Shown here piece after piece: positions 1-59,103 of a stretch of DNA of 59,103 bases. Where the stretch lies: assembly GCA_044070495.1 (NCBI GenBank), contig JBIPSI010000033.1, positions 1-59,103 of the forward strand. Reading direction: 5' to 3'. Below the pieces are notes generated by a model. The model ran no database searches, had not been told where the DNA came from, and saw only the letters and a list, made by a program, of their open reading frames with translations. The translations under genes and the position numbers were made by a program. How positions within the stretch are numbered: position 1 is the stretch's first letter; each line of letters starts with the position of its first letter. The stretch comes from Spirulina sp. Lineage in GTDB: Bacteria > Cyanobacteriota > Cyanobacteriia > Phormidesmidales > Phormidesmidaceae.

Positions 1-66
1 CCGCGAACGCCGCTTAGCCAGCGTCGTCGGGCTAACGCGTTCGTCGGCTCCAACGAAGAGTTGGTG
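1..66 (-). other. Integron attC site (3' part cut off by the window edge)
   Basis: Minus strand reads CACCAAC (R''-like, 66-60), TCTTC spacer, GTTGGAGC (L''), then the imperfect palindrome CGAACGC-G-TTAGCC...GGCTAA-GCG-GCGTTCG-CGG. L'/R' would lie beyond position 1. Confidence 0.85.
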
Positions 67-123
67 TGCCTGGTAAGTGGACTTAGTGTTCCCAACCAGT
101 AACATTTCTACCAGGCAGAACAA
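60..123 (-). other. Body of the ORF-less first integron cassette
   Basis: Only ~57 bp lie between the attI crossover G|TT (124|123) and the attC R'' box. The cassette ends are complementary: 60-75 GTTGGTGTGCCTGGTA vs 109-124 TACCAGGCAGAACAAC. Confidence 0.75.
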
Positions 124-312
124 CTCTTTATTAGAGGGAAATTTTCCGTCTAATACCCTTATACGGGATCTTAGGTGGAAATCTGTCCGCCTAAATACCC
201 CTAGAGGGATCTTAGGTGGAAAAATTTCAGCCTAAATGCCGAATATGGGATCTTAGGTGGAAAGTTTCAGTATAAACACCCGACGCCCTGGGAGCCTGGT
301 AACTTAAGATTT
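122..312 (-). other. attI region of the integrase-linked integron (core site, phased repeats, probable promoters)
   Basis: Minus strand CTCTAAT-AAAGA-GTT has the attI1 layout (L box, 5 bp, GTT). It is divergent from intI. Identity with the copy at 56910-57100 stops exactly after the GTT. Confidence 0.85.
125..287. repeat. Four tandem ~41-bp palindromic units in attI
   Basis: GGGATCTTAGGTGGAAA occurs exactly at 165, 206 and 247. Each unit has a TTAG..GGAAA/TTTC..CTAA dyad, including a degenerate unit at 131-153. Confidence 0.95.
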
Positions 313-322
313 CCTTAGAAAT

Positions 323-336
323 AGTACGGGCTTACC
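323..336 (+). promoter_or_regulatory. Possible cyanobacterial-type LexA box upstream of intI
   Basis: AGTAC-GGGC-TTACC resembles RGTACNNNDGTWCB with mismatches. It sits just before the ATG and downstream of a TAAGAT -10-like hexamer (305-310). Confidence 0.35.
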
Positions 337-337
337 T

Positions 338-1309
338 ATGGATGCATCGACTCCTCCACCCAAACGCCTGCTTGACCAAGTGCGGGATGCCATTCGGCTC
401 AAGCACTACTCTTACCGCACAGAACAGACCTACGTGCAATGGATTCGGCGGTATATCCTGTTTCACAACAAGCGCCACCCAAATCAAATGGGGGTGCCGG
501 AGATAGAGGCGTTTCTGACCCATCTGGCGGTGCAGGAGCATGTCGCGGCCTCTACGCAGAACCAAGCCCTTAGCGCGTTGTTATTTTTGTATCGAGAAGT
601 TCTGTTTCTGCCCTTGGATGCTCGGATTGATGCGGTGCGGGCCAAGCCATCGCGGAAACTGCCAACGGTTTTGACCAAGGATGAGGTGCGCTCGGTGATT
701 GTGCATATGACCGGGGTTCATCGGCTCATTGTTCAAACGCTCTATGGCAGTGGGCTGCGGCTGCGAGAGGCGATGCAGCTACGGGTGAAGGATTTGGATT
801 TTCCTCAGCATCAAATTGTGGTGCGGGATGCCAAGGGCCACGACAGCCGTGTCACCATGCTTCCGGTTAGTTTGGTGGAGCCTTTACAGGAACACCTTCA
901 GGGAGTGCAGCGGCTCCATCGGCAAGATTTGGAACAGGGCTATGGGGCAACGGTTTTACCCTTTGCCTTAGCCCGGAAGTACCCCAATGCAAACCGCCAA
1001 TGGCACTGGCAGTTTGTGTTTCCGGCTTCGACGCGCTGCCAAGATCCGCGCAGTGGGGCGGTGGTTCGTTATCACTTGCATGAGAGCGGATTGCAAAAGG
1101 CCGTGAAGCAAGCGGTGCGCTGTGCAGGAATTCAAAAGCGAGTGGGTTGTCACACCTTCCGCCATAGCTTTGCCACCCATCTGCTGCAAAACGGCTACGA
1201 CATTCGCACGGTGCAGGAATTGCTGGGCCATAAGGACGTGAAAACCACGATGATTTACACCCATGTGCTGAATCGGGGTGGACGAGGAGTTAGAAGTCCG
1301 CTGGATTGA
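338..1309 (+). CDS. intI: Integron integrase (tyrosine recombinase)
   Basis: 323 aa. N-terminal [14 protein letters not shown], catalytic R-K-HxxR-H-Y set (GLRL, AKG, HTFRH, LGH, IYTH) and the IntI-specific insertion [20 protein letters not shown]. Confidence 0.97.
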
Positions 1310-1342
1310 GCCGAGGCAGGCAGATCGGTGAGCAATCGCAGG

Positions 1343-4237
1343 CTACTTCTCCACCAGTTCGCGGAACCAGTTGTCGCTCCAGAGGTCGTCGAAGGCGGGT
1401 TCGGTGCGAGCTTCTTCTTTATAGTCAGGGTCGAGACGAACGGCCTGTTGGAGGCATTCCAGGGTCATGTCGGATTCCCGCTGGAGGGCGTAGCAGAGGG
1501 CTTTGTTGTAGTGGGCCTTGGCGTAGTCCGGGTCGAGGGCGATAGCTTTATCGAAACTCTTGATCGCCTCGTCATCGCGCCCTAATTTGACCAGGGCCAA
1601 GCCGCGATTATCCCAGGCTTTAGGTAATTCGGCATTAAAGCGAGTGGCTTTATCGAAGGAGGAAAGGGCATCTTCGTAGCGTTCTAATTCCAGCAGAGAC
1701 AGACCGCGATTGAGCCAAGCAATGGCATCATTGGCCTGGATTTCGACGGCTCTATCAAAGGATTGGAAGGCTTCTTCGTGTCGCTGCAAAATGCCGTAGG
1801 AAACCCCTCGATTCACCCAGGCTTCGTGGTATTCGGGGTTGATTTCTAGGGCTTTATCGAAGGCCGTAATCGCATCTTCCCGCCGCTTTAGACGACTCAA
1901 CACCATGCCTCGATTCAGCCATACTTTGGGGTCTTCGGGGGTGATGTCGGCTAGTTTTTCAAACACCTCTAAGGCATCTTCGGGGCGGCGCAGTTCCCGC
2001 AATAACAAGCCTTTTTGATAGAGAGCTAGGTGATGGCGGGGGCTGATGGTGAGCAGGCGATCTAGGGAGGTAACGGCGGCTTCGAGCTGTTCCAAGGCTT
2101 GCTGGGCCTTGGCGCGATTTAGCCAGGTATTGACGTTGTTGGGCTGAATTTCTAGGGCTTTGTCGTACTCACCGAGGGCGAGGTCGTAGTCTTCGGCCTC
2201 TAGGTATCTATCGCCTGCCTGGATGTATTCTTCGGCGGTGAGGAACAGTTCGGGGCGGTTGAGTTCTAGGCGGGTGAGCTTGTCGGTGACGGTCTCAAAT
2301 TGCTGGCGGGTTTCGCTCATGAACACATCCGAGATGTACTCTGGCGTGACTTCCGCGAGGCGATCCAAAATGTCGGACTTTTGGCGCATCGCCTCGGCCT
2401 GGATGGCCTCTAGGCGCACCTTGTAGCTTTGCTGGAGCAGGGCCAAATCCCCCAGAGCCACCTCACGACCTGCTTCCACATCGGCTTGCAGTTGGGTGAG
2501 GCGGTCGCCCATTTCCGCCATTAGCGCTTCGAGCCGTAGTCGCACCTGATCCTGGCGTTCGGCGGTGGCGGATTCCAGGTTGGCGAGGTCTTCGCTGAGG
2601 CGGCGGTCGAAGGTGTCGATTTTATCCAGCACCCGGTCGCGCTTGGTGAAGATCATCTCCCGTGCCTGGGTGAGCTGGTCGGTAAAGGCGGCTTCCATGA
2701 CCCGCAGGCCGTCGAGGGACTGCATTTGCTGTTCGCCCACCTGCTCTTGCAGGACGCGCACCTGTTGACTGAAGGCCGTCGCCGTCGCCTCCAAATCGCT
2801 AAGAATCGTGCTTTTCTGAATTTCCGACTCCGTGGCCATTTGGGCAAGCTGGGCCTGGAGGCGTTGGGCCATGTCCTGAAATTCGTCGAGGGTGCCCCGC
2901 TGGCGGCTGTCTACCTCGGTGCGGGTGGTGGCAAAGCGGTCGAGGGCATCGTCGGCGGCGCGGCGCAGGTCAAACAGGAGGGCTTCCTGACGCTGTTCGA
3001 TGTCGCTACGCAGACCGGAAAACTGGCCCAAAAATTCGTCCGCCGAGCGGCGCAGGTCTTGCAGAATGCGGCTGCGCTGGGCTTCCACCTCGGTACGCAG
3101 GTTGGCGAAGCGCTGGGTAAATTCGTCGATGGAGTTTTGGATATTTTGAATGGCCAAATCCCGATGGCCAAAGGCGCTGACCTGCAATTCCCCCAGTTGG
3201 CGGCTGATCTCCTGTTCCTGGGTTTGCAAGCGTCCCAGACTTTCTTGTTTGAGGGCATCCAGGGATTCGGCAATCTCGGCGGTCTGTTGGCCTACCTGCT
3301 CACTGGCCTGGTTGGTCAACTGCTGCCGTAGGTCGGCTAGGGCGGTCATCACCCGATCCCGCTCTTCTTGGACGGTGGTGGTCATGGCGGTCATCCGATC
3401 CGCCAAACTGGCTTCGCTATTGGCCAGCTTTTGCAGCACCGCATCCTGCTGTACCTCCACATCGCCGCGCAGACGATTCACGTCCCGCAAAAATCCGGTT
3501 TGGTTTTCCTCCATCACCCGAAACACCGCATCCCGCTGCATTTGGGTGTCCTTACGCAGGTTGGTGACTTGGTCTTCGGCGGACTGGCGCAGGCTCACCA
3601 AGCGACCGACAAAATCTGCCTCGGTGGATTCCAGTTTCACCTGAAGTTCCGCCAGGGTCGATTGCCAATCGTTGAGGGTACGGGCTTTGAACTCGGCCAG
3701 ATCGTCCACAATCCGGTTTAGCACCTGCTTTTTGGTCAGGGCTTCTTCCTGGAAACGATCCGTGCGGCTGGTGATGGCGGCGGCCTGTTCCTCGGCCTGG
3801 TTGAGGATGTAGTCTAAATCGCGGGTGGCGGACTGGATGCGGGTTTCTAGGTCGGTAATTTCGTTAATTTGCTTGCGGACGATGCCAGACACTTCCTGAA
3901 TTACCGAACGCCGCATCAGCCAGAGCATGGCCACGCCCAGCCCCAGTAGCAGCACCAGCGTTCCCAGCAGCACCATAAATAGGGTGGTCGCCCGTCGAAA
4001 AGCCAGATCCGCTTCCCGCTGGAGCTGCTGAATTTCCGCCGTGCTAGCCTGGGCAATCAGAATGTCATCGTCCGTCGTACTCGCTTGGGCCAGCAGAACC
4101 TTATCCCCAACCAAGTCATTCCCTAGGGAAACGGCCTCAGCCCTTGATATGCCAACAACACCGCCGCTCAGCAACGCCAGCGACAGCAACAGCAAGGGAC
4201 GGGGCAGGGTGGCAAAGGGGCGAGAAATCGGCCTCAT
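1343..4237 (-). CDS. Membrane-anchored coiled-coil protein with C-terminal TPR repeats
   Basis: Signal-like and TM segments, ~550 aa heptad-rich helix, and ~8 TPR motifs (AWVNRG..., AWDNRG...). ATG 4237 preferred over 4321. Confidence 0.85.
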   Translation of the reverse strand: MRPISRPFATLPRPLLLLSLALLSGGVVGISRAEAVSLGNDLVGDKVLLAQASTTDDDILIAQASTAEIQQLQREADLAFRRATTLFMVLLGTLVLLLGLGVAMLWLMRRSVIQEVSGIVRKQINEITDLETRIQSATRDLDYILNQAEEQAAAITSRTDRFQEEALTKKQVLNRIVDDLAEFKARTLNDWQSTLAELQVKLESTEADFVGRLVSLRQSAEDQVTNLRKDTQMQRDAVFRVMEENQTGFLRDVNRLRGDVEVQQDAVLQKLANSEASLADRMTAMTTTVQEERDRVMTALADLRQQLTNQASEQVGQQTAEIAESLDALKQESLGRLQTQEQEISRQLGELQVSAFGHRDLAIQNIQNSIDEFTQRFANLRTEVEAQRSRILQDLRRSADEFLGQFSGLRSDIEQRQEALLFDLRRAADDALDRFATTRTEVDSRQRGTLDEFQDMAQRLQAQLAQMATESEIQKSTILSDLEATATAFSQQVRVLQEQVGEQQMQSLDGLRVMEAAFTDQLTQAREMIFTKRDRVLDKIDTFDRRLSEDLANLESATAERQDQVRLRLEALMAEMGDRLTQLQADVEAGREVALGDLALLQQSYKVRLEAIQAEAMRQKSDILDRLAEVTPEYISDVFMSETRQQFETVTDKLTRLELNRPELFLTAEEYIQAGDRYLEAEDYDLALGEYDKALEIQPNNVNTWLNRAKAQQALEQLEAAVTSLDRLLTISPRHHLALYQKGLLLRELRRPEDALEVFEKLADITPEDPKVWLNRGMVLSRLKRREDAITAFDKALEINPEYHEAWVNRGVSYGILQRHEEAFQSFDRAVEIQANDAIAWLNRGLSLLELERYEDALSSFDKATRFNAELPKAWDNRGLALVKLGRDDEAIKSFDKAIALDPDYAKAHYNKALCYALQRESDMTLECLQQAVRLDPDYKEEARTEPAFDDLWSDNWFRELVEK

Positions 4238-4309
4238 CAGGGATAGTCCTAGGTGCGGGCTTATGACAGCAAACCCGTTGAATATGCTTAGGATAACTGA
4301 TAGCCTGAC

Positions 4310-4400
4310 GGCCTGACACATCTAGCCTTTGGTGCGCTGTAGCCAGGTCACTCTCGGCTTTGCGAAACCATCCCTCGGCTAAATCACGCTGATTTTTCAT
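4310..4400 (-). pseudogene. Truncated HEPN-domain gene (partner of the upstream nucleotidyltransferase)
   Basis: ATG overlaps the MNT 3' end. MKNQRDLAEGWFRKAESDLATAHQRL matches a HEPN N-terminal helix, then the similarity is lost. Confidence 0.65.
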
Positions 4401-4719
4401 AGAGTACGTGCCCTTCCCGGAGAGCGGTGGTGATAAACGCATTGGGAACCGCCGCCCATTCCTGGACTTCGGCTGGTGTCCAAACGGTGATGTCCTTAGA
4501 TGAAAATAGGCCTACCAAGGCTCGATAGTAGCGGGGGGATCGCTTGAATCGAGGCAGTTGGGAGTTTTCAATAATCAGCAAGTCTAGGTCGCTATTGGGG
4601 TGGGTGTCTCCCCGTGCTTGGGAACCAAACAGGACGATTTTCAGCGGTGCGCCTACACTCCGAAGACGCTGTACAACCTCGTTAAGCAAAGCTTCACTGG
4701 CTGGATTTTGGCTGAGCAT
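4384..4719 (-). CDS. Minimal nucleotidyltransferase (MNT) domain protein
   Basis: LFGSQARGD...SDLDLL motif, 111 aa. Confidence 0.9.
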   Translation of the reverse strand: MLSQNPASEALLNEVVQRLRSVGAPLKIVLFGSQARGDTHPNSDLDLLIIENSQLPRFKRSPRYYRALVGLFSSKDITVWTPAEVQEWAAVPNAFITTALREGHVLYEKSA

Positions 4720-4895
4720 GGTTTAGGGGAAAAGTAGGTTGACTGGGGCTGTCTGTCTTTCAACCATGTCTTTTATCGTAGCCTGATCAGCAAAGCAGCG
4801 AACTTCTGGGCGGTGATCTAACACAACGGGAAAGGCGCTACTAACAATGTAGATGTAGATTAAGTGCACCAAGGGTGGACTCCAGCCCCCCTCGC

Positions 4896-5130
4896 CTAGG
4901 GCCAAATGCGGTGCAAGGTGAGGATAAAGCCTGGGAGAACCGACTCCCCTGATAATTGACTCGCCTGATAATTGACTCGGACGCTCTAGTACCTCAATGG
5001 CTTGTCCTTGGCGATAGACTTCAACCCGCTGGCTATAGGAATCCATCAACCAGCCTAACTGTGTTCCATTGGCCAGATATTCCTCCATCTTCTCCCGCAA
5101 GAGGGTAAGCGAGTCTGTTTTAGAGCGTCA
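4896..5130 (-). pseudogene. Uma2-family endonuclease fragment, frameshifted
   Basis: SKTDSLTLLREKMEEYLANGTQLGWLMD...VEVYR. The C-terminal LSGESVLPGFIL is out of frame because of a 16-bp tandem duplication (4948-4979). The N-terminal half is absent. Confidence 0.8.
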
Positions 5131-5164
5131 TTTCACTTTTAGTCCACGGCCTGAGACTAACGCC

Positions 5165-5719
5165 CTAACGGCCATAGTTGTAGCCCGTGGGCAAAATGGT
5201 GGTGTCATCGCAGCAGCTATCCGTCAAATCGACCCCAACGGCCCGAAAGAGATTGCACTGCCGCAGGTTAGCGCCGTGGAGGATAGCCCCCTCTAGCCTT
5301 GCCCCCACCAGGGTGCAGCCCTCCAAATTGGCATCCGTGAGGTCGGCCTGCCGCAGATCGGCCCCGCTGAGGTTGGCCCCCCGCAGATCGCAGCCCTGCA
5401 AATTAGCGGTTTGCAAATCGGTGCGGCTGAAGTCGGCCTGGGTGCAATGCGCCCCGTCTAGGTTGGCCCCATAGAAGTTGCTGTCCCCTAGTTGGGCCTC
5501 GCTGAAGTTAACGCCCTTGAGGTTAGCTAGGGTGAAGTTGCAGTAGGGTAAGTAAGCCTGGGCTAAGCAGCTTTCCTCAAGATCAATGCCCCGCAGGTTC
5601 GCCTGAAACAGGTGAATCGCGGTCATGTCCCGCTGGGAAAACTGCCGCTGACCCTCACGGTAGGCTTGTTGTAAAGCGTCCCCAGTCAGTCGCTGCATAG
5701 TCACCAACAAGTTACCCAT
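5165..5719 (-). CDS. Pentapeptide repeat protein
   Basis: Repeated A(D/N)Lxx units; YREGQRQF N-terminus typical of cyanobacterial members. Confidence 0.92.
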   Translation of the reverse strand: MGNLLVTMQRLTGDALQQAYREGQRQFSQRDMTAIHLFQANLRGIDLEESCLAQAYLPYCNFTLANLKGVNFSEAQLGDSNFYGANLDGAHCTQADFSRTDLQTANLQGCDLRGANLSGADLRQADLTDANLEGCTLVGARLEGAILHGANLRQCNLFRAVGVDLTDSCCDDTTILPTGYNYGR

Positions 5720-5903
5720 ACTCGGCTCAACAGGTTTGGTTAAGCCCCAGCAGATGGGTATATGTGCTTAACCAAAACCCGCCCTTCACTGTAAAGGGTT
5801 TACGTTTCGTCATAACGCACCGTTAAGCATCTCTTCAGGTTTAGGCAAACCTCCCCAGATAAACGGCACCCATCCTAAATCCCGATGGCTTACCCAAAAT
5901 CAA

Positions 5904-5934
5904 GGGGACGAGGAGACCTCGCCCCTACGGTTGG
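5904..5934 (-). repeat. REP-like GTAG palindrome
   Basis: Reverse complement of CCAACCGTAGGGGCGAGGTCTCCTCG-CC at 44884-44912. Confidence 0.75.
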
Positions 5935-6034
5935 ATGCTTTGAGTACTAGGGTTGTTTCATTCAGATTTGAGTCAGCCTCTAAGAGGCTGGAACTCTTAG
6001 AGGTCAAGCCCCACCGGAGTCGGGCCTGCGGCCA

Positions 6035-7216
6035 TTAGGGGGTTCGGCGAGAGAAGAGCTTGAAGTAGAGCCAGTGGCCTGCCTCATGGAAGGGAAACAG
6101 CAGGTAGGTGAGGGGGTTGATGGTAACGATGATGTTACGCACGTTGCGTTTGGCGAGGGCCACCACCGCCCAGGCCACCCAACCTGCCGACATCACCCCC
6201 ACCGGGTTGAGGTTGCTTTTGAACGGCCCCAGGATCACCTTTCGCACCACACAGGGGGCATCCAGCCGCTTTAGGGTCACTAGTTCTCCCATCAGCCGCT
6301 TAGAGATTTCGTACAGGGGGCTAAAGGCGGGGTTGACCTCGGCCTCAGAGGTGTTCACCCACACTTCTTTATTGGCTCGCTGGGGGGAAGTTTCCACGGT
6401 GCTAAAGAACGCTTCCATCAGCCGCAGACCAGAGAGGGCATTGACCTCCAGGGATTGGGCGATGGCCGCTGGGGTGCGCTGTCCGTGGACGTTGGTGCCG
6501 TGGTTAATCACCAGAATATCCACCCGCCGCAGGGCTTCCTGTAGTTCGGCTTCGGCCCCCGGTTGCCAACGCCAGCAGGGCACGGTTTCCGGGAAATCTG
6601 CCCCGTCGGAGGTGGTGAGGGCGATGGGCTTGGCCCGTTGCTTTAAGAGTTCTTCAATGAGGGCGCGGCCCAGGGTGCCCGATGCCCCGGTTACGGCCAC
6701 GGTTTTGCCCTTCAGAGAGACAGCGGTACCCATCACCTTGTCTATCCCAGTAAAGTACCCAGCAAAGTAAGCATTGGTATCGTCAAAATGGTGCCGCCAG
6801 TGGTAAGTGCGGTTCACCAGCCAGTTGCTCGGCGGGGTGGTGAGTTCCCCCGGTTCGTGGGTGAGGTCGGTGGTGCGTAGCCAGCCCTGGGAACGGGCAA
6901 TGGCCGCCGCCAAAAAGCCGCCGCCGTACAGTACACCTAGCCACAGCCCCGGAACCCCCGTCCCCAAGGCCACCAGGGCCATCACCGCCATCATCACCAG
7001 GGCCTCAGGCACATCGTTGTGGAGCTGGGCCTGACGATAAATCTCTTCGCTGACGGGGGTGAAATCTTTTTTATAGGCCCGATGGTGCCAATTGTGGAGC
7101 GCCACCACGGGCGACCAATAATGGCCGAGCACATGGTAGCCATCCCGCACAACCTCCACCACCAGCACGGAGGCTAAGCCCCATAGGCCCTGTATCACAA
7201 CCGTTTGCAACGGCAT
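6035..7216 (-). CDS. Bifunctional sterol-desaturase-like/short-chain dehydrogenase
   Basis: His boxes (HNWHH, HWRHH), then TGASGTLG Rossmann and YEISK motifs. Confidence 0.88.
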   Translation of the reverse strand: MPLQTVVIQGLWGLASVLVVEVVRDGYHVLGHYWSPVVALHNWHHRAYKKDFTPVSEEIYRQAQLHNDVPEALVMMAVMALVALGTGVPGLWLGVLYGGGFLAAAIARSQGWLRTTDLTHEPGELTTPPSNWLVNRTYHWRHHFDDTNAYFAGYFTGIDKVMGTAVSLKGKTVAVTGASGTLGRALIEELLKQRAKPIALTTSDGADFPETVPCWRWQPGAEAELQEALRRVDILVINHGTNVHGQRTPAAIAQSLEVNALSGLRLMEAFFSTVETSPQRANKEVWVNTSEAEVNPAFSPLYEISKRLMGELVTLKRLDAPCVVRKVILGPFKSNLNPVGVMSAGWVAWAVVALAKRNVRNIIVTINPLTYLLFPFHEAGHWLYFKLFSRRTP

Positions 7217-7327
7217 ACTGATCGCCTCACACCAACAAAAAACATCCCTATTCTGCCACGCCAAGGAAAGGGTCTGGGCAGAATAGGGCGTTTGTACGGC
7301 GTTCGCCTGGGGCAATGGGCTGAGGCG

Positions 7328-8434
7328 TTAGGTGGCGGCAGGGCCGTCGGCTTCTTCCTGAACACCAACGGAATGGGACACTTCAACGCCATTTTGCTCT
7401 AAAACCACCACGGGTTCATTGCCGCGCATGTCAATACGCTTCACCAGCACCGAACCCCCTGCCACCCGTTGGCCCACAGCCACATAGCGACCCGTGGGTT
7501 CATCGGGCGACTGCACAATGGCGTAGGTGCGGCTGCCAATGGTCATCACCCCCGTGACAACGACCTCCTGGGCCTGGGTGGGTTCCGGTAGGGACGGCAA
7601 GGGAGCCAGGGCGATCTCCCCAGGAGGGGAAGCGGGTTGTCCGCCTGGGCCAGCGGGTTGGGCCGCCGTGCCGCCGCCCGGACTGGGTTGAGCCGCCGTG
7701 CCGCCAGGGCTAGGAGCAGCACCTCCACCCGGACTGGGAGGAGTCGTGCCACCGGGTGCGGTGGTGGGCGCAGCGGCAGTGGGCGCAGTGGGGATACCGC
7801 CCGTATTAGCTGGGGCGGCGGGGGTAGGACTTCCTGGCGGGGGAGGTGGGGGCGTGACCTGGGGCGGGGGGGGCACAGGTACCGTCGCAAAGGGGTCGGG
7901 GCGACGACTGTTGATCTGTCGAATGCGCTCCTCTGGATCGGTGGATTGAATCAGTTCGGCGCTGGTGGTGATATTGGCGAGTTGGGGTGCAGCGGGTACC
8001 ATCGGGGTGGCAAAGTCTGGGTCGCCGCCCTCCCCAGTCCCTTGATCGACCGGAGCTTCTTCGATGGGCACCTGATCAAGGGGCACCTGGTCAATAGGAA
8101 CTTGATCGATGGGCACCTGGTCAAGGGGTTCTTCGGTAACGATCCCATCCCCCATCTGGATATCCAGTTGCGCCTGACGCATGAAACCAGCCAAGAAAGG
8201 AATTCCAGCCAGCGTGGCCACTAGACCCGCCATGGAGGTGATTAAACTAATTTTGGCCCACTTGCGACTGCCCCAGAACTTAATGCAAAAGATCAGCAGG
8301 ACAAAGGGGACGAAAAAGGATAGCAGACCCCAAACCGGGCTGACCCGAAAGGCATCAATGAGACCAATTAGCCCCCCCACAGTGGACAGGAGGATGCCCA
8401 AAATAAACAAGACGAGAAAAATAGCGGCTCCCAT
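7328..8434 (-). CDS. Pro-rich membrane protein with a PilP/GspC-like C-terminal beta domain
   Basis: Three N-terminal TM helices, PxDQV repeats, RPDPF motif, and TGVM...AIV...YVAVGQRV. Family assignment is inferred. Confidence 0.65.
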   Translation of the reverse strand: MGAAIFLVLFILGILLSTVGGLIGLIDAFRVSPVWGLLSFFVPFVLLIFCIKFWGSRKWAKISLITSMAGLVATLAGIPFLAGFMRQAQLDIQMGDGIVTEEPLDQVPIDQVPIDQVPLDQVPIEEAPVDQGTGEGGDPDFATPMVPAAPQLANITTSAELIQSTDPEERIRQINSRRPDPFATVPVPPPPQVTPPPPPPGSPTPAAPANTGGIPTAPTAAAPTTAPGGTTPPSPGGGAAPSPGGTAAQPSPGGGTAAQPAGPGGQPASPPGEIALAPLPSLPEPTQAQEVVVTGVMTIGSRTYAIVQSPDEPTGRYVAVGQRVAGGSVLVKRIDMRGNEPVVVLEQNGVEVSHSVGVQEEADGPAAT

Positions 8435-8504
8435 GGAGACCTCTCCTTCATTGCCCTAGCTCGATGCCTCAACGATAGCTCAATTATTCAGAGGTGGAGC
8501 GGCC

Positions 8505-9284
8505 TTAGAGGATTTCGTCATCAGAATTTGCAAGCAGGGTTCGCATGTGTTTTAGCCCTTGCTTCACCCGTCGCGAGACCGTTACGGCACTAATTCCCAT
8601 GCGTTCGGCGGTTTCTTTTTGAGTGAGGTCGTAGAGGAAAACAAATTCCAGCACTTCACGGGTGCGGTTTTCCAATTGTTGTAGAGCCTGCTGCAAACGA
8701 AGCTGGTCTTCCTGGGCCAGTTGGAAACTGCGGTATTTGCTGTCGGGCAGCAAATCCCCTAGGCAGGCGCAGTCTTCGTCCTGCATCGGCGCGTCTAGGC
8801 TGAGCAGGGATCGGTTGCGGCGGGCCATCTTCACATCCTGCCACTCCTCTAGGGAGATCTCGAGGGCTACCGCAATTTCCTGATCGTTGGGAATGCGGCC
8901 CAGGTTGATGTGCAGATCCCGAATCACTCGATGGGACTGGGTTTCTAGGGCCTGCCAGCGGCGGGGAATTCGCATGGAGGAACCCTTGTCTCGCAGGTAG
9001 TGCTGAATTTCGCCGCGAATGTAGGGAATGGCGAAGGAACTAAAGGCATAGCCCTTGGTGGGATCAAAGCGTTCAATGGCCCGGATTAGCCCCAGGCTAC
9101 CCACCTGCATCAGATCGTCAAAGGATTCGGTAGACCGCTGCAACCAGTGGTAGGCCTCCCGCCGCACCAAACCGATGTTGAGGTTGACCAGTTGGTTACG
9201 GATCTCTAGGGAAGGCTGCTGTTGGTAGTGCTGCAACAGTTCTAGGGTGTTGCCTTGGGCCTGACGACAGGAGTGAGCTTGCAT
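8505..9284 (-). CDS. sigF: RNA polymerase sigma factor SigF (group 3)
   Basis: DLMQVGSLGLIRAIERFD, FSSFAIPYIRGEIQHYLRD and region 4 HTH. Confidence 0.88.
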   Translation of the reverse strand: MQAHSCRQAQGNTLELLQHYQQQPSLEIRNQLVNLNIGLVRREAYHWLQRSTESFDDLMQVGSLGLIRAIERFDPTKGYAFSSFAIPYIRGEIQHYLRDKGSSMRIPRRWQALETQSHRVIRDLHINLGRIPNDQEIAVALEISLEEWQDVKMARRNRSLLSLDAPMQDEDCACLGDLLPDSKYRSFQLAQEDQLRLQQALQQLENRTREVLEFVFLYDLTQKETAERMGISAVTVSRRVKQGLKHMRTLLANSDDEIL

Positions 9285-9844
9285 AGCGATGTTCAGGAAA
9301 GGGCAAGGTCTAGGTGGTTAGACGGGAGGATTCTCATTGGTGTTATCAGCCTAATGGCGTAGCCTAGGACATCACAATGTCGTATCTACGGAGACAGTCA
9401 TTAACCTTTCCCTTAGTATAGGAGGCTACGAAATTTCCCTTCGCCCTGGGCTATGGTTGCAGCAATGGTGGCTCTAACCTAAGGAGTTTGACTCCTCCTA
9501 CTGTAGGAGGATATTCCTTGCTATCAGCCTTGTTCAGCGATTGTCGTCGTCGTCACTCTGCAAAAGGCTAAGATGGCCAAGGCAATTCCTACCTTGGGTC
9601 GGATCGTCCTGGTCTTTCCTGAAATGACCGCAGGTTCGTCCTGATTCCTGCTCAGATCGGGCCTCCGAGGCAGCAAAGCTTTTACATTCTCTTCAATATC
9701 TCCGCAGTTCTGCGGACTGCGCTTCACAGAACTTCACTCCGTTTCCCTCCGGCGGTTCTCAATCGGCGGAGCGATGACCTCGCGGCAGGATAGGGTGGCA
9801 AGTGGCACAATAGGGGGGTTATAAGGCTATGTTTCCCTCACGCC

Positions 9845-10834
9845 ATGGTTTTCTTTCACCCCAAGCCCGATTGGCAATTGTCTGAGCGGCAGGTGACCGC
9901 CGAAGCCGCCTTTTGGAATCGGCGACGCTTTATGAAAACGATGATTGGGGCTGGGGTAGGGCTTTCCGTTGCGCCCTTGGCCGCTTGCCAAACCACCCGC
10001 ACCATTGATCCCAAGCTAGAGAGAACCCTGGGGCGATCCCTAGGCACCGTTCCCCTCAATCCAGCCTTTGCCGATGCGGGGCGGGTTCCCACCGACCAAG
10101 CCTACGCCAGCAGCTACAACAACTACTACGAGTTTGGCAGCACCAAGGCCGTTTGGCCCAACGCCCAAGCCCTGCCCACCGATCCCTGGCGGCTGGAGGT
10201 GTCGGGGCTGGTGAACAATCCCCAAACCTACGACTTGGATGACCTCACCCGTCGCTTTCCCCTGGAAGAGCGCATCTACCGCTTCCGCTGTGTGGAGGCT
10301 TGGGCCATGGTGGTGCCCTGGATTGGCTTTCCCATGCGGTACATTCTGGAGGCCGCCGAACCCACCGCAGCGGCCAAGTTTGTGCGCTTCACCTCCTATT
10401 ACGATCCCCAGGTTTGCCCTGGGCCTGCCTATGGCTTTGCCCTCAACCTGCCCTGGCCCTACGTGGAGGGGCTAACGGTGGCGGAAATGGCCAATGATCT
10501 GGCCTTCTTTGCGATGGGCATCTATGGCCGCACGTTGCCCAAGCAGCACGGTGCCCCGATTCGCATGGTGGTGCCCTGGAAGTACGGCTTTAAGGGGGCC
10601 AAGGCCATCGTTAAAATCGAGTTTGTCGATCAGCAGCCCGCCACCTACTGGAACACGATTGCGGCCAATGAGTACGGCTTTGAGGCCAATGTGGATCCAT
10701 CGGTGCCCCATCCCCGCTGGTCGCAGGCCACGGAGCGGCTGATCGGGGAAACCACCAGCCTATTTAACTGGGAAACCCAGCCCACCCTGATCTACAACGG
10801 CTACGGCGATTACGTAGCGGATTTGTACGCCTAG
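9845..10834 (+). CDS. msrP: Protein-methionine-sulfoxide reductase catalytic subunit
   Basis: Tat signal RRRFMK; YNNYYEFG, RFRCVEAW and PWKYGFK motifs. Confidence 0.95.
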   Translation: MVFFHPKPDWQLSERQVTAEAAFWNRRRFMKTMIGAGVGLSVAPLAACQTTRTIDPKLERTLGRSLGTVPLNPAFADAGRVPTDQAYASSYNNYYEFGSTKAVWPNAQALPTDPWRLEVSGLVNNPQTYDLDDLTRRFPLEERIYRFRCVEAWAMVVPWIGFPMRYILEAAEPTAAAKFVRFTSYYDPQVCPGPAYGFALNLPWPYVEGLTVAEMANDLAFFAMGIYGRTLPKQHGAPIRMVVPWKYGFKGAKAIVKIEFVDQQPATYWNTIAANEYGFEANVDPSVPHPRWSQATERLIGETTSLFNWETQPTLIYNGYGDYVADLYA

Positions 10835-10850
10835 GGGTACATCACTGCGC

Positions 10851-10936
10851 CTGTGGCCCTCACCCTAAATCCCTCTCCCAGCGGGAGAGGGACTTTGAGG
10901 TATTTTCGGCTCCTAGCGGGAGAGGGGCTGGGGGTG
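10851..10936. repeat. Dispersed palindromic repeat (CCCTCTCCC...GGGAGAGGG family)
   Basis: Inverted homologue of 48967-49068, located between convergent genes. Confidence 0.85.
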
Positions 10937-10960
10937 TAGCTTGATTCCCGTCAGGGTGGG

Positions 10961-11425
10961 TCAGGCTAAGAAGGGCAACGCTACCCCACGGGCCAGCATG
11001 GCGGCAAGGAGGGGGATGAGGGCCAGACCCAGCAGTTCGCCGCGCACGATCCACACAAACCGCTGGCCCTGGGCGGGGGTGAGGGTGGGAGGTTCTTCCT
11101 TGCGGAGGCCACCGATCCAGGTAATCACCGAAATGGTGGGATAGAGGGACAGCAGACCCACCAGGATAAACAGCCCCACTTTGACGTGGAACACGGGGTT
11201 GTGGAGGTAGTAGGCGGTGCCTTGGCCGAAGTACATCACCCGCAGCACGCCCGTCACCAGCACCGTAGTTGCCGCTAGGCCATAGAGGCTGTCGGTAATC
11301 ACCAGTCGCCACGCCTGCTTGAGGTTGAGTTCTGAGGAAAAAAGCTGGTGTTCCATCACCAGGGCGGCAAAGGCCACCATGAAGCTGAGGTAGTGCAGGT
11401 AGGCGGTAATGGCGCTATTCCACAT
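10961..11425 (-). CDS. DUF2214-family membrane protein
   Basis: Four TM helices; AYLHYLSF, NPVFHVKVGLF and LLAAMLARG motifs. Confidence 0.85.
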   Translation of the reverse strand: MWNSAITAYLHYLSFMVAFAALVMEHQLFSSELNLKQAWRLVITDSLYGLAATTVLVTGVLRVMYFGQGTAYYLHNPVFHVKVGLFILVGLLSLYPTISVITWIGGLRKEEPPTLTPAQGQRFVWIVRGELLGLALIPLLAAMLARGVALPFLA

Positions 11426-11464
11426 AGTTTTTCTTTGCTGGGAAAATACTCCTGGACACCTATC

Positions 11465-12253
11465 TTAGACCGTCGGGCTGTCCTGGGCCACAGCGAGGAT
11501 GCAGGGCGGCGTTTGTTGGGCGGCGGCTTCCACTTGGGCCAGCCAACTTTGGGCCAAGCTTTCCGTAAATTGAGCGGCCTGGGTTCCGTGTTGGGCAAAC
11601 TGCTGCTGCACCTGATCGAGAAGCTGCGGCGATTGGGCCTGCTGCTCGGCGGAGAGGAAATCCCACCAGCCCTGCACAATCTCTAGGGTGGCCTCTGGGT
11701 GAAATTGTAGGCCGTAGGTGCTGGCCCCTAGGCGAAAGGCTTGGTGTTTGCAGCTATCGCTAGCCATCAGCCAATCGGCCCCGGCAGGCAGGTCAAAGGT
11801 GTCGGAGTGCCACTCTAGCATCGGCATTCCGGCGGGAAAAGCTTGCAGCCAGGGTTCTGGGGTCGACTGGGCCACGGGAAACAACGGCGTAAACCCCAGT
11901 TCTGGGGCGGTGTGGGTGTAGACCGCTGCCCCAAAGGATCTGGCGATCAACTGCGCCCCTAGGCAAATACCCAGGACGGGCTTGCCCTGGTGGTGAAACT
12001 GCCGAATCAGCGCCATCACCCGTTGCAGATGGGGAAAGTTCGCGTCATCCCAAGACTGCATGGGGCCACCCAAAACGACTAGGCCATCGTAGGGTGCCTG
12101 GGGGGGATGGGGCTGTTGGGCAGCGGCCCAGGTTGTTAACTGCGCTCCGGCGGCGGCTAGGGATTGACCCAGCAAGCCCGCTGGCACGGAGTCCCCATGC
12201 TGCACCACGAGCAGGTTGACGGAGGGATCGGCAGACACGGACAAAATCTCCAA
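11465..12253 (-). CDS. Type 1 glutamine amidotransferase
   Basis: LGICLGAQ and QFHPE catalytic motifs. Start codon uncertain. Confidence 0.9.
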   Translation of the reverse strand: MEILSVSADPSVNLLVVQHGDSVPAGLLGQSLAAAGAQLTTWAAAQQPHPPQAPYDGLVVLGGPMQSWDDANFPHLQRVMALIRQFHHQGKPVLGICLGAQLIARSFGAAVYTHTAPELGFTPLFPVAQSTPEPWLQAFPAGMPMLEWHSDTFDLPAGADWLMASDSCKHQAFRLGASTYGLQFHPEATLEIVQGWWDFLSAEQQAQSPQLLDQVQQQFAQHGTQAAQFTESLAQSWLAQVEAAAQQTPPCILAVAQDSPTV

Positions 12254-12259
12254 AGGTGG

Positions 12260-14575
12260 TTACGGCTGGCTCAGGAGTTGGTGGATGGCGGCAAGCAGTT
12301 GTTTGGGGTTCACGGGTTGGACGAGGGTGGCGTTGGCTCCGGCCTGACGGGCAGAGTCCACCTGATCGGGGGCGTGATCCGCCGTTAACGCTAAAATTTT
12401 AACCCCTGGGTGGCGGGTGGATTGGCCCAGGGCGCTGATGATGTCGTAACCGTTGGCGCTGGCCAAACCAACATTGATAATCACCCCAGCGGGCTGGAGT
12501 AGCTCCACCTGGTCTAACACCCGCGACCCGTCTACCACCCAAATCACCTGGTAGTCGGCGGCGGTCAGCATGTCACAGATGATGCTGGCGGTTTCCTCGT
12601 TGTCTTCCACCAGCACGATGCGCCCTACCACGGGTTCGTCGGGGGGAGGACTGGCGGTTGGGGGGGCAAGGGTGCTGCGCTGGTGGGGAATACGGACGGT
12701 GAAAATGGATCCCACACCAACCTTAGAGGTCACTTTGATCGATCCACCATGGAGTTCGACCAGTTGCTTGGTGAGGGCTAGCCCCAGTCCGGTGCCCTGG
12801 TATTCCCGCTGGCGCACATTTTCAAGCTGTTGGAATTTCTCAAACAACAGCGATTGAGCCGCCTCTGGAATGCCGATGCCCGTGTCGCTCACCTCGAACA
12901 CCACCGCCTGTTGTTCCCGCCGCACCCGCAGGGTCACCTTGCCCTCCGCTGGGGTAAATTTGACGGCGTTGCTGAGCAGGTTACTGAGAATCTGCCGCAC
13001 CCGACGCGGATCGGCCACGAACTTGTCCTGGTCTGGGGCGATTTTGAGGTCGAGAACGACATCCAGGCTATTTTTGGCGGCCTCAGCCCGAAAAGCATCC
13101 ACGCTCTGGCGGCTGAGGGAGGTGAGGGAAAATTCCCGGACTTCTAGGACGGTGCGCCCCGACTCAATTTTGGAGACCTCTAAAATGTCGTTAATCACGG
13201 CTAGGAGGTGCTCGCCGCTGGTGTGGATAGTGCTGAGGTAGTCCCGCTGGCGTTCGCTGAGATCCCCCAGAGACCAGCGCAACAGCGTGGCCGACATACC
13301 GATAATGTAGGTGAGGGGAGTCCGCAATTCGTGGCTCATAGTGGCCAAAAAGTCGCTCTTGGCTCGGTTGGCGGCCTGGGCGGCGGCGAGGGCATCCCGC
13401 AAATCCTGGGTGCGCTCAATCACGCAGACCTCTAGGTTTTGGGTTTGCTGCTGAAGCTGTTGATAAAGCTGGGCCTGGTTGATGGCGATGGCTAGGTGCT
13501 CGGCAATGTGGCCCAGGAACTCAATTTCCCAGGCTTCCCAGTGGCGCTGGACGCTGCACTGATGGACAATCAACAGCCCCCACAATTGCTGCCCCACCAC
13601 AATGGGCACCACCACCTTCGATTTCACCTCCACCTGATGCAGGAAATCGAGCAGGCAGGGCACCGCCGCATAGGTCTCATCAACGTTATCTACCACCACC
13701 GTCTTGCCCGATAGATAGCGTGCCCGACAAGCCAGGGAGCGGTTGAAGCAAAAATTTTCGGTGTAGTGCAGCACCGAGGTTTGGGTCTCGCTGGCCTTGG
13801 CTTCGTAGGTGATGTAGCCGCCCTGGCGATCCGCTGGGTTGGCGGCCAGGTGTCCCTCGACTGGAGTGGGGAGGGAGGGATCATCCGTTGCCAGGAATGG
13901 GATGCTGGGGGCAGCAACCATGCCCTCTAGGGCTGGTTCGGTCTGGGATGGGGCGAACTGGTAGATGAGTAGGCGATCCGCCTGGAGAAAGTGACGCACC
14001 TCCGAAACTGTGGTCTGCAAAATCACGGAGAGGTCGAGGCTTTCCTGAATTTTGGTGACTACCTGGTTCAACAGCAGACTACGCTCAAGCTGCCGATCTA
14101 GGCGATCCTGCACGGGCTTGCAGGTGAAGGGAGACAGGGCGGTAGCGCCAAAATTGAGCCACGCCAACACAAACTGCGCTTGGGCCGCTGGGCTGGGGTC
14201 GCCCAGGGTGTTACCGAGGGCAATTAGTTGAGTCCGCTGGGATGCATCTCTCAGATCGTCGCCCACTTGGGTTAACCAAGCCCAGAGGTCAGGGGGATCC
14301 ATCAGCAGATGAAGAAGCACCGCCTCGGAAAAATCAGCCCTCGAAGCTTCGCCTTGGCGAGTTTGGGATAGGCTTTGCACCAGCAGCACTACCCCAAAGC
14401 CAGGGCCAATCAGTGCCCAAAACCGCTCTTGATTCAAGGATTTCAGGGGATATTCGGCTTCGGTGATGAGGGTAAGCTGATGGCGCTGACTATACCGCTC
14501 TAGGAACAGCCCTATAGAGTCGAGTACTGCTCGGTCAACAACTTGTTCGGCACTACCAGGAAAAGGCCTAGGCAT
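12260..14575 (-). CDS. cikA: Circadian input kinase CikA (GAF, His kinase, pseudo-receiver)
   Basis: MSHELRTPLTYIIGMSATLLRW H-box, GAF domain, and a receiver domain with Asn in place of the phospho-accepting Asp (GVIINV). Confidence 0.85.
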   Translation of the reverse strand: MPRPFPGSAEQVVDRAVLDSIGLFLERYSQRHQLTLITEAEYPLKSLNQERFWALIGPGFGVVLLVQSLSQTRQGEASRADFSEAVLLHLLMDPPDLWAWLTQVGDDLRDASQRTQLIALGNTLGDPSPAAQAQFVLAWLNFGATALSPFTCKPVQDRLDRQLERSLLLNQVVTKIQESLDLSVILQTTVSEVRHFLQADRLLIYQFAPSQTEPALEGMVAAPSIPFLATDDPSLPTPVEGHLAANPADRQGGYITYEAKASETQTSVLHYTENFCFNRSLACRARYLSGKTVVVDNVDETYAAVPCLLDFLHQVEVKSKVVVPIVVGQQLWGLLIVHQCSVQRHWEAWEIEFLGHIAEHLAIAINQAQLYQQLQQQTQNLEVCVIERTQDLRDALAAAQAANRAKSDFLATMSHELRTPLTYIIGMSATLLRWSLGDLSERQRDYLSTIHTSGEHLLAVINDILEVSKIESGRTVLEVREFSLTSLSRQSVDAFRAEAAKNSLDVVLDLKIAPDQDKFVADPRRVRQILSNLLSNAVKFTPAEGKVTLRVRREQQAVVFEVSDTGIGIPEAAQSLLFEKFQQLENVRQREYQGTGLGLALTKQLVELHGGSIKVTSKVGVGSIFTVRIPHQRSTLAPPTASPPPDEPVVGRIVLVEDNEETASIICDMLTAADYQVIWVVDGSRVLDQVELLQPAGVIINVGLASANGYDIISALGQSTRHPGVKILALTADHAPDQVDSARQAGANATLVQPVNPKQLLAAIHQLLSQP

Positions 14576-14902
14576 TCGCTTGTTTAAGGGCTGAAAAGGC
14601 CCATTTCAAGTGGGTTCTAGTCAAATAAAGCCTGTTGTAAAATAGAGAATTAATAGACTAATATCCTATCGGTGCCCCATCCTCACAGCGCAAAAAAGGC
14701 TAGATATCTTAATTGTTAAGGATGGCGGTTGAAGGCGGAAGCCACGCCCCAAACGCCCCTTCTCTGCCTATCCATCCTCTGGCCATGGCTTTGGCCCGGC
14801 CCATACCTATAGTAACTTTGGCCAGAGCCCTTCCCCTGGAGAGACCAGAGTTCTTTCAGATTTTGGCCTAGCTGGGCTTCTTGGCCCCACCGATCACCGC
14901 TG

Positions 14903-16693
14903 CTATGGATTCTCGGCAGGTGTTGGTTCGGCGGGGGCTAGCGTCCAGTCTTTGATGGCCCAGGTGCTGGCATCCCAGGGGGTAAATTCCACCGGGGCGA
15001 GGCGGTTAGCCACAGCGTTGGCCATAGCCCGATGCACCACCGGAATCACGGCCACATCTGTGGCTAGGACACGGTTCATCTCCTGAAACAGTTCGGTACG
15101 TTTTTCGGGATCCAGTTCCGCCTTGGCCTGGGTCAGCAAACGGTCGTACTCCGGGTTGCAGTAGCGGGCGTTGTTGGGTTCCTGCCACTGGTTGGCCTGG
15201 GAGGCGATTTTCTCACAGATCCACCAGCCCAGGTAGGTCGTGGGGTCGGGGCTTTCGTTGCCGGTGGAATAGACCTGCATGTCGGCATAAAAGTGGTTGA
15301 GGCTGTTGGTGTCGTCGGGGTTGGCGGAGAAAAATTCATCCACCCGCACCCGCGCAATTTGCACATCAAGGCCCAACTCCTTCAGGCTGTCGGCCACGAT
15401 GGCCTGGGTTTGCTGCCGCACGGGGTTGACGGAGGACTGAAACAGCACCTCCAGGGGGGTGCCATTCCGGTCGCGGATGCCGTCGCCATCGGTATCCACC
15501 CAGCCCGCCTGCTCTAGTAGCAGCTTGGCCTTCACTAGGTTGTACTCGTAGGTGAGGTCAGGATCTTGATAGTCGGTGGGGGCTACCAGCAACTGGGCGG
15601 TAGGCTTCCCGGCTGGCCCATAGAGCTGATCGGCAATGGTATCTCGGTCAACGGCGAGGTTGATGGCCTGTCGCACCCGCCAATCGCTGAAGTAGGGGTG
15701 GGGGGTCTGGAGGCTGGCCCGTTCCCCCTCCTCGGTGCGGGCAAAGGGGTTGGCAAAGTTCACCATAATTCGCTCCACCTGCGCCCCAAACAGGTAGGAA
15801 ATTTGCCCCAGGGCGTTAGGCTTTAGGGCGGCTAGGGCCTCGGCCTCCACCTGAAGATTGTGGGCAAAGTCGGCACTGCCCCGCTGCATCACTTCCCGCG
15901 CAGCGGCATAGGGGGCAATGCCGCCCTGAAGCTCTACCCGTTTAAAGGCAGGGGTTCCATCCCAGTAGTTGGCGTTCGCTGCGTAGATGACCGTACCCGG
16001 TTCAAAGCCAATCGCCTGGTAGGGGCCAGTGCCCACGGGCTGAAGGTTGGCGGGGGCCTCACGGGCATTGAGGCCGTTGTAGTCGGCGTAGTGGTGCTGA
16101 GGCAAAATCATCCCCGTCTGCCCGGTGAAGGGTACATCCCAGGCTGGGGTGGGGCCAGTAAAGGTAATTTTCACCCGATGATCGTCCAGGGCTTCCACCG
16201 ATTCCACCCCTTCGTAGTACTGGGCGGTGGCGGCGGCCACCTCCGGGTTACGGATGAACTCGAAGGTAAACACCACATCCTCGGCGGTGAAGGGTTCGCC
16301 GTCGGCCCAGGTCACATCCTGGCGCAGCGTCCAGGTGACGCTGGTGCCGTCTTCAGCTAGGCCCCCATTCTCCTCGGTGGGGATTTCGGCGGCCAAAAAG
16401 GGCACCAGTTCCCCCGCCTGGTTGTAGCTGGCTAGGGGTTCGTAGCTGAGGCGGGCGGCCTCAAAATCTTGGTAGCCCGTAGACAGGTGGGGGTTGAGGG
16501 TAACCACAGAACGACCGTAGAGCAACCGCAGGGTATCAGGATCCCGCTGAACCGCAGCCTCCCCCGCTTCCGTCTGAACGGTTCCATCCTCCGGCACCAC
16601 CGGGCTACAGGCCGCCGCCCCCAACAACGACAACCCAGCCGCCAGGGCAACTACCCCACGGAATCCAGCTTTTACCATAGCCGCGTTAACCAT
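14903..16693 (-). CDS. Peptide ABC transporter substrate-binding lipoprotein
   Basis: Lipobox AAAC; LRQDVTWADGEPFTAEDV and PVGTGPY family-5 SBP motifs. Confidence 0.92.
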   Translation of the reverse strand: MVNAAMVKAGFRGVVALAAGLSLLGAAACSPVVPEDGTVQTEAGEAAVQRDPDTLRLLYGRSVVTLNPHLSTGYQDFEAARLSYEPLASYNQAGELVPFLAAEIPTEENGGLAEDGTSVTWTLRQDVTWADGEPFTAEDVVFTFEFIRNPEVAAATAQYYEGVESVEALDDHRVKITFTGPTPAWDVPFTGQTGMILPQHHYADYNGLNAREAPANLQPVGTGPYQAIGFEPGTVIYAANANYWDGTPAFKRVELQGGIAPYAAAREVMQRGSADFAHNLQVEAEALAALKPNALGQISYLFGAQVERIMVNFANPFARTEEGERASLQTPHPYFSDWRVRQAINLAVDRDTIADQLYGPAGKPTAQLLVAPTDYQDPDLTYEYNLVKAKLLLEQAGWVDTDGDGIRDRNGTPLEVLFQSSVNPVRQQTQAIVADSLKELGLDVQIARVRVDEFFSANPDDTNSLNHFYADMQVYSTGNESPDPTTYLGWWICEKIASQANQWQEPNNARYCNPEYDRLLTQAKAELDPEKRTELFQEMNRVLATDVAVIPVVHRAMANAVANRLAPVEFTPWDASTWAIKDWTLAPAEPTPAENP

Positions 16694-16907
16694 AAGTCGC
16701 GTTAACCATAACTTTAAGAATAGATTGCAGACCCAGCCGCACCAGTCGGCCCAATGTCTGCCAGACGCTGGCCCCTGGTAGCTGGTTCCCAAGCAATACG
16801 CCTACTCCCTATCCTACCTGCGAGATTCTTCCCTTGGCAGCGGGGCTAGGGCTGGGGCGGCAAGGGTAGCTCAATCCCCAACTTGCCGCCCATCACCTTT
16901 TTCCCAT

Positions 16908-17036
16908 TCATCCTACTCCTCCTGCCAATAGCGTCTTACTTAAAACGATGGCTTCAACCTTTTCACGAGTAATGCCTAATCGACGTTGCCATTGCTGTTG
17001 GCGTTCCTCCGCGTGTCTCGTCCAGAAAATTTGCAT
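16908..17036 (-). pseudogene. Internally deleted DUF4258-like toxin remnant
   Basis: MQIFWTRHAEERQQQWQRRLGITREKVEAIV resembles the DUF4258 start (T-x-HAxER). A C-terminus-like VRRYWQEE* follows in another frame. Confidence 0.55.
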
Positions 17037-17058
17037 GGGCTTGTCTTCACCCAGTCTT

Positions 17059-17080
17059 GTAGGGTGAGCAGTGCCCAGCC
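17059..17080 (+). repeat. Degenerate REP-like GTAG palindrome
   Basis: GTAGGGTGAGCAGTGCCCAGCC, related to the palindromes at 33651-33671 and 45560-45576. Confidence 0.55.
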
Positions 17081-17257
17081 AGCCCTGTCAAGGTGGTTCA
17101 ACTATTCCCCAAACGTCCATAGACTAAGGGACTCCGGCCACGACCGCTAGGGAGTTTACTCCCTAGCTCATCGCAGAAGTCTGCTAAAGCAGACTGGGGA
17201 ACCCGGCTCCCAAGCCTCTTCAGAGGATTTCGACGTTGAGCCTGGGACTTCTAGTCC

Positions 17258-18301
17258 TTGGCTCAGCGGCCAATCCTAGGGATCGCGATCGCCCCCAAAA
17301 CCTGCCTCACCTTACTAGGTCAAGATTTGGATTACCTATGGGACACCCAAGTAAACTTTGGAGGGGTGTTTCCTGATATGGTAGCAAAGTTACCTAATGA
17401 AGTCATGCTTGTTTTTGAGCATAAAGTTTGGGCTAATCTACATCCTGGCCAGTTAGATAACTACAAGCAATTCTCTTATGAAAATTATTCAAGTTTTCAT
17501 CTGATCCTCATTACAGCTAGTGAGTCACAGCATCTTTAAGATCCTGACTTGTCGCTTTGCTGGAAAGATATTTATATGTGGATTCAAGACTGGATCCAGC
17601 CAGAAGAAGAAGCAAACTTTATCTTCTTAGATTTCTTAAATCTTTTACGAGAAGAAGGTCTAGGGCCAGTAGCCCCCGTCTCTCACGGGGGGATTTTGTC
17701 ATACTATTCCGCTAGGGGCTTTAGAGATCAAGTAATAAATCTAATACAGCAAGCCGAAAAACGAGATTGGTCTCATATTCATCCGCAGATAAGTGTTCAT
17801 GGCTTCAAAAAGCCCAACGGCAAGGTCTTCTATGACGCAAATGGACGTGTAGCCTTGCTAGTACTTGACAATGGTTGCCCATCACTAACCACAGGATTTA
17901 TTTTGGATTGGGAGCATTATCATACACCGCCAATCTTGGGAACGAGAAGCCCAGACTTTGCTGTAATTTTAAGATTTACGGGCAAATATCCAGACAAGTA
18001 CTTTGACTTAAAGGTTTATCAGGATTTTGTGGGAAAACTAGAAAATAGGATGAATTTATTAGGCGACGGATGGATTTTCCATAATCACATAGACGACAAA
18101 CAAATAAGTCAAAAACATAAAGGTTTCCCGATCCATATTAGAAAGCCTATGATTGATTTACTTCGTGGCACTGAAAGTTCTGAGGATCAGGTTAATCGAT
18201 TTATGAAGGCGAACGAGACTATCCTGAAAGAAATTTTAGCGTGCCAGGAATTTTGGGATATGCGTCAAGCCTTTGTGGAAGAGGCTAGTCAAGACGAGTA
18301 A
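17258..18301 (+). pseudogene. PD-(D/E)XK nuclease-family gene with an internal stop
   Basis: Two same-frame ORFs separated by TAA at 17537-17539. PDMV...FEHK...QLDNY motif, low GC, no clear start codon. Confidence 0.75.
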
Positions 18302-18317
18302 CTTATCGCAAAGAAAA

Positions 18318-18695
18318 TTATGATGCAGCCAACAACTTCATTATTGACTGGATAGCGATCTTAATGGATGGAAGATAACGCTGACAAATATAAAAAATAA
18401 CCTCTGTATCGATATCCCCATAATGGTGACTGAGAATATCACGGGTTCCTTTAGCACCTTTCCAGTCAACGTCTGGATAAGCCTTGAGTAAATCTTGACC
18501 GCCTACTTTTTCTAAAGCCTTGATATTCTCGCCGATCCAAATGAGCATCATGGCGATTCCGTCTAGCTTGTCTATACCCTCATCTCCTGCCAAGAAATCT
18601 CCAGCAGATTGTATTCCCTCAAATCGTCGTTCAATGCGATCAATAGCCTCTAAAATCTGGCGCAGAATCTCGCGCTGCAATTCGAGATCAGACAT
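18318..18695 (-). CDS. DUF86/HepT-like HEPN RNase toxin
   Basis: RDILSHHY (RX4HXY) motif; overlaps the upstream MNT stop. Confidence 0.9.
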   Translation of the reverse strand: MSDLELQREILRQILEAIDRIERRFEGIQSAGDFLAGDEGIDKLDGIAMMLIWIGENIKALEKVGGQDLLKAYPDVDWKGAKGTRDILSHHYGDIDTEVIFYICQRYLPSIKIAIQSIMKLLAAS

Positions 18696-18990
18696 AGATC
18701 GCTTCTTGGTCAATGCGCTGTTTTAGAACAGGATTCATGGTTGGTCGATATCTAACCAGATCAACAGGAACCTGTAATGCCAATTGAAGATGATCCTTCA
18801 GATGAACCATCGCGAAAAGATCCGGGGCCATTTCAACCACAATATCTACGTCACTCATCGCTGTGGTTTGATCTCTCGCAACAGAGCCAAAAACCCCTAA
18901 ACGCGCAACACCATACCGCTCTACCAAGAGAGGCTTGAGCTGGTGCAGTGTTTTAAGTACCTGGCTGCGCTGGAGAGTTTCTATCGCCAT
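18688..18990 (-). CDS. MntA-like nucleotidyltransferase antitoxin
   Basis: VFGSVARD...SDVDIVVE, 100 aa. Confidence 0.9.
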   Translation of the reverse strand: MAIETLQRSQVLKTLHQLKPLLVERYGVARLGVFGSVARDQTTAMSDVDIVVEMAPDLFAMVHLKDHLQLALQVPVDLVRYRPTMNPVLKQRIDQEAIYV

Positions 18991-19017
18991 ACGCTTAACT
19001 ACCTGTCCATAAACGCC

Positions 19018-21819
19018 CTAATCATTGGATTCCGCTGCATCGTCTTTGGCCTTGGCCGAAGTTGATTTGCGGGTGGTGGATTTTTTCGTCGTCGAGGTTT
19101 TGGTCGTCGTCGCCTTAGTGGTGCGCTTAGTGCCGGAAGCCTTACTCGCCGCCGCCGTTTTGGTGGTGCGGGCGGTTGTCCCGGTTTTGGTGCTCTTCTT
19201 CGTGGTGCTAGATTTTGTCGTACTGGACTTGCGGGTACCGGATTTAGCGGTACTCGTCTTCTTGGCTTTGCCTCCCTTGCTGGCGGCCTTGGCGGCGATC
19301 CATTCCAGGGCTTGCTCTAGGGTAATGCTGTCTAGCTCCACGCCTTCGGGGACGGAGGCATTGACCTTGCCGTGCTTCACGTAATGGCCGTAGGGGCCGT
19401 TGAATACCGCAATCTGTTCGCCATCGTCGGGATGGTTACCCAGTTCCTTCAGGGGGGTGGCCTTGCCCCGTCCGCGAGTAGCCTTGGGCTGGGCCAGCAG
19501 TTCCAGCGCCCGTTCTAGGGAGATGGTCAGCACATCGTCGTCGCCCTTGATGGAGCGATAGTCTTTGCCGTCCTTGCCCTGGTCGTGGATGACGTAGGGG
19601 CCAAAGCGGCCTTGGCTGGCTTTGATGGGTTTGCCTGTTTCGGGGTGTTCGCCCAGCAGGCGCGGCAACCGCAGCAGACCCACCGCCGATTCTAGGGTGA
19701 TGTCTTCGGCCTTCATGCCTTTGGGCAGAGAGGCTCGTTTGGGTTTGGGGTTGTCGTCGGTGGCCTCGCCCAATTGCACGTAGGGGCCGTAGGGGCCAAT
19801 GCGGAGGAAAATCGGTTCGCCTGTTTCAGGATGAAGGCCCACTTTATCTGGCCCTTCCACCTTTTGTTTGATGATCCATTCGACCTGTTCTTCATCGAGG
19901 TCGGCGGGGGGCACATCGGCAGGGATGGAGGCCCGCACAGACTCTTCGCCGTCGCCAATTTCGATGTAGGGGCCGTAGCGACCGATGCGAACTTTGGCCT
20001 CTAGGTCGTTGAGAACGACGGTGCGGGCTTCGGTGGGGTCGATCTGGGTTTCGCGGGTGTGGACTTGATTCTCTAGTCCTTCATCCCCACCGTAGAAAGA
20101 TTTCAGGTAGGGGAGCCAGTCCACTTCTCCGGTGGAAATGTCGTCGAGGGTTTGCTCCATGCGGGCGGTGAAGTGAACATCCACCAAGTCGGGGAAGTTC
20201 TGTTCGAGCAGGGCGGTGACGGCAAAGGCGGTGAAGGTGGGGATGAGACTGTTGTTCACCAGTCGTACATAGCCCCGGTCGATGATGGTGCCGATGACGG
20301 TGGCGTAGGTACTGGGCCGACCGATGCCCTCGCTTTCTAGCACTTTGACCAAGGTGGCTTCGGTGTAGCGGGCGGGGGGCTGGGTTTCGTGGCCGATGGC
20401 CTCTAGATCGGAGCAGTTGAGGGCGTCCCCAGTCCTGAGGTTGGGCAGTAGCACCTCTTGGCCCTCGATGGCGGCATCGGGATCGTCGGAACCTTCGACG
20501 TAGGCGCGGAAGAAGCCGGGAAAATCAATGCGCTTGCCCGTGGCCCGGAAGATGGCGTCTTCCACCTCAATGGAAGCGGTGATGTTGGTCTGACGAGCTT
20601 CGGCCATCTGGCTGGCCACGGTGCGCTTCCAGATCAGGTCGTATAGGGATAGTTCCCGTCCACTTAACCCCGTTTCTGCGGGAGTTCTAAAGGTGCTGCC
20701 AGCGGGGCGAATGGCTTCGTGGGCCTCCTGGGCACCCTTGGATTTGGTGGCGTACTGGCGCGGTTTGGGGCTGAGGTATTCTTTGCCGTACTTGGTTTCC
20801 ACGCAGGAACGGGCCGCCTCGATGGCCTGCTGAGACAGGTGCACCGAGTCGGTACGCATGTAGGTGATGTAGCCCTGTTCATAGAGGTTTTGGGCCACGC
20901 GCATGGTGTCGCGGGCGGAGAGGCGCAGCTTGCGGTTGGCCTCCTGTTGCAGGGTGGAGGTGGTGAAGGGGGGGGAGGGCTTGCGGGTGTTGGGCCGTTC
21001 CTCTAGGTTGCTGACCGTCCACACCCCTTCCAGCAAACGGGCTTGCAGGTCACGGGCCTGGGCTTCATCCAGCAGCACCACCTCGCGTCCGGCGGCAATT
21101 TGTCCGGTGGATTCGTCGAAGTCGCTGCCGTTGGCCAAACGAGTCCCCGCCAGGGAGTGGAGCTTGGCCTCAAAGGCGTTTTTGTCCTTTAGCAGACTGG
21201 CCTTCAAATCCCAGTAGGATCCTTTGCGGAAGGCGCGGCGTTCCTGTTCGCGATTCACCACCACCTTCACCGCCACCGACTGTACCCGTCCGGCGGACAG
21301 CCCCCCGGCGATTTTCTTCCACAGTAGCGGTGACAGGGTATAACCCACCAGGCGATCTAAAATGCGGCGGGTTTCCTGGGCATGGACAAGCTGATCGTCG
21401 ATGGTGCGGCAGTTTTCTAGAGCCGACTGAATCGCCTCCTGGGTAATTTCGTGGAACACCATGCGCTTAGTGGGCACCTTCGGCTTGAGCACCTGCAACA
21501 GATGCCAGCTAATGCTTTCCCCCTCGCGGTCTTCGTCCGTGGCTAGTACCAGTTCGTCCGCGTCCTTGAGGGCATCCTTGAGGGTTTTGACCACCTTTTT
21601 CTTGTCGCTGGGAACGATGTACAGCGGCGCAAAGTTATCGTCGGGGTTCACCCCCAACTGCGCCCACTTTTCCCCCTTCACCTCCGGCGGAATTTCGCTA
21701 GCCGACCGGGGCAAATCACGCACATGGCCCATGGAAGCCTCCACCCGATAGCCACGCGGCAGGTAGTTGCGAATGGTTTTGGCCTTGGTGGGCGACTCGA
21801 CAATGACAAGGGTTGACAT
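19018..21819 (-). CDS. topA: DNA topoisomerase I
   Basis: [29 protein letters not shown]-terminal repeats and Lys/Thr-rich tail. Confidence 0.98.
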
Positions 21820-22284
21820 AGGGCTGATGGCGCGTGGATGGCAATCGGATAGACAGCAGTAGAAAGGGAAAAGGGGGAATCTAGGGGCCAATATGGCCCC
21901 AATTCCTGAGGAGGCTAAGACTGAGAGCCTAAACCCAAGTGTTAAACACTTTAATGCACAGCTTAAAGGGGCTGAGTTTCAAATCCCCAAAAAACTTAAT
22001 GATTGCCGCTGGGTCTGGATTCACCTTAGCTCATCCCTATCCATGGGCAAACACCATGACTTCACGGTAGGGATAGGGAGGTCTAGGCCAGTCTAGGGGC
22101 AAATTCGTTACTTCTGGATGGAAATGGACTGATTTACGACCGCTAATCAATCTAATCAATAATTCAGATGGGGTACCAGCGTCTAGGGGCCGTAAAATCT
22201 ACCTACCACACGCCTACCGTGGCAGGATCGCGATAATATGCCAGGTGTAGGTTTGTAAACGTGTCAACAACGGGGGAAGCGCGT

Positions 22285-23844
22285 ATGGATTTCGCGAGCC
22301 TGGCGGCCCAGCTCAATGCTGGCACCATTTGGCCAGAGGGTATTGTGGTCGCCACTATTCTGGTCATCCTGGTTGGAGATTTAATTCAGGGGCGTTCGTC
22401 CTCCGCTTGGACTCCCTACGCCGCCATGGCGGGTGGCCTCGGCAGTATCGTCGCCCTGGTGCTTCAGTGGGGCGCTGCGGATCCCATCGGCTTCCTCGGT
22501 GGCTTCAATGCCGACGACCTAAGCGTTATTTTCCGGGGCATCATCGTCCTTTCGGCGGTGTTCACGGTGCCCATGGCTATCCGCTACGTGGAGCAATCCG
22601 GTACTTCCCTGGCCGAATTTCTGGTCATCCTGCTCACCGCTACCCTGGGCGGAATGTTCCTCTCCGGCGCGAACGAGTTGGTGATGATCTTCGTGTCTTT
22701 AGAGACCCTCAGTATCGCCTCCTACCTGCTGACGGGCTACATGAAGCGCGACCCCCGCTCCAACGAAGCGGCGTTGAAATATCTGCTGATTGGGGCGGCG
22801 AGTTCCGCGATTTTCCTCTACGGATCTTCCCTGCTCTACGGCCTCTCCGGCGGCGAAACGCGGCTGTCGGAAATTGCTAGTACCATCGTCAGCGTTGACG
22901 GTGAACCTCCCATCGGGCTAATCGTCGCCCTCGTATTTGTGATCGCTGGGATCGCCTTCAAAATCGCCGCCGTGCCCTTCCACCAGTGGACGCCCGACGT
23001 GTACGAAGGATCGCCTACTCCGGTGGTGGCGTTCCTCTCCGTAGGCTCGAAAACCGCTGGCTTTGCCCTGGCCATTCGCCTGCTGATTGAAGCCTTCCCC
23101 CTGGTCTCCGAGCAGTGGCGCTTTGTCTTCACCGCCCTGGCCATCCTCAGCATGGTGCTGGGTAACGTGGTGGCCCTGGCCCAAACCAGCATGAAGCGCC
23201 TCCTAGCCTACTCTTCCATCGGCCAAGCGGGCTACCTGATGATTGCCCTGGTAGTTGGCACCGATGCGGGCTATGCCAGCCTGATCTACTACCTGCTGGT
23301 GTACCTGTTCATGAACCTGGGCGGCTTCACCTGCGTGATTCTCTTCGCCCTCCGCACCGGCAGCGACCAAATCAGCGACTACAGCGGCCTCTACCAAAAG
23401 GATCCCCTGCTCACCCTGGCCCTCAGCGTTTGCCTGCTCTCCCTCGGCGGCATTCCGCCCATGGCTGGGTTCTTCGGCAAAATCTACATCTTCTGGGCCG
23501 GTTGGCAAGCCGGAGCCTACGGCCTGGTGCTAGTGGGCTTGGTGACGAGCGTCATCTCCATCTACTACTACATCCGCGTCATCAAGATGATGGTGGTGAA
23601 GGAACCCCAGGAAATGTCCGACGTGGTGAAGGACTACCCCGCTGTACGCTGGGATCTTCCCGGTCTGCGGCCCATGCAAATTAGCCTGATTCTGGCCCTA
23701 GTCGCCACCTCCCTGGCCGGGATTTTGTCGAACCCCCTATTCACCCTGGCCAACAACGCCGTGGTGCAAACCCCCATGCTGCAAAGCCCCGTGGCCAGCA
23801 CCACCCTGGTGAACCCGGTCGCCTTAGGAGATAGCTTGAACTAA
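22285..23844 (+). CDS. ndhB: NAD(P)H-quinone oxidoreductase subunit 2
   Basis: [33 protein letters not shown] and KRLLAYSSI. Confidence 0.97.
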
Positions 23845-23870
23845 AACGGCTAAATCCTGAATTCCTACGG

Positions 23871-23911
23871 CAGGCCCAGACTCTTGAATGTAGAGTTTGA
23901 GCCTGTTTTTT
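23871..23911 (+). terminator. Intrinsic terminator after ndhB
   Basis: CAGGCCCAGACTCT/AGAGTTTGAGCCTG stem followed by T6. Confidence 0.7.
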
Positions 23912-23966
23912 GTTGAAGCTGGCCTGGATATCTTGAGGCTATCCTAGGGTTACATACTGGCGCGAG

Positions 23967-24425
23967 GTGGCCGTTGTGACTCAGACCTCCCTATCCAAGT
24001 CGCTCTACGATCAAGACTTTGCCCTCTGGCTAGAGCAGGTTGCCAATCAGCTACGGGCAGGGGATTTCAGCCACCTCGATATCAATAACTTGGTGGAGGA
24101 ACTGGACGCCCTGGGACGTTCACAGAAGCGGGAAATCAAGAGTCGGCTGGTGGTGCTGTTTGCCAATCTCCTTAAGCGCCTCTATATCGACAGCGCCTAC
24201 GATAATCGGGGCTGGGAAATCACCATTCGCGAACAGCGACGAGAACTGAGGTTGTTGCTAGAGCAGTCCCCCAGCCTGATGAGCTATGCCAACCATGCCC
24301 TAGAGGACGCCTACGCCATGGCCCTCTCTGAAGTGCGGGAGGACTACGCTAAGGTGCCTTTCCCCGACCGCTGGCCCCTCAGCGAGGCCCTGGAAGATGT
24401 GCTAACCTGCCCCTTTTGGCAGTAG
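23967..24425 (+). CDS. DUF29-family protein
   Basis: LYDQDFALW...LDINNLVEELDALGRSQ...WEITIREQR. Confidence 0.92.
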   Translation: MAVVTQTSLSKSLYDQDFALWLEQVANQLRAGDFSHLDINNLVEELDALGRSQKREIKSRLVVLFANLLKRLYIDSAYDNRGWEITIREQRRELRLLLEQSPSLMSYANHALEDAYAMALSEVREDYAKVPFPDRWPLSEALEDVLTCPFWQ

Positions 24426-25535
24426 CGCTTGGCTTTCAATTTCAACCTTTTGGGCGAGTTCCTGTTCAATGGCGGACAGCAGTTCTGGTTGCCCCCAGCC
24501 CTGGTGAAGGGTGGCGGCGATGGCACAGGCTCCGGCTCCCACGCCTTCTTTGACAAACCCTTCTTCGTAGGCCCGCAGGGCGGCGAAGCGCGAATCGGCA
24601 AAGGACAAGTCCGTTGCCAGTAAACAAGCATCCATGGCCTGGGCTAAACCGACGGTGTCGCCCGTGGGATCAGCGGCGACCCAGCGGGTGGTACCGACGA
24701 CGACATTTTTGCGGTTCCAGGGAAAAGCATCCACCTGGGCCAGGGCCGTCATCAGGGCATAGACCGCCAGCATTTGGGTGCCTCCGGCCAGCATCACGGG
24801 CTGGGTGCGGCTAGCGGCGATGGCCATTCCGGCCACCACGGGCTGCATCGGATCGCCGAAAGCAGCGACGACCTCTAGAGGGTGAGGTGATTTTCCATGC
24901 CAGCGCTGACGGGCTTGGGCGAGTCCTTGCTGGACAATGTCCCGTTTTTGGTGGTGGTTGCAGATGGGGTGGCTGCTGTTGACCCGATCCATGGCGTCGA
25001 TGCCTACCCCTTGCAGCAGGGCAAGGGCGGTGGTGGTGCCGCCGACGACGCATTCCGCCAGCAGTAGATAGTCCGTCGTGGCTTCAGCGGCCAGGGTCTC
25101 GCCCCAGTGCAGACCCGCTTGGAACAGATGCTTTACGATTTCAAGGGGTAGGGCTTGGCCTGTGGTGAGGCACTGGGCGGGTTGCCCTTCAAGGTCGATG
25201 TGGGCCACGGTGGGCGGCTGTGGTAGTCCGGCGTTGAACACCGTCAGGGGAATTTCTTGCCCCGCCACTACCGCCCGCGAAATTAAGGCCGGGGAAGCGC
25301 CCGCCTGGAGCGGAGGGAGGGGAAAAGCCGGTCGCGGTTGGGGGCCGTTCACCATCCATTCGGCATCGGCGAGAGCGGTGGTGCGCCGATCTTTTGGGGT
25401 GGCCCCAGCGGCAGAAATACCGGGAATCAGTCCCGTTTCGGTGAACCCCAATACCAGGGCCAAGGCCGGACGCTGCCCCCGCACTTGCTGAAGCCACCGG
25501 GTGGCCCGCTGGGGGTCGCTATGGACGGTAATCAT
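24402..25535 (-). CDS. cobT: Nicotinate mononucleotide-dependent phosphoribosyltransferase (cyanobacterial/archaeal CobT)
   Basis: PGISAAGA, ECVVGGTTTA, LAGGTQM and YEEGFVKEGVGAG. Confidence 0.88.
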   Translation of the reverse strand: MITVHSDPQRATRWLQQVRGQRPALALVLGFTETGLIPGISAAGATPKDRRTTALADAEWMVNGPQPRPAFPLPPLQAGASPALISRAVVAGQEIPLTVFNAGLPQPPTVAHIDLEGQPAQCLTTGQALPLEIVKHLFQAGLHWGETLAAEATTDYLLLAECVVGGTTTALALLQGVGIDAMDRVNSSHPICNHHQKRDIVQQGLAQARQRWHGKSPHPLEVVAAFGDPMQPVVAGMAIAASRTQPVMLAGGTQMLAVYALMTALAQVDAFPWNRKNVVVGTTRWVAADPTGDTVGLAQAMDACLLATDLSFADSRFAALRAYEEGFVKEGVGAGACAIAATLHQGWGQPELLSAIEQELAQKVEIESQALLPKGAG

Positions 25536-25655
25536 CGGTGTTGCCTACTGCGTCGATACGGTGTGAAAAATCTCCTCTGATCAGAAAGATCCCAGGGTTC
25601 TCCCGTGGCTGGACTGAGAGCCTTGGAATCTACGCAGAACCCTGGGATCTGGAGG

Positions 25656-26459
25656 TTAATCGGTTAGGAGGTCTTGTACCCAGGCGGGCGGTTCGGGAAT
25701 TTTGGCCCCCAGGCGTTCTAACAACAGCCAAGCCGCCAGGTGAACGGTGAACAGGTACACCACATTGCTGAGCAGCACCATCACCAGGGCCAGGATTTGG
25801 ATGGCTTCTACGTTGGCCTGCCCTAGGACGCCGATATCTAGAATCCCAAAATTCACCAGCTTTTCTAGGCCCCAGTTCAGCATTTGGGTGACCTGGGTGG
25901 TGAGGTAGACCCAGAGGTCTTCGCCAATCAGCACCGACATCAGCCACAGGCGAAAGAAAAAGCCCAAGCTGCCCAGGAACGTTCCCGCCGCAATTGAAAC
26001 GTACCAGTTGGCCCCCCGCACCCAGGTAAAGCCCAACTGCACCCCCATCAGGGCGTAGGGCATCAGAAACAGCAGGCTGCGCGGTGGCCCCATCAGCACC
26101 GACAGCAGTAGCCCCGACACCAGGGCCGACATCCAGGCCGCCCTTGGCCCCCAGCGCAAATACACTAAGGCCATGGGCAACGGGAACAGAATCCGCAGAA
26201 TGGGGCCGGGGGGAAAGTAGGTATTCACCAGCCAGATTAGAGCGGCGGTGCTGGCCAAAAAGGCGGTTTCTACCATCACCAGGGGGCCAGCTTTGTGGCG
26301 ATGGGCGGCGGTGGGCGGACGCCAGGATCCGGTGTCGCTGGCGGCGGTGCGATAGTCCAGGTAGGTATCGAGATCGTCGAAACTGGTCTCGGCCTCCGGG
26401 GAAGTCCCAGGGGAAGAGGGGTGGTTAGATCCAGCGGAATGGGGCACGGGGGAACTCAT
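25656..26459 (-). CDS. DUF2232-family membrane protein
   Basis: MVETAFLAS...FPLPMALVYLRWG; multiple TM helices. Confidence 0.85.
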   Translation of the reverse strand: MSSPVPHSAGSNHPSSPGTSPEAETSFDDLDTYLDYRTAASDTGSWRPPTAAHRHKAGPLVMVETAFLASTAALIWLVNTYFPPGPILRILFPLPMALVYLRWGPRAAWMSALVSGLLLSVLMGPPRSLLFLMPYALMGVQLGFTWVRGANWYVSIAAGTFLGSLGFFFRLWLMSVLIGEDLWVYLTTQVTQMLNWGLEKLVNFGILDIGVLGQANVEAIQILALVMVLLSNVVYLFTVHLAAWLLLERLGAKIPEPPAWVQDLLTD

Positions 26460-26465
26460 GGATAC

Positions 26466-27170
26466 CTAAACAAGCAGCTTTTCCAGGGCGTTGATATCTG
26501 GAATGACCATGAGGTCTTTATCCCGAACGATGAGCCCTTTCTTTTCTAGCTTACTCAGGACGCGGGTCACCGTCTCGCGGGCCAGGCCACTGAGGCTACT
26601 GAGTTCGCGGTGGGGCAGGTTGGGAATTTCTAGGCCGCTGTCGCCGCTTTTGCCCTGACCATCGGCCAGAAACAGAATGATATCGGTCACCCGCGAGGTG
26701 CTGTCCGATTCCCGCAGGCGCAGCCGCCGATTCACTTGGCGCAGCCGTCGAGCCATGAGCTGGGCCAACCGAATCCCGGCTACGGGCTGAGTATGCAGCA
26801 GATGAACAAAGTCGCTGGCGGGCATACTGCCGATCACCGTGGGCACCAGGGTAATCACATCGGTGGATCGGGGCACTTCTTCCAGGGGGGCCATTTCGCC
26901 AAAGAGCTCCCCTCGCCCCAAAATGTTAAGCGTTACCTCTTTACCATCGAGGTTGTAGGTGCGAATTTTGACCCAACCATCCAGAATGAAGTAGACGGAG
27001 TTTCCCCAGTCATTTTCTAGCAAAATCACTTGATTGGCCGGATGGCGGCGCGATACCACATGACTGGTCGCCTGGGCTACGGCCTCGTCGGGTAAATCTT
27101 TGAAGATTAGCGCTGAACGAATAAGCTGAAGGTCGTCCTGGGCATCCCGATGGCCGTAGCGAGCATCCAT
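26466..27170 (-). CDS. Crp/Fnr-family transcriptional regulator
   Basis: cNMP-binding domain (GELFGEMA...PRST) and HTH (GLARETVTRVL). Confidence 0.93.
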   Translation of the reverse strand: MDARYGHRDAQDDLQLIRSALIFKDLPDEAVAQATSHVVSRRHPANQVILLENDWGNSVYFILDGWVKIRTYNLDGKEVTLNILGRGELFGEMAPLEEVPRSTDVITLVPTVIGSMPASDFVHLLHTQPVAGIRLAQLMARRLRQVNRRLRLRESDSTSRVTDIILFLADGQGKSGDSGLEIPNLPHRELSSLSGLARETVTRVLSKLEKKGLIVRDKDLMVIPDINALEKLLV

Positions 27171-27177
27171 TGAGTAC

Positions 27178-27216
27178 TCCAACGCTAAACATCCAACGCT
27201 AAACATCCAACGCTAA
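27178..27216. repeat. 14-bp tandem repeat in the crp 5' leader
   Basis: TCCAACGCTAAACA x ~2.8. Confidence 0.9.
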
Positions 27217-27236
27217 CTAAACCATTGTCTAGTCTG

Positions 27237-27639
27237 TTGACACTCCCATGACTAAAGTCAGTGGGATTCTTGGTTCAATGACTGAGCTTACCCCATCAGG
27301 CTGAAACCAAATGAGATAGTGCCCCAATCTCCCCAAACGTATACGTTCCGGTCTGCCCGCTGGATGCGCTTTAGCTAACTGCGCTTTAGCTAACATTTTG
27401 CAGCGTTTGCTGAGGTCGTATTTATCTACCCCCGGTTGTCCATCCAGTAGCGCAAAGCCTGGTTGCGGACAACCGGGGCTGTTCGTAGGGCGCGTCTATG
27501 GCGTTAGCCTGGGTAGGCTTCACCCGTGCCTTTAGATCGATCACTACCCTAGATCCTAGGCTACTACATCCAGTGTAAGAACGATGGTTCAAGCCCCGTG
27601 GCGCTCCATCTCATGCCTAAAAGATTATGGGCTTTGCTT
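27237..27639 (-). mobile_element. tnpB: Non-autonomous, internally deleted IS200/IS605-family (IS891-like) tnpB element
   Basis: Minus strand: TTAC target then the left-end hairpin AAGCAAAGCCCAT...ATGAGATG. Frameshifted TnpB N-terminus (KPTQANAID/RTAPVVRNQALRYWMDNRG/DKYDLSKRCKMLAK). Right end GAACCAAGAATCCCACTGACTTTAGTCATGGGAGTGTCAA. Confidence 0.8.
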
Positions 27640-27972
27640 GTAAGTCTGTAACAAAACCCGTCAGTCTGGGCGCTACTGTCGCTATGCTACAGCCAGAGTC
27701 TTAAATTTAATGGTTTAACGGGTTGGGGATCTCAACCAAGGATAGGCTGACCAATAACCCTCGCTTCCTAAGATTTGACAGATCTACCCAAGCGTTATAG
27801 CTGGGAGGGGGTTCGACCACGACCGGGCACTCAACCTACCATCCAGACCTTGGCGAAGGGGATGGCTTGACAGGCATCGAACAGACATCGAACTTAACGT
27901 AGCGGGCGGGCAGGTGATTTTTCAGACCGACTGGCATACACTTTGGCAATAATTGGGGAAAGGGAAAGGGAC

Positions 27973-30900
27973 GTGACTGTGCAGCGGCAACAACTAGAGG
28001 CCTTAATCGCTGAGATTGACGCAACCCTGGGGGAGGCAGCACCGAAGCTTCCTTGGGTGATGTCGAGCGCCACCCAGCAACAACGACAGCTTTTGGCTAA
28101 GGCACGGGCCTGTTTGGCTCAAATGCAGGCCGATCCTAAGACCGTGGAGGGACAGCCCGCCGCGCTGCCGGGGGACAGCACCAGTCAAGCGGCTAGCCAG
28201 GTGCTCAATGCCCTGCTCCAGGAAATGCAGTATCTGCGGGGGCAAACCCTGCAAATTCTAACGCCGCTGCAAAACGAGGTGGCCGCCCTGCGCCAGCAGC
28301 GGGAAACCCTGCTGCGAGAAGTGCAGCAACTTCAGCAGCAGCGCCTAGAGTCCGCCCAGACAAATCCACGGCTCTCCCCAGGCAACTGGGAAGACACCCT
28401 AGGCGAACTGACCCAACACCTGGAAGCCCATCTGGCGGGGCAGGTAGAACAGGCGGTACGTCGCCTAGAAACCTCGGTGGCCAATAATTACCTGCTCAGT
28501 GAAGCGCCCTCCGAAGCCGAGACTGCCACGGGGCTAGAGTCCCTCTCGCCCGCCCAGCGCCTCGCCTATCTCCAGCAAATTCAGTCCCAAACCGACGATC
28601 TCATTCGCAACCTCGATCTGTCGCTGCGGGCCGTGTTCGACGCCCTGCAACAGAGTGTGTATAGCTATCAAGACTCCCTCAACCAGGGCCTGAACAAAAT
28701 GCACACCCTGGGTCAACAGGGCGAGATGATGTTCAGCGCCCTCGTCAACCATGTGGCCCAGCGCATGAACCAGGAGGCCTTGGCCTACCTCGATGCCCCA
28801 AGGCGAGGGGGATCACCGCCGGGGCTGCCCGATGCCGATCAACCCCCTGCCCCATCGGAGTCAGCCGCTATTGCCCCACAGACTGAGGAAGACGACTTCG
28901 ACCTAGAGGGCCTGGATTTAGACCTGGACTTTGACGATGATGAGGTGACGCTGCTGCAAATTGACGAGGAAATCTCGCAGTTGCGGCTAGATGGGGATGA
29001 GGTGGGATCCTCTTCCATGCCGACCCCTCCCCTAACTGCCATGGATACGGCCCCCCCTGCCGATGCCCTACAGGTGCTAGATCAGTTAGATGTGGCCGCG
29101 CCCGATCCCCGATCCTCGGTATCGGTTCCCATCACCCCAGAGGCGGAGGTTGATCCGAGTTTGGCAACCTCGGCGGTGACCGATGCGGAGGAAGCTGAGG
29201 AGATTGACGACCTCTATCAAACCCTGTTTGGAGACAATGCCCCCCAGCCGCCCCAAAATCTACCGGGGGCCACCGCCGAAGATCCGGGGGACGCCGCCGC
29301 TACTCTTCCGTTTCCGCCCTCGCCCCCAGAGTCCCAGGACTGGGCCGCCCTGGCGGATACCCCCAATCGCGACGACCAACCGGGGGAGGCTGAGGCTATC
29401 GAGGTTGCCCCCGCCGCCGATAGCCTGTCGCAGTTGGTGGAGGGCACGGGCAGTTCCCTGCGGGCTTCGGTGCCTAGTCCGGCTCCCGACATCAGCACCA
29501 TTGCTTCCCTCGATGAACTGTTACCCGATGGTTCAGGAACGTCTACGGAACTGGATGCCCTGGATATTCTGCTGAACCCCAGCCAGCAAATCCAGGCCCC
29601 TGAGGATGAGGATCTGCTCGCTGCCGCCGAGTCCTTCCAAGCCGATCATTACGCCTTACCCCTCGACACCGGCGTGGTGGACACCCTTTCCCAGGACTTA
29701 GAGACCCTGGAGTCCATCGCCCCTCCCCAGACCACCGAGCCGCCAGAGGACTCCCTGTCGGAGATGCTGTCCACCGCCAGCCCCCTTGAGGAGGAGGTGG
29801 ACTGGGCGGTGCGGGTAGAACAGTGGGCGCAGCAGGTGGGCGGAGAGTCTCCCCCTACCACGGATACCCCTGGGGGGACAGAGGATTGGTTTGGGGATGT
29901 TGGGGATGTGTCTCCATCGGTATCGCCGAACCCACCTTTGGATCAGCCGGGGCTGATTACCGAAGACATGTTTGGCGAATTTGCGACGGAACGCCCCTCC
30001 GAAGCCCAGGCTGGTTCTACGGCTGAAGACGTGTTTGGCGACTTTGGTGGCGGAGATCTCGGTCGTGAAGACTTTGGCCGCGAAGACTTTGGTCGCGAAG
30101 ACTTTGGCCGCAATGGTTTGGGCCACGAAGACCTTAGGAACACCCTGGGGGCAGACCTGTCCCCAGGGATTGCCCCCGCCCCACCCGAATCTACCGCTGA
30201 AGATGTCTTTGGTGACTTTGGCGGCGACTTTGGCGGTGACTTTGGTCGCGAGGTTGACCGTCGCCCGGACGACGCTCCAGGTGATGACCTCTTTGGAGAT
30301 GCCTTCTCCCCCCAGTTTCCGCCCGATCCCCCTGCTCCGCCCGCTCGTCCCTCCATCGATCCCAGCCTGAATACGGCGGATAGCCTTTCAATGGTGCTCT
30401 CCGAGCTAAATCTCAGCCTTGGCCCAGAGGAGCCGCCGCCGCCAGACGCCAACCTGACCCTAGATGCCCTGGGTGAGTTTGCGTCAGAAGCATCCACAGC
30501 GCCTTCCCCTTCAGTCACCCCCTCAAGCCCAGTCACGGATCCCCTATCGTCCCTGGGGGATGAAGGGCTCGATTTGTTTGGGGAACGTCCAGCTATCTCC
30601 GGCCCTGAGGTTACTTCCTCTGGAATCTCCGATCCTTCGCTGTCGCTAGAAAACCTCATCGGCGATCTGAGCCTCGATGCCTCATTTCCCATCGCTGAAC
30701 CAGAGCCCAATGCCGTTACCGCAGAGGATGTCTTTGGCGACTTCGGTGCCCCAGCGGCACCAGCCCCTGATGCCGGTACTCCAGGGGATGTCTTTGGCGA
30801 CGTTGGTAGCCCAACGGTATCGGCACCCGCCGCTGCCACTCCTGAGGATGTGTTTGGCGACTTCGGTGCCGCAGAGGTCAGCAGCCCACCTTCGCTGGAT

Positions 30901-33612
30901 CCCAGCGTGGCTTTGCCTGATCTGTCCCTTAGCCTAGGGGACGATACCCTAGACGCCCTCGATTGGGGGGACGACGCCCCCTCTGCCCCGGTTCTAGATC
31001 CGCCCGAAGTATCTCCGGCAGAAGATTCCATCGCCGCCTGGGGCAATGACTTAGATGGCCTGGAACCAGCCTCTAGCCCCACCCCGCCGCCGACAACCGC
31101 CGACCCCTTTGATTTTTCCATCACCCTGGAGGATCTCGATCTGAGTTTGGATGGGGCGGGGGACACCGCCTCTGGACAAGGCTTGACGGACTGGGATACG
31201 CCCTCTGGGGGGATCCGTGTCGAGGATCTTCTGCCTACGCCATCGGATAGCTCGGATCTTTGGCCAGAAATCCCCTCGACCAGCCCTGCCGAGGGTGGGT
31301 ATGATAGCGTACCTGAACGCTCTGCGGAGCATGAACCTGAGGGTGCTGCAACCTGGAGCCTTGAGGACCTCGAAGGTAGCCTTACGGCGGACATTCCCCC
31401 AACCCCAGCAGCACCCCCGGTTTCTCCCCTGCCCCCGCCCGAACAGACTCCCGCCGGAGAGAGCGACTGGCACCGGGAGATGAGCCTTGACAGCATCCTC
31501 GGATCCCTTGACCAAAGCCGCCTGAATCACTTAGCTGGGGGTGGATCGGGAGCTTCGGGTCTTGCCGCCGAACCATCCATTGCCGAACCTCCTGCCATTG
31601 CCCCCCCTGCCATCGACACGCTTGCCGCAGAGTCAGCATCGGCCCCAGCGACCTCGGTGGATCAAGACTTTACTAGCCTAGAGGCGCTGCTAGCGGAACC
31701 GCTTCCCCCTGAGCCAGCCCCCCCTTCTCCCCCCCCAGCCCCTCCCAAGGGCCAGGACAACGGTGAACTGTGGTTTTTAGGGCTAGACCTGGGCACAACG
31801 GGCCTGTCGGCGGTGCTGATGGAGCGGCGCAGTGGCCAGGTGCATCCCCTGTACTGGGTAGATAACAGCATTTCCGGGGTAACGGCGGATAAGTTTTTCC
31901 GGCTGCCTACCCTGGGCCTCGTGCGCGTAGCGGCCAGCGGCGACTACCAGGTGCAGTCCGTGGGGTCTTCCGCCCTAACCGTAACCTGGAGCGACGGCGA
32001 CCCCGACGACAGCACGGTGATGCTAAAGAACCTGAAGCCGCTGCTACGCATGGGCATTCCCCTAGGGGTGGGGGCCGCCTCCCAGCCGCAAATTCAGTGG
32101 TCGGAGGAGACTCGCTTACCCCTGAAGGCGTTTCAGGATAGCGTTCAGGGGCTTTTGGCCACCCTGCCCCAGGCGTTTCAGAGCAATGCTCCCTTTACCC
32201 TAGGGGCCGTGGGCCTGAAGGCCGACACCATTGCCCAAGCCCTCGGGCATCTGACCGGCGTGGTGGTGAGTTATCCCGCCAATTGGCCCGATACCTATAC
32301 CTTCAACCTGCGGGAGGCCGTTTTGGGGGCGGGTCTAGTCTCCACTGCCGACCAGGTGTACTTCATTGAAGATGCCATTGCGGCGGTGCTGTCGGGCCTG
32401 CCCGACCCCGCCACGCCCGTGCCCCAGGGCCAAAGCCAGCCTATCCAGCAACAAACCCTCTACGCCTGCCAATGGACGGGGGGAACCGTGGTGATTTCGG
32501 CGGGGGCCACCGTTACCGAGGTGGGGTTAGTGGATATCCCCGATCCCCTAGCCCAGCTTAGCTATGGCGACTTTGCCCTGCATTCCCTCGCCTACGCTGG
32601 GGACGCCATTGATCTCGATATCGTCTGTCAACTGCTGCACCCGCCCGACCGTCGCCAGCCTCGGCCCACCCAGGCTCGACCCCAGCCCAACGGCTGGGGT
32701 TGGCAGGCCGTGCCCACCCTAGAATCCGCCCACTGGAACGATTTGCACCTCGATGATCTCGATCTGCCCCGCCCCGGCGAACCCGACCTCGTGCGTCGTC
32801 AGCGCCTTTGGCAGCGCCTAGAGGCTTCGGCCCTAGGCCAGAGCGTTTTGGATGCGGCCCGTCACCTCAAGATCATCCTCCAGCATCAGCCGCAGTTTGA
32901 GCTAGATTTGGCCGATCAGCACTGGGTGGTGCGCGGCAAGGATCTCGAAGACCGGATCATTCTGCCCTACATCCAGCGCATCAATGGCCACCTCAACCGC
33001 CTGCTGAGCGAAGTGGGCATGGCTAGCCAAGCGGTGCATCAGGTGATCTGCACGGGCGGCAGTGCCTCGCTGCCCAAGATGGCCCGCTGGCTGCGACAAA
33101 AGTTCCCCAACGCCACTATCGTCCAAGACACCTACCACAGCGACCGCCCCCCCAGTTGCAGCCGCGTCGCCTACGGCTTGGTGAACCTAGCCCGCTATCC
33201 CCAGGTGCTCGACCTCACCCGCCACCAGTACAGCGATATGTTCCTGCTGATGGAATTGCTGCGCACCTGCCCCGACCAACCCATGCCCCTCAGCGGTATC
33301 CTCCATCTGTTGAAGGAACAGGGCCTCAATGTAGACGCCTGCGAACCCCACCTGATGGCCCTGCTGGAGGGACGCCTTCCCCCTGGGCTACTGCCCACCG
33401 CCACCCAAAGCCCCCTGCTAATTCCCAGCCCCAATCCGGCCATTACCAGACTGGGCATGGCTCCCCTATTTAGCCGCCCCAATCCCCAGGTGTATGTGCC
33501 CAATCCCCAGCAAACCCAAGGGCTACGGGCCTACATCCAACACCTGCTGGCCGACAAACAACAAAGCCTCACCGATCCCCTCCTAGTTCAACTCACCACC
33601 CTAGCGGTGTGA
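27973..33612 (+). CDS. Giant protein: coiled coil, acidic Pro-rich disordered linker, Hsp70/actin-like domain
   Basis: ~1880-aa ORF. FLGLDLGTTG phosphate-1-like motif, AYAGDAID and VICTGGSA in the C-terminal ~600 aa. GTG start inferred. Confidence 0.75.
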   Translation: MTVQRQQLEALIAEIDATLGEAAPKLPWVMSSATQQQRQLLAKARACLAQMQADPKTVEGQPAALPGDSTSQAASQVLNALLQEMQYLRGQTLQILTPLQNEVAALRQQRETLLREVQQLQQQRLESAQTNPRLSPGNWEDTLGELTQHLEAHLAGQVEQAVRRLETSVANNYLLSEAPSEAETATGLESLSPAQRLAYLQQIQSQTDDLIRNLDLSLRAVFDALQQSVYSYQDSLNQGLNKMHTLGQQGEMMFSALVNHVAQRMNQEALAYLDAPRRGGSPPGLPDADQPPAPSESAAIAPQTEEDDFDLEGLDLDLDFDDDEVTLLQIDEEISQLRLDGDEVGSSSMPTPPLTAMDTAPPADALQVLDQLDVAAPDPRSSVSVPITPEAEVDPSLATSAVTDAEEAEEIDDLYQTLFGDNAPQPPQNLPGATAEDPGDAAATLPFPPSPPESQDWAALADTPNRDDQPGEAEAIEVAPAADSLSQLVEGTGSSLRASVPSPAPDISTIASLDELLPDGSGTSTELDALDILLNPSQQIQAPEDEDLLAAAESFQADHYALPLDTGVVDTLSQDLETLESIAPPQTTEPPEDSLSEMLSTASPLEEEVDWAVRVEQWAQQVGGESPPTTDTPGGTEDWFGDVGDVSPSVSPNPPLDQPGLITEDMFGEFATERPSEAQAGSTAEDVFGDFGGGDLGREDFGREDFGREDFGRNGLGHEDLRNTLGADLSPGIAPAPPESTAEDVFGDFGGDFGGDFGREVDRRPDDAPGDDLFGDAFSPQFPPDPPAPPARPSIDPSLNTADSLSMVLSELNLSLGPEEPPPPDANLTLDALGEFASEASTAPSPSVTPSSPVTDPLSSLGDEGLDLFGERPAISGPEVTSSGISDPSLSLENLIGDLSLDASFPIAEPEPNAVTAEDVFGDFGAPAAPAPDAGTPGDVFGDVGSPTVSAPAAATPEDVFGDFGAAEVSSPPSLDPSVALPDLSLSLGDDTLDALDWGDDAPSAPVLDPPEVSPAEDSIAAWGNDLDGLEPASSPTPPPTTADPFDFSITLEDLDLSLDGAGDTASGQGLTDWDTPSGGIRVEDLLPTPSDSSDLWPEIPSTSPAEGGYDSVPERSAEHEPEGAATWSLEDLEGSLTADIPPTPAAPPVSPLPPPEQTPAGESDWHREMSLDSILGSLDQSRLNHLAGGGSGASGLAAEPSIAEPPAIAPPAIDTLAAESASAPATSVDQDFTSLEALLAEPLPPEPAPPSPPPAPPKGQDNGELWFLGLDLGTTGLSAVLMERRSGQVHPLYWVDNSISGVTADKFFRLPTLGLVRVAASGDYQVQSVGSSALTVTWSDGDPDDSTVMLKNLKPLLRMGIPLGVGAASQPQIQWSEETRLPLKAFQDSVQGLLATLPQAFQSNAPFTLGAVGLKADTIAQALGHLTGVVVSYPANWPDTYTFNLREAVLGAGLVSTADQVYFIEDAIAAVLSGLPDPATPVPQGQSQPIQQQTLYACQWTGGTVVISAGATVTEVGLVDIPDPLAQLSYGDFALHSLAYAGDAIDLDIVCQLLHPPDRRQPRPTQARPQPNGWGWQAVPTLESAHWNDLHLDDLDLPRPGEPDLVRRQRLWQRLEASALGQSVLDAARHLKIILQHQPQFELDLADQHWVVRGKDLEDRIILPYIQRINGHLNRLLSEVGMASQAVHQVICTGGSASLPKMARWLRQKFPNATIVQDTYHSDRPPSCSRVAYGLVNLARYPQVLDLTRHQYSDMFLLMELLRTCPDQPMPLSGILHLLKEQGLNVDACEPHLMALLEGRLPPGLLPTATQSPLLIPSPNPAITRLGMAPLFSRPNPQVYVPNPQQTQGLRAYIQHLLADKQQSLTDPLLVQLTTLAV

Positions 33613-33620
33613 TGGAGATG

Positions 33621-33674
33621 AGGAGTTTTCTGGAAAGCGTTCTTCCTAGTGGTGGGCAGTGTCCACCCTACGGT
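33621..33674. repeat. Dispersed ~50-bp repeat ending in a REP-like palindrome
   Basis: Direct homologue at 45530-45579 (AGGAG.TTTCTGGAAA.CGTTCT...GGTGGGCAGTG...CCTACGGT). Confidence 0.8.
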
Positions 33675-33731
33675 ATTTTGCTTGATGGGGCTTGGTCGAT
33701 AATGAAAACGTTCCGATAGCCCAGCTTAGCC

Positions 33732-36716
33732 ATGGAAGCACTCAAGGGATTTTGGCGGTTTCTCAATACCGATGTGAAGGATATCCCCTGGGGCGATGTC
33801 GCGGAACAGGGCATCGACACCATCATGGCCCTGCCCGATGCGACCCAGGCTTGGCGAGACAATGCCGCCCAAATTCAACAGCTTGCCCCCTATGCCCAAA
33901 AGGCGGCACCGCTGATCCAGGCGTTAGATGCCCCGGTGGCCCAGTTGGCCCTAGCTGGGCTTCCCTTTGTGTCGGTGGGCATTAACCTGCTGAAGCTGGG
34001 GCTAGAGATGGCCAAGGTAGACCCCACCTTCGAGGGTTCGGTGGCCATTGTGGCGCAACTGGCCTACCTGCAAAGTTTGGAAACGTTGCTGGGGCGGCTT
34101 CAGGACGCAGATACCCAGGCCAAGCTAGCGCCAATTTCCTCTAGGGCGGTGATTGAGCGGCAACTGGCGCGCTTAGACACCACGGAACTCACCCCCACCG
34201 AGGCCAAGCAGGTTATCACCCAGTTTCGAGAATCGAAGTTGGCCCAGTTGTTTAGTGCGGCCCTGGTGGAACAGTTGCGGCAGGCTGGCCTAGACGATGC
34301 CTGCATTCATCGTTTGGCGGATCAGGTGGTGTGGGGTAGCCCTCGCAATGTGCATCTGGCCGTGGTAGAGGCGGGGGATGCCGTGGCCCCGCTGGCGGAG
34401 TTTTATCGCACCGGGGGAGTGCAAGCCCAGGAGCGCTACGCCAGCATTGACCATTATTTGCAAACGAAAATTAACCCGTTGCCGCTAGAGCCAGTGTTTG
34501 ATGAACGCACCCTGCGGTTTCAAGATATCTATGTGCCGCTACAGGTGCAGCCCTTGACCCAGGATGGCCAGGTGCAAGAAGGTGCCGATCCTATCTGTAG
34601 CCACAAATGGACAAGGCAAATTTTAGAGAAGCCCGCCGACCAGCCCCGCCAAGTGATGTTTATGGAAGGCGATGCGGGACGGGGAAAATCGGTGTTTTGT
34701 CGCATGATTGCCAACTGGGCCTATGGGGAGTTTGGCGATGCCTTTATTCCGCTACGCATTCGATTGCGCGATTTACGCGAGTTAGCCAATAACCTAACGG
34801 AAACCTTGGAAGACTGCCCAGAGCTAGAGCAGGTGCAGTTTGTGCGAGGAAAATCGGATTGGCTGGCCGACAAAAACACGCGATTTTTCATTATTTTGGA
34901 TGGCTTTGATGAACTGCTGCTAGAAGGACGAGCCACCGGAGGTTTGAAGGAATTTTTGCAGCAGGTGACGGCCTTTCAGCGCAATAGCCATCATCAATTG
35001 CTGGTAACGGGCAGGCCCTTGGCTTTGCAAGGGATTGATCGACTAATTACCCAAAATAAAGATTTGGATCGGGCACGGCTAGAACCGATGGCCGATGAGG
35101 TGCGAGAAGCGTGGCTAACTAACTGGCAAGGGGCCTTTGGGGAAGCCACCGTCAACACGTTCCGTCAGTTTCTTGCGGCTTGCCCAGCAGATATTACCAA
35201 CACCCTAGCCCGTGAGCCGCTGCTGCTGTATTTGTTGGCAAGGCTAAACCGAGAAGGTCATCTTTCCCATGCAATGTTTGCCGATACGGAAACGGGGCCA
35301 AACCCAGAGATTCAGGCCAAGCTGCGAATTTATCGAGAATCGGTGAATTGGGTGCTGGAGAAACAGCGGCAGAATGAAAACCTACGGCTATCGGGCTTAG
35401 ATGACCTAGACGACTTGCGGGAAGTATTGCAGGAAGCGGCCCTCTGCGTGGTGCAATCTGGCAATGAAACAGCCCGCCTGGAGATGGTAAAACAGCGCTT
35501 TAAGACTAGCAGCAATCCCATCGCCAACCTGCTGAAGCAATCCCAGGACAAAACCGGACAATCCGAGGATAAAGCCCTCAATAACTTACTCACTACTTTT
35601 TACCTAAATCCAGGGGAAACGGATAAACAGGGTTCTATCGAATTTGCCCACAAAAGCTTTGGGGAATATCTCTTTGCCGAACGACTAATCACGGCCTTTG
35701 AAGCTTGGACAGAGGTGGATCAGCGTAAGCGATACCGCATGGATGATCGGGCGCTGCACGAACAAATTTATGATGTGTTTGGCTATGGTGGGCTTAGCCA
35801 AGAAATTGTGGCCTATGTGTGGGAACTGCTGACCGAAAGCAACCTAGATCGGGTGCAGCTATTTAACCGACTGCATGAGTTTTATCAGCGCTGGCACCCA
35901 AGCGAATTTTTAGATGCACCCCCCAACGAAAACCTACCCCAAAAGAAATTCTTGCAACTGCTTGATCAGGGCATTGCCACCGGATTGCGGCAGGTGGATG
36001 TGTTTACGGGGTTGAATGTGATGATTTTGCTATTCAAACTCCATGCCGACGCCCAACCCGAAGGCTACCCCCACCTACCTGAGGGCACCCCCCGACCCGA
36101 AATTTGGTTCCATCCCTGCGGCGAACCACAGACAGAGGCTTTTGAAGAAGATCGGCTCCTTAAAATTATTCACTACACCGATGCCCTGGGTAGAGTAACG
36201 TTTGCTCAGACGGTTGGGCCTCATCTCGACAGCGCCAACCTCTACAGCGCCAACCTCTACAGCGCCAGCCTCTACAGAGCCAACCTCGACAGAGCCATTC
36301 TTTCTAGAGCCATCCTCTACAGAGCCAACCTCGACAGAGCCATCCTCTCCAGAGCCATCCTCTACAGCGCTAACCTCGAAAGCGCTAACATCTCCAGAGC
36401 CAACCTCGACAGCGCTAACCTCGAAAGCGCTAACATCTCCAGAGTCGACCTCGACAGAGCCGACCTCAACAGAGCCAACCTCGACAGAGCTTTACTGATT
36501 GAGACCAATCTAAGCCATGCCCAAAACCTCAAGCAAGAGCAGCTAGAAGGTCAGGATCCGTCCCTTCTTTGCAATGCGACACTACCCTCAGATATTACCT
36601 TAGGCCCCAACCGAGATTGGAATCGACTGGCAGAGGCACTACATGAGCGATATCCTAACTCATTTAAAACACTAGAAGAAGCGACTAAGTGGGTTGAAGA
36701 ATGGCGACCCCAATAA
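33732..36716 (+). CDS. NACHT NTPase with C-terminal pentapeptide repeats
   Basis: Walker A GDAGRGKS, Walker B ILDGFDE, EPLLL, FAHKSFGEYL and ANLxx repeats. Confidence 0.9.
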   Translation: MEALKGFWRFLNTDVKDIPWGDVAEQGIDTIMALPDATQAWRDNAAQIQQLAPYAQKAAPLIQALDAPVAQLALAGLPFVSVGINLLKLGLEMAKVDPTFEGSVAIVAQLAYLQSLETLLGRLQDADTQAKLAPISSRAVIERQLARLDTTELTPTEAKQVITQFRESKLAQLFSAALVEQLRQAGLDDACIHRLADQVVWGSPRNVHLAVVEAGDAVAPLAEFYRTGGVQAQERYASIDHYLQTKINPLPLEPVFDERTLRFQDIYVPLQVQPLTQDGQVQEGADPICSHKWTRQILEKPADQPRQVMFMEGDAGRGKSVFCRMIANWAYGEFGDAFIPLRIRLRDLRELANNLTETLEDCPELEQVQFVRGKSDWLADKNTRFFIILDGFDELLLEGRATGGLKEFLQQVTAFQRNSHHQLLVTGRPLALQGIDRLITQNKDLDRARLEPMADEVREAWLTNWQGAFGEATVNTFRQFLAACPADITNTLAREPLLLYLLARLNREGHLSHAMFADTETGPNPEIQAKLRIYRESVNWVLEKQRQNENLRLSGLDDLDDLREVLQEAALCVVQSGNETARLEMVKQRFKTSSNPIANLLKQSQDKTGQSEDKALNNLLTTFYLNPGETDKQGSIEFAHKSFGEYLFAERLITAFEAWTEVDQRKRYRMDDRALHEQIYDVFGYGGLSQEIVAYVWELLTESNLDRVQLFNRLHEFYQRWHPSEFLDAPPNENLPQKKFLQLLDQGIATGLRQVDVFTGLNVMILLFKLHADAQPEGYPHLPEGTPRPEIWFHPCGEPQTEAFEEDRLLKIIHYTDALGRVTFAQTVGPHLDSANLYSANLYSASLYRANLDRAILSRAILYRANLDRAILSRAILYSANLESANISRANLDSANLESANISRVDLDRADLNRANLDRALLIETNLSHAQNLKQEQLEGQDPSLLCNATLPSDITLGPNRDWNRLAEALHERYPNSFKTLEEATKWVEEWRPQ

Positions 36717-36754
36717 CCACCCGCCACCGCAATTCACCTCTATGCAAAAAACAC

Positions 36755-36779
36755 AAAAAAGGGGAACCAAAGTTCCCCT
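36755..36779 (-). terminator. Intrinsic terminator downstream of the Hsp20 gene
   Basis: Minus strand AGGGGAAC-TTTG-GTTCCCCT followed by a T run. Confidence 0.75.
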
Positions 36780-36901
36780 ATCATGACGTAGATTTAACCT
36801 TGGCTTAGCGCTGGTTGACTAAAGACATTTGATTTATCCCTTAGCCCCTAAACGCCAAACCACTTACGGATCTGTGACGACAACTCAGGCGAATCCTGCC
36901 C

Positions 36902-37384
36902 CTAGGCTTCCGTGGGTTCACCTTCGGGTTGGCTAGCTTCCAGGGTGGGTTTGCCCAGGTTGATCTTCACCACCTTGGTTTGGGCTTCTACCACCTTCGG
37001 CAGGGTGAGGGTAAGAATGCCGTGGTTAAATTCGGCGCTCACTTGGCCATTTTGGATGGGTTCTGGCAGGTTGATCACCCGTTGGAAGTGGCCGTAACGG
37101 ACATCATCATAGAGCAGCTTAGTGCCTTCCGGCAGTTCCGGTTCAGGCCGTTCGCCCGACAGGGAAATGGTGTCGGCGGTTACCTGCACATCCAACGCTT
37201 CTGGCTCAATGCCAGGCAGATGAGTTGTGAGCAAGAAGTGATCGCCTTTATCCAGCAAACGCACCGCCGGAACCCAGTCGGCACGGGGCAAAACTTCAGC
37301 GGCAAAGTCGCCAAAAGCGTCATTAATTTGACGGCGAATCGCGTTAATTTCAGAGATGGGATCGAGATAACGGCGGACGATCAT
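36902..37384 (-). CDS. Small heat-shock protein (Hsp20)
   Basis: WVPAV...LPGI...YGHFQRVINLP...NHGILTLTLPK alpha-crystallin domain. Confidence 0.93.
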   Translation of the reverse strand: MIVRRYLDPISEINAIRRQINDAFGDFAAEVLPRADWVPAVRLLDKGDHFLLTTHLPGIEPEALDVQVTADTISLSGERPEPELPEGTKLLYDDVRYGHFQRVINLPEPIQNGQVSAEFNHGILTLTLPKVVEAQTKVVKINLGKPTLEASQPEGEPTEA

Positions 37385-37630
37385 TGAGGTTACCTCCTAA
37401 TCGTTGAACTTCAACCTTATGCTTCTATGGTGGGCTATTCTTTGGGTGATCTCTAGGGATAGAAACCCTAATTCTGTGGGGTGTTTTCCCACCGAATCAA
37501 CCGAACCCAGAAAACCGATCTAGCCCTCAAGACACCACAAAGCCCAAGCCATCGTTCTGATGACCTGGACTAAGGATGATGCTAGGGCGTGATAGTTTAA
37601 GGGCCGCTATCCTACCCTAGGGAATGGCTA

Positions 37631-37810
37631 TCAAAGGCCAGGATGATAACCATGGCCAAGCATGGCGGCGGCACGAAGCTGAGTTTGGGTTGTCCAGGTG
37701 GATCGGGCGGCAACAGAATGGCCTAAACCAGGGTCGTATCCTTCGCTTAGCATGGAGCCAAACTGGACTAGGTTCTTGGTATTCCAGGATTTAGATTGAG
37801 TCGTGTTCAT
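37631..37810 (-). CDS. Small 59-aa protein with an internal duplication (absent from the ORF track)
   Basis: GGAGA RBS before ATG; MNTTQSKSWNTKNLVQFGSMLSEGYDPGLGHSVAARSTWTTQTQLRAAAMLGHGYHPGL. Confidence 0.7.
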   Translation of the reverse strand: MNTTQSKSWNTKNLVQFGSMLSEGYDPGLGHSVAARSTWTTQTQLRAAAMLGHGYHPGL

Positions 37811-38019
37811 AACGTCTCCCAGGTATTAACAGGTTTTACTGACTCTTAAATCCTAACGAATGGTAGCCTGCGTTACCAAAACCGCCGCTTATGGCTTTCA
37901 TGAGCAGGTTTGATGCAATAAATTTGATGCAATAAATTTATTGCAATCAATGGGGGGCGGATGACCTAGGAGTTGTAGGCCTAGCTGACTGTCATAACGC
38001 CGAAAAGCATTGATATCTC

Positions 38020-38104
38020 GTAGGTTGGGTGGCGCGATAGCAGAACCCAACACAGCCGAAATTCTCGACGAGTGTTGGGTTTCGCTTCGCTGCACCCAAC
38101 CTAC
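38020..38104. repeat. REPIN-like inverted REP doublet
   Basis: GTAGGTTGGGTG...AACCCAACA / TGTTGGGTT...CACCCAACCTAC. Confidence 0.8.
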
Positions 38105-38158
38105 TTTGGACATGTATCCGGCAATCAGGTTGTAGGCACTTGGCTAGGATAGCGGCGG

Positions 38159-38908
38159 CTAGGGGGAAGCCAGTAGCAGCCGTAGCGCCAGGGCAAAGCA
38201 GACCACCGTTACCATGGGTCGAATCAGCAATGCGCCGTGTTTGAGCACGAGCCTGCCCCCCAGCAGCGCACCGAGAAACTGTCCGGCGAACATCGCCAGT
38301 CCGGCGATCCAGTAAATTTGGCCAAACACCATGAAATACGCCAGGGCCGCCACGTTGCTGGTGGCGTTGAGTAGTTTGGTGTGGGCGGTGGCCTTCGTGA
38401 GGTTATAGCCACACAGCCCCACAAAGGCGAGGGCCATAAACATTCCGGTGCCGGGGCCAAAGAAGCCGTCATACAGGCCCAACAGCGGCGCAACCCCTAG
38501 GGAAAAAGCCAGGGGACTCAGGCGGCGGGGTTGATCCAGGTGGCCTAGGCCGGGGGAGAGGGCAAAGTAGGTGCCCATGGCCATCAGCAGCAGGGGAATC
38601 AATCGGGCCAGAATTGCCGCGTCGATCTGGAGCACCAGCCACCCCCCAGTGATTGAACCTAGGAAGGTCATGGCTACCGCCAGCCGATGTTCTCGCAGTT
38701 GGATGGCCCCTTTGCGTAAAAAGAACAGGGTGGCCGTGACGGAACCGCCCGTGCCCTGGAGCTTGTTGGTGGCGATGGCCGCCGCTGGAGGGACTCCGGC
38801 CATCAGCAGCGCAGGTAGGGTAATCAATCCGCCGCCGCCAGCGATGGTATCCACGCACCCCGCCACCACAGCGACCCCGAATAGCAAAACGATGGTGGGG
38901 ACATCCAA
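38159..38908 (-). CDS. TSUP (TauE/SafE, YfcA-like) transporter
   Basis: DTIAGGGGLI, ATNKLQ and YDGFFGPGTG. Confidence 0.92.
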   Translation of the reverse strand: MDVPTIVLLFGVAVVAGCVDTIAGGGGLITLPALLMAGVPPAAAIATNKLQGTGGSVTATLFFLRKGAIQLREHRLAVAMTFLGSITGGWLVLQIDAAILARLIPLLLMAMGTYFALSPGLGHLDQPRRLSPLAFSLGVAPLLGLYDGFFGPGTGMFMALAFVGLCGYNLTKATAHTKLLNATSNVAALAYFMVFGQIYWIAGLAMFAGQFLGALLGGRLVLKHGALLIRPMVTVVCFALALRLLLASP

Positions 38909-38914
38909 AACAAA

Positions 38915-40831
38915 TTACCCAGCCTTCACCAGAAACTTTTCAGGAATTTCGGTGTATTGGCTAACGATTTGGCGGAATTCTTCGCCGTCGATGGTTTCCC
39001 GTTCCAGCAGCAAATCGACCAAGTTATCCATTAGCACGCGATTGTCGCGCAACACCTGGCGGGCGCGGTCGAGGCAGGTGAGGGCAATTTCCCGCACCTT
39101 GGCATCAATTCTGCTGGCCATTTCCTCGGAGACTTCGCTGCGGGGCATCAGGTTGCGGCCTAGGAAGACTTGATTATCCATGCTTTCGAGGGCGACGGGG
39201 CCGAGGTCGGTCATGCCGTAGAGGGTGACCATTTGACGGGCCAGGTTGGTAACTTGCTGGATGTCGCCGCTGGCTCCGGTGGAGGTTTCGTCGTCGCCAA
39301 AGACTTCGGCTTCGGCGGCAAAGCCCCCTAGGGCCACGGTGATGCGGTCTACAATCCAGTTGCGGGTGTAGAGGCCGCTGTCGATGATGTCTTCGTTGGG
39401 CAGCGATTGGGTGAAGCCTTCGATGCCGCCGGATCGGGGGATGATCGTTACCTTATTCAACTCGTCGGAGTGGGTGAGTAGGGTGGTGAGCAGGGCGTGG
39501 CCGACTTCGTGGTAGGCGGTCATGCGTTTGCGGCTGCTGTCGAGCAGGGGGGTGAGGCTGAGGCCGATGGTGATGCGGTCGATGGCATCCTCAATTTCCT
39601 GCATGGTGACCGCTTCTTTGCGGCGGCGGGCGGTGAGGATGGCGGCTTCGTTAAGCAGGTTAGCCAGTTCGGCCCCAGAGAATCCGGGGGTGCGGCGGGC
39701 GACGGCCTCTAGGGAAACCTCCGACTCAATTTTTTTGTTGCGGGCGTGAACTTCTAGAATCGACAGCCGCCCCTTGTAGGTGGGCAGGTCTACGATCACC
39801 TGACGGTCGAAGCGTCCGGGCCGCAGCAGGGCCGTATCCAGCACATCCACGCGGTTGGTGGCGGCGATCACGATGATGCCGCTGTTGCCCTCAAAGCCGT
39901 CCATTTCGGTGAGGAGTTGGTTGAGGGTTTGTTCGCGTTCGTCGTTGCCGCCGCCAATGCCTGCCCCCCGCTGCCGACCGACGGCGTCAATTTCGTCGAT
40001 GAACACAATACAAGGGGCATTGTCCTTGGCCTTGCGGAACAGGTCGCGCACGCGGGAAGCGCCCACCCCCACAAACATTTCCACAAATTCTGAGCCGGAG
40101 ATGCTAAAAAACGGAACGCCCGCTTCCCCAGAAATCGCTTTAGCTAGGAGAGTTTTCCCGGTGCCCGGTTGGCCAATCAGCAGCACGCCCTTAGGGATCC
40201 GTGCCCCGATGGCCGTAAATTTTTCAGGACTTTTGAGGAAGGAAACCACCTCCTGGAGTTCTTCCTTGGCCTCCTCAACCCCGGCCACATCGTCAAAGGC
40301 GACCCCGGTTTTGGCTTCCATCTGAAAGCGGGCCTTAGACCGACCAAAGTTCATGGCGTTGCCCGCCCCCGCCGCCCCCCGTCGCAGCAGCATCAGCAGG
40401 CCCAAAATTAAAATCAGTGCGAGTAAAGAATTCGTCGCCAACCAGGCCAGGGCGGAACTGCCGCTGGTGTCGCGAATGTTGACGTCCACCTGGTTCTCGC
40501 GCAGGGTGCGGATCAGTTCTGGGTTGCGCTCTCCGGCGAACAGCAGCACCTCATGGGGGGGCTGCTCCTCCGCGTCGGTTTCTAGGGTGACGTAGGCAAT
40601 GCCACGGGTTTCATCCAGTTCAACGCTTTCCACCAAGCCCTGCTCAATGTTGCTCAGAAACGCCCCGTAGGACATCTGCCCGTCTTCGGTGGTGGATTGG
40701 GCGAGGGCAGGGGGCAAGGGCATGAGGCTTTGCAACAAGAGCCAACCCACCGTTAAGGCCCCTGTGGCGGCAGTGCCTAGGGACTGGGGGCGACGCAGGT
40801 TTTTGGGTTGACCGGAAAGACGCATAGACAT
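38915..40831 (-). CDS. ftsH: ATP-dependent zinc metalloprotease FtsH
   Basis: [23 protein letters not shown] and HEVGH. Confidence 0.97.
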
Positions 40832-41272
40832 TTAGCCAAGAAATAATACGCAATCGTCCTAGGCTCAAGGCCTTGGGGCTGGTTTAGGACGGCCCATCGT
40901 AGGACTGTTCTCTAGTCTAACCCTCTGTCCCAAAAATGGGATTTTTACGGATGTTCACAGTGGACTTGCCGCTTTCAGTGACAGCGTTTAGCATGGCTTC
41001 AATCATTTTTTGAAACTGTTTTACTGCGAGGGGTGCAGCCGTTGGCTTGGGCCTAGTTCGGGCATTCTGATTTGGGCATTAACTCGGTCGGAGAAGGCTT
41101 AAGTAGGATGTGTGAGACATAGCCGCAACGCATCAAAGCCTTAGACAGCATGGGTTACGCTCCACCGACCCAGCCTACGGGGGCTACCCAAACCCCAAAA
41201 ACCACCAACCAACAACCAATAGCCAATAACCAAACCCCCCATAACAAACCCCGTTGAGTTCCAGTGTTCACC

Positions 41273-41617
41273 ATGTCCTACAGCTTCGATATCGTCGGCG
41301 TTGCCCCGGTGCTGGATTTTTTCACCCATCAGCAGCGGATGGAAACCAAACCCCAGCGCAGCCAAGCTTTTTTGGGCAGTTCGATTTGCACCCTGGATGC
41401 CTTCATCAGCGCCACCGAGGCCGTCCACCGCAAGCCCGATTGGGACTGGGACGAGATTGTCGGCAAAATTGTGGAATTTTGGCTGCACCAAGAAGCCGAC
41501 GTGCGCCACTGGAAGCAGCGGTTTGAATCGGCCCAAGGCCAGGACAAGCTGCTGGTGGGGCGAGTGGTGAACTACACCTCCCTGCGCCAGGAGTTTGAGG
41601 GGCTGTTTGAGGGCTAA
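41273..41617 (+). CDS. Conserved hypothetical protein
   Basis: Clean ORF with host-like codon use, upstream of nblS. Confidence 0.7.
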   Translation: MSYSFDIVGVAPVLDFFTHQQRMETKPQRSQAFLGSSICTLDAFISATEAVHRKPDWDWDEIVGKIVEFWLHQEADVRHWKQRFESAQGQDKLLVGRVVNYTSLRQEFEGLFEG

Positions 41618-41687
41618 CGGGCGGCGAACTGGGCGAGATCGTGCCAGAATATAGGCTAACTTGCGCGTCTAGTCTCCCAGGGCACCC

Positions 41688-43679
41688 TTGATCAGGTTAC
41701 TTCTTAAGATCCAAGAACTGTTCCTTCGCTGGTGGGGCGACTTCACCCTGCAAACCCGGCTGATGGCGGGGGCAACGTTGGTGGTGTCGCTCATTACCAG
41801 CGGCCTCACCTTTTGGGCGGTGAATACCATTCAGTACGATGCGCGGCTGAACGACACCCGCTTTGCCCGCGATTTGGGCCTGCTGCTGGCGGCCAACGTA
41901 GCCCCCCTGGTGAACGAAGCCGACCGCACAGAACTGGCCCGCTTCTCCTACAGCTTCTACCAAAGCACCTCCAGCGTGCGGTATATGCTCTATGCCGACG
42001 AGAACGGCGATATTTTCTTTGGCATTCCTTTCTCAGAAGCGGCGGTGCAAAATTCCCTCACCCTGCGGCGGCGGATGCAGTTGCCAGAGGGTTATGCCGA
42101 AAGCACGGATCGGCCCCTGGTGCGCCAGCATCTTACCCCCGCCGGGGAAGTCACCGATGTGTTTGTGCCCCTCAACTACAACGGTCAGCACCTTGGGGTA
42201 TTGGCTATGGGCATCAACCCCAACCCCACGGTGGTCGCCTCATCGCACCTAACGCGGGATGTCACCATTGCGGTGTTTGTCTCCATTTGGGTGATGGTGA
42301 TTCTGGGAGCGGTGTTCAATGCCCTCACTATTACCCAGCCCATCAAAGAACTGCTGCTGGGGGTAAAAAACATCGCCGCCGGAAACTTTAAGCAGCGGAT
42401 CGATCTCCCCCTAGGGGGTGAACTGGGTGAACTGATCTACAGCTTTAACGACATGGCCGAGCGCCTAGAGCGCTACGAAGAGCAAAATATCGAAGAACTG
42501 ACCGCCGAAAAGGCCAAGCTAGAAACCCTGGTGTCTACCATTGCCGATGGCGCAATTTTGCTGGACAGCGACATGCACGCCGTTTTGGTAAACCCCACCG
42601 CCCGCCGCCTGTTTAACTGGGGCAACCAGTCCTTGGATGGGGCGAATATCCTCGAACACCTACCCAGTCCGGTACGGGTGCAGCTCACGCGGCCCCTGTT
42701 TCAAGCTGTGCAGGGCGAGGCCGAGGCGATGGAATTCCGCATTCCCCTCACCGAACCCAGCCACCGTACCCTGCGGATTTTGCTGAATACGGTGCTGGAT
42801 CAGGCCAAGGAAAACGTGAAGGGGCTGGCGATTACAATTCAAGACATCACCCGCGAAGCCGCCCTCAACGAGGCCAAGGCCCAGTTCATCAGCAATGTGT
42901 CCCACGAACTGCGGACGCCGCTGTTCAACATCAAATCCTTCATCGAAACCCTGCACGAGTACGGCGAAGACTTGAGCGATACCGAGCGCAAGGAATTTCT
43001 AGAAACCGCTAACCACGAAACCGACCGACTCACCCGCCTGGTAAACGACGTGCTAGATCTGTCGCGGCTGGAGTCTAGCCGCCAGTACGTCATCGATGCC
43101 GTGGACATCGTGCAGCCCATCGAGCAAACCCTTCGCACCCACCGCCTCCATGCCAGGGACAAACAGATCGAACTGGTGCAGGAGGTGGAGCCTAACTTGT
43201 CCCCGGTGCTAGGCAACTATGACCTGCTGCTGCAAGTATTCACTAACCTGGTGGGCAACGCCCTGAAATTTACCGAACCCGGTGGAAAAGTCACCCTCCG
43301 CGCCCGACGGGTGCCCTGCCAAACCCAGGACGGCAGCCCCGACGAGACTCAATCCGACTGCATCCGGGTGGAAGTGGCCGACACCGGCATCGGCATTGCC
43401 CCCGAAGATCAACAGGCCATTTTTGACCGCTTCTTCCGGGTAGAAAACCGCGTCCACACCCTGGAGGGAACCGGATTGGGGTTGTCCATCGTCAAAAACA
43501 TCATTGAGAAGCACAACAGCCAGGTTCACCTCGACAGCGAAGTCGGCGTGGGCACCACCTTCTGGTTCGACCTCGCCATTCAACCCTCGGTGGATGACAT
43601 CCCCAGCCCATCCGACTCATCCCCAGTTGCCGCCGCCGAGCCTGATTCCTCGACCCAAACGGTTCTCAGCGCCAATTAG
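41688..43679 (+). CDS. nblS: Sensor histidine kinase NblS/Hik33
   Basis: FTLQTRLMA, NDTRFARDLGLLLA, HAMP-PAS domains and NVSHELRTPLFNIKS. Confidence 0.93.
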   Translation: MIRLLLKIQELFLRWWGDFTLQTRLMAGATLVVSLITSGLTFWAVNTIQYDARLNDTRFARDLGLLLAANVAPLVNEADRTELARFSYSFYQSTSSVRYMLYADENGDIFFGIPFSEAAVQNSLTLRRRMQLPEGYAESTDRPLVRQHLTPAGEVTDVFVPLNYNGQHLGVLAMGINPNPTVVASSHLTRDVTIAVFVSIWVMVILGAVFNALTITQPIKELLLGVKNIAAGNFKQRIDLPLGGELGELIYSFNDMAERLERYEEQNIEELTAEKAKLETLVSTIADGAILLDSDMHAVLVNPTARRLFNWGNQSLDGANILEHLPSPVRVQLTRPLFQAVQGEAEAMEFRIPLTEPSHRTLRILLNTVLDQAKENVKGLAITIQDITREAALNEAKAQFISNVSHELRTPLFNIKSFIETLHEYGEDLSDTERKEFLETANHETDRLTRLVNDVLDLSRLESSRQYVIDAVDIVQPIEQTLRTHRLHARDKQIELVQEVEPNLSPVLGNYDLLLQVFTNLVGNALKFTEPGGKVTLRARRVPCQTQDGSPDETQSDCIRVEVADTGIGIAPEDQQAIFDRFFRVENRVHTLEGTGLGLSIVKNIIEKHNSQVHLDSEVGVGTTFWFDLAIQPSVDDIPSPSDSSPVAAAEPDSSTQTVLSAN

Positions 43680-43699
43680 TTCCCTTTTACTGTCTAGCT

Positions 43700-44878
43700 A
43701 TGCCCCCATCGTCTTCCTCCCCGACCCCAGCGGTCTTGTCCTCTGAGGCTTCTGGGATCACGCCATCCGCTGCCCAATTGTCCCCTGAACAGAATGATCA
43801 TAGGGATCATGGACATGACCACGACCACGGTCATAGCCACGGACATTCCCACGGGCACCATCACCACGGGCATTCCCACGGGCACGAGGGCCATAGCCAC
43901 GTCCATGGCGCGATTGATCCGGAAATTGCCGCCTCGGAACAGGGGCTTTGGGCGGTGAAATGGTCGCTGGTAGGTCTGGTGATTACGGCGGTGCTTCAGG
44001 CGGGGGTGTTCTGGCTTTCCGGCAGCGTGGCCTTGCTGGCGGATCTGATCCACAATGTCGGTGATGCCCTGACGGCCCTGCCCCTGGGGGTGGCGTTTTT
44101 AATTTCCCGCCGCCAACCCACCAAACGCTTTGCCTACGGTTTTGGGCGGCTAGAAGACTTGGCAGGATTAGCCATTGTCGGGGTTGTTTTGGCCAGTGCG
44201 TTGATTACCGCCTACGAATCCATCGAGCGGTTTTACCATCCCGAACCCCTCAGCCATTTGGGAGCCTTGGCGGCGGCGGCCCTAGTGGGCTTTGTGGGCA
44301 ATGAACTGGTGGCCCTGTTTCGGATGCGGGTGGGTCGGCGGATCAACAGTGCGGCCCTGATTGCCGATGGTCAGCACGCCATGGCCGATGGGCTAGTGAG
44401 TTTGGCGGTGCTGATCAGCGCCCTTGGAGTGAGCCTGGGCTATACCTGGGCCGATCCAGCGATTGGTCTGGTGATCACCGCCGTGCTGCTGAAAATTGTC
44501 TGGGAATCGGGCCAGACCGTTTTTACCCGCCTGCTGGATGGGGTAGAACCGGAATTTTTGGAAGCGGTGAATCACGCCCTTAATCACGTCCCGGCGGTGC
44601 AGAGGGCCGAAAACCTCAAAGCCCGCTGGTTGGGCCATCGCCTTTATGTGGAACTCGATGTTGCCCTAGCCCCCGAATTATCCCTCGCTGCCAGCCAAGC
44701 CGTCCTCACTGAGGTCGAAACTACCCTGAAGCAACATCTTCCTTACCTCGGCTGGGCCAGGGTTCGTGGCGTGCCGTCGGTCGAAGCCCTGCTCTCCCCT
44801 AATCAGTTGGACAGTGGCACACTAGAAACCAGGATCCACGCTGATACCATAGCTCAGCTAGAAATTCCCAAGCCCTAA
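43700..44878 (+). CDS. Cation diffusion facilitator transporter with His-rich N-terminus
   Basis: SVALLADLIHNVGD, YGFGRLE and ADGQHAMAD. Confidence 0.92.
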   Translation: MPPSSSSPTPAVLSSEASGITPSAAQLSPEQNDHRDHGHDHDHGHSHGHSHGHHHHGHSHGHEGHSHVHGAIDPEIAASEQGLWAVKWSLVGLVITAVLQAGVFWLSGSVALLADLIHNVGDALTALPLGVAFLISRRQPTKRFAYGFGRLEDLAGLAIVGVVLASALITAYESIERFYHPEPLSHLGALAAAALVGFVGNELVALFRMRVGRRINSAALIADGQHAMADGLVSLAVLISALGVSLGYTWADPAIGLVITAVLLKIVWESGQTVFTRLLDGVEPEFLEAVNHALNHVPAVQRAENLKARWLGHRLYVELDVALAPELSLAASQAVLTEVETTLKQHLPYLGWARVRGVPSVEALLSPNQLDSGTLETRIHADTIAQLEIPKP

Positions 44879-44883
44879 CCCGA

Positions 44884-44912
44884 CCAACCGTAGGGGCGAG
44901 GTCTCCTCGCCC
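44884..44912 (+). repeat. REP-like GTAG palindrome
   Basis: Near-identical inverted copy at 5906-5934. Confidence 0.75.
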
Positions 44913-44976
44913 GCTGATACCGGGGTCACCCAAGCCGAACTGAGTATGAGACAAGACCTGTAGACAAGGATCTGTA

Positions 44977-45462
44977 ATGGCCATTGATGACTCCCTACTA
45001 GAGCTAATTTTTAGCGGTGCCAACCTGTTTGTACTGCCCTTTTGGACGCTGATGGTGCTGGTGCCCAACGCCAAACTCACCCGCACGATCATGGCCTCCC
45101 TGTGGCCGGTGGCGGCTTTGGCTAGCCTGTATCTCTTTCTCTTTGTGGCCAGTTTCGGCAATGTCGAGGGTATCGAAGCCTTTTCTGACCCCAATTTAAA
45201 ACTAGCGGACTTGGCCAACCTCTTCGCGACTCCCTTCGTCACTGCTACGGGCTGGGTGCACTTCCTCGCCTTTGACCTGTTTGTGGGCCGCTGGATTTAC
45301 CTCCAAGGTCAAGAAACGGGCGTTTTCACCCGCCATTCCCTCGCCCTGACTCTGTTTGCAGGGCCGATGGGTCTCCTCTCTCACCTGGTTACCACCGCCC
45401 TCTGGCAGCGCCTAGCCAAGCCCAACTCTCCAGAGGATCCCGCCACCGATCCAGCCTCCTAG
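44977..45462 (+). CDS. ABA4-like (DUF4281) membrane protein
   Basis: FVLPFW and GWVHFLAFDLFVGRWI. Confidence 0.9.
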   Translation: MAIDDSLLELIFSGANLFVLPFWTLMVLVPNAKLTRTIMASLWPVAALASLYLFLFVASFGNVEGIEAFSDPNLKLADLANLFATPFVTATGWVHFLAFDLFVGRWIYLQGQETGVFTRHSLALTLFAGPMGLLSHLVTTALWQRLAKPNSPEDPATDPAS

Positions 45463-45529
45463 GATGACAAGTTCCTCGACGGTGTGTGAATGCCTAGCCT
45501 AAGTTGAAAATGCTTGGATCTTCTGGCTT

Positions 45530-45579
45530 AGGAGATTTCTGGAAAACGTTCTCCCTCATGGTGGGCAGTGCCCTACGGT
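45530..45579. repeat. Dispersed ~50-bp repeat
   Basis: Homologue of 33621-33674. Confidence 0.8.
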
Positions 45580-45701
45580 GGCTATAGTCCCCGCCTAAAG
45601 CAGGGATCTTCTTTCCTAGAAATCTCCTTAGGTTTGGGGATGGCGGTTGAGAGTCCAATCAAGGACATTGATACCAAGTCCAAATCGCGCTTGGATAGTG
45701 C

Positions 45702-46181
45702 CTACCAGCGGGCATCGAAGGCGCAGTCGATGTAGTCCTGGATGATCAGGTAGCGACCGTCGGGCAGGGGAAGGTAGCGGTCGGGGCGGGTGGCGGTGGG
45801 GATGTGGGTTCGGCAGGCGACCAGGGCCACATCAAAGCGGCAAACCGCATTGGCCCACTGGGGATGTTTGAGCAGGTACACCTGGGCCGCTTTCCACAGT
45901 TTAGTTTGCTTACTGCGGGTAATGGCCATCAGCCCATCGGCATCCCAGTTGCCTTGGCTGCGGGTTTTTACCTCCACAAAAGCCATCTGCCCCCCCTGGG
46001 CCGGGTGTCCTTGGGTGAGGACTAAATCGAGTTCGCCGTAGGTGCAGTGCCACTGGCGATCCTTCACCGTCCAGCCCTTGGCCGTCATCCATTGGGCAAT
46101 CAGATTTTCACCGAAGGTACCTAGTTCTGCGGGGGTGAGGGGTTCTCCATCGGCAGGGGAGGGGGGCATAGGCAAGCGCAT
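45702..46181 (-). CDS. YraN (UPF0102) family protein
   Basis: GTFGE, GELDLV, FVEVKTR and CRFDVA. Start codon uncertain. Confidence 0.9.
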   Translation of the reverse strand: MRLPMPPSPADGEPLTPAELGTFGENLIAQWMTAKGWTVKDRQWHCTYGELDLVLTQGHPAQGGQMAFVEVKTRSQGNWDADGLMAITRSKQTKLWKAAQVYLLKHPQWANAVCRFDVALVACRTHIPTATRPDRYLPLPDGRYLIIQDYIDCAFDARW

Positions 46182-46233
46182 CGCTGAGGAACGAAATGGC
46201 CAGGGGAAATCGGGGGTTGCAAGGGGCACCCGA

Positions 46234-46692
46234 TCAGGCGGTGGCAAAGATACGGTAGTTGACTTCCTGGGTCATGGCGGCACCGTCATGCTTTTGCTGG
46301 TGCTGCACAAACTGCACCATCTTCAGGTCGTAGGTCGATACGTGGATGGTCATCCAGGTGGCGAGGTGGTGGACATCATCGAGGGTAAGGGGGCGTAGCC
46401 CCTGTTCGAGGGTGAGCCGGTAGTTGAGAATGAGTCCTAGGAGTTCCTCGTGCTGTTCAGTATGGCTCGCTTGTTCGGGATACAGAAAGACTTCCATCAG
46501 GGCTTCTTCGGTTTCGCAGTGCTCTAGCGTCACCCTAAAGAGGGTATCCAGGGCCGCCTGAATCATATCTTCGTCGTGATCTAGGAGCACAGAACGGTAG
46601 AGGTTTTTAAGCAACTGAAGCAGATGGCCGTGCTCTTGATCAATTTGGGGATGGTTGAGCTTGCAGCCATCCCGCCAGTATGCCAAGGACAT
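46234..46692 (-). CDS. Hemerythrin-family protein
   Basis: IDQEH, HCETEEALM, HTEQH and HVSTYD metal ligands. Confidence 0.88.
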   Translation of the reverse strand: MSLAYWRDGCKLNHPQIDQEHGHLLQLLKNLYRSVLLDHDEDMIQAALDTLFRVTLEHCETEEALMEVFLYPEQASHTEQHEELLGLILNYRLTLEQGLRPLTLDDVHHLATWMTIHVSTYDLKMVQFVQHQQKHDGAAMTQEVNYRIFATA

Positions 46693-46886
46693 GAACTTAC
46701 CTTATATGCCTTTTCCCACACTCTATCAGGCCTGTTCCTACCGCTAACATGGGGATTTACGGAACTTGTTAATCCGTATTGCGAAAAATTACGAGGATCG
46801 TCAGTATCATAGGTGACATGTCATGGCCCCTATGTAACACCCCGTAAATTTCCCGCGATGGCGATCCAGTAGCTTTGGGGATTCGC

Positions 46887-48398
46887 TCAGCCCGACCAAC
46901 TAGAGGCTCGATTGGAAAGTTCAGTCAAGGATCGTAGCCGTCCTCGCACCTCCTCGGTGAGCACGCCCTGGTGGTAGCGCCAGTCCCAGTTGCCGCCTGC
47001 CTGTCCGGGGGTGTTCATGCGGCAATCGCTGCCGTAGCCCAACACGTCTTGTAGGGGAAGAATGGCCTGATTTGCCACGGACATGAGGGCGAGACGAATC
47101 ATTGTCCAGTGGATGCCTTCGGGGCTGAGACAGCCGACGTAGAGCAGCAGGCGATCCCGTTCGTAGTCGGAAATCTGATTGAACCAGCCAACGGTGGTGT
47201 CGTTGTCGTGGGTGCCGGTGTAGACCACGCTGTTGTGGACGTAGTTGGTGGGCAGGTAGGGGTTGCCGTTGTCGGATCCGAAGGCGAAGTGCAGAATTTT
47301 CATGCCCGGAAACTCGAACTGGTCGCGCAGGGCTTCCACGTCGGGGGTAATCACACCGAGGTCTTCCGCCAGGATGGGTAGAATGCCCAGCTTGTCGCGC
47401 ACGGTTTCAAACAGTTCGGCCCCTGGGGCTTCGATCCACTGGCCATTCATCGCTGTCGTTTCGCCAGCAGGCACGGCCCAGTAGGCTTGCAAGCCCCGAA
47501 AGTGGTCTACCCGAATCAGATCCACATACCGCAGCAGGGTGCTGAGGCGCTGAATCCACCAGCGAAAGTCGCGCTGTTGCAGTTCTTCCCAGTTGTAGGT
47601 AGGGTTGCCCCAAAGCTGCCCGGTTTCGCTAAAGTAGTCCGGCGGTACCCCCGCCATTTCCGCCGGGGCGAGGGTTTCTGGGTCGATCATAAAGTTATGG
47701 GGGAAGGCCCACACATCGGCGCTATCGTGGGCGACGTAGATGGGAATGTCGCCAATGATTTGAATCTGTCGATCATTGGCGTATTGCTTTAGGGCCGTCC
47801 ACTGGCGATAGAACTCGAACTGGAGAAACTTGTGGCAAAAGATGTCGCTGGCCAGTTTTTCCCGCCATTCCGCGAGGGCGTCCGGCTGGCGACGGGCGAT
47901 GGCTTCGTCCCAGTCGGGCCAACTGGCCCCCCCAAAGGCATTCTTGAGGGCCATGAAAAAGGCGAACTCATCGATCCAAAAGTCAAAATCGGCGCAGAAG
48001 GCGTCAAAGGCGACTAAATTCTCCTCGGTGGCCACATCCCGAAACCGACTAGCGGCTCGCTCCAGTAGGCGCATTTTGGCCGGGATCACCGCCTCAAAGT
48101 CCACTCGGTCAGCAGCCAAATTTTCTAGGTCGTGCAGTTCGTCGGGATACAGCAAACTATCTTCACACAACTGCTCCAGGCTAATCAACAGTGGATTACC
48201 TGCCATGGAGGAATAGCACATATAAGGGGAGTTGCCGTGCCCCGTTGGCCCCAAGGGCAACACCTGCCAAAGCTGCTGACGAGTATCGGCGAGGAAGTCA
48301 ACAAACTCGTAGGCCGCCGCCCCTAGATCGCCAATCCCTAAGCGACTGGGCAGGGAGGTGGGATGGAGCAGAATGCCGCTGGATCGGGGAAAGGGCAT
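46887..48398 (-). CDS. malQ: 4-alpha-glucanotransferase
   Basis: GILLHPTSLP, GVPPDYFS, RVDHFRG, AEDLG and YTGTHDNDT. Confidence 0.97.
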   Translation of the reverse strand: MPFPRSSGILLHPTSLPSRLGIGDLGAAAYEFVDFLADTRQQLWQVLPLGPTGHGNSPYMCYSSMAGNPLLISLEQLCEDSLLYPDELHDLENLAADRVDFEAVIPAKMRLLERAASRFRDVATEENLVAFDAFCADFDFWIDEFAFFMALKNAFGGASWPDWDEAIARRQPDALAEWREKLASDIFCHKFLQFEFYRQWTALKQYANDRQIQIIGDIPIYVAHDSADVWAFPHNFMIDPETLAPAEMAGVPPDYFSETGQLWGNPTYNWEELQQRDFRWWIQRLSTLLRYVDLIRVDHFRGLQAYWAVPAGETTAMNGQWIEAPGAELFETVRDKLGILPILAEDLGVITPDVEALRDQFEFPGMKILHFAFGSDNGNPYLPTNYVHNSVVYTGTHDNDTTVGWFNQISDYERDRLLLYVGCLSPEGIHWTMIRLALMSVANQAILPLQDVLGYGSDCRMNTPGQAGGNWDWRYHQGVLTEEVRGRLRSLTELSNRASSWSG

Positions 48399-48501
48399 AG
48401 TCAAACCTGTGCAATTCCAGTAGACTCTAGCACGACAAACCGGGGTTATCCGGCTCTCTATCGGATGATTTTTGGGTGATGTTTCAGGGAATTTTGGCAC
48501 T

Positions 48502-48945
48502 ATGACTGGCTACCGCAACCCCGCCCCCACGGTGGATTTGATTATCGAACTACTGCACCATCCCCATCGCCCCATTGTGCTGATTGAGCGCCACAATCCT
48601 CCCCTGGGCTGGGCCTTGCCCGGTGGCTTTGTGGACTATGGCGAATCCGTGGAAGCCGCCGCCCGCCGCGAAGCCCTGGAGGAAACCCAACTGGCCGTCA
48701 CCCTGGTGGAGCAACTGGTGGTTTACTCCGACCCCCAGCGCGACCCCCGCCAGCATACCCTCAGCGTGGTGTTCCTCGCCACCGCCACCACCGACCCCAT
48801 CGCCGGAGACGACGCCAAAACCGCTGCTATCATCAACCCCTGGGCCTTGCCCGAAAACCTTTGCTTTGATCACGACCGCATTTTGCGAGATTATTGGCAG
48901 TACCGCTTCTACGGCCACCGCCCCCGCTTTGGGGTGGATATGTAG
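48502..48945 (+). CDS. NUDIX hydrolase
   Basis: Nudix box [23 protein letters not shown]. Confidence 0.93.
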
Positions 48946-48966
48946 GCTCTTGTTGGCTAAGTTCTA

Positions 48967-49068
48967 GCCCTCACCCCCAGCCCCTCTCCCAGGAAGGAGA
49001 GGGGGGCCGAAAGCATCCTTCAAAGTCCCTCTCCTTCCTGGGAGAGGGATTTAGGGTGAGGGCCACAG
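48967..49068. repeat. Dispersed palindromic repeat (CCCTCTCCC...GGGAGAGGG family)
   Basis: Long dyad; inverted homologue of 10851-10936. Confidence 0.85.
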
Positions 49069-49116
49069 GGACTTTGCAACTCGCGCAAGTCGATTTTTGT
49101 TCTAGTAAGGCAGATC

Positions 49117-49506
49117 ATGGAACGCACCATTATTAATACCCCGACCGCCCCCGCTCCCGTTGGCCCCTACAACCAGGCCGTAGCGGTGACGGGGCAACTG
49201 CTGTTCGTCTCTGGCCAAATTGCCCTCGACCCCGCCACCGGGGAACTGGTTGGCCCTGGGGATGTGGTGGCCCAAACCGAGCAGGTGATCGCCAACCTCA
49301 AGGCCATTCTCACCGCCGCCGGGGCCAGCTTTGACAACGTGGTGAAAACGGGCGTTTTCCTCAAGGACATGAACGACTTCGCCACCGTCAACGAAATCTA
49401 CGCCAAATACTTTGGCGGGGACAACGCCCCCGCCCGTGCCTGTGTGGAGGTGGCCCGCCTGCCCAAGGATGTGGCGGTGGAAATTGAGTGCATCGCCGCC
49501 CTGTAG
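49117..49506 (+). CDS. ridA: RidA-family deaminase
   Basis: [16 protein letters not shown] and [20 protein letters not shown]. Confidence 0.92.
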
Positions 49507-49585
49507 TACTCCCGATTGACAGACAAAACCTGCCAAAACCCCTCCCTGTCAAAGGGGCACAGGATTGAGAACTAGGTCGTTGTGG

Positions 49586-50962
49586 CTAGCCTCGTACCCA
49601 GTCCTCTAGGGTTTTGGCAGCGGTGGGTAGGGCAGCGGTGAGCACCTCGCAACCCAGATCGGTAATCAGAACATCGTCTTCGATACGGATGCCGCGCACG
49701 TCGGCGAACAACTCCAGACGATCCCAGTTCACCGCATCATCGTACTGACCCGACTGGCGGGCTGGGCCTAGGATGCCAGGAACTTGGTAAAACCCCGGCT
49801 CAATGGTCACGACCATGCGGGGGGCTAGGGGTCGATCCAGCCTCAGGAATCCTAGGCCAAAGCGGTCACTGCGTTGCCGTCCTGGCGCATAGCCCGCCAC
49901 ATCCCCCAAGTCCTCCATGTCGTGAACATCTAGCCCCAGCAGATGCCCTACCCCGTGGGGAAAGAACAGGGCGTGGACATCACGATCCACCAGATCATCG
50001 GGCTGGCCGCTCAGAATACCCAAGTCCACGAAGCCAGCCGCTAAGGTACGACAGGCTAGCAGGTGCAGGTTGCGATATTCTACCCCTGGTTTTGCCGCCG
50101 CAATGCAGGCATCGTGGGCCGCTAGCACCACGTTGTAGAGATCCCGCTGGGGCGCTGAGAATTGGCCAGAAACGGGCCAGGTGCGGGTAATATCTGCGGC
50201 CCAGCCCTGGGGGGTTTCGGCTCCGGCATCCACCAGCAGCAGATCGCCCGGTTGCAGGGGGTGGTGGTAGTGATCGTTGTGGAGCACCTCGCCGTGGGTG
50301 GTGACAATGCTGTTGTAGGCACAGGGACACTGGTGGGCCATCATCACCTGCTCTAGGGCGGCGCGAACTTCGGCCTCGGTGGTGGCGTGGCGGGTAGCGG
50401 CCATCCCGGCTTGATGGGCCTGTGCCGAGACTTGAGCGGCCCATTGCATCTCCGCCAAGGCCCAGTCATCGTGGTACAGGCGTAGGTCAACGATGGCCTG
50501 GGTAAGGGCCATTTGCTGGGGAGAGGCGGTGGCCAGCGTGGCGGCGGTGGGCAGGGGAATGGCGGTGGCGGCCCGCTGGGGTAATTCTGCCAGGGGATAA
50601 ACCGCCTCGGCCCCGATGGCAACGGCCTGATCTTCAGGGCTGGGGGTTGGCCCATGCCACAGGGCGGCCCCGGCAGGAGGAGCATCCATAAACAGCGTGG
50701 CCTTGCCGTTCTCCAGCACTAGGGCAGCACCGGGCAGGGGACGACCCGCGAAGTAGAGAAAGTGGCTACTGGCCCGAAAAGGATAGGTATTAGCCGGAAA
50801 GTTACGGGAAACCGGCTGTCCTGCCCACAGCACCACCGCCCCCGCAAACCGCTGGCCCAGCCCTAACCGCCGCTGGATCAAACAGCCCAGGGCCAGGGGA
50901 GACAGATCTGGCCCTGGGGATAACAACCCTTGATCGGAATCAATCGTATTCACCATTGCCAT
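49586..50962 (-). CDS. Xaa-Pro aminopeptidase (M24)
   Basis: DAGAE...ADITRT, HGVGHLLGLDVHD, TIEPG and GIRIEDD. Start approximate. Confidence 0.92.
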   Translation of the reverse strand: MAMVNTIDSDQGLLSPGPDLSPLALGCLIQRRLGLGQRFAGAVVLWAGQPVSRNFPANTYPFRASSHFLYFAGRPLPGAALVLENGKATLFMDAPPAGAALWHGPTPSPEDQAVAIGAEAVYPLAELPQRAATAIPLPTAATLATASPQQMALTQAIVDLRLYHDDWALAEMQWAAQVSAQAHQAGMAATRHATTEAEVRAALEQVMMAHQCPCAYNSIVTTHGEVLHNDHYHHPLQPGDLLLVDAGAETPQGWAADITRTWPVSGQFSAPQRDLYNVVLAAHDACIAAAKPGVEYRNLHLLACRTLAAGFVDLGILSGQPDDLVDRDVHALFFPHGVGHLLGLDVHDMEDLGDVAGYAPGRQRSDRFGLGFLRLDRPLAPRMVVTIEPGFYQVPGILGPARQSGQYDDAVNWDRLELFADVRGIRIEDDVLITDLGCEVLTAALPTAAKTLEDWVRG

Positions 50963-51138
50963 AGGTCTACTCTTTACCAAGAATACGTTTTTTTGCTAAA
51001 ACCCTAAAGCTAGGTGTAGTGCTACCCCAAGCCCTGAGGAGATAGCGTAGGATACTCCTAATGAAATCACTTTTACTAAGTTCAGTTCAAATATACTATT
51101 AGGTGGTGTGATGACTAGCCTAGTTTAGGTTTAGCGTT

Positions 51139-51474
51139 ATGGCTTCCTTACTTCTTCGACCAGGGGCACGGGTGCGGCTTAAAGGACAAGACGACCACGT
51201 CCCCGATTTCTACGTTGTCCGTTGCGACCACGACCGCTGCTGGATTCGCCAACCCAATTGGAATCCTGAGGCCACGATGGATGTTCGCTTCACGCAGCTT
51301 TTTGTTCCTGGGCCGACCTCATCGGTGTCCATGGTCTCAGGGGGGGTGGCATTGCCGCCCTTAGCCTCGGCAGGGTTGGCTGCCGTCGCGATGGCTCCCC
51401 CATCAGCGGATCAGCCACCATGGCCCGACAATGTCATTGATATGGCGGCCTATCGGCGGCGCAAGGCTCGCTAG
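51139..51474 (+). CDS. Hypothetical protein
   Basis: ATG ORF with an SH3-like beta-rich start and an NVIDMAAYRRRK tail. Confidence 0.65.
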   Translation: MASLLLRPGARVRLKGQDDHVPDFYVVRCDHDRCWIRQPNWNPEATMDVRFTQLFVPGPTSSVSMVSGGVALPPLASAGLAAVAMAPPSADQPPWPDNVIDMAAYRRRKAR

Positions 51475-51648
51475 AGGCCACGCAGATTGCTGGGGTGTAG
51501 CCGTAGGCACAGAGCGCCAAGTCCTCTGGGAGTAGGGTAAATTACCTACTAGGCTGCTGAGGTCACTTGCGGCTGAGTCCTAGCCGGTTAGCCTTCATCC
51601 CTAGGGAGATGGCTGAACCTGTTGTTTTACCCTCCCATACAAACCCCG

Positions 51649-51867
51649 ATGACGCTTTTAGCCCGATTCCTCCAGCTTCTGCGATTTCTGGAGGACTTGC
51701 TTGAGTTTCTAGATATCTTGACAACCCCACCAGGGCAGGTAGCGATGGTAGGAGTTGGGTTATATGTAGGCTTAATTTGGATCGGTAGCGAAGCCTCTAC
51801 CGCCGCTACCCTAGCGGGTTCGGTAGCCCTCGCCCTAAGCTGTGTTTTGACTCGCCCTTGGTTCTAG
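51649..51867 (+). CDS. Small hypothetical membrane protein
   Basis: Two hydrophobic helices. Confidence 0.5.
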   Translation: MTLLARFLQLLRFLEDLLEFLDILTTPPGQVAMVGVGLYVGLIWIGSEASTAATLAGSVALALSCVLTRPWF

Positions 51868-51935
51868 GGAGCAGACCAGACGCCACGCAAGATCCCTAAG
51901 GATGGGTTATCGCAGCTTCGGTCAAGGCACTTATC

Positions 51936-52430
51936 CTAGCCTTGCAACAGGCTAACGAGGTGGGGAAGTTCCGGCAGAATCAGGGCATCCATCGCCAGCT
52001 TCACTGCTTTGCTTGATCCAGGTAGGGAAAACAGCAGCTTGCCTCGATACACCCCCGCCACCGCACGGGAGGCCATAGCCCTAGAGCCGATTTCCTGAAA
52101 GCTTAGCTGCCGGAACAGTTCGCCAAAGCCGGGAAGGGTTTTCTCTAGCAGAGCTTCGAGGGCATCGTAGGTGGTGTCGCGGGGGGCAATGCCGGTGCCG
52201 CCGTTGACGATCACCGCATCCAGATCATCCCGCTTGGCCCACTGCACCACCAGATCCCGAATCACCGCTGGCTCATCGGCCACAATGCAATAATCCGCGA
52301 TCTGGTGTCCCGCCTCCGTTAGCCCAGATTGAATCAGCGCCCCGCTTTGGTCGGTGTCTGGGGTGCGGGTATCGCTGACCGTCAGCACGGCGCAGCGCAG
52401 CGGACGCTCTAGGGGACGGGGGTGGGCCAT
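51936..52430 (-). CDS. MogA/MoaB molybdenum cofactor biosynthesis protein
   Basis: LTVSDTR, GGTGIAPRDTT, LPGFGELFR and LPGS. Confidence 0.93.
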   Translation of the reverse strand: MAHPRPLERPLRCAVLTVSDTRTPDTDQSGALIQSGLTEAGHQIADYCIVADEPAVIRDLVVQWAKRDDLDAVIVNGGTGIAPRDTTYDALEALLEKTLPGFGELFRQLSFQEIGSRAMASRAVAGVYRGKLLFSLPGSSKAVKLAMDALILPELPHLVSLLQG

Positions 52431-52453
52431 GGCTGGGTTTCCGAACCAATGTT

Positions 52454-52786
52454 CTAGCTCTTGGTGAAGCCGAGACCGTTTTGTTCGGCGTAGCGGTTCA
52501 TGAACCGCATGAAGCGATCCCAGTCGGCTTCGCTTTTCATCACGTAGATGGCCTCAATGCCAGCGGGTTCGCCGTTGATAAACTTGCCGTTCACCTCGCG
52601 AGTCACCAGTTCCCCCTCTTCGTCCACCAAGTACATCCCGGTCACTTCCACGCCGTTTTCGGAGAGGGCCTGGGGATAGTCAAAATAAAAGGTGGCGGTG
52701 CCGTTGGTGCCATCCTTGGCGCGGGTGAGGCGGACATCGGGGATCACGGGTTCGGCGATACCACGGGCAAATTGAATCTCGGCCAT
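52454..52786 (-). CDS. psb28: Photosystem II assembly factor Psb28
   Basis: [26 protein letters not shown] and [13 protein letters not shown]. Confidence 0.97.
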
Positions 52787-53204
52787 GCCAACGTTTCCTT
52801 GTAATCAATACATGAACTATCAATACATAGAATTGTAAACCGCTATCGCTGGTTGACTGACAAAACCGCTATCACTGGTGGCAAAAAGCCGCACCCCCAC
52901 GTTTTGCTCACCGACCTGGCCTACCAATACCGTCCCAGCCTTTGTCGGCTAGGACGCAGATGCACGGATGACGCAGCGGATCGCGCCCCAGGGCAAGACG
53001 GCGGTAACGCAGGCCCAACCGCAATCGCAAGATGCCCCAGGACGATTAGCGGATTGGATGACGCACCGTGGCTAGCCCATAACAGATCAACGCTGCGATC
53101 AGCCTGAGAGGGCGTTTGAAAAGGATTGTCTCAGGGGCAATGGGTCGCTAGATCGGCGTAAATCCTAAGGGATTTTTAACGACTGAGGAAGCAATCTACA
53201 CCCT

Positions 53205-53237
53205 AAGGCCCTCTCCCAACGTGGGAGAGGGCCTTTT
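53205..53237. terminator. Hairpin right after the nuclease stop codon
   Basis: AAGGCCCTCTCCCA-ACG-TGGGAGAGGGCCTT; related to the CCCTCTCCC repeat family. Confidence 0.65.
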
Positions 53238-53241
53238 GAGC

Positions 53242-56200
53242 CTAGAATTGGAAGTTGCTTGGTTGGGCGAGGGCGGCGGCGTCTACATCGAGGAAGGTGG
53301 CGAAGGGCTTGGCGGGTTTGGGGCCACTCAGTCCATCGGGGTCGATGAAGAGGGCGGCGCGTCCGCTGGCACCTTGGGGCCGAATTTGCACCAGCCCATC
53401 GCCGAGGGGATTTTGGCCGTTGTAGCCGAGGCTATCCAGCAGGTCGGTGAGCACCAGTTGGTCTTGGCCGATCTCGAAGTCGGTGATGAAATTCCCGGAC
53501 TGGCTGAGGTCGGTGTAGACGATGCGGTCTCGTCCGCCGCCCGTGGTGATGCGGTCGGGGCCACTGGTGCCGAGGATCAGGTCATTGCCGTCGGTGCCCA
53601 CTAGCACATCGCGCCGTGCCGTGCCCTGAATCAGGTTGGGGGCGGCGATGGTGAAGCGGGAGAGGATGGGGTCGTGGTCGCTGGCTTGTTGGGGGGTCAC
53701 CGCAAACTCGGTGTTGACATGGACGATGTCGTACTCGGCGGTGGCAGCAAGCCCCTGGCTGACCAAGATATGGTCGATGGCCTGGGAGTTGCCCTGGAAG
53801 ATAAAGGTATAGCGTTCGTCTTCGGGAAGGGTTTCCGTGAGGTTGATCAGCCCCGTGTTGCGGGCCAAATCGGCGACGGGGGAGACAAACTCAAACTCGT
53901 TGAGGTCGCCCAAAACCATGACGTTGGCGGCGGGGTCGCTCCCCAGGAGAGCGTTGACGTAGCCCTGCACCGCCTCGGACTGGGCCTGTCGCTCATCCAC
54001 CGAACCGTTGACCGTGGGATCTTCCTGGCGAGCTTCAAAGGGTTGCTGCACGCCCAAAATCGGCGCACTGCCGCCCTTGGAGGAGAAGTGGTTATTCACC
54101 AGGGTGATGGTTTCGTGGTTGAACTCGAAGCTGGCCACCAGGGGCAGCCGCGCCCCGGCAAAGGTCTCCCCGCTGCCCTGGCCACCGATGGTTTGCACAG
54201 AATTTTCCACCAGGCTGACCCGGTCGGGGTTGTACAGGTAGGCGGTGCGGATGTTGCCACCGGGCTGGCCACCGCTGGCCCCATCGGTGATGAAGGGGTT
54301 GTCAATGAAGGCGTAGGTGGGGCCTCCGGCGGCTTGGATGGCGGCGATCAGGGTTTGCAGGGTGAGATCCGCAGCAGTGACCCCGTCGTTATTGCTACCG
54401 CTGTTGTCCTGCACCTCTTGCAGGGCGATGATGTCTGGGCCGTTGAGGTTGGCGACAATCTGCTGGGCAATGGCGGCGAAGCGTCCGTCGGCTAGGTCGC
54501 GATCTCCGTCGTTATCGTTGGGGTCGAGGTTGAGGACGTTGTAGCTGGCCACCGTGAGGGTATCGCCATTGCTAACCAGGGTGCTCACCTCCGGTTGCAG
54601 GTTGGCGGATTGCAGGTTGTCGGCGAAGGGTTCCGTCACCACAATTTCGTAGTTGCCAAACCCATAGCCGACCACCCCCGTCACATCGCCCAGACGGTCG
54701 CCCACGTTGACCAGAGGGAAGACCACATCCGCCACGCCGCTGTCAAACTGAAGCTGCACCCGCTCAGGATTGAAATCGTCGGGGGAAATATTGAGGGTGC
54801 CTCGGTTGCTTAGCCCTGTGGCCTCGGCCCCGTTGTTGACCACGCCAAAGATTTCGTCAAATTGGTTAGTGCCGTTCACCACCCGGAAATCTTGAGCCGT
54901 CACCCGCATCCCTTCAATGGACTCGAAAAAGTCGATGCCATCGGTGAGGGGATCGAAGCTGGCAAAGGCGTCGTCGTCAATGATTTGGCTGGGGGGAATG
55001 CGCCCACCATTGCCGATCACAGTAGCCGCTGGCAGGGTGTTCCCCGACGAGATCGGGGTGACCTGAGGCGAGACAATCTGCGTTGTGGATAGATTGCCTG
55101 TGGATACCCCGCCAGGAGTAAACTCCGACACCGTGCCCTCCACCCGCAGGGCTTGGCCCACCAGAACCCCAGGGGCGCGGCTAGTGAACACAAACAGGGC
55201 ATCGGAGGTGGCGAGATCGCCGTCGCCATTGGCATCTTGCAGGTAAAAGCCGTTGCTATCCACAGCGGTCACAATGCCCGTGGTCGCCACGGTTTGCCCC
55301 ACCAGCGGGGAAATATGCCCGGCCCCCTGAATCGTGTAGATCGGGGTGATCTCCAGGGGCGGCGGCGGCACATCCACCAGGGCATTGGGGGCACCGGGGG
55401 TATTCAGGGCTTCACCTGCCTCTGGGGTATCGTTGATCTCTGACAGTCCGGCGAGGTCAAAGTCGTTGCGTACCCAGTCGGCGGCGGTGTCGGTGTCCTG
55501 GCCATCGGGCAAGCGGGAGGCCCCTCCCGGCACAAAGTTGATGCCATCGAAACCACGGGACAACACCGTGGAGGCATAGACCTGATCGCCACTGCCGCCA
55601 TCGTTAACCGCCACGCTATCCACCAGCACCGTCCAGGGGGTGAGGTCTAGCACGCCGTCGTTATTGGTGTCCAAATCTTGGTTCGCCGTGCCCGTAAAGC
55701 CCTCCACTAGCAGCAGGGTTTGGCTGCCGTTTTGGTAGAAATCTTCGAGAAATCCCGTCGTCCAAAAGCCACTGGCGTCGGTGGTTCCCAGGCTTTGTAC
55801 CGTGGTGACGCGTCCTCGCTCGCTGTTGCTGTCGCCCTCAATTTGCAGCAGGGTATAGGTGCTGTAGTTGGTGTTGGCGCTGCCCAGAATCTCAACGTAT
55901 TCGCGGGTGTCGGCACCGACATGGCTAAACACAAACTCGTTAATGATCGGCTGGCTGGGGCCACTGGTGCCGCCAAAACTTTGGCTGGTGTTGATGCTGC
56001 CGCTGGTGTTGGCGGTGGTGCTTACCCAGGTGAAGTCTTCGTAGGTGGTGCCGCTGCCCGTCAGTTGCAGGGAAGATCCCACGGATTCAGACCCCGTTTG
56101 GCTCACCCCAATGTTCACGCTGGTCATCCCTGCTGCTGGGCCACTCAGGGCCATAAACTGGCCTTCGTAGCTGAGGAACTGCACCACCTGACCCGCATTA

Positions 56201-56466
56201 TTCACCAGGGCAAAGCCATCGGGCGCACCATTTTGAAGCCCCGCAGCGGCAAAGGACAGCGTACCAAAGCCGTTCCCCTGATCCGCAATAACACCGCTCA
56301 GCGCCACCGTGGCATAGGGCGCACGCACTGAGTCTGCACCGTTGTACAGCACCAGACTCCAGCCTGTGAGATCAAAGCCCGCTGGCCCCGCAATTTCGAT
56401 AGATTCGCCCACGTCGGCACCGGCGTTATCGTAGTGAAATTCGTTGATAAAAACAGAGGTCGCCAT
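53242..56466 (-). CDS. Extracellular nuclease (ExeM/NucH-like: lamin-tail-like domains, OB fold, EEP domain, RTX-type tail)
   Basis: FINEFHYDN, IYTIQG, ASYNVLNL, ALQEVQD, LGDLN and ASDHDP, plus a C-terminal GGGRD/ITDF secretion-type tail. Confidence 0.88.
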   Translation of the reverse strand: MATSVFINEFHYDNAGADVGESIEIAGPAGFDLTGWSLVLYNGADSVRAPYATVALSGVIADQGNGFGTLSFAAAGLQNGAPDGFALVNNAGQVVQFLSYEGQFMALSGPAAGMTSVNIGVSQTGSESVGSSLQLTGSGTTYEDFTWVSTTANTSGSINTSQSFGGTSGPSQPIINEFVFSHVGADTREYVEILGSANTNYSTYTLLQIEGDSNSERGRVTTVQSLGTTDASGFWTTGFLEDFYQNGSQTLLLVEGFTGTANQDLDTNNDGVLDLTPWTVLVDSVAVNDGGSGDQVYASTVLSRGFDGINFVPGGASRLPDGQDTDTAADWVRNDFDLAGLSEINDTPEAGEALNTPGAPNALVDVPPPPLEITPIYTIQGAGHISPLVGQTVATTGIVTAVDSNGFYLQDANGDGDLATSDALFVFTSRAPGVLVGQALRVEGTVSEFTPGGVSTGNLSTTQIVSPQVTPISSGNTLPAATVIGNGGRIPPSQIIDDDAFASFDPLTDGIDFFESIEGMRVTAQDFRVVNGTNQFDEIFGVVNNGAEATGLSNRGTLNISPDDFNPERVQLQFDSGVADVVFPLVNVGDRLGDVTGVVGYGFGNYEIVVTEPFADNLQSANLQPEVSTLVSNGDTLTVASYNVLNLDPNDNDGDRDLADGRFAAIAQQIVANLNGPDIIALQEVQDNSGSNNDGVTAADLTLQTLIAAIQAAGGPTYAFIDNPFITDGASGGQPGGNIRTAYLYNPDRVSLVENSVQTIGGQGSGETFAGARLPLVASFEFNHETITLVNNHFSSKGGSAPILGVQQPFEARQEDPTVNGSVDERQAQSEAVQGYVNALLGSDPAANVMVLGDLNEFEFVSPVADLARNTGLINLTETLPEDERYTFIFQGNSQAIDHILVSQGLAATAEYDIVHVNTEFAVTPQQASDHDPILSRFTIAAPNLIQGTARRDVLVGTDGNDLILGTSGPDRITTGGGRDRIVYTDLSQSGNFITDFEIGQDQLVLTDLLDSLGYNGQNPLGDGLVQIRPQGASGRAALFIDPDGLSGPKPAKPFATFLDVDAAALAQPSNFQF

Positions 56467-56909
56467 CGGTCATCTTTCCTTCAAAACATCATGCATCGGC
56501 GGCATTTATCCGCGCCAAAACCGCCCCCCAGGACATCCCAGAGGGACTAGGCCCAATCGCCCAAACCTTCGGCCCAACCCAAACTAGGCCGCTAGACACC
56601 ACAACTTTTCCAGCACCGATAATTTCAGTGCCGCCAACCTATCGGTAGTTTTCAGGGTTGCAGATCCCAGAATTGGAACTGTCCGGGTCTTGCCCTAAGG
56701 GCATCACCACCGCAGGCCAAAATGTCAGTATTTCCACACAGAAGCTTAACAAACGCTTGGTAAAGCCCCCGTTAACAGGGCTTTAAGCCTGAACAGCTTC
56801 ACACAAACTTCATAGACTGCCTCGTGGAGCACTCTGCGAGTGACCAGGGGGATCGAGTTGCGGGAACGGAACTTGCAGCGGTTTTGGGTATTGCCTCAAT
56901 AAGCGCAGA

Positions 56910-57100
56910 AAATCTTAAGGTATCAGACACCCAGAGCGTCGGGTGTTTATACTGAAACTTTCTACCTAAGATCCCATATTCGGCGTTTAGGCTGAAATTT
57001 GTCCACCTAAGATCCCCGCAGGGGTATTTAGACCGACAGATTTCCACCTAAGATCCCGTATAGGGGTATTAGGCGGAAAATTTCCCTCTAATAAAGAGTT
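56910..57100 (+). other. Second attI region with no adjacent integrase; inverted copy of 122-312
   Basis: 191 bp, ungapped, about 15 mismatches by hand alignment. CCTAAGATCCC at 56965, 57006 and 57047. Ends in CTCTAAT-AAAGA-GTT|AGAT. Confidence 0.88.
56924..56953 (+). promoter_or_regulatory. Candidate cassette promoter (Pc-like)
   Basis: TATACT at 56948-56953 is conserved in both attI copies; weak CAGACA -35 hexamer 18 bp upstream. Confidence 0.4.
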
Positions 57101-59100
57101 AGATTGCTTAAGTTGCTGGTCAGGGCAGTTGTTGAAAGGTTATCTGTCGGTGCCGAAGATCAAGCCAAACTGATAAAAATTTGGCAGAGTAGAGAATGAA
57201 CAAATGAACTCTTGCTATGTCACCACTGAACCCGCCTCTTACCAAAGATGACTTTAATAATGCTTGTTGGCAGGATGTAGTCAACGGCAGTAAACGGAAA
57301 GATTGTCTCTCTTATGACAGTGCCTTCTGGAAGAAATCGCAAGAAGCACAAGAAGCAGGGAACCTTAGAGATCAAGCTGTGTTTGTAGTTCTGGCAGCAG
57401 TGACCAGTGCCGCAATTAAGCCAGAATCAACTGAAGAGTTTTTTGCTGATATTTTTAAGAATCTTACGGATGATCAGCTAGATTTCCTTGCTGATATTGC
57501 ACCCGAAATATCAGATCCTGAACTTCAAGCACGAGTAGCAGATATTCTTTGGATTAGGCGGCGTGATTATCGGATGGCTCAGCTAGCCATTCCTGCTTAT
57601 CTACAATCAGCAACCACTTTAGAAAACCCTGAACATTGGACTCACTGTGTTGACAGAATGGAACGGGCGCTACGATTAGCACGAAAAATCAGACACGAGG
57701 ATGAGGTTGTTTTTTCACATATAGAAGCAGTTCTTGATCGCTACAACGGGGAAGACCCTCTATGGTTATCTGCAAAGTTAATGGAGCTATTGCAAGAGTA
57801 TCGATTTGGAGATCCAGCCAAGTACGCAGCCCTTTCTGAAAAAGCTGCGATTTTAGCAGAATCAAGCTCTGATTGGCGTAGAGCAAGAACACTCTGGGGT
57901 ATTAAAGCTGTATGGCATCGCATGGAGAAGGACTACAGCAAGGAACTTGATGCTTCAATGTCAGCCGCTGAAACTTATGTTAAAGAAGCCCAGGCAGCCC
58001 TTACTAGAACTCCACCAAGTTACATGGTTGCATCGCACTTTTTACAACATGCTGTTGAGGCATTTAGAAGTATTAGAGGCACAAAAGAAGAAACAGTAGA
58101 TGCTAAAGCGAGAGCTGAGGAAGTTCATAAGCTTCTTCTTCAGTATCAAGAAGAGACTCGCAATGAAATGATTACCAGTTCTCACGAAATGGACATTAGT
58201 GAGTTGGTAGAGGAAGCAAGAAATCATGTCAGAGGCAAAGGCTTTCAGGAAGCTCTATTTGCTTTAGCTCTTTTGGGTGCCCCAACTGATGTCTCTCAAT
58301 TGAAGCAGCAAGTACAGCAGCAGGCTCGTGAGTTTGTAGCATCTCATCTTTTTCCTGTTGTAATGATGAATGAAATGGGCAAAGTTACTGCTCGTCAACC
58401 GGGTTCAGTCCTTTCTAGCAATCCTGAAGAAGCGGAGGCTGCAACTCGCTTTGAGATGTGTCGAAATGCTATTTACTATCAGAATCTGCAAGCTCAAGCA
58501 TATGTTGAGCCAGCTAGATATCAAATTAATCTAGAGCATAGTGTACGGCTAAATGATATTCTCTCAATCATTTCGCATAGCCCATTTGTTCCCCCTGAAC
58601 GTGAGTACCTTTTTGCCAAGGGACTATATGCCGGATTAACCGGAGATTTTTTCACATCTACACACATCCTAATTCCTCAAATTGAAAACTCCGTTCGTTA
58701 CATTATGTGGCGAAGAAGGATAATTACTTCGGGACTGGATGACTCTGGCATTCAGAATGAGCATAACTTGAATTCTACTCTCTACCGTCCAGAGATAACC
58801 TCTATCTTCGATGAGAATACGTTATTTGATTTGAAATGCCTACTGGTCGAACATGCTGGTAGTAACCTAAGAAATCGTATGGCTCATGGTCTAATTAATG
58901 ACGGTGAGTTTATGAGTCCATTGATGTCATATATCTGGTGGCTTACGTTGAGACTTTGTTGCTTGCCCATTTTGATACATCAGCAGCGCGCTGAGCAGTC
59001 TAATTCCAGTACCGACGCAATCTAACAACCCGGCTGGAGCGGACTGTTGAGCGATCTTGGTGGTGTTGCAAAAGTTGCGTACAGCCGCTCAGCCGGAACG
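57099..59100 (+). mobile_element. Integron gene cassette integrated at the second attI
   Basis: 5' GTTAGATTGC (57098-57107) is the exact reverse complement of GCAATCTAAC (59017-59026). Single ORF, low GC, terminal attC. Confidence 0.92.
57217..59025 (+). CDS. DUF4209-like protein with C-terminal HEPN-type motif
   Basis: 602 aa, helical; LIPQIENSVR...NLRNRMAHG (RX4H). The TAA stop lies inside the attC R'' box. Confidence 0.8.
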   Translation: MSPLNPPLTKDDFNNACWQDVVNGSKRKDCLSYDSAFWKKSQEAQEAGNLRDQAVFVVLAAVTSAAIKPESTEEFFADIFKNLTDDQLDFLADIAPEISDPELQARVADILWIRRRDYRMAQLAIPAYLQSATTLENPEHWTHCVDRMERALRLARKIRHEDEVVFSHIEAVLDRYNGEDPLWLSAKLMELLQEYRFGDPAKYAALSEKAAILAESSSDWRRARTLWGIKAVWHRMEKDYSKELDASMSAAETYVKEAQAALTRTPPSYMVASHFLQHAVEAFRSIRGTKEETVDAKARAEEVHKLLLQYQEETRNEMITSSHEMDISELVEEARNHVRGKGFQEALFALALLGAPTDVSQLKQQVQQQAREFVASHLFPVVMMNEMGKVTARQPGSVLSSNPEEAEAATRFEMCRNAIYYQNLQAQAYVEPARYQINLEHSVRLNDILSIISHSPFVPPEREYLFAKGLYAGLTGDFFTSTHILIPQIENSVRYIMWRRRIITSGLDDSGIQNEHNLNSTLYRPEITSIFDENTLFDLKCLLVEHAGSNLRNRMAHGLINDGEFMSPLMSYIWWLTLRLCCLPILIHQQRAEQSNSSTDAI

Positions 59101-59103
59101 TTA
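59020..59103 (+). other. Integron attC site
   Basis: ATCTAAC-AACCC-GGCTGGAGCGGACTGT...ACAGCCGCTCAGCC-GGAAC-GTTA: R''/L''/L'/R' with two extrahelical bases and an unpaired spacer. Confidence 0.95.

Follow-up and report, generated by a model that had tools for sequence, protein, structure and literature searches.

The window analysed here is a complete contig of 59,103 nt (C33; further contigs are written Cnn and genomes of relatives Gnnn) from a k=141 draft assembly of 74 contigs, and the host is a Nodosilinea-like filamentous cyanobacterium. Near its left end lies an integron integrase gene, intI, encoding an IntI-type recombinase that is the sole match above the TIGR02249 cutoff in the genome; fragments of intI occur elsewhere on C60, C28 (two) and C23. 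Two inverted repeat arms, one beside intI and the other near the right end of the window, enclose ordinary chromosomal genes, and cassettes lie outside both arms. The enclosed block includes genes for a TPR protein, sigF, topA, ndhB, cobT, ftsH, nblS, malQ, pepQ, moaB, psb28 and an ExeM/NucH-type nuclease. NCBIfam matches agree with the first-pass annotation on intI, topA, ndhB, ftsH, nblS and psb28 as flanked genes; its cikA, for which the candidate lies at 12263–14575, scores merely as a generic hybrid histidine kinase. The block between the arms has a GC content of 57.8%, compared with 56.7% genome-wide. Other dispersed repeats are abundant in this genome.

Table 1. Positions of the features discussed, numbered from the first nucleotide of the window
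Feature	Position	Strand	Description
First cassette of left array (partial)	1–123	−	136-nt non-coding cassette, cut by the contig end
attI_L module	124–315	−	Simple site CTCTAAT-AAAGAG↓TTxx plus three 41-nt palindromic units; repeat arm 122–315
attI_L palindromic units	136–181, 177–222, 218–263	−	Part of the attI_L module
TATAAA box facing intI	271–276	+	Within a conserved alignment block of upstream regions; TATAAT in most relatives
intI	338–1309	+	TIGR02249, 465.9 bits (cutoff 265), profile 1–313 of 315; Pfam PF13495 and PF00589
Ordinary chromosomal genes	1343–56466	.	NCBIfam matches
topA	19021–21891		NCBIfam
ndhB/NuoN	22261–23841		NCBIfam
ftsH	38918–40831		NCBIfam
nblS	41688–43676		NCBIfam
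psb28	52457–52786		NCBIfam
attI_R module	56907–57098	+	Putative solo attI without intI; repeat arm 56907–57100
First cassette of right array	57099–59103	+	GC 42.9%; cut by the contig end
ORF in right cassette	57217–59025	+	602 aa; DUF7380 and DUF4209 (Pfam); PADLOC PDLC05011, 893 bits
attC of right cassette	59020–59103	+	Model R1, 78.1 bits; canonical; cut by the contig end

A repeat search of the window shows that the arms are 92% complementary and 56,591 nt apart. The outward-facing pair described in the first-pass annotation is real, with 92% identity, and its length is 194 nt rather than the 191 nt given there. Sixteen mismatches separate the arms, the longest exact run is 28 nt, and the clustering of differences that had been remarked on is borne out, with six of the 16 concentrated at 287–313, the intI-proximal end. 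Each arm contains three 41-nt direct units, every one of which is an imperfect palindrome, together with a simple site composed of two inverted CTAA/TTAG boxes 7 bp apart. The palindromic units carry the same boxes, whose form YCTAA/TTAGR agrees with the R boxes of the genome's attC consensus, GCCTAAC...GTTAGG. At their outward-facing ends both arms read ...CTCTAATAAAGAG↓TT, followed by TTGTTCTGCC on the left and by TTAGATTGC on the right.

Alignment of 27 copies of this module (7 from this genome and 20 from relatives) reveals that similarity is lost in all of them right after ...AGTT, with unrelated sequence beyond, and that the junction is GTTRRRY-like with the break at G↓TT in every copy. 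Metagenome contigs diverge from the window at 57094–57101. In other cyanobacterial genera, the module is found 20–220 nt upstream of an intact intI at no fewer than nine loci, where the boxes and a TATAAT sequence are conserved. The uniform break and the recurrence of the same architecture upstream of intI support the earlier view that both arms are attI-type sites, for which crossover is predicted at G↓TT. On these comparative grounds, the left copy is an attI that adjoins intI and has a defined G↓TT recombination point.

The TATAAA box facing intI is likely to be the −10 element of the integrase promoter, P_int. A crude consensus scan of positions 1–420 detected neither a full promoter or sigma-70-like site for the left copy nor a cassette promoter, Pc, and cyanobacterial promoters may differ from such a consensus. 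Only the right copy has an outward-facing promoter-like sequence, a weak match (CAGACA-18-TATACT, 9 of 12) that falls within the range of shuffled sequences; with 1.0 site expected, the promoter scans returned 0 on the left and 2 on the right. The proposal that a crossover would exchange arrays between promoter variants depends on this single weak match and is not upheld. A LexA-type box near the start of intI was considered by eye, found unconvincing and dropped.

Repeated cassettes break the assembly, which is why the contig begins and ends within cassette arrays. At the left end, 121 nt of the cut cassette are 100% identical to C60:1–121, C17:122071–122191 and C25:4–124 and 94% identical to a copy on C43, and its full extent and differing downstream neighbours are visible on C17, C25 and C43. 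Its hairpin (−23 kcal/mol, bulged) is attC-like by eye and by fold, is atypical, and is undetected by our attC covariance model, R1. This model was seeded from a fuzzy regular expression, three earlier ad hoc attC finders having been unsuccessful; the bare attC motif count in the search was below chance. The resulting census comprises at least 16 matches, 10 of which are seeds or seed duplicates, with 150 of 623 candidates scored. C25, the overlap partner of the left end, has an R1 match at 2438–2524. On the right, the ORF in the first cassette is a candidate defence gene, PDC-S39, on the basis of its domain and PADLOC matches. The final 141 nt of the window are identical to C23:1–141 and to C39:1–141, both of which run on as attC arrays, so that through this overlap the right array continues into C23 (3 attC) or C39 (4 attC). 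Behind attI-like sites that stand apart from an integrase, R1 matches begin at 59020 in the window, at 118701 and 121176 on C17 and at 182035 on C4; R1 found no attC in the 750 nt past the C53 site or in ~14 kb past the C43 site.

The pair in the window is not a special one, since its arms are two of at least seven attI-like modules in the genome, a count that strain mixture or missing contigs could distort, alongside one intact intI. With that many modules, chance alone should place two of them in inverted orientation on one contig. Remnants of the 5′ end of intI adjoin most module copies. The 1-kb inner flank of attI_R has no intI remnant detectable by tblastn (E<=1) or blastn, and the closest intI lies at a distance of 55.6 kb. 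Among the 20 modules fetched from relatives, one has an intact intI alongside and five have only ~30 codons of it. Copies match across species by locus, as for C33L (the attI_L copy) and G005:C250 (99.5%) and for C53 and G005:C219 (94.3%). Judged from such comparisons the paralogues are old, and attI_R would likewise be an old paralogue, 8% diverged from attI_L and without a close orthologue.

Two observations bear on whether sites without an integrase are still in use. An identical 136-nt cassette lies behind the C33L, C60 and C17 attI copies, which are themselves 80–95% alike. In addition, the orthologous solo sites C53, G005:C219 and G019:C82, from three species, share a common flank and an intI remnant and have different first cassettes. 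The shared cassette and the differing first cassettes at orthologous sites suggest that integrase-less sites are still used; gene conversion instead of IntI could have spread the identical short cassette. A search at E<=1e-8 recovered no integron integrase in G019 (9 module matches), G021 (5) or the complete genome G018 (3). Modules thus persist in relatives in which no integrase was found, and their conservation need not depend on a resident IntI. Some other function, for example as a promoter or as a site for a regulator, may preserve them, or their decay may simply be slow.

That persistence is also what one would expect if the module were not primarily an attI at all, being instead a dispersed regulatory or mobile repeat, either an operator array for a dimeric regulator or a MITE-like element, that adjoins intI in one copy by chance. 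The 17-nt palindromic arms at 41-nt spacing do resemble operator arrays, and the genome's richness in dispersed repeats fits the same picture. However, in different genera the module sits upstream of intact intI in the same place and the same orientation, attC-bearing cassettes lie behind several copies, and most copies adjoin a remnant of the intI 5′ end. These features, the G↓TT break with its GTTRRRY-like junction in all copies, and the absence of a visible target-site duplication or second defined end in the module make a regulatory or mobile repeat quite improbable.

We also considered that related strains assembled together might account for some of the copies or for the joining of the two arms on one contig. 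The k=141 overlaps are typical of metagenome-style assembly, the estimated contamination is 1.18%, and the graph is unbalanced at both ends of the contig: two contigs enter and one leaves at the left (C33 and C60 lead to C25), and one enters and two leave at the right (C33 leads to C23 or C39). Against such an artefact, there are 16 differences between the arms, which are embedded in a continuous 59-kb contig at 121 and 2,003 nt from its ends, and relatives that were assembled separately likewise have the modules in multiple copies. Moreover, the flank of C60 is unique, which identifies C60 as a paralogue of C33L and rules out the idea that it is a strain-variant allele. We therefore regard an assembly or strain-mixture origin as very improbable.

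The usual picture of an integron has a single integrase and a single docking site; cassette clusters that lack an integrase are regarded as orphans of unclear origin and activity. The arrangement observed here is probably best explained if the arms are two members of a multi-copy attI family served by a single integrase. The left copy would belong to the sole complete platform, composed of intI, a divergent P_int and attI. The 41-bp palindromic units may provide accessory binding sites for the integrase, overlapping the promoter of its gene. attI_R would be a solo attI heading its own short array, a relic of an old duplicated platform whose integrase gene was lost. Cassette insertion and removal at the solo sites would most likely be the work of the one IntI acting in trans, and the whole would constitute a distributed integron, in which a single integrase serves many docking sites. 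The intervening 56.6 kb is ordinary chromosome, for which a flip by attI × attI exchange or by RecA is geometrically possible.

Much of this arrangement conforms to the sedentary chromosomal integrons described by Cury et al. (2016, PMC4889954), including a full-length IntI divergent from the cassette side, an attI adjoining intI with a G↓TT crossover, cassettes ending in attC hairpins, and cassettes of the toxin-antitoxin, defence and non-coding types. Unlike those integrons, the arrays here are short, with 1–4 attC found at each locus, and are spread across many loci; unlike the textbook integron, with one attI, the attI region is repeated at least seven times; and unlike attI1, which is described with two direct repeats (PMC4792948), the attI here has three 41-bp palindromic units. 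The right array, with cassettes and attC and no intI nearby, resembles a CALIN, the term used for attC clusters without an integrase, and one of the routes listed for CALIN origin is the loss of intI from one of several integrons (PMC4889954). In contrast to CALINs and intI pseudogene loci, the integrase-less arrays here are headed by a conserved, apparently intact attI. Our literature search returned no description of CALINs headed by a conserved attI, nor of integrons in Nodosilinea or Leptolyngbya. The orphan clusters in this genome thus retain a recognisable docking site and have signs of cassette turnover after loss of the local integrase. If confirmed, a distributed integron would offer a concrete model for how integrase-less clusters stay active, would indicate that comparative analysis can reveal attI sites in non-model phyla, and would provide a natural system in which to ask whether attI × attI exchange reshapes chromosomes.

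The first-pass annotation had proposed that the block between the arms might invert and swap arrays. The geometry is sound, as recombination of one arm with the other at G↓TT would reverse the block and exchange the arrays that lie outside the arms, and the window combines inverted recombination sites with their cognate recombinase, an intact IntI in cis. The activity invoked is likewise published for IntI1 and attI1: Escudero et al. (2016, PMC4792948) observed that IntI1 increased inversion 72-fold when two attI1 sites faced opposite ways, and they proposed that integrons whose promoters differ in strength could trade arrays en bloc. The two situations are alike in having inverted attI sites with integrase present. 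The sites in that report are plasmid-borne class 1 sites in E. coli, whereas those studied here are natural chromosomal sites, 56.6 kb apart, 8% diverged and flanking essential genes. A further contig, C28 (73.8 kb), is likewise bracketed, by 435-nt inverted intI-remnant repeats.

Other findings argue against a segment that IntI (by attI × attI exchange at G↓TT) or RecA flips at a meaningful rate. In the consensus assembly, 55-mers spanning the recombinant junctions occur 0 times and those of the parental junctions once each, and the contig is unbroken across the right junction. With 8% divergence and no identical run beyond 28 nt, the arms are a poor RecA substrate, and the promoter difference comes down to one weak match. 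Reactions in which attC takes part are reported to exceed attI × attI recombination in frequency by 3–4 orders of magnitude (PMC4792948). With at least seven copies, recombination between pairs in direct orientation would remove core genes, a reason to expect selection against frequent attI × attI exchange. A search of public runs for this strain gave a best share of sampled words of 0.26 (none reached half), and four runs yielded only Logan contigs of other organisms and no joints, a result that does not bear on inversion either way. Inversion of the 56.6-kb block is plausible, is without support here, and as an active process is unlikely. The idea adds little to published class 1 integron work unless inversion is shown to occur.

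Comparison of gene order was uninformative as a check on collinearity, as gene order in the genus is too scrambled. In five relatives, one of which has a complete genome, blocks taken from both inner ends of the window map to separate contigs or lie far apart. The nearest relatives are mosaic at the kilobase scale, and G019:C64 ends inside the TPR gene. GC skew tracks gene strand and gives no usable switch without flanking sequence. The distributed integron could also be one in which occasional attI × attI exchange inverts or translocates large blocks of the core genome and swaps whole arrays, an extension that we consider doubtful. Such exchange would help to explain both the two inverted-pair brackets (C33 and C28) and the very poor conservation of gene order in the genus.

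The arms bracketing the core genes form an inverted repeat (194 nt, 92% complementary, with 56,591 nt between them) in a repeat search of the window, which is one of 74 contigs in a 5.3-Mb assembly. Arm-to-arm comparison reveals 16 mismatches and a longest identical run of 28 nt, with similarity ending at both arm boundaries. Each arm comprises three 41-nt direct units, every one an imperfect palindrome, and ends outwardly in ...CTCTAATAAAGAG|TT, followed by TTGTTCTGCC on the left and TTAGATTGC on the right. The repeat is real, and its outward-facing |TT ends and flanks are as the first-pass annotation described them. The block between the arms carries intI along with topA, ndhB, ftsH, nblS, psb28, sigF, malQ, and other core genes; cikA, which had also been listed, was not confirmed, as the candidate scores merely as a generic hybrid histidine kinase.

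Coordinates of features discussed in the text (positions in the window unless another contig is named)
Feature	Position	Strand or orientation	Remark
Left attI module	122-315		Three 41-nt units
intI	338-1306		Between the arms
Cluster of arm mismatches	287-313		6 of 16 mismatches
Right attI module	56907-57100		Three 41-nt units
Divergence of metagenome contigs	57094-57101		Right arm
Region of TATAAA box, right module	56907-56960	Toward nuclease gene	About 440 nt from gene start
ExeM/NucH-type extracellular nuclease gene	53245-56466	Minus	
Right cassette gene	57217-59025		DUF7380 + DUF4209
Right contig end	59020-59103		Continues as GTTAT... on C23 (1-141) and GTTAG... on C39 (1-141)
C28 terminal inverted repeats	C28: 1-435 and 73367-73801	Both inward-reading	435 nt
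Module piece in G031	G031:C1:2679299-2679428		130 nt
HepT/MntA-like gene pairs	18321-18990; 4387-5100		
Repeat-containing genes	36190-36535; 27943-33609		15-nt periodicity at 36190-36535
Small dispersed repeats	48946-49080 and 10850-10881; 37980-38124 and about 5870-5970		

Along its whole length, the protein encoded by intI agrees with the integron-integrase model TIGR02249 (465.9 bits, cutoff 265). Named genomes of Nodosilinea, Leptolyngbya, and Phormidesmis are among those that carry homologues, a distribution suggesting that the host is probably Nodosilinea-like. In several of these genera the repeat likewise lies directly upstream of an intact intI. Ten aligned intI upstream regions have a common layout, wherein three units with inverted YCTAA/TTAGR boxes in each are accompanied by a conserved TATAAT oriented toward intI and a terminal ...TCTAAT-N-AG|TTA site. 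These boxes are similar to the R boxes of attC sites from the same genome (GCCTAAC...GTTAGG in the consensus of the attC alignment A1). In all 27 aligned copies (7 from this genome, 20 from relatives), the module is kept up to ...AGTT and is followed by unrelated sequence, mostly beginning A(G/T)NNNG. Such a breakpoint is characteristic of attI crossover at G|TT, and contigs from metagenomes likewise part from the window at the right arm. The alignments thus support the identification of the repeat as attI, in agreement with the original annotation.

The genome contains at least seven module copies (C33 left and right, where C33 is the window contig, and contigs C60, C53, C4, C17, and C43) and one intact integron integrase gene. 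Fragments of intI reside on C60, C23, and both ends of C28, and a 5′-end remnant of a few to about 110 nt lies beside most module copies, with none beside C33-right or C4. The possibility that C60 is not an independent copy was rejected, as its own unique flank marks it as a true paralogue. With so many copies (at least seven), two in inverted orientation on a single contig are what chance would yield, and the uniqueness of the pair is refuted. The 73.8-kb contig C28 is a second large segment flanked by inverted integron-platform remnants. Its terminal repeats, 97.5% identical overall and identical in the first 141 nt, each consist of an intI 5′ fragment and 250 nt of other DNA. Because attI parts are expected past the C28 ends and are absent from the assembly, the true attI count is probably at least nine.

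Sites lacking an adjacent intact integrase appear to be used. Three attI copies that are just 80 to 95% alike in their bodies (C33-left, C60, and C17) are followed by one and the same short cassette, 100% identical from G|TT onward; the next cassette differs on C17, C25, and C43. Gene conversion is an alternative explanation for the identical cassette. The orthologous solo sites on C53, G005:C219, and G019:C82 (G005 and G019 being comparison genomes) have a common inner flank and intI remnant, indicating that the integrase was lost before these species split, and the first cassette differs at each. Both observations are consistent with an integrase that works in trans to insert and excise cassettes. 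That the modules depend on a resident IntI for their maintenance is countered by their persistence in relatives with no integron integrase detected at E ≤ 1e-8, namely G019 (nine matches), G021 (five), and the complete genome G018 (three).

The multi-copy pattern extends beyond this genome: the module is matched, often repeatedly, in 17 of 24 genomes of the genus and in 5 of 16 from other families. An intact intI accompanies 1 of 20 modules from relatives, and only about 30 codons of it accompany 5 of the 20. Copies pair by locus across species (C33-left with G005:C250, 99.5%; C53 with G005:C219, 94.3%), which implies that the duplications are old. No close orthologue of C33-right was found, and it is about 8% from all other copies compared. 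A module piece in G031, a genome of another family, is 94% identical, far closer than taxonomic distance predicts, which suggests horizontal transfer of the integron platform.

A 1.9-kb cassette (GC 42.9% versus 57.8% in the interior) comes after the right site. Its product matches the candidate defence family PDC-S39 (PADLOC) over its full length with 893 bits, and the cassette closes with a canonical attC (78 bits, covariance model R1). Near-identical pieces (0–1 differences over 251–384 nt) in contigs of public runs X1 and X19 indicate that this cassette circulates outside this strain. The cassette after the left site is 136 nt, non-coding, and has an atypical hairpin. A census with R1 found 16 attC matches in the genome, in short arrays of one to four sites, and may miss some because just 150 of 623 candidates were scored. 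Contig ends fall in arrays because repeated cassettes break the k=141 assembly. The right contig end branches precisely at the attC crossover, and on the left, C25 is entered from both C33 and C60. Such branching at recombination points could stem from cassettes present more than once, from contigs absent from the assembly, or from differing cassette order within the sequenced population.

The left copy has the build of a standard chromosomal integron platform, and the right copy is compatible with the CALIN concept (PMC4889954), its probable origin being intI loss, but it retains a conserved attI at the array head. Neither arrays headed by repeated attI copies nor integrons in Nodosilinea or Leptolyngbya are described in the literature searched. 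One integrase with many attI sites is a more interesting result than the proposed inversion.

The arm geometry is right for the proposed inversion of the block. According to PMC4792948, inversion between attI1 sites in inverted orientation increases 72-fold with IntI1, and attI x attI recombination is 3 to 4 orders of magnitude rarer than attC-involving reactions; its authors already proposed en-bloc array swapping between promoters of differing strength. PMC6133989 was dropped as a parallel, since its inversion is IS6100-mediated. We found no evidence for inversion in this strain among assembly junctions, public runs, gene order, and GC skew. Each parental junction 55-mer occurs once in the assembly and both recombinant 55-mers are absent from this consensus, in which rare variants would be hidden. 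Among public runs searched for the strain, the best share was 0.26 and none holds it; contigs from four runs compared with the window belong to other organisms. Gene order across the genus is heavily scrambled, so collinearity says nothing on inversion, and GC skew of the block is uninformative. As for the suggested promoter variants, the clustering of mismatches stands and the promoter difference is not supported, for the single outward promoter-like match (9 of 12 consensus positions, right copy) is within the range of shuffled sequence.

The conserved, formerly intI-facing TATAAA box of the solo right copy is now directed at the start of the nuclease gene, which this putative ex-integrase promoter may drive. 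Within the core block, a 1889-aa ORF with 60-nt repeats lacks a family match, and the gene with 15-nt tandem periodicity encodes a 994-aa pentapeptide-repeat protein. Weak, sub-cutoff matches liken two small gene pairs to HepT/MntA-type (type VII) toxin-antitoxin systems. Several small dispersed repeat families (about 100–140 nt, one palindromic) have members in the window and number dozens to >100 copies in this genome and close relatives.

Follow-up and report, generated by a model that had tools for sequence, protein, structure and literature searches.

An integrase-less attI copy carrying a gene cassette in a Spirulina genome with several attI modules

One integrase and two copies of its upstream module

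The window, by which we mean the whole stretch of DNA analysed (59,103 nucleotides, on contig C33 of the Spirulina sp. assembly, here denoted G000), carries an integron integrase gene at one end and a gene cassette at the other, and each is adjoined by a copy of the same module (Table 1). The integrase, IntI, scores 465.9 bits against TIGR02249, for which the cut-off is 265, with residues 11–323 on model positions 1–313 of 315, and thus belongs to the IntI family by a match above the curated cut-off over its full length. A genome-wide tblastn search with IntI found only fragments of other intI genes in the assembly, and no match on this contig other than intI itself.

The stretch upstream of intI (attI copy 1) recurs at the far end of the window as an inverted, gap-free copy (attI copy 2), with 178 of 194 positions identical by direct count and 92% complementarity over 194 nt in the repeat search. 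It is the sole long inverted repeat of the window, as all five pairs of at least 40 nt fall within 122–315 and 56907–57100. The preliminary description had reported such a copy of about 92% identity, ending at the GTT crossover on the cassette side, and both points were confirmed: identity stops there at ...AAAGAGTT (57100 and 122, respectively). It had placed the other end 25 bp before the intI start codon, whereas we measured 22 nt (position 315 against the ATG at 338). Its statement that no intI remnant lies between the copy and the nuclease gene also stands, with tblastn of IntI against 56300–57200 giving a best E value of 0.13. Rfam had no match on 56300–57300, and on 1–400 it returned three microRNA models only, far below their gathering scores, which we take as chance.

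Table 1. Annotated features of the window, with positions counted from its first nucleotide
Feature	Positions	Strand	Remarks
Cassette S, ORF-less, about 137 bp (most of it)	1–121	-	First position at attI copy 1; continues on contig C25
attI copy 1 (module)	122–315	-	Three direct repeats with 41-nt spacing and a degenerate fourth at the crossover; GTT 122–124
intI, 323 aa	338–1309	+	Only intact integron integrase gene in the assembly; Pfam Phage_integrase and SAM_4
Nuclease/RTX-type gene	53242–56466	-	Borders the spacer 56467–56906
Unique 440-bp spacer, nuclease/RTX-type gene to attI copy 2	56467–56906		Single-copy, no second copy in the genome (BLASTN); short ORFs only
attI copy 2, integrase-less	56907–57100	+	Repeats at about 56959–56975, 56998–57016 and 57040–57057; core 57081–57100; GTT 57098–57100
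Promoter-like CAGACA-18-TATACT	56924–56953	+	Directed at the cassette; predicted by consensus scan only
Cassette 1, 2002 bp, G/TT to G/TT	57099–59100	+	R'/R'' match 10/10
Cassette ORF, 602 aa	57217–59025	+	DUF7380 and DUF4209 (Pfam)
attC of cassette 1, 87 nt	59017–59103	+	R'' overlaps the stop codon; R' (GTTA) cut by the contig end

The module has a conserved design of three direct repeats spaced by 41 nt and a palindromic core, which is retained in 20 copies, and its repeats, made of inverted half-sites, are putative IntI binding sites. Copy 2 differs from copy 1 by 16 substitutions, some of them within repeat half-sites. An attI is expected directly upstream of intI with the array on its far side; copy 1 lies in this position and copy 2 does not, its nearest intI being 55.6 kb away. 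Readings of the module as a MITE or other repeat element, as an RNA structure or as a CRISPR-like array were rejected, as its right end is fixed and its left end variable, its junctions fit R' and its palindromic repeats are of the protein type. Judged by sequence comparison, 56907–57100 is a true paralogous copy of the integron attI of this lineage, 194 nt long, ending in G/TT and without an integrase.

Cassette 1 and its predicted product

Cassette 1 is joined to copy 2 exactly at the crossover. Its R' GTTAGATTGC (57098–57107) and R'' GCAATCTAAC (59017–59026) match over 10 nt with 0 mismatches, which bears out the complete cassette with a perfect 10-bp R'/R'' match that had been described. 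Its attC folds as a single imperfect hairpin with a predicted dG of -20 to -22 kcal/mol, and its GC content of 33–45% compares with 56.7% for the genome. Array walking succeeded only at copy 2 and at a second integrase-less module on contig C4, in each case for the first cassette; at both, the R' remainder pairs with the R'' of the cassette's own attC, and each cassette combines an attC hairpin with R' and R'' that match perfectly over 10 nt. Our own heuristics for attC (a two-attC motif, and R''/R' pairing with folding) were noisy and missed known sites, and no genome-wide attC count is given.

The R' of this attC occupies the last 4 bases of the contig. Two contigs, C39 and C23, begin with the last 141 bases of the window, so the next cassette is ambiguous; on C23, as one possible continuation, there are two more attC-like sites at about 1020–1100 and 2144–2230. 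The cassette ORF matches the PADLOC model PDC-S39 (PDLC05011) with an E value of 2.4e-269, residues 1–596 aligning to model positions 1–593 of 595, and this full-length family match makes the product a candidate phage-defence protein.

The promoter attributed to the module by the preliminary description comes down to a consensus match at 9 of 12 positions, for which chance alone would give 0.9 sites in the region. Copy 2 has one such site, copy 1 has none, and TATACT is kept in most of the module copies in the 20-copy alignment. This weak predicted promoter could drive cassette 1.

attI modules in this genome and in the genus

One IntI with two attI platforms, as first proposed, proved too few, since the assembly holds at least seven attI modules: one with an intact intI (copy 1), four with intI remnants and two without any (copy 2 and C4). 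The remnants comprise one internally deleted gene (C60, lacking aa 92–302) and stubs of about 6 to 34 codons, which reach reference positions of about 429 (C53), 374 (C43) and 355 (C17); two more intI stubs are located at contig ends. In copy 2 and C4 homology ends 15–22 nt before the intI ATG, at points no more than about 8 nt apart, and on C28 a duplication carried stub and flank together with the site. The copies are scattered over the chromosome, each adjoined by an AT-rich island of 0.8–4 kb, and the array at each is short (about 1–3 cassettes). Because four of the six other modules keep intI remnants of differing length, the simplest origin would be duplication of the platform followed by loss of intI. 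Simple integrase loss, which the preliminary description had set against its own reading, is thus seen in the paralogues and not at the copy-2 locus. On this comparison, copy 2 is best placed in a decay series, as a paralogue without an integrase, rather than taken for a unique, designed satellite. With 74 contigs of at least 3.1 kb and a completeness of 97%, the assembly could have missed a second intI. The attI copies could in part stem from co-binned strains, though copies 1 and 2 share one contig.

Of the 24 other genomes of the genus, 19 have related modules, and often several each. In 20 of 20 copies, from 13 genomes, homology ends at the same crossover point, exactly at G/TT, as it does at copy 2; the crossover reads GAGTT or TAGTT in 18 of them, and the two variants read AATT and AGTG. 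Beyond the crossover the 20 copies have 17 different continuations, nearly all of which fit GTTRRRY. In G031, a single-contig genome, the only intI has its own attI, a diverged form of the same design whose core palindrome has matching changes in its two arms. Most of the module tree is unsettled (11 of its 17 inner branches are open), and the one pairing it gives is that of copy 1 with a module from G005 (C250).

The locus of copy 2 has no orthologue that we could find in G005 or G019, so its own history is unreadable from these genomes. Positions 52850–56906 have almost no DNA match in either, and in G005, G019, G012, G013 and G021 the module alone matches, with no match to its flanks.

Cassette turnover at sites without an integrase

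Cassette S, which occupies the first position at copy 1, is common to four module copies of this genome and folds as an attC-like hairpin. Positions 1–124 of the window are the reverse complement of positions 1–124 of C25. Over 121 nt, S is identical at every position beside the attI copies of C33 (copy 1), C60 and C17, and at 114 on C43, whereas the 100 nt of attI adjoining it are only 93, 88 and 87 of 100 identical. Outside this genome S is nearly absent: among 52 others of the genus, 3 gave weak matches.

Two sets of orthologous attI loci with intI stubs have the same stub end and flank and a different first cassette in each species. Set A (C53 of this genome, C219 of G005 and C82 of G019) lies next to upp and is 93.8% identical over 1052 nt, and set B comprises C42b of G012, C22 of G023 and C74 of G021. 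Module-like contigs from other public sequencing runs (four runs, with short contigs of low depth) agree with the module up to 57100–57102 and then continue into at least four different sequences, one of which is the start of S. At most 28% of the sampled words occurred in any single public run, and no run covered 56300–56863, just before the join at 56907.

Because S is identical at three diverged attI copies and orthologous stub-attI loci carry different first cassettes, the comparison favours use of integrase-less attI by IntI in trans, indirectly and from copies other than copy 2. The pattern of S could in principle also arise by gene conversion, the differences in first cassettes could predate the death of the local intI, and copy 2 itself could be inactive, given its 16 substitutions, including those in half-sites. 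The stand-alone module served in trans that had been proposed therefore survives in part: an integrase-less attI copy does carry a cassette at the canonical G/TT and comparative evidence favours service in trans, but copy 2 is not a special second platform.

Discussion

We consider it probable that copy 2 is a paralogous attI, one of at least seven platforms, that lost its intI after duplication and still trades cassettes via IntI in trans. Segmental duplication of the platform, partly inverted, would have made the attI copies, after which intI would have been deleted to different end points with the attI part kept intact. The integrase-less platforms would still gain and lose cassettes through IntI supplied in trans, and copy 2 would now carry the 2-kb phage-defence-candidate cassette where the module promoter could drive its expression.

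An alternative that we regard as unlikely is that copy 2 is a dead relic, i.e. the attI of a former second integron whose cassette was caught while the local intI worked, now a fossil CALIN with attI. Such a relic would fit the 8% divergence from copy 1 with changes inside half-sites, and the long terminal branch without a sister on which copy 2 stands in the module tree. Modules also clearly outlive activity: of the 24 other genomes of the genus, only 6 have a near-full-length IntI without stops. Against this, copy 2 agrees with the 20-copy consensus in its core and in most of its half-sites, and neither the identity of S at three diverged attI copies, two of them without a working intI, nor the different first cassettes at orthologous stub-attI loci would be expected of relics.

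The satellite idea of the preliminary description in its strong form, in which the module multiplies or moves by itself without intI, copy 2 has been free of an integrase from the start and selection maintains a distributed multi-attI integron, seems to us quite improbable. The graded intI remnants in other paralogues favour deletion, the C28 duplication included stub and flank as well as the site, the left boundary shows no recombination-site motif and the module tree, with most inner branches open, lends it little. On its side are the nearly coincident end points of copy 2 and C4, neither with a stub, a module of this genome's type in G031 that lies 1.76 Mb from the only intI, and two modules on one strand of C42 in G012, 1.1 kb apart. 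An assembly artefact, whether a chimeric join or fold-back at the repeat or a strain mixture in the binned genome, is suggested by the position of both contig ends in repeated cassette sequence and by the graph branch to C39 and C23 at the right end, but it is highly implausible, as the copies differ at 16 of 194 positions and bear different cassettes, the longest exact match of the copy-2 region elsewhere in the genome is 31 nt against contig overlaps of 141 nt, and integrase-less modules are also present in one- or two-contig genomes (G018 and G031).

This set of attI platforms can be compared with several known systems. Integrons are described as typically having one attI close to the integrase (Neron et al. 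2022, PMC9024848). The present system resembles a sedentary chromosomal integron in its TIGR02249 IntI, its attI directly upstream, the G/TT crossover, the complementary R'/R'' ends, the attC hairpin and AT-rich cassettes with accessory or defence cargo, and differs in having at least seven scattered attI with short arrays, only one of them with an integrase. CALINs are clusters of attC sites without an integron integrase, defined by attC sites only (Cury et al. 2016, PMC4889954); that paper, in its account of CALIN detection, did not seek attI outside classes 1–3, and it discusses integrase loss from one of several integrons as one origin of CALINs. Like a CALIN, the array at copy 2 has a cassette with attC and no integron integrase nearby (4 kb in IntegronFinder). 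Unlike one, it is still headed by an intact, sequence-recognisable attI. One attC lies within the window, at 59017–59103 where the contig ends, and C23 as a possible continuation would add two attC-like sites, the formal threshold being two.

Xanthomonas-type decayed chromosomal integrons are reported to have inactivated or truncated intI (10.1101/2025.06.18.660453; Nemergut et al. 2008, PMC2426708), and the preprint among these sources states that CALINs can be mobilised in trans. The intI pseudogenes and truncations and the presence of more than one intI per genome are shared with our case; as these sources portray them, activity is lost and arrays are fixed there, whereas here attI is kept and there are signs of continuing cassette turnover. 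Cassettes are also described as inserting at non-classical genomic attG sites (10.1101/2022.09.11.507474; Loot et al. 2024, as given in the Xanthomonas preprint), likewise far from the integrase, but attG are short consensus sites without a platform, in contrast to the full 194-nt attI copy found here. Among the titles and beginnings of abstracts listed from the open-access library searched, we found no description of multi-copy, orphan or additional attI.

To our knowledge, the attI of chromosomal integrons are almost unknown outside classes 1–3. Integrase-less arrays are catalogued by attC alone and their origin is debated. As the attI sequence is recognisable here, such arrays can apparently keep an intact docking site for a long time, and some integrase-less attI occupy the same chromosomal place in three species while their first cassette is apparently still changing. 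In this cyanobacterial lineage, attI can be annotated by the sequence signature of the module, which also provides a testable system for asking if a single integrase serves many platforms and if expressed first positions are thereby multiplied. Recent work treats integrons as stores of defence genes, and the phage-defence-candidate cargo at copy 2 fits this picture. A bolder proposal, which we put forward tentatively as possible, is a distributed integron, in which the attI module is copied with or without an intI stub and long kept at fixed places, with one IntI serving at least seven 'first positions' in trans. If this were true, several cassettes could be expressed and exchanged at once, and in other phyla many CALINs, instead of being debris, would be satellite platforms headed by attI.

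An inverted pair of attI copies on one contig

The assembly is cyanobacterial (5.3 Mb, 74 contigs), and the window is one entire contig (C33). A repeat search of the window found two inverted arms of 194 nt, ungapped and 92% complementary, at 122-315 (copy 1, beside the integrase gene intI) and 56907-57100 (copy 2), with the remaining four inverted pairs being internal echoes of these arms. By direct count the copies are identical at 178/194 positions, and some of the 16 substitutions in copy 2 lie in half-sites. The preliminary description was right in seeing a gap-free inverted copy of the intI upstream region. It also placed the cassette-side limit of identity correctly, at the GTT crossover (...AAAGAGTT); the other limit is at 315, 22 nt before the intI ATG and not at the distance claimed.

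The spacer between the nuclease/RTX-type gene and copy 2 consists of 440 unique bases with short ORFs only. It has no Rfam match and no similarity to IntI (best tblastn E 0.13, 900-nt subject), as expected from the earlier claim that no intI remnant accompanies copy 2. A chimeric assembly join at the module of copy 2 is unlikely, because exact matches of this region to the rest of the genome reach at most 31 nt. Elsewhere in the window, a roughly 100-bp stretch at about 48965-49066, with dozens of copies in the relatives G005 and G019 at 80-92% identity, is probably a miniature repeat element.

Features of the window (C33) and module copies in Spirulina sp., with the state of intI from tblastn and alignments
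Feature	Contig	Position	State or content
Copy 1	C33	122-315	intI intact
intI	C33	338-1306	full-length integron integrase; TIGR02249 465.9 bits (cut-off 265), whole model; Pfam Phage_integrase and SAM_4
Nuclease/RTX-type gene	C33	53242-56466	minus strand; adjoins spacer before copy 2
Copy 2	C33	56907-57100	intI none
Cassette 1	C33	57099-59100	2002 bp, AT-rich; directly after GTT of copy 2
Cassette 1 ORF	C33	57217-59025	602 aa; DUF7380 and DUF4209 domains
Module copy	C60	122-315	intI aa 1-91 fused to aa 303-323
Module copy	C53	19054-19247	intI stub to about aa 34
Module copy	C43	about 4026-4202	intI stub to about reference position 374
Module copy	C17	122192-122351	intI stub, about six codons
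Module copy	C4	183571-183767	intI none

The module behaves as an attI site

The 194-nt module contains three direct repeats (TTTCCACCTAAGATCCC) at a spacing of 41 nt and a degenerate fourth (TTTCCCTCTAATAAAGAGTT) that bears the crossover, and imperfect inverted partners between them complete a chain of alternating half-sites. BLASTN against the genome (G000) and its relatives, as proposed in the preliminary description, returned seven copies in G000, which were aligned with 13 from relatives (20 copies, 13 genomes). Homology ends at the same point in 20/20 copies, directly after (G/T)AGTT in 18 and after the variants AATT and AGTG in two. Beyond it the copies have 17 different sequences, almost all of which conform to GTTRRRY. 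A search of public sequencing runs found no reads of this organism; in other runs, module-like short contigs break at 57100-57102, with four or more different continuations. The module design also recurs, in diverged form, upstream of the integrase in G031, a genome from another family, whose own attI has a core palindrome with matched changes in both arms, then AGTT and a cassette-like start. Judged from these alignments, the module behaves as an attI site. A MITE, an RNA element and a CRISPR-like array were rejected as its identity, as a common homology end with varied continuations is attI behaviour. One repeat unit is missing from the copies on C43 (about 4089-4202) and in a relative (G013:C101, L006), a 42-column alignment gap that fits slippage between direct repeats.

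Seven copies with graded states of intI

Full-length intI occurs in the assembly only beside copy 1, and there are three further N-terminal intI fragments, one on C23 (35092-35346) and one at each end of C28. Downstream of every module copy is an island of 0.8-4 kb with 35-50% GC (genome, 56.7%), and at the first cassette on C4, too, R' and R'' match perfectly over 10 nt. Since the seven copies show graded intI states, copy 2 stands at the extreme of a decay series, with no integrase left, and is not a unique satellite. The integrase-less attI copy with a cassette thus stands from the earlier interpretation; its scheme of one IntI with two attI sites, one a unique satellite, does not, as the genome has at least seven modules.

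The two ends of C28 (73.8 kb; 1-440 and 73362-73801) are near-identical inverted copies of each other, about 440 nt long and matching at 259/260 positions in the first 260 nt, and each contains an intI stub (aa 13-73). Both stubs read inward, which places the attI parts beyond the contig ends and facing outward. The window has the same layout, a large core stretch flanked by two attI platforms that face outward.

The first cassette at copy 2

Cassette 1 has R' GTTAGATTGC and R'' GCAATCTAAC with a 10/10 match and ends in an 87-nt attC hairpin by folding, confirming the complete cassette reported at the GTT. Its ORF is a full-length match (E 2.4e-269) to PDC-S39, a phage-defence candidate in PADLOC, and has no NCBIfam match. 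A largely conserved TATACT (56948-56953) lies in a promoter-like site facing this ORF, a consensus match only. At its right end the window branches in the assembly graph: its last 141 nt (58963-59103) are identical to the starts of C39 and C23 (1-141 each), which diverge beyond GTTA into different cassettes. Either there are two occurrences of the 3' end of cassette 1, or the sequenced population varies beyond this cassette. The left end overlaps C25 and is also shared with C60.

Distribution in relatives

The module is present in 19/24 other genomes of the genus and in 5/16 genomes from other genera of the class. Matches per genome, which are not exact copy numbers, reach eight in G019, seven each in G005, G013 and G021, four in G012 and three in the two-contig genome G018. 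Three of those in G012 are on one contig (C42), at 36769-36923, 61336-61490 and 62482-62672, the last with an intI stub; the latter two lie on one strand with 1.1 kb between them. Near-full-length uninterrupted IntI was found in only 6/24 genomes (G003, G004, G005, G010, G011 and G024), and G019, G021, G013, G018 and G023 have modules but no more of IntI than short fragments. The copy-2 locus has no orthologue in the five relatives searched, and a module tree gave no settled branching order of the copies.

The single contig of G031 also carries a module with 90-93% identity to the G000 type, 1.76 Mb from its only intI (loci L022, C1:2678500-2684500, and L021, C1:916700-917800), which is 69% identical to that of G000, suggesting that an attI-headed array lacking integrase arrived there horizontally. 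The attI-intI platform of G000 (122-1307) is 95% identical to that of G005:C250 (L003/L023; IntI protein 98%), against 76-91% for matched core blocks, and an exchange of the platform may postdate the split of the species.

Evidence for service in trans

Two lines of evidence bear on service in trans, both from attI copies other than copy 2. The first is cassette S (window 1-121 and about 16 nt on C25), which has no ORF and is first in the array at 4/7 attI copies of G000. It is 121/121 identical at copy 1, C60 and C17 (114/121 on C43), while the adjoining 100 nt of attI at these three sites are 93, 88 and 87/100 identical; had S diverged at that rate, the chance of seeing no difference in 121 nt would be about 1e-4 to 1e-7 by our own arithmetic. 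Identity changes abruptly, exactly at GTT, which points to S having been inserted recently and site-specifically at several attI sites that had diverged; of the three with identical S, two have no working integrase. S is nearly private to G000, with weak matches in 3/52 other genomes of the genus. It comprises little beyond an attC-like hairpin, and its 3' boundary reads ATT, not GTT, judged from the divergence of C25 (1-141), C17 and C43.

The second line comes from orthologous stub-attI loci. C53, G005:C219 and G019:C82 have a common flank and stubs that all end at about reference position 429. The flanking gene on C53 we take from its ORF translation to be uracil phosphoribosyltransferase-like; C53 and G005:C219 are 93.8% identical over 1052 nt, and the first cassettes of all three differ. 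Another common stub end and flank unite G012:C42b, G023:C22 and G021:C74, again with three different first cassettes. The shared end points imply that the truncations would predate the species splits, in which case the cassette changes took place without a local integrase.

Relation to known integrons

Integrons typically have one attI near the integrase, and attI is stated to be poorly described beyond class 1 (Neron et al. 2022, PMC9024848). In Cury et al. (2016, PMC4889954), CALINs are defined from attC alone, intI pseudogenes lie near only 15/279 of them, and integrase loss from one of several integrons is discussed as one origin. About a third of intI genes are given as pseudogenes, and a fifth of integron-bearing bacteria as having more than one intI, by Nemergut et al. 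(2008, PMC2426708), and a Xanthomonas preprint (10.1101/2025.06.18.660453) states that CALINs are mobilisable in trans. Because of these reports, intI decay and trans mobilisation are already known as ideas; in the open-access literature searched we found no account of genomes with many integrase-less attI copies that persist across species and still exchange cassettes. Our reading, surer for the identity of copy 2 as an attI than for its present activity, is that 56907-57100 is probably a paralogous attI platform that lacks an integrase of its own, belongs to a set of at least seven, and is most likely still acted on in trans by the genome's only IntI.
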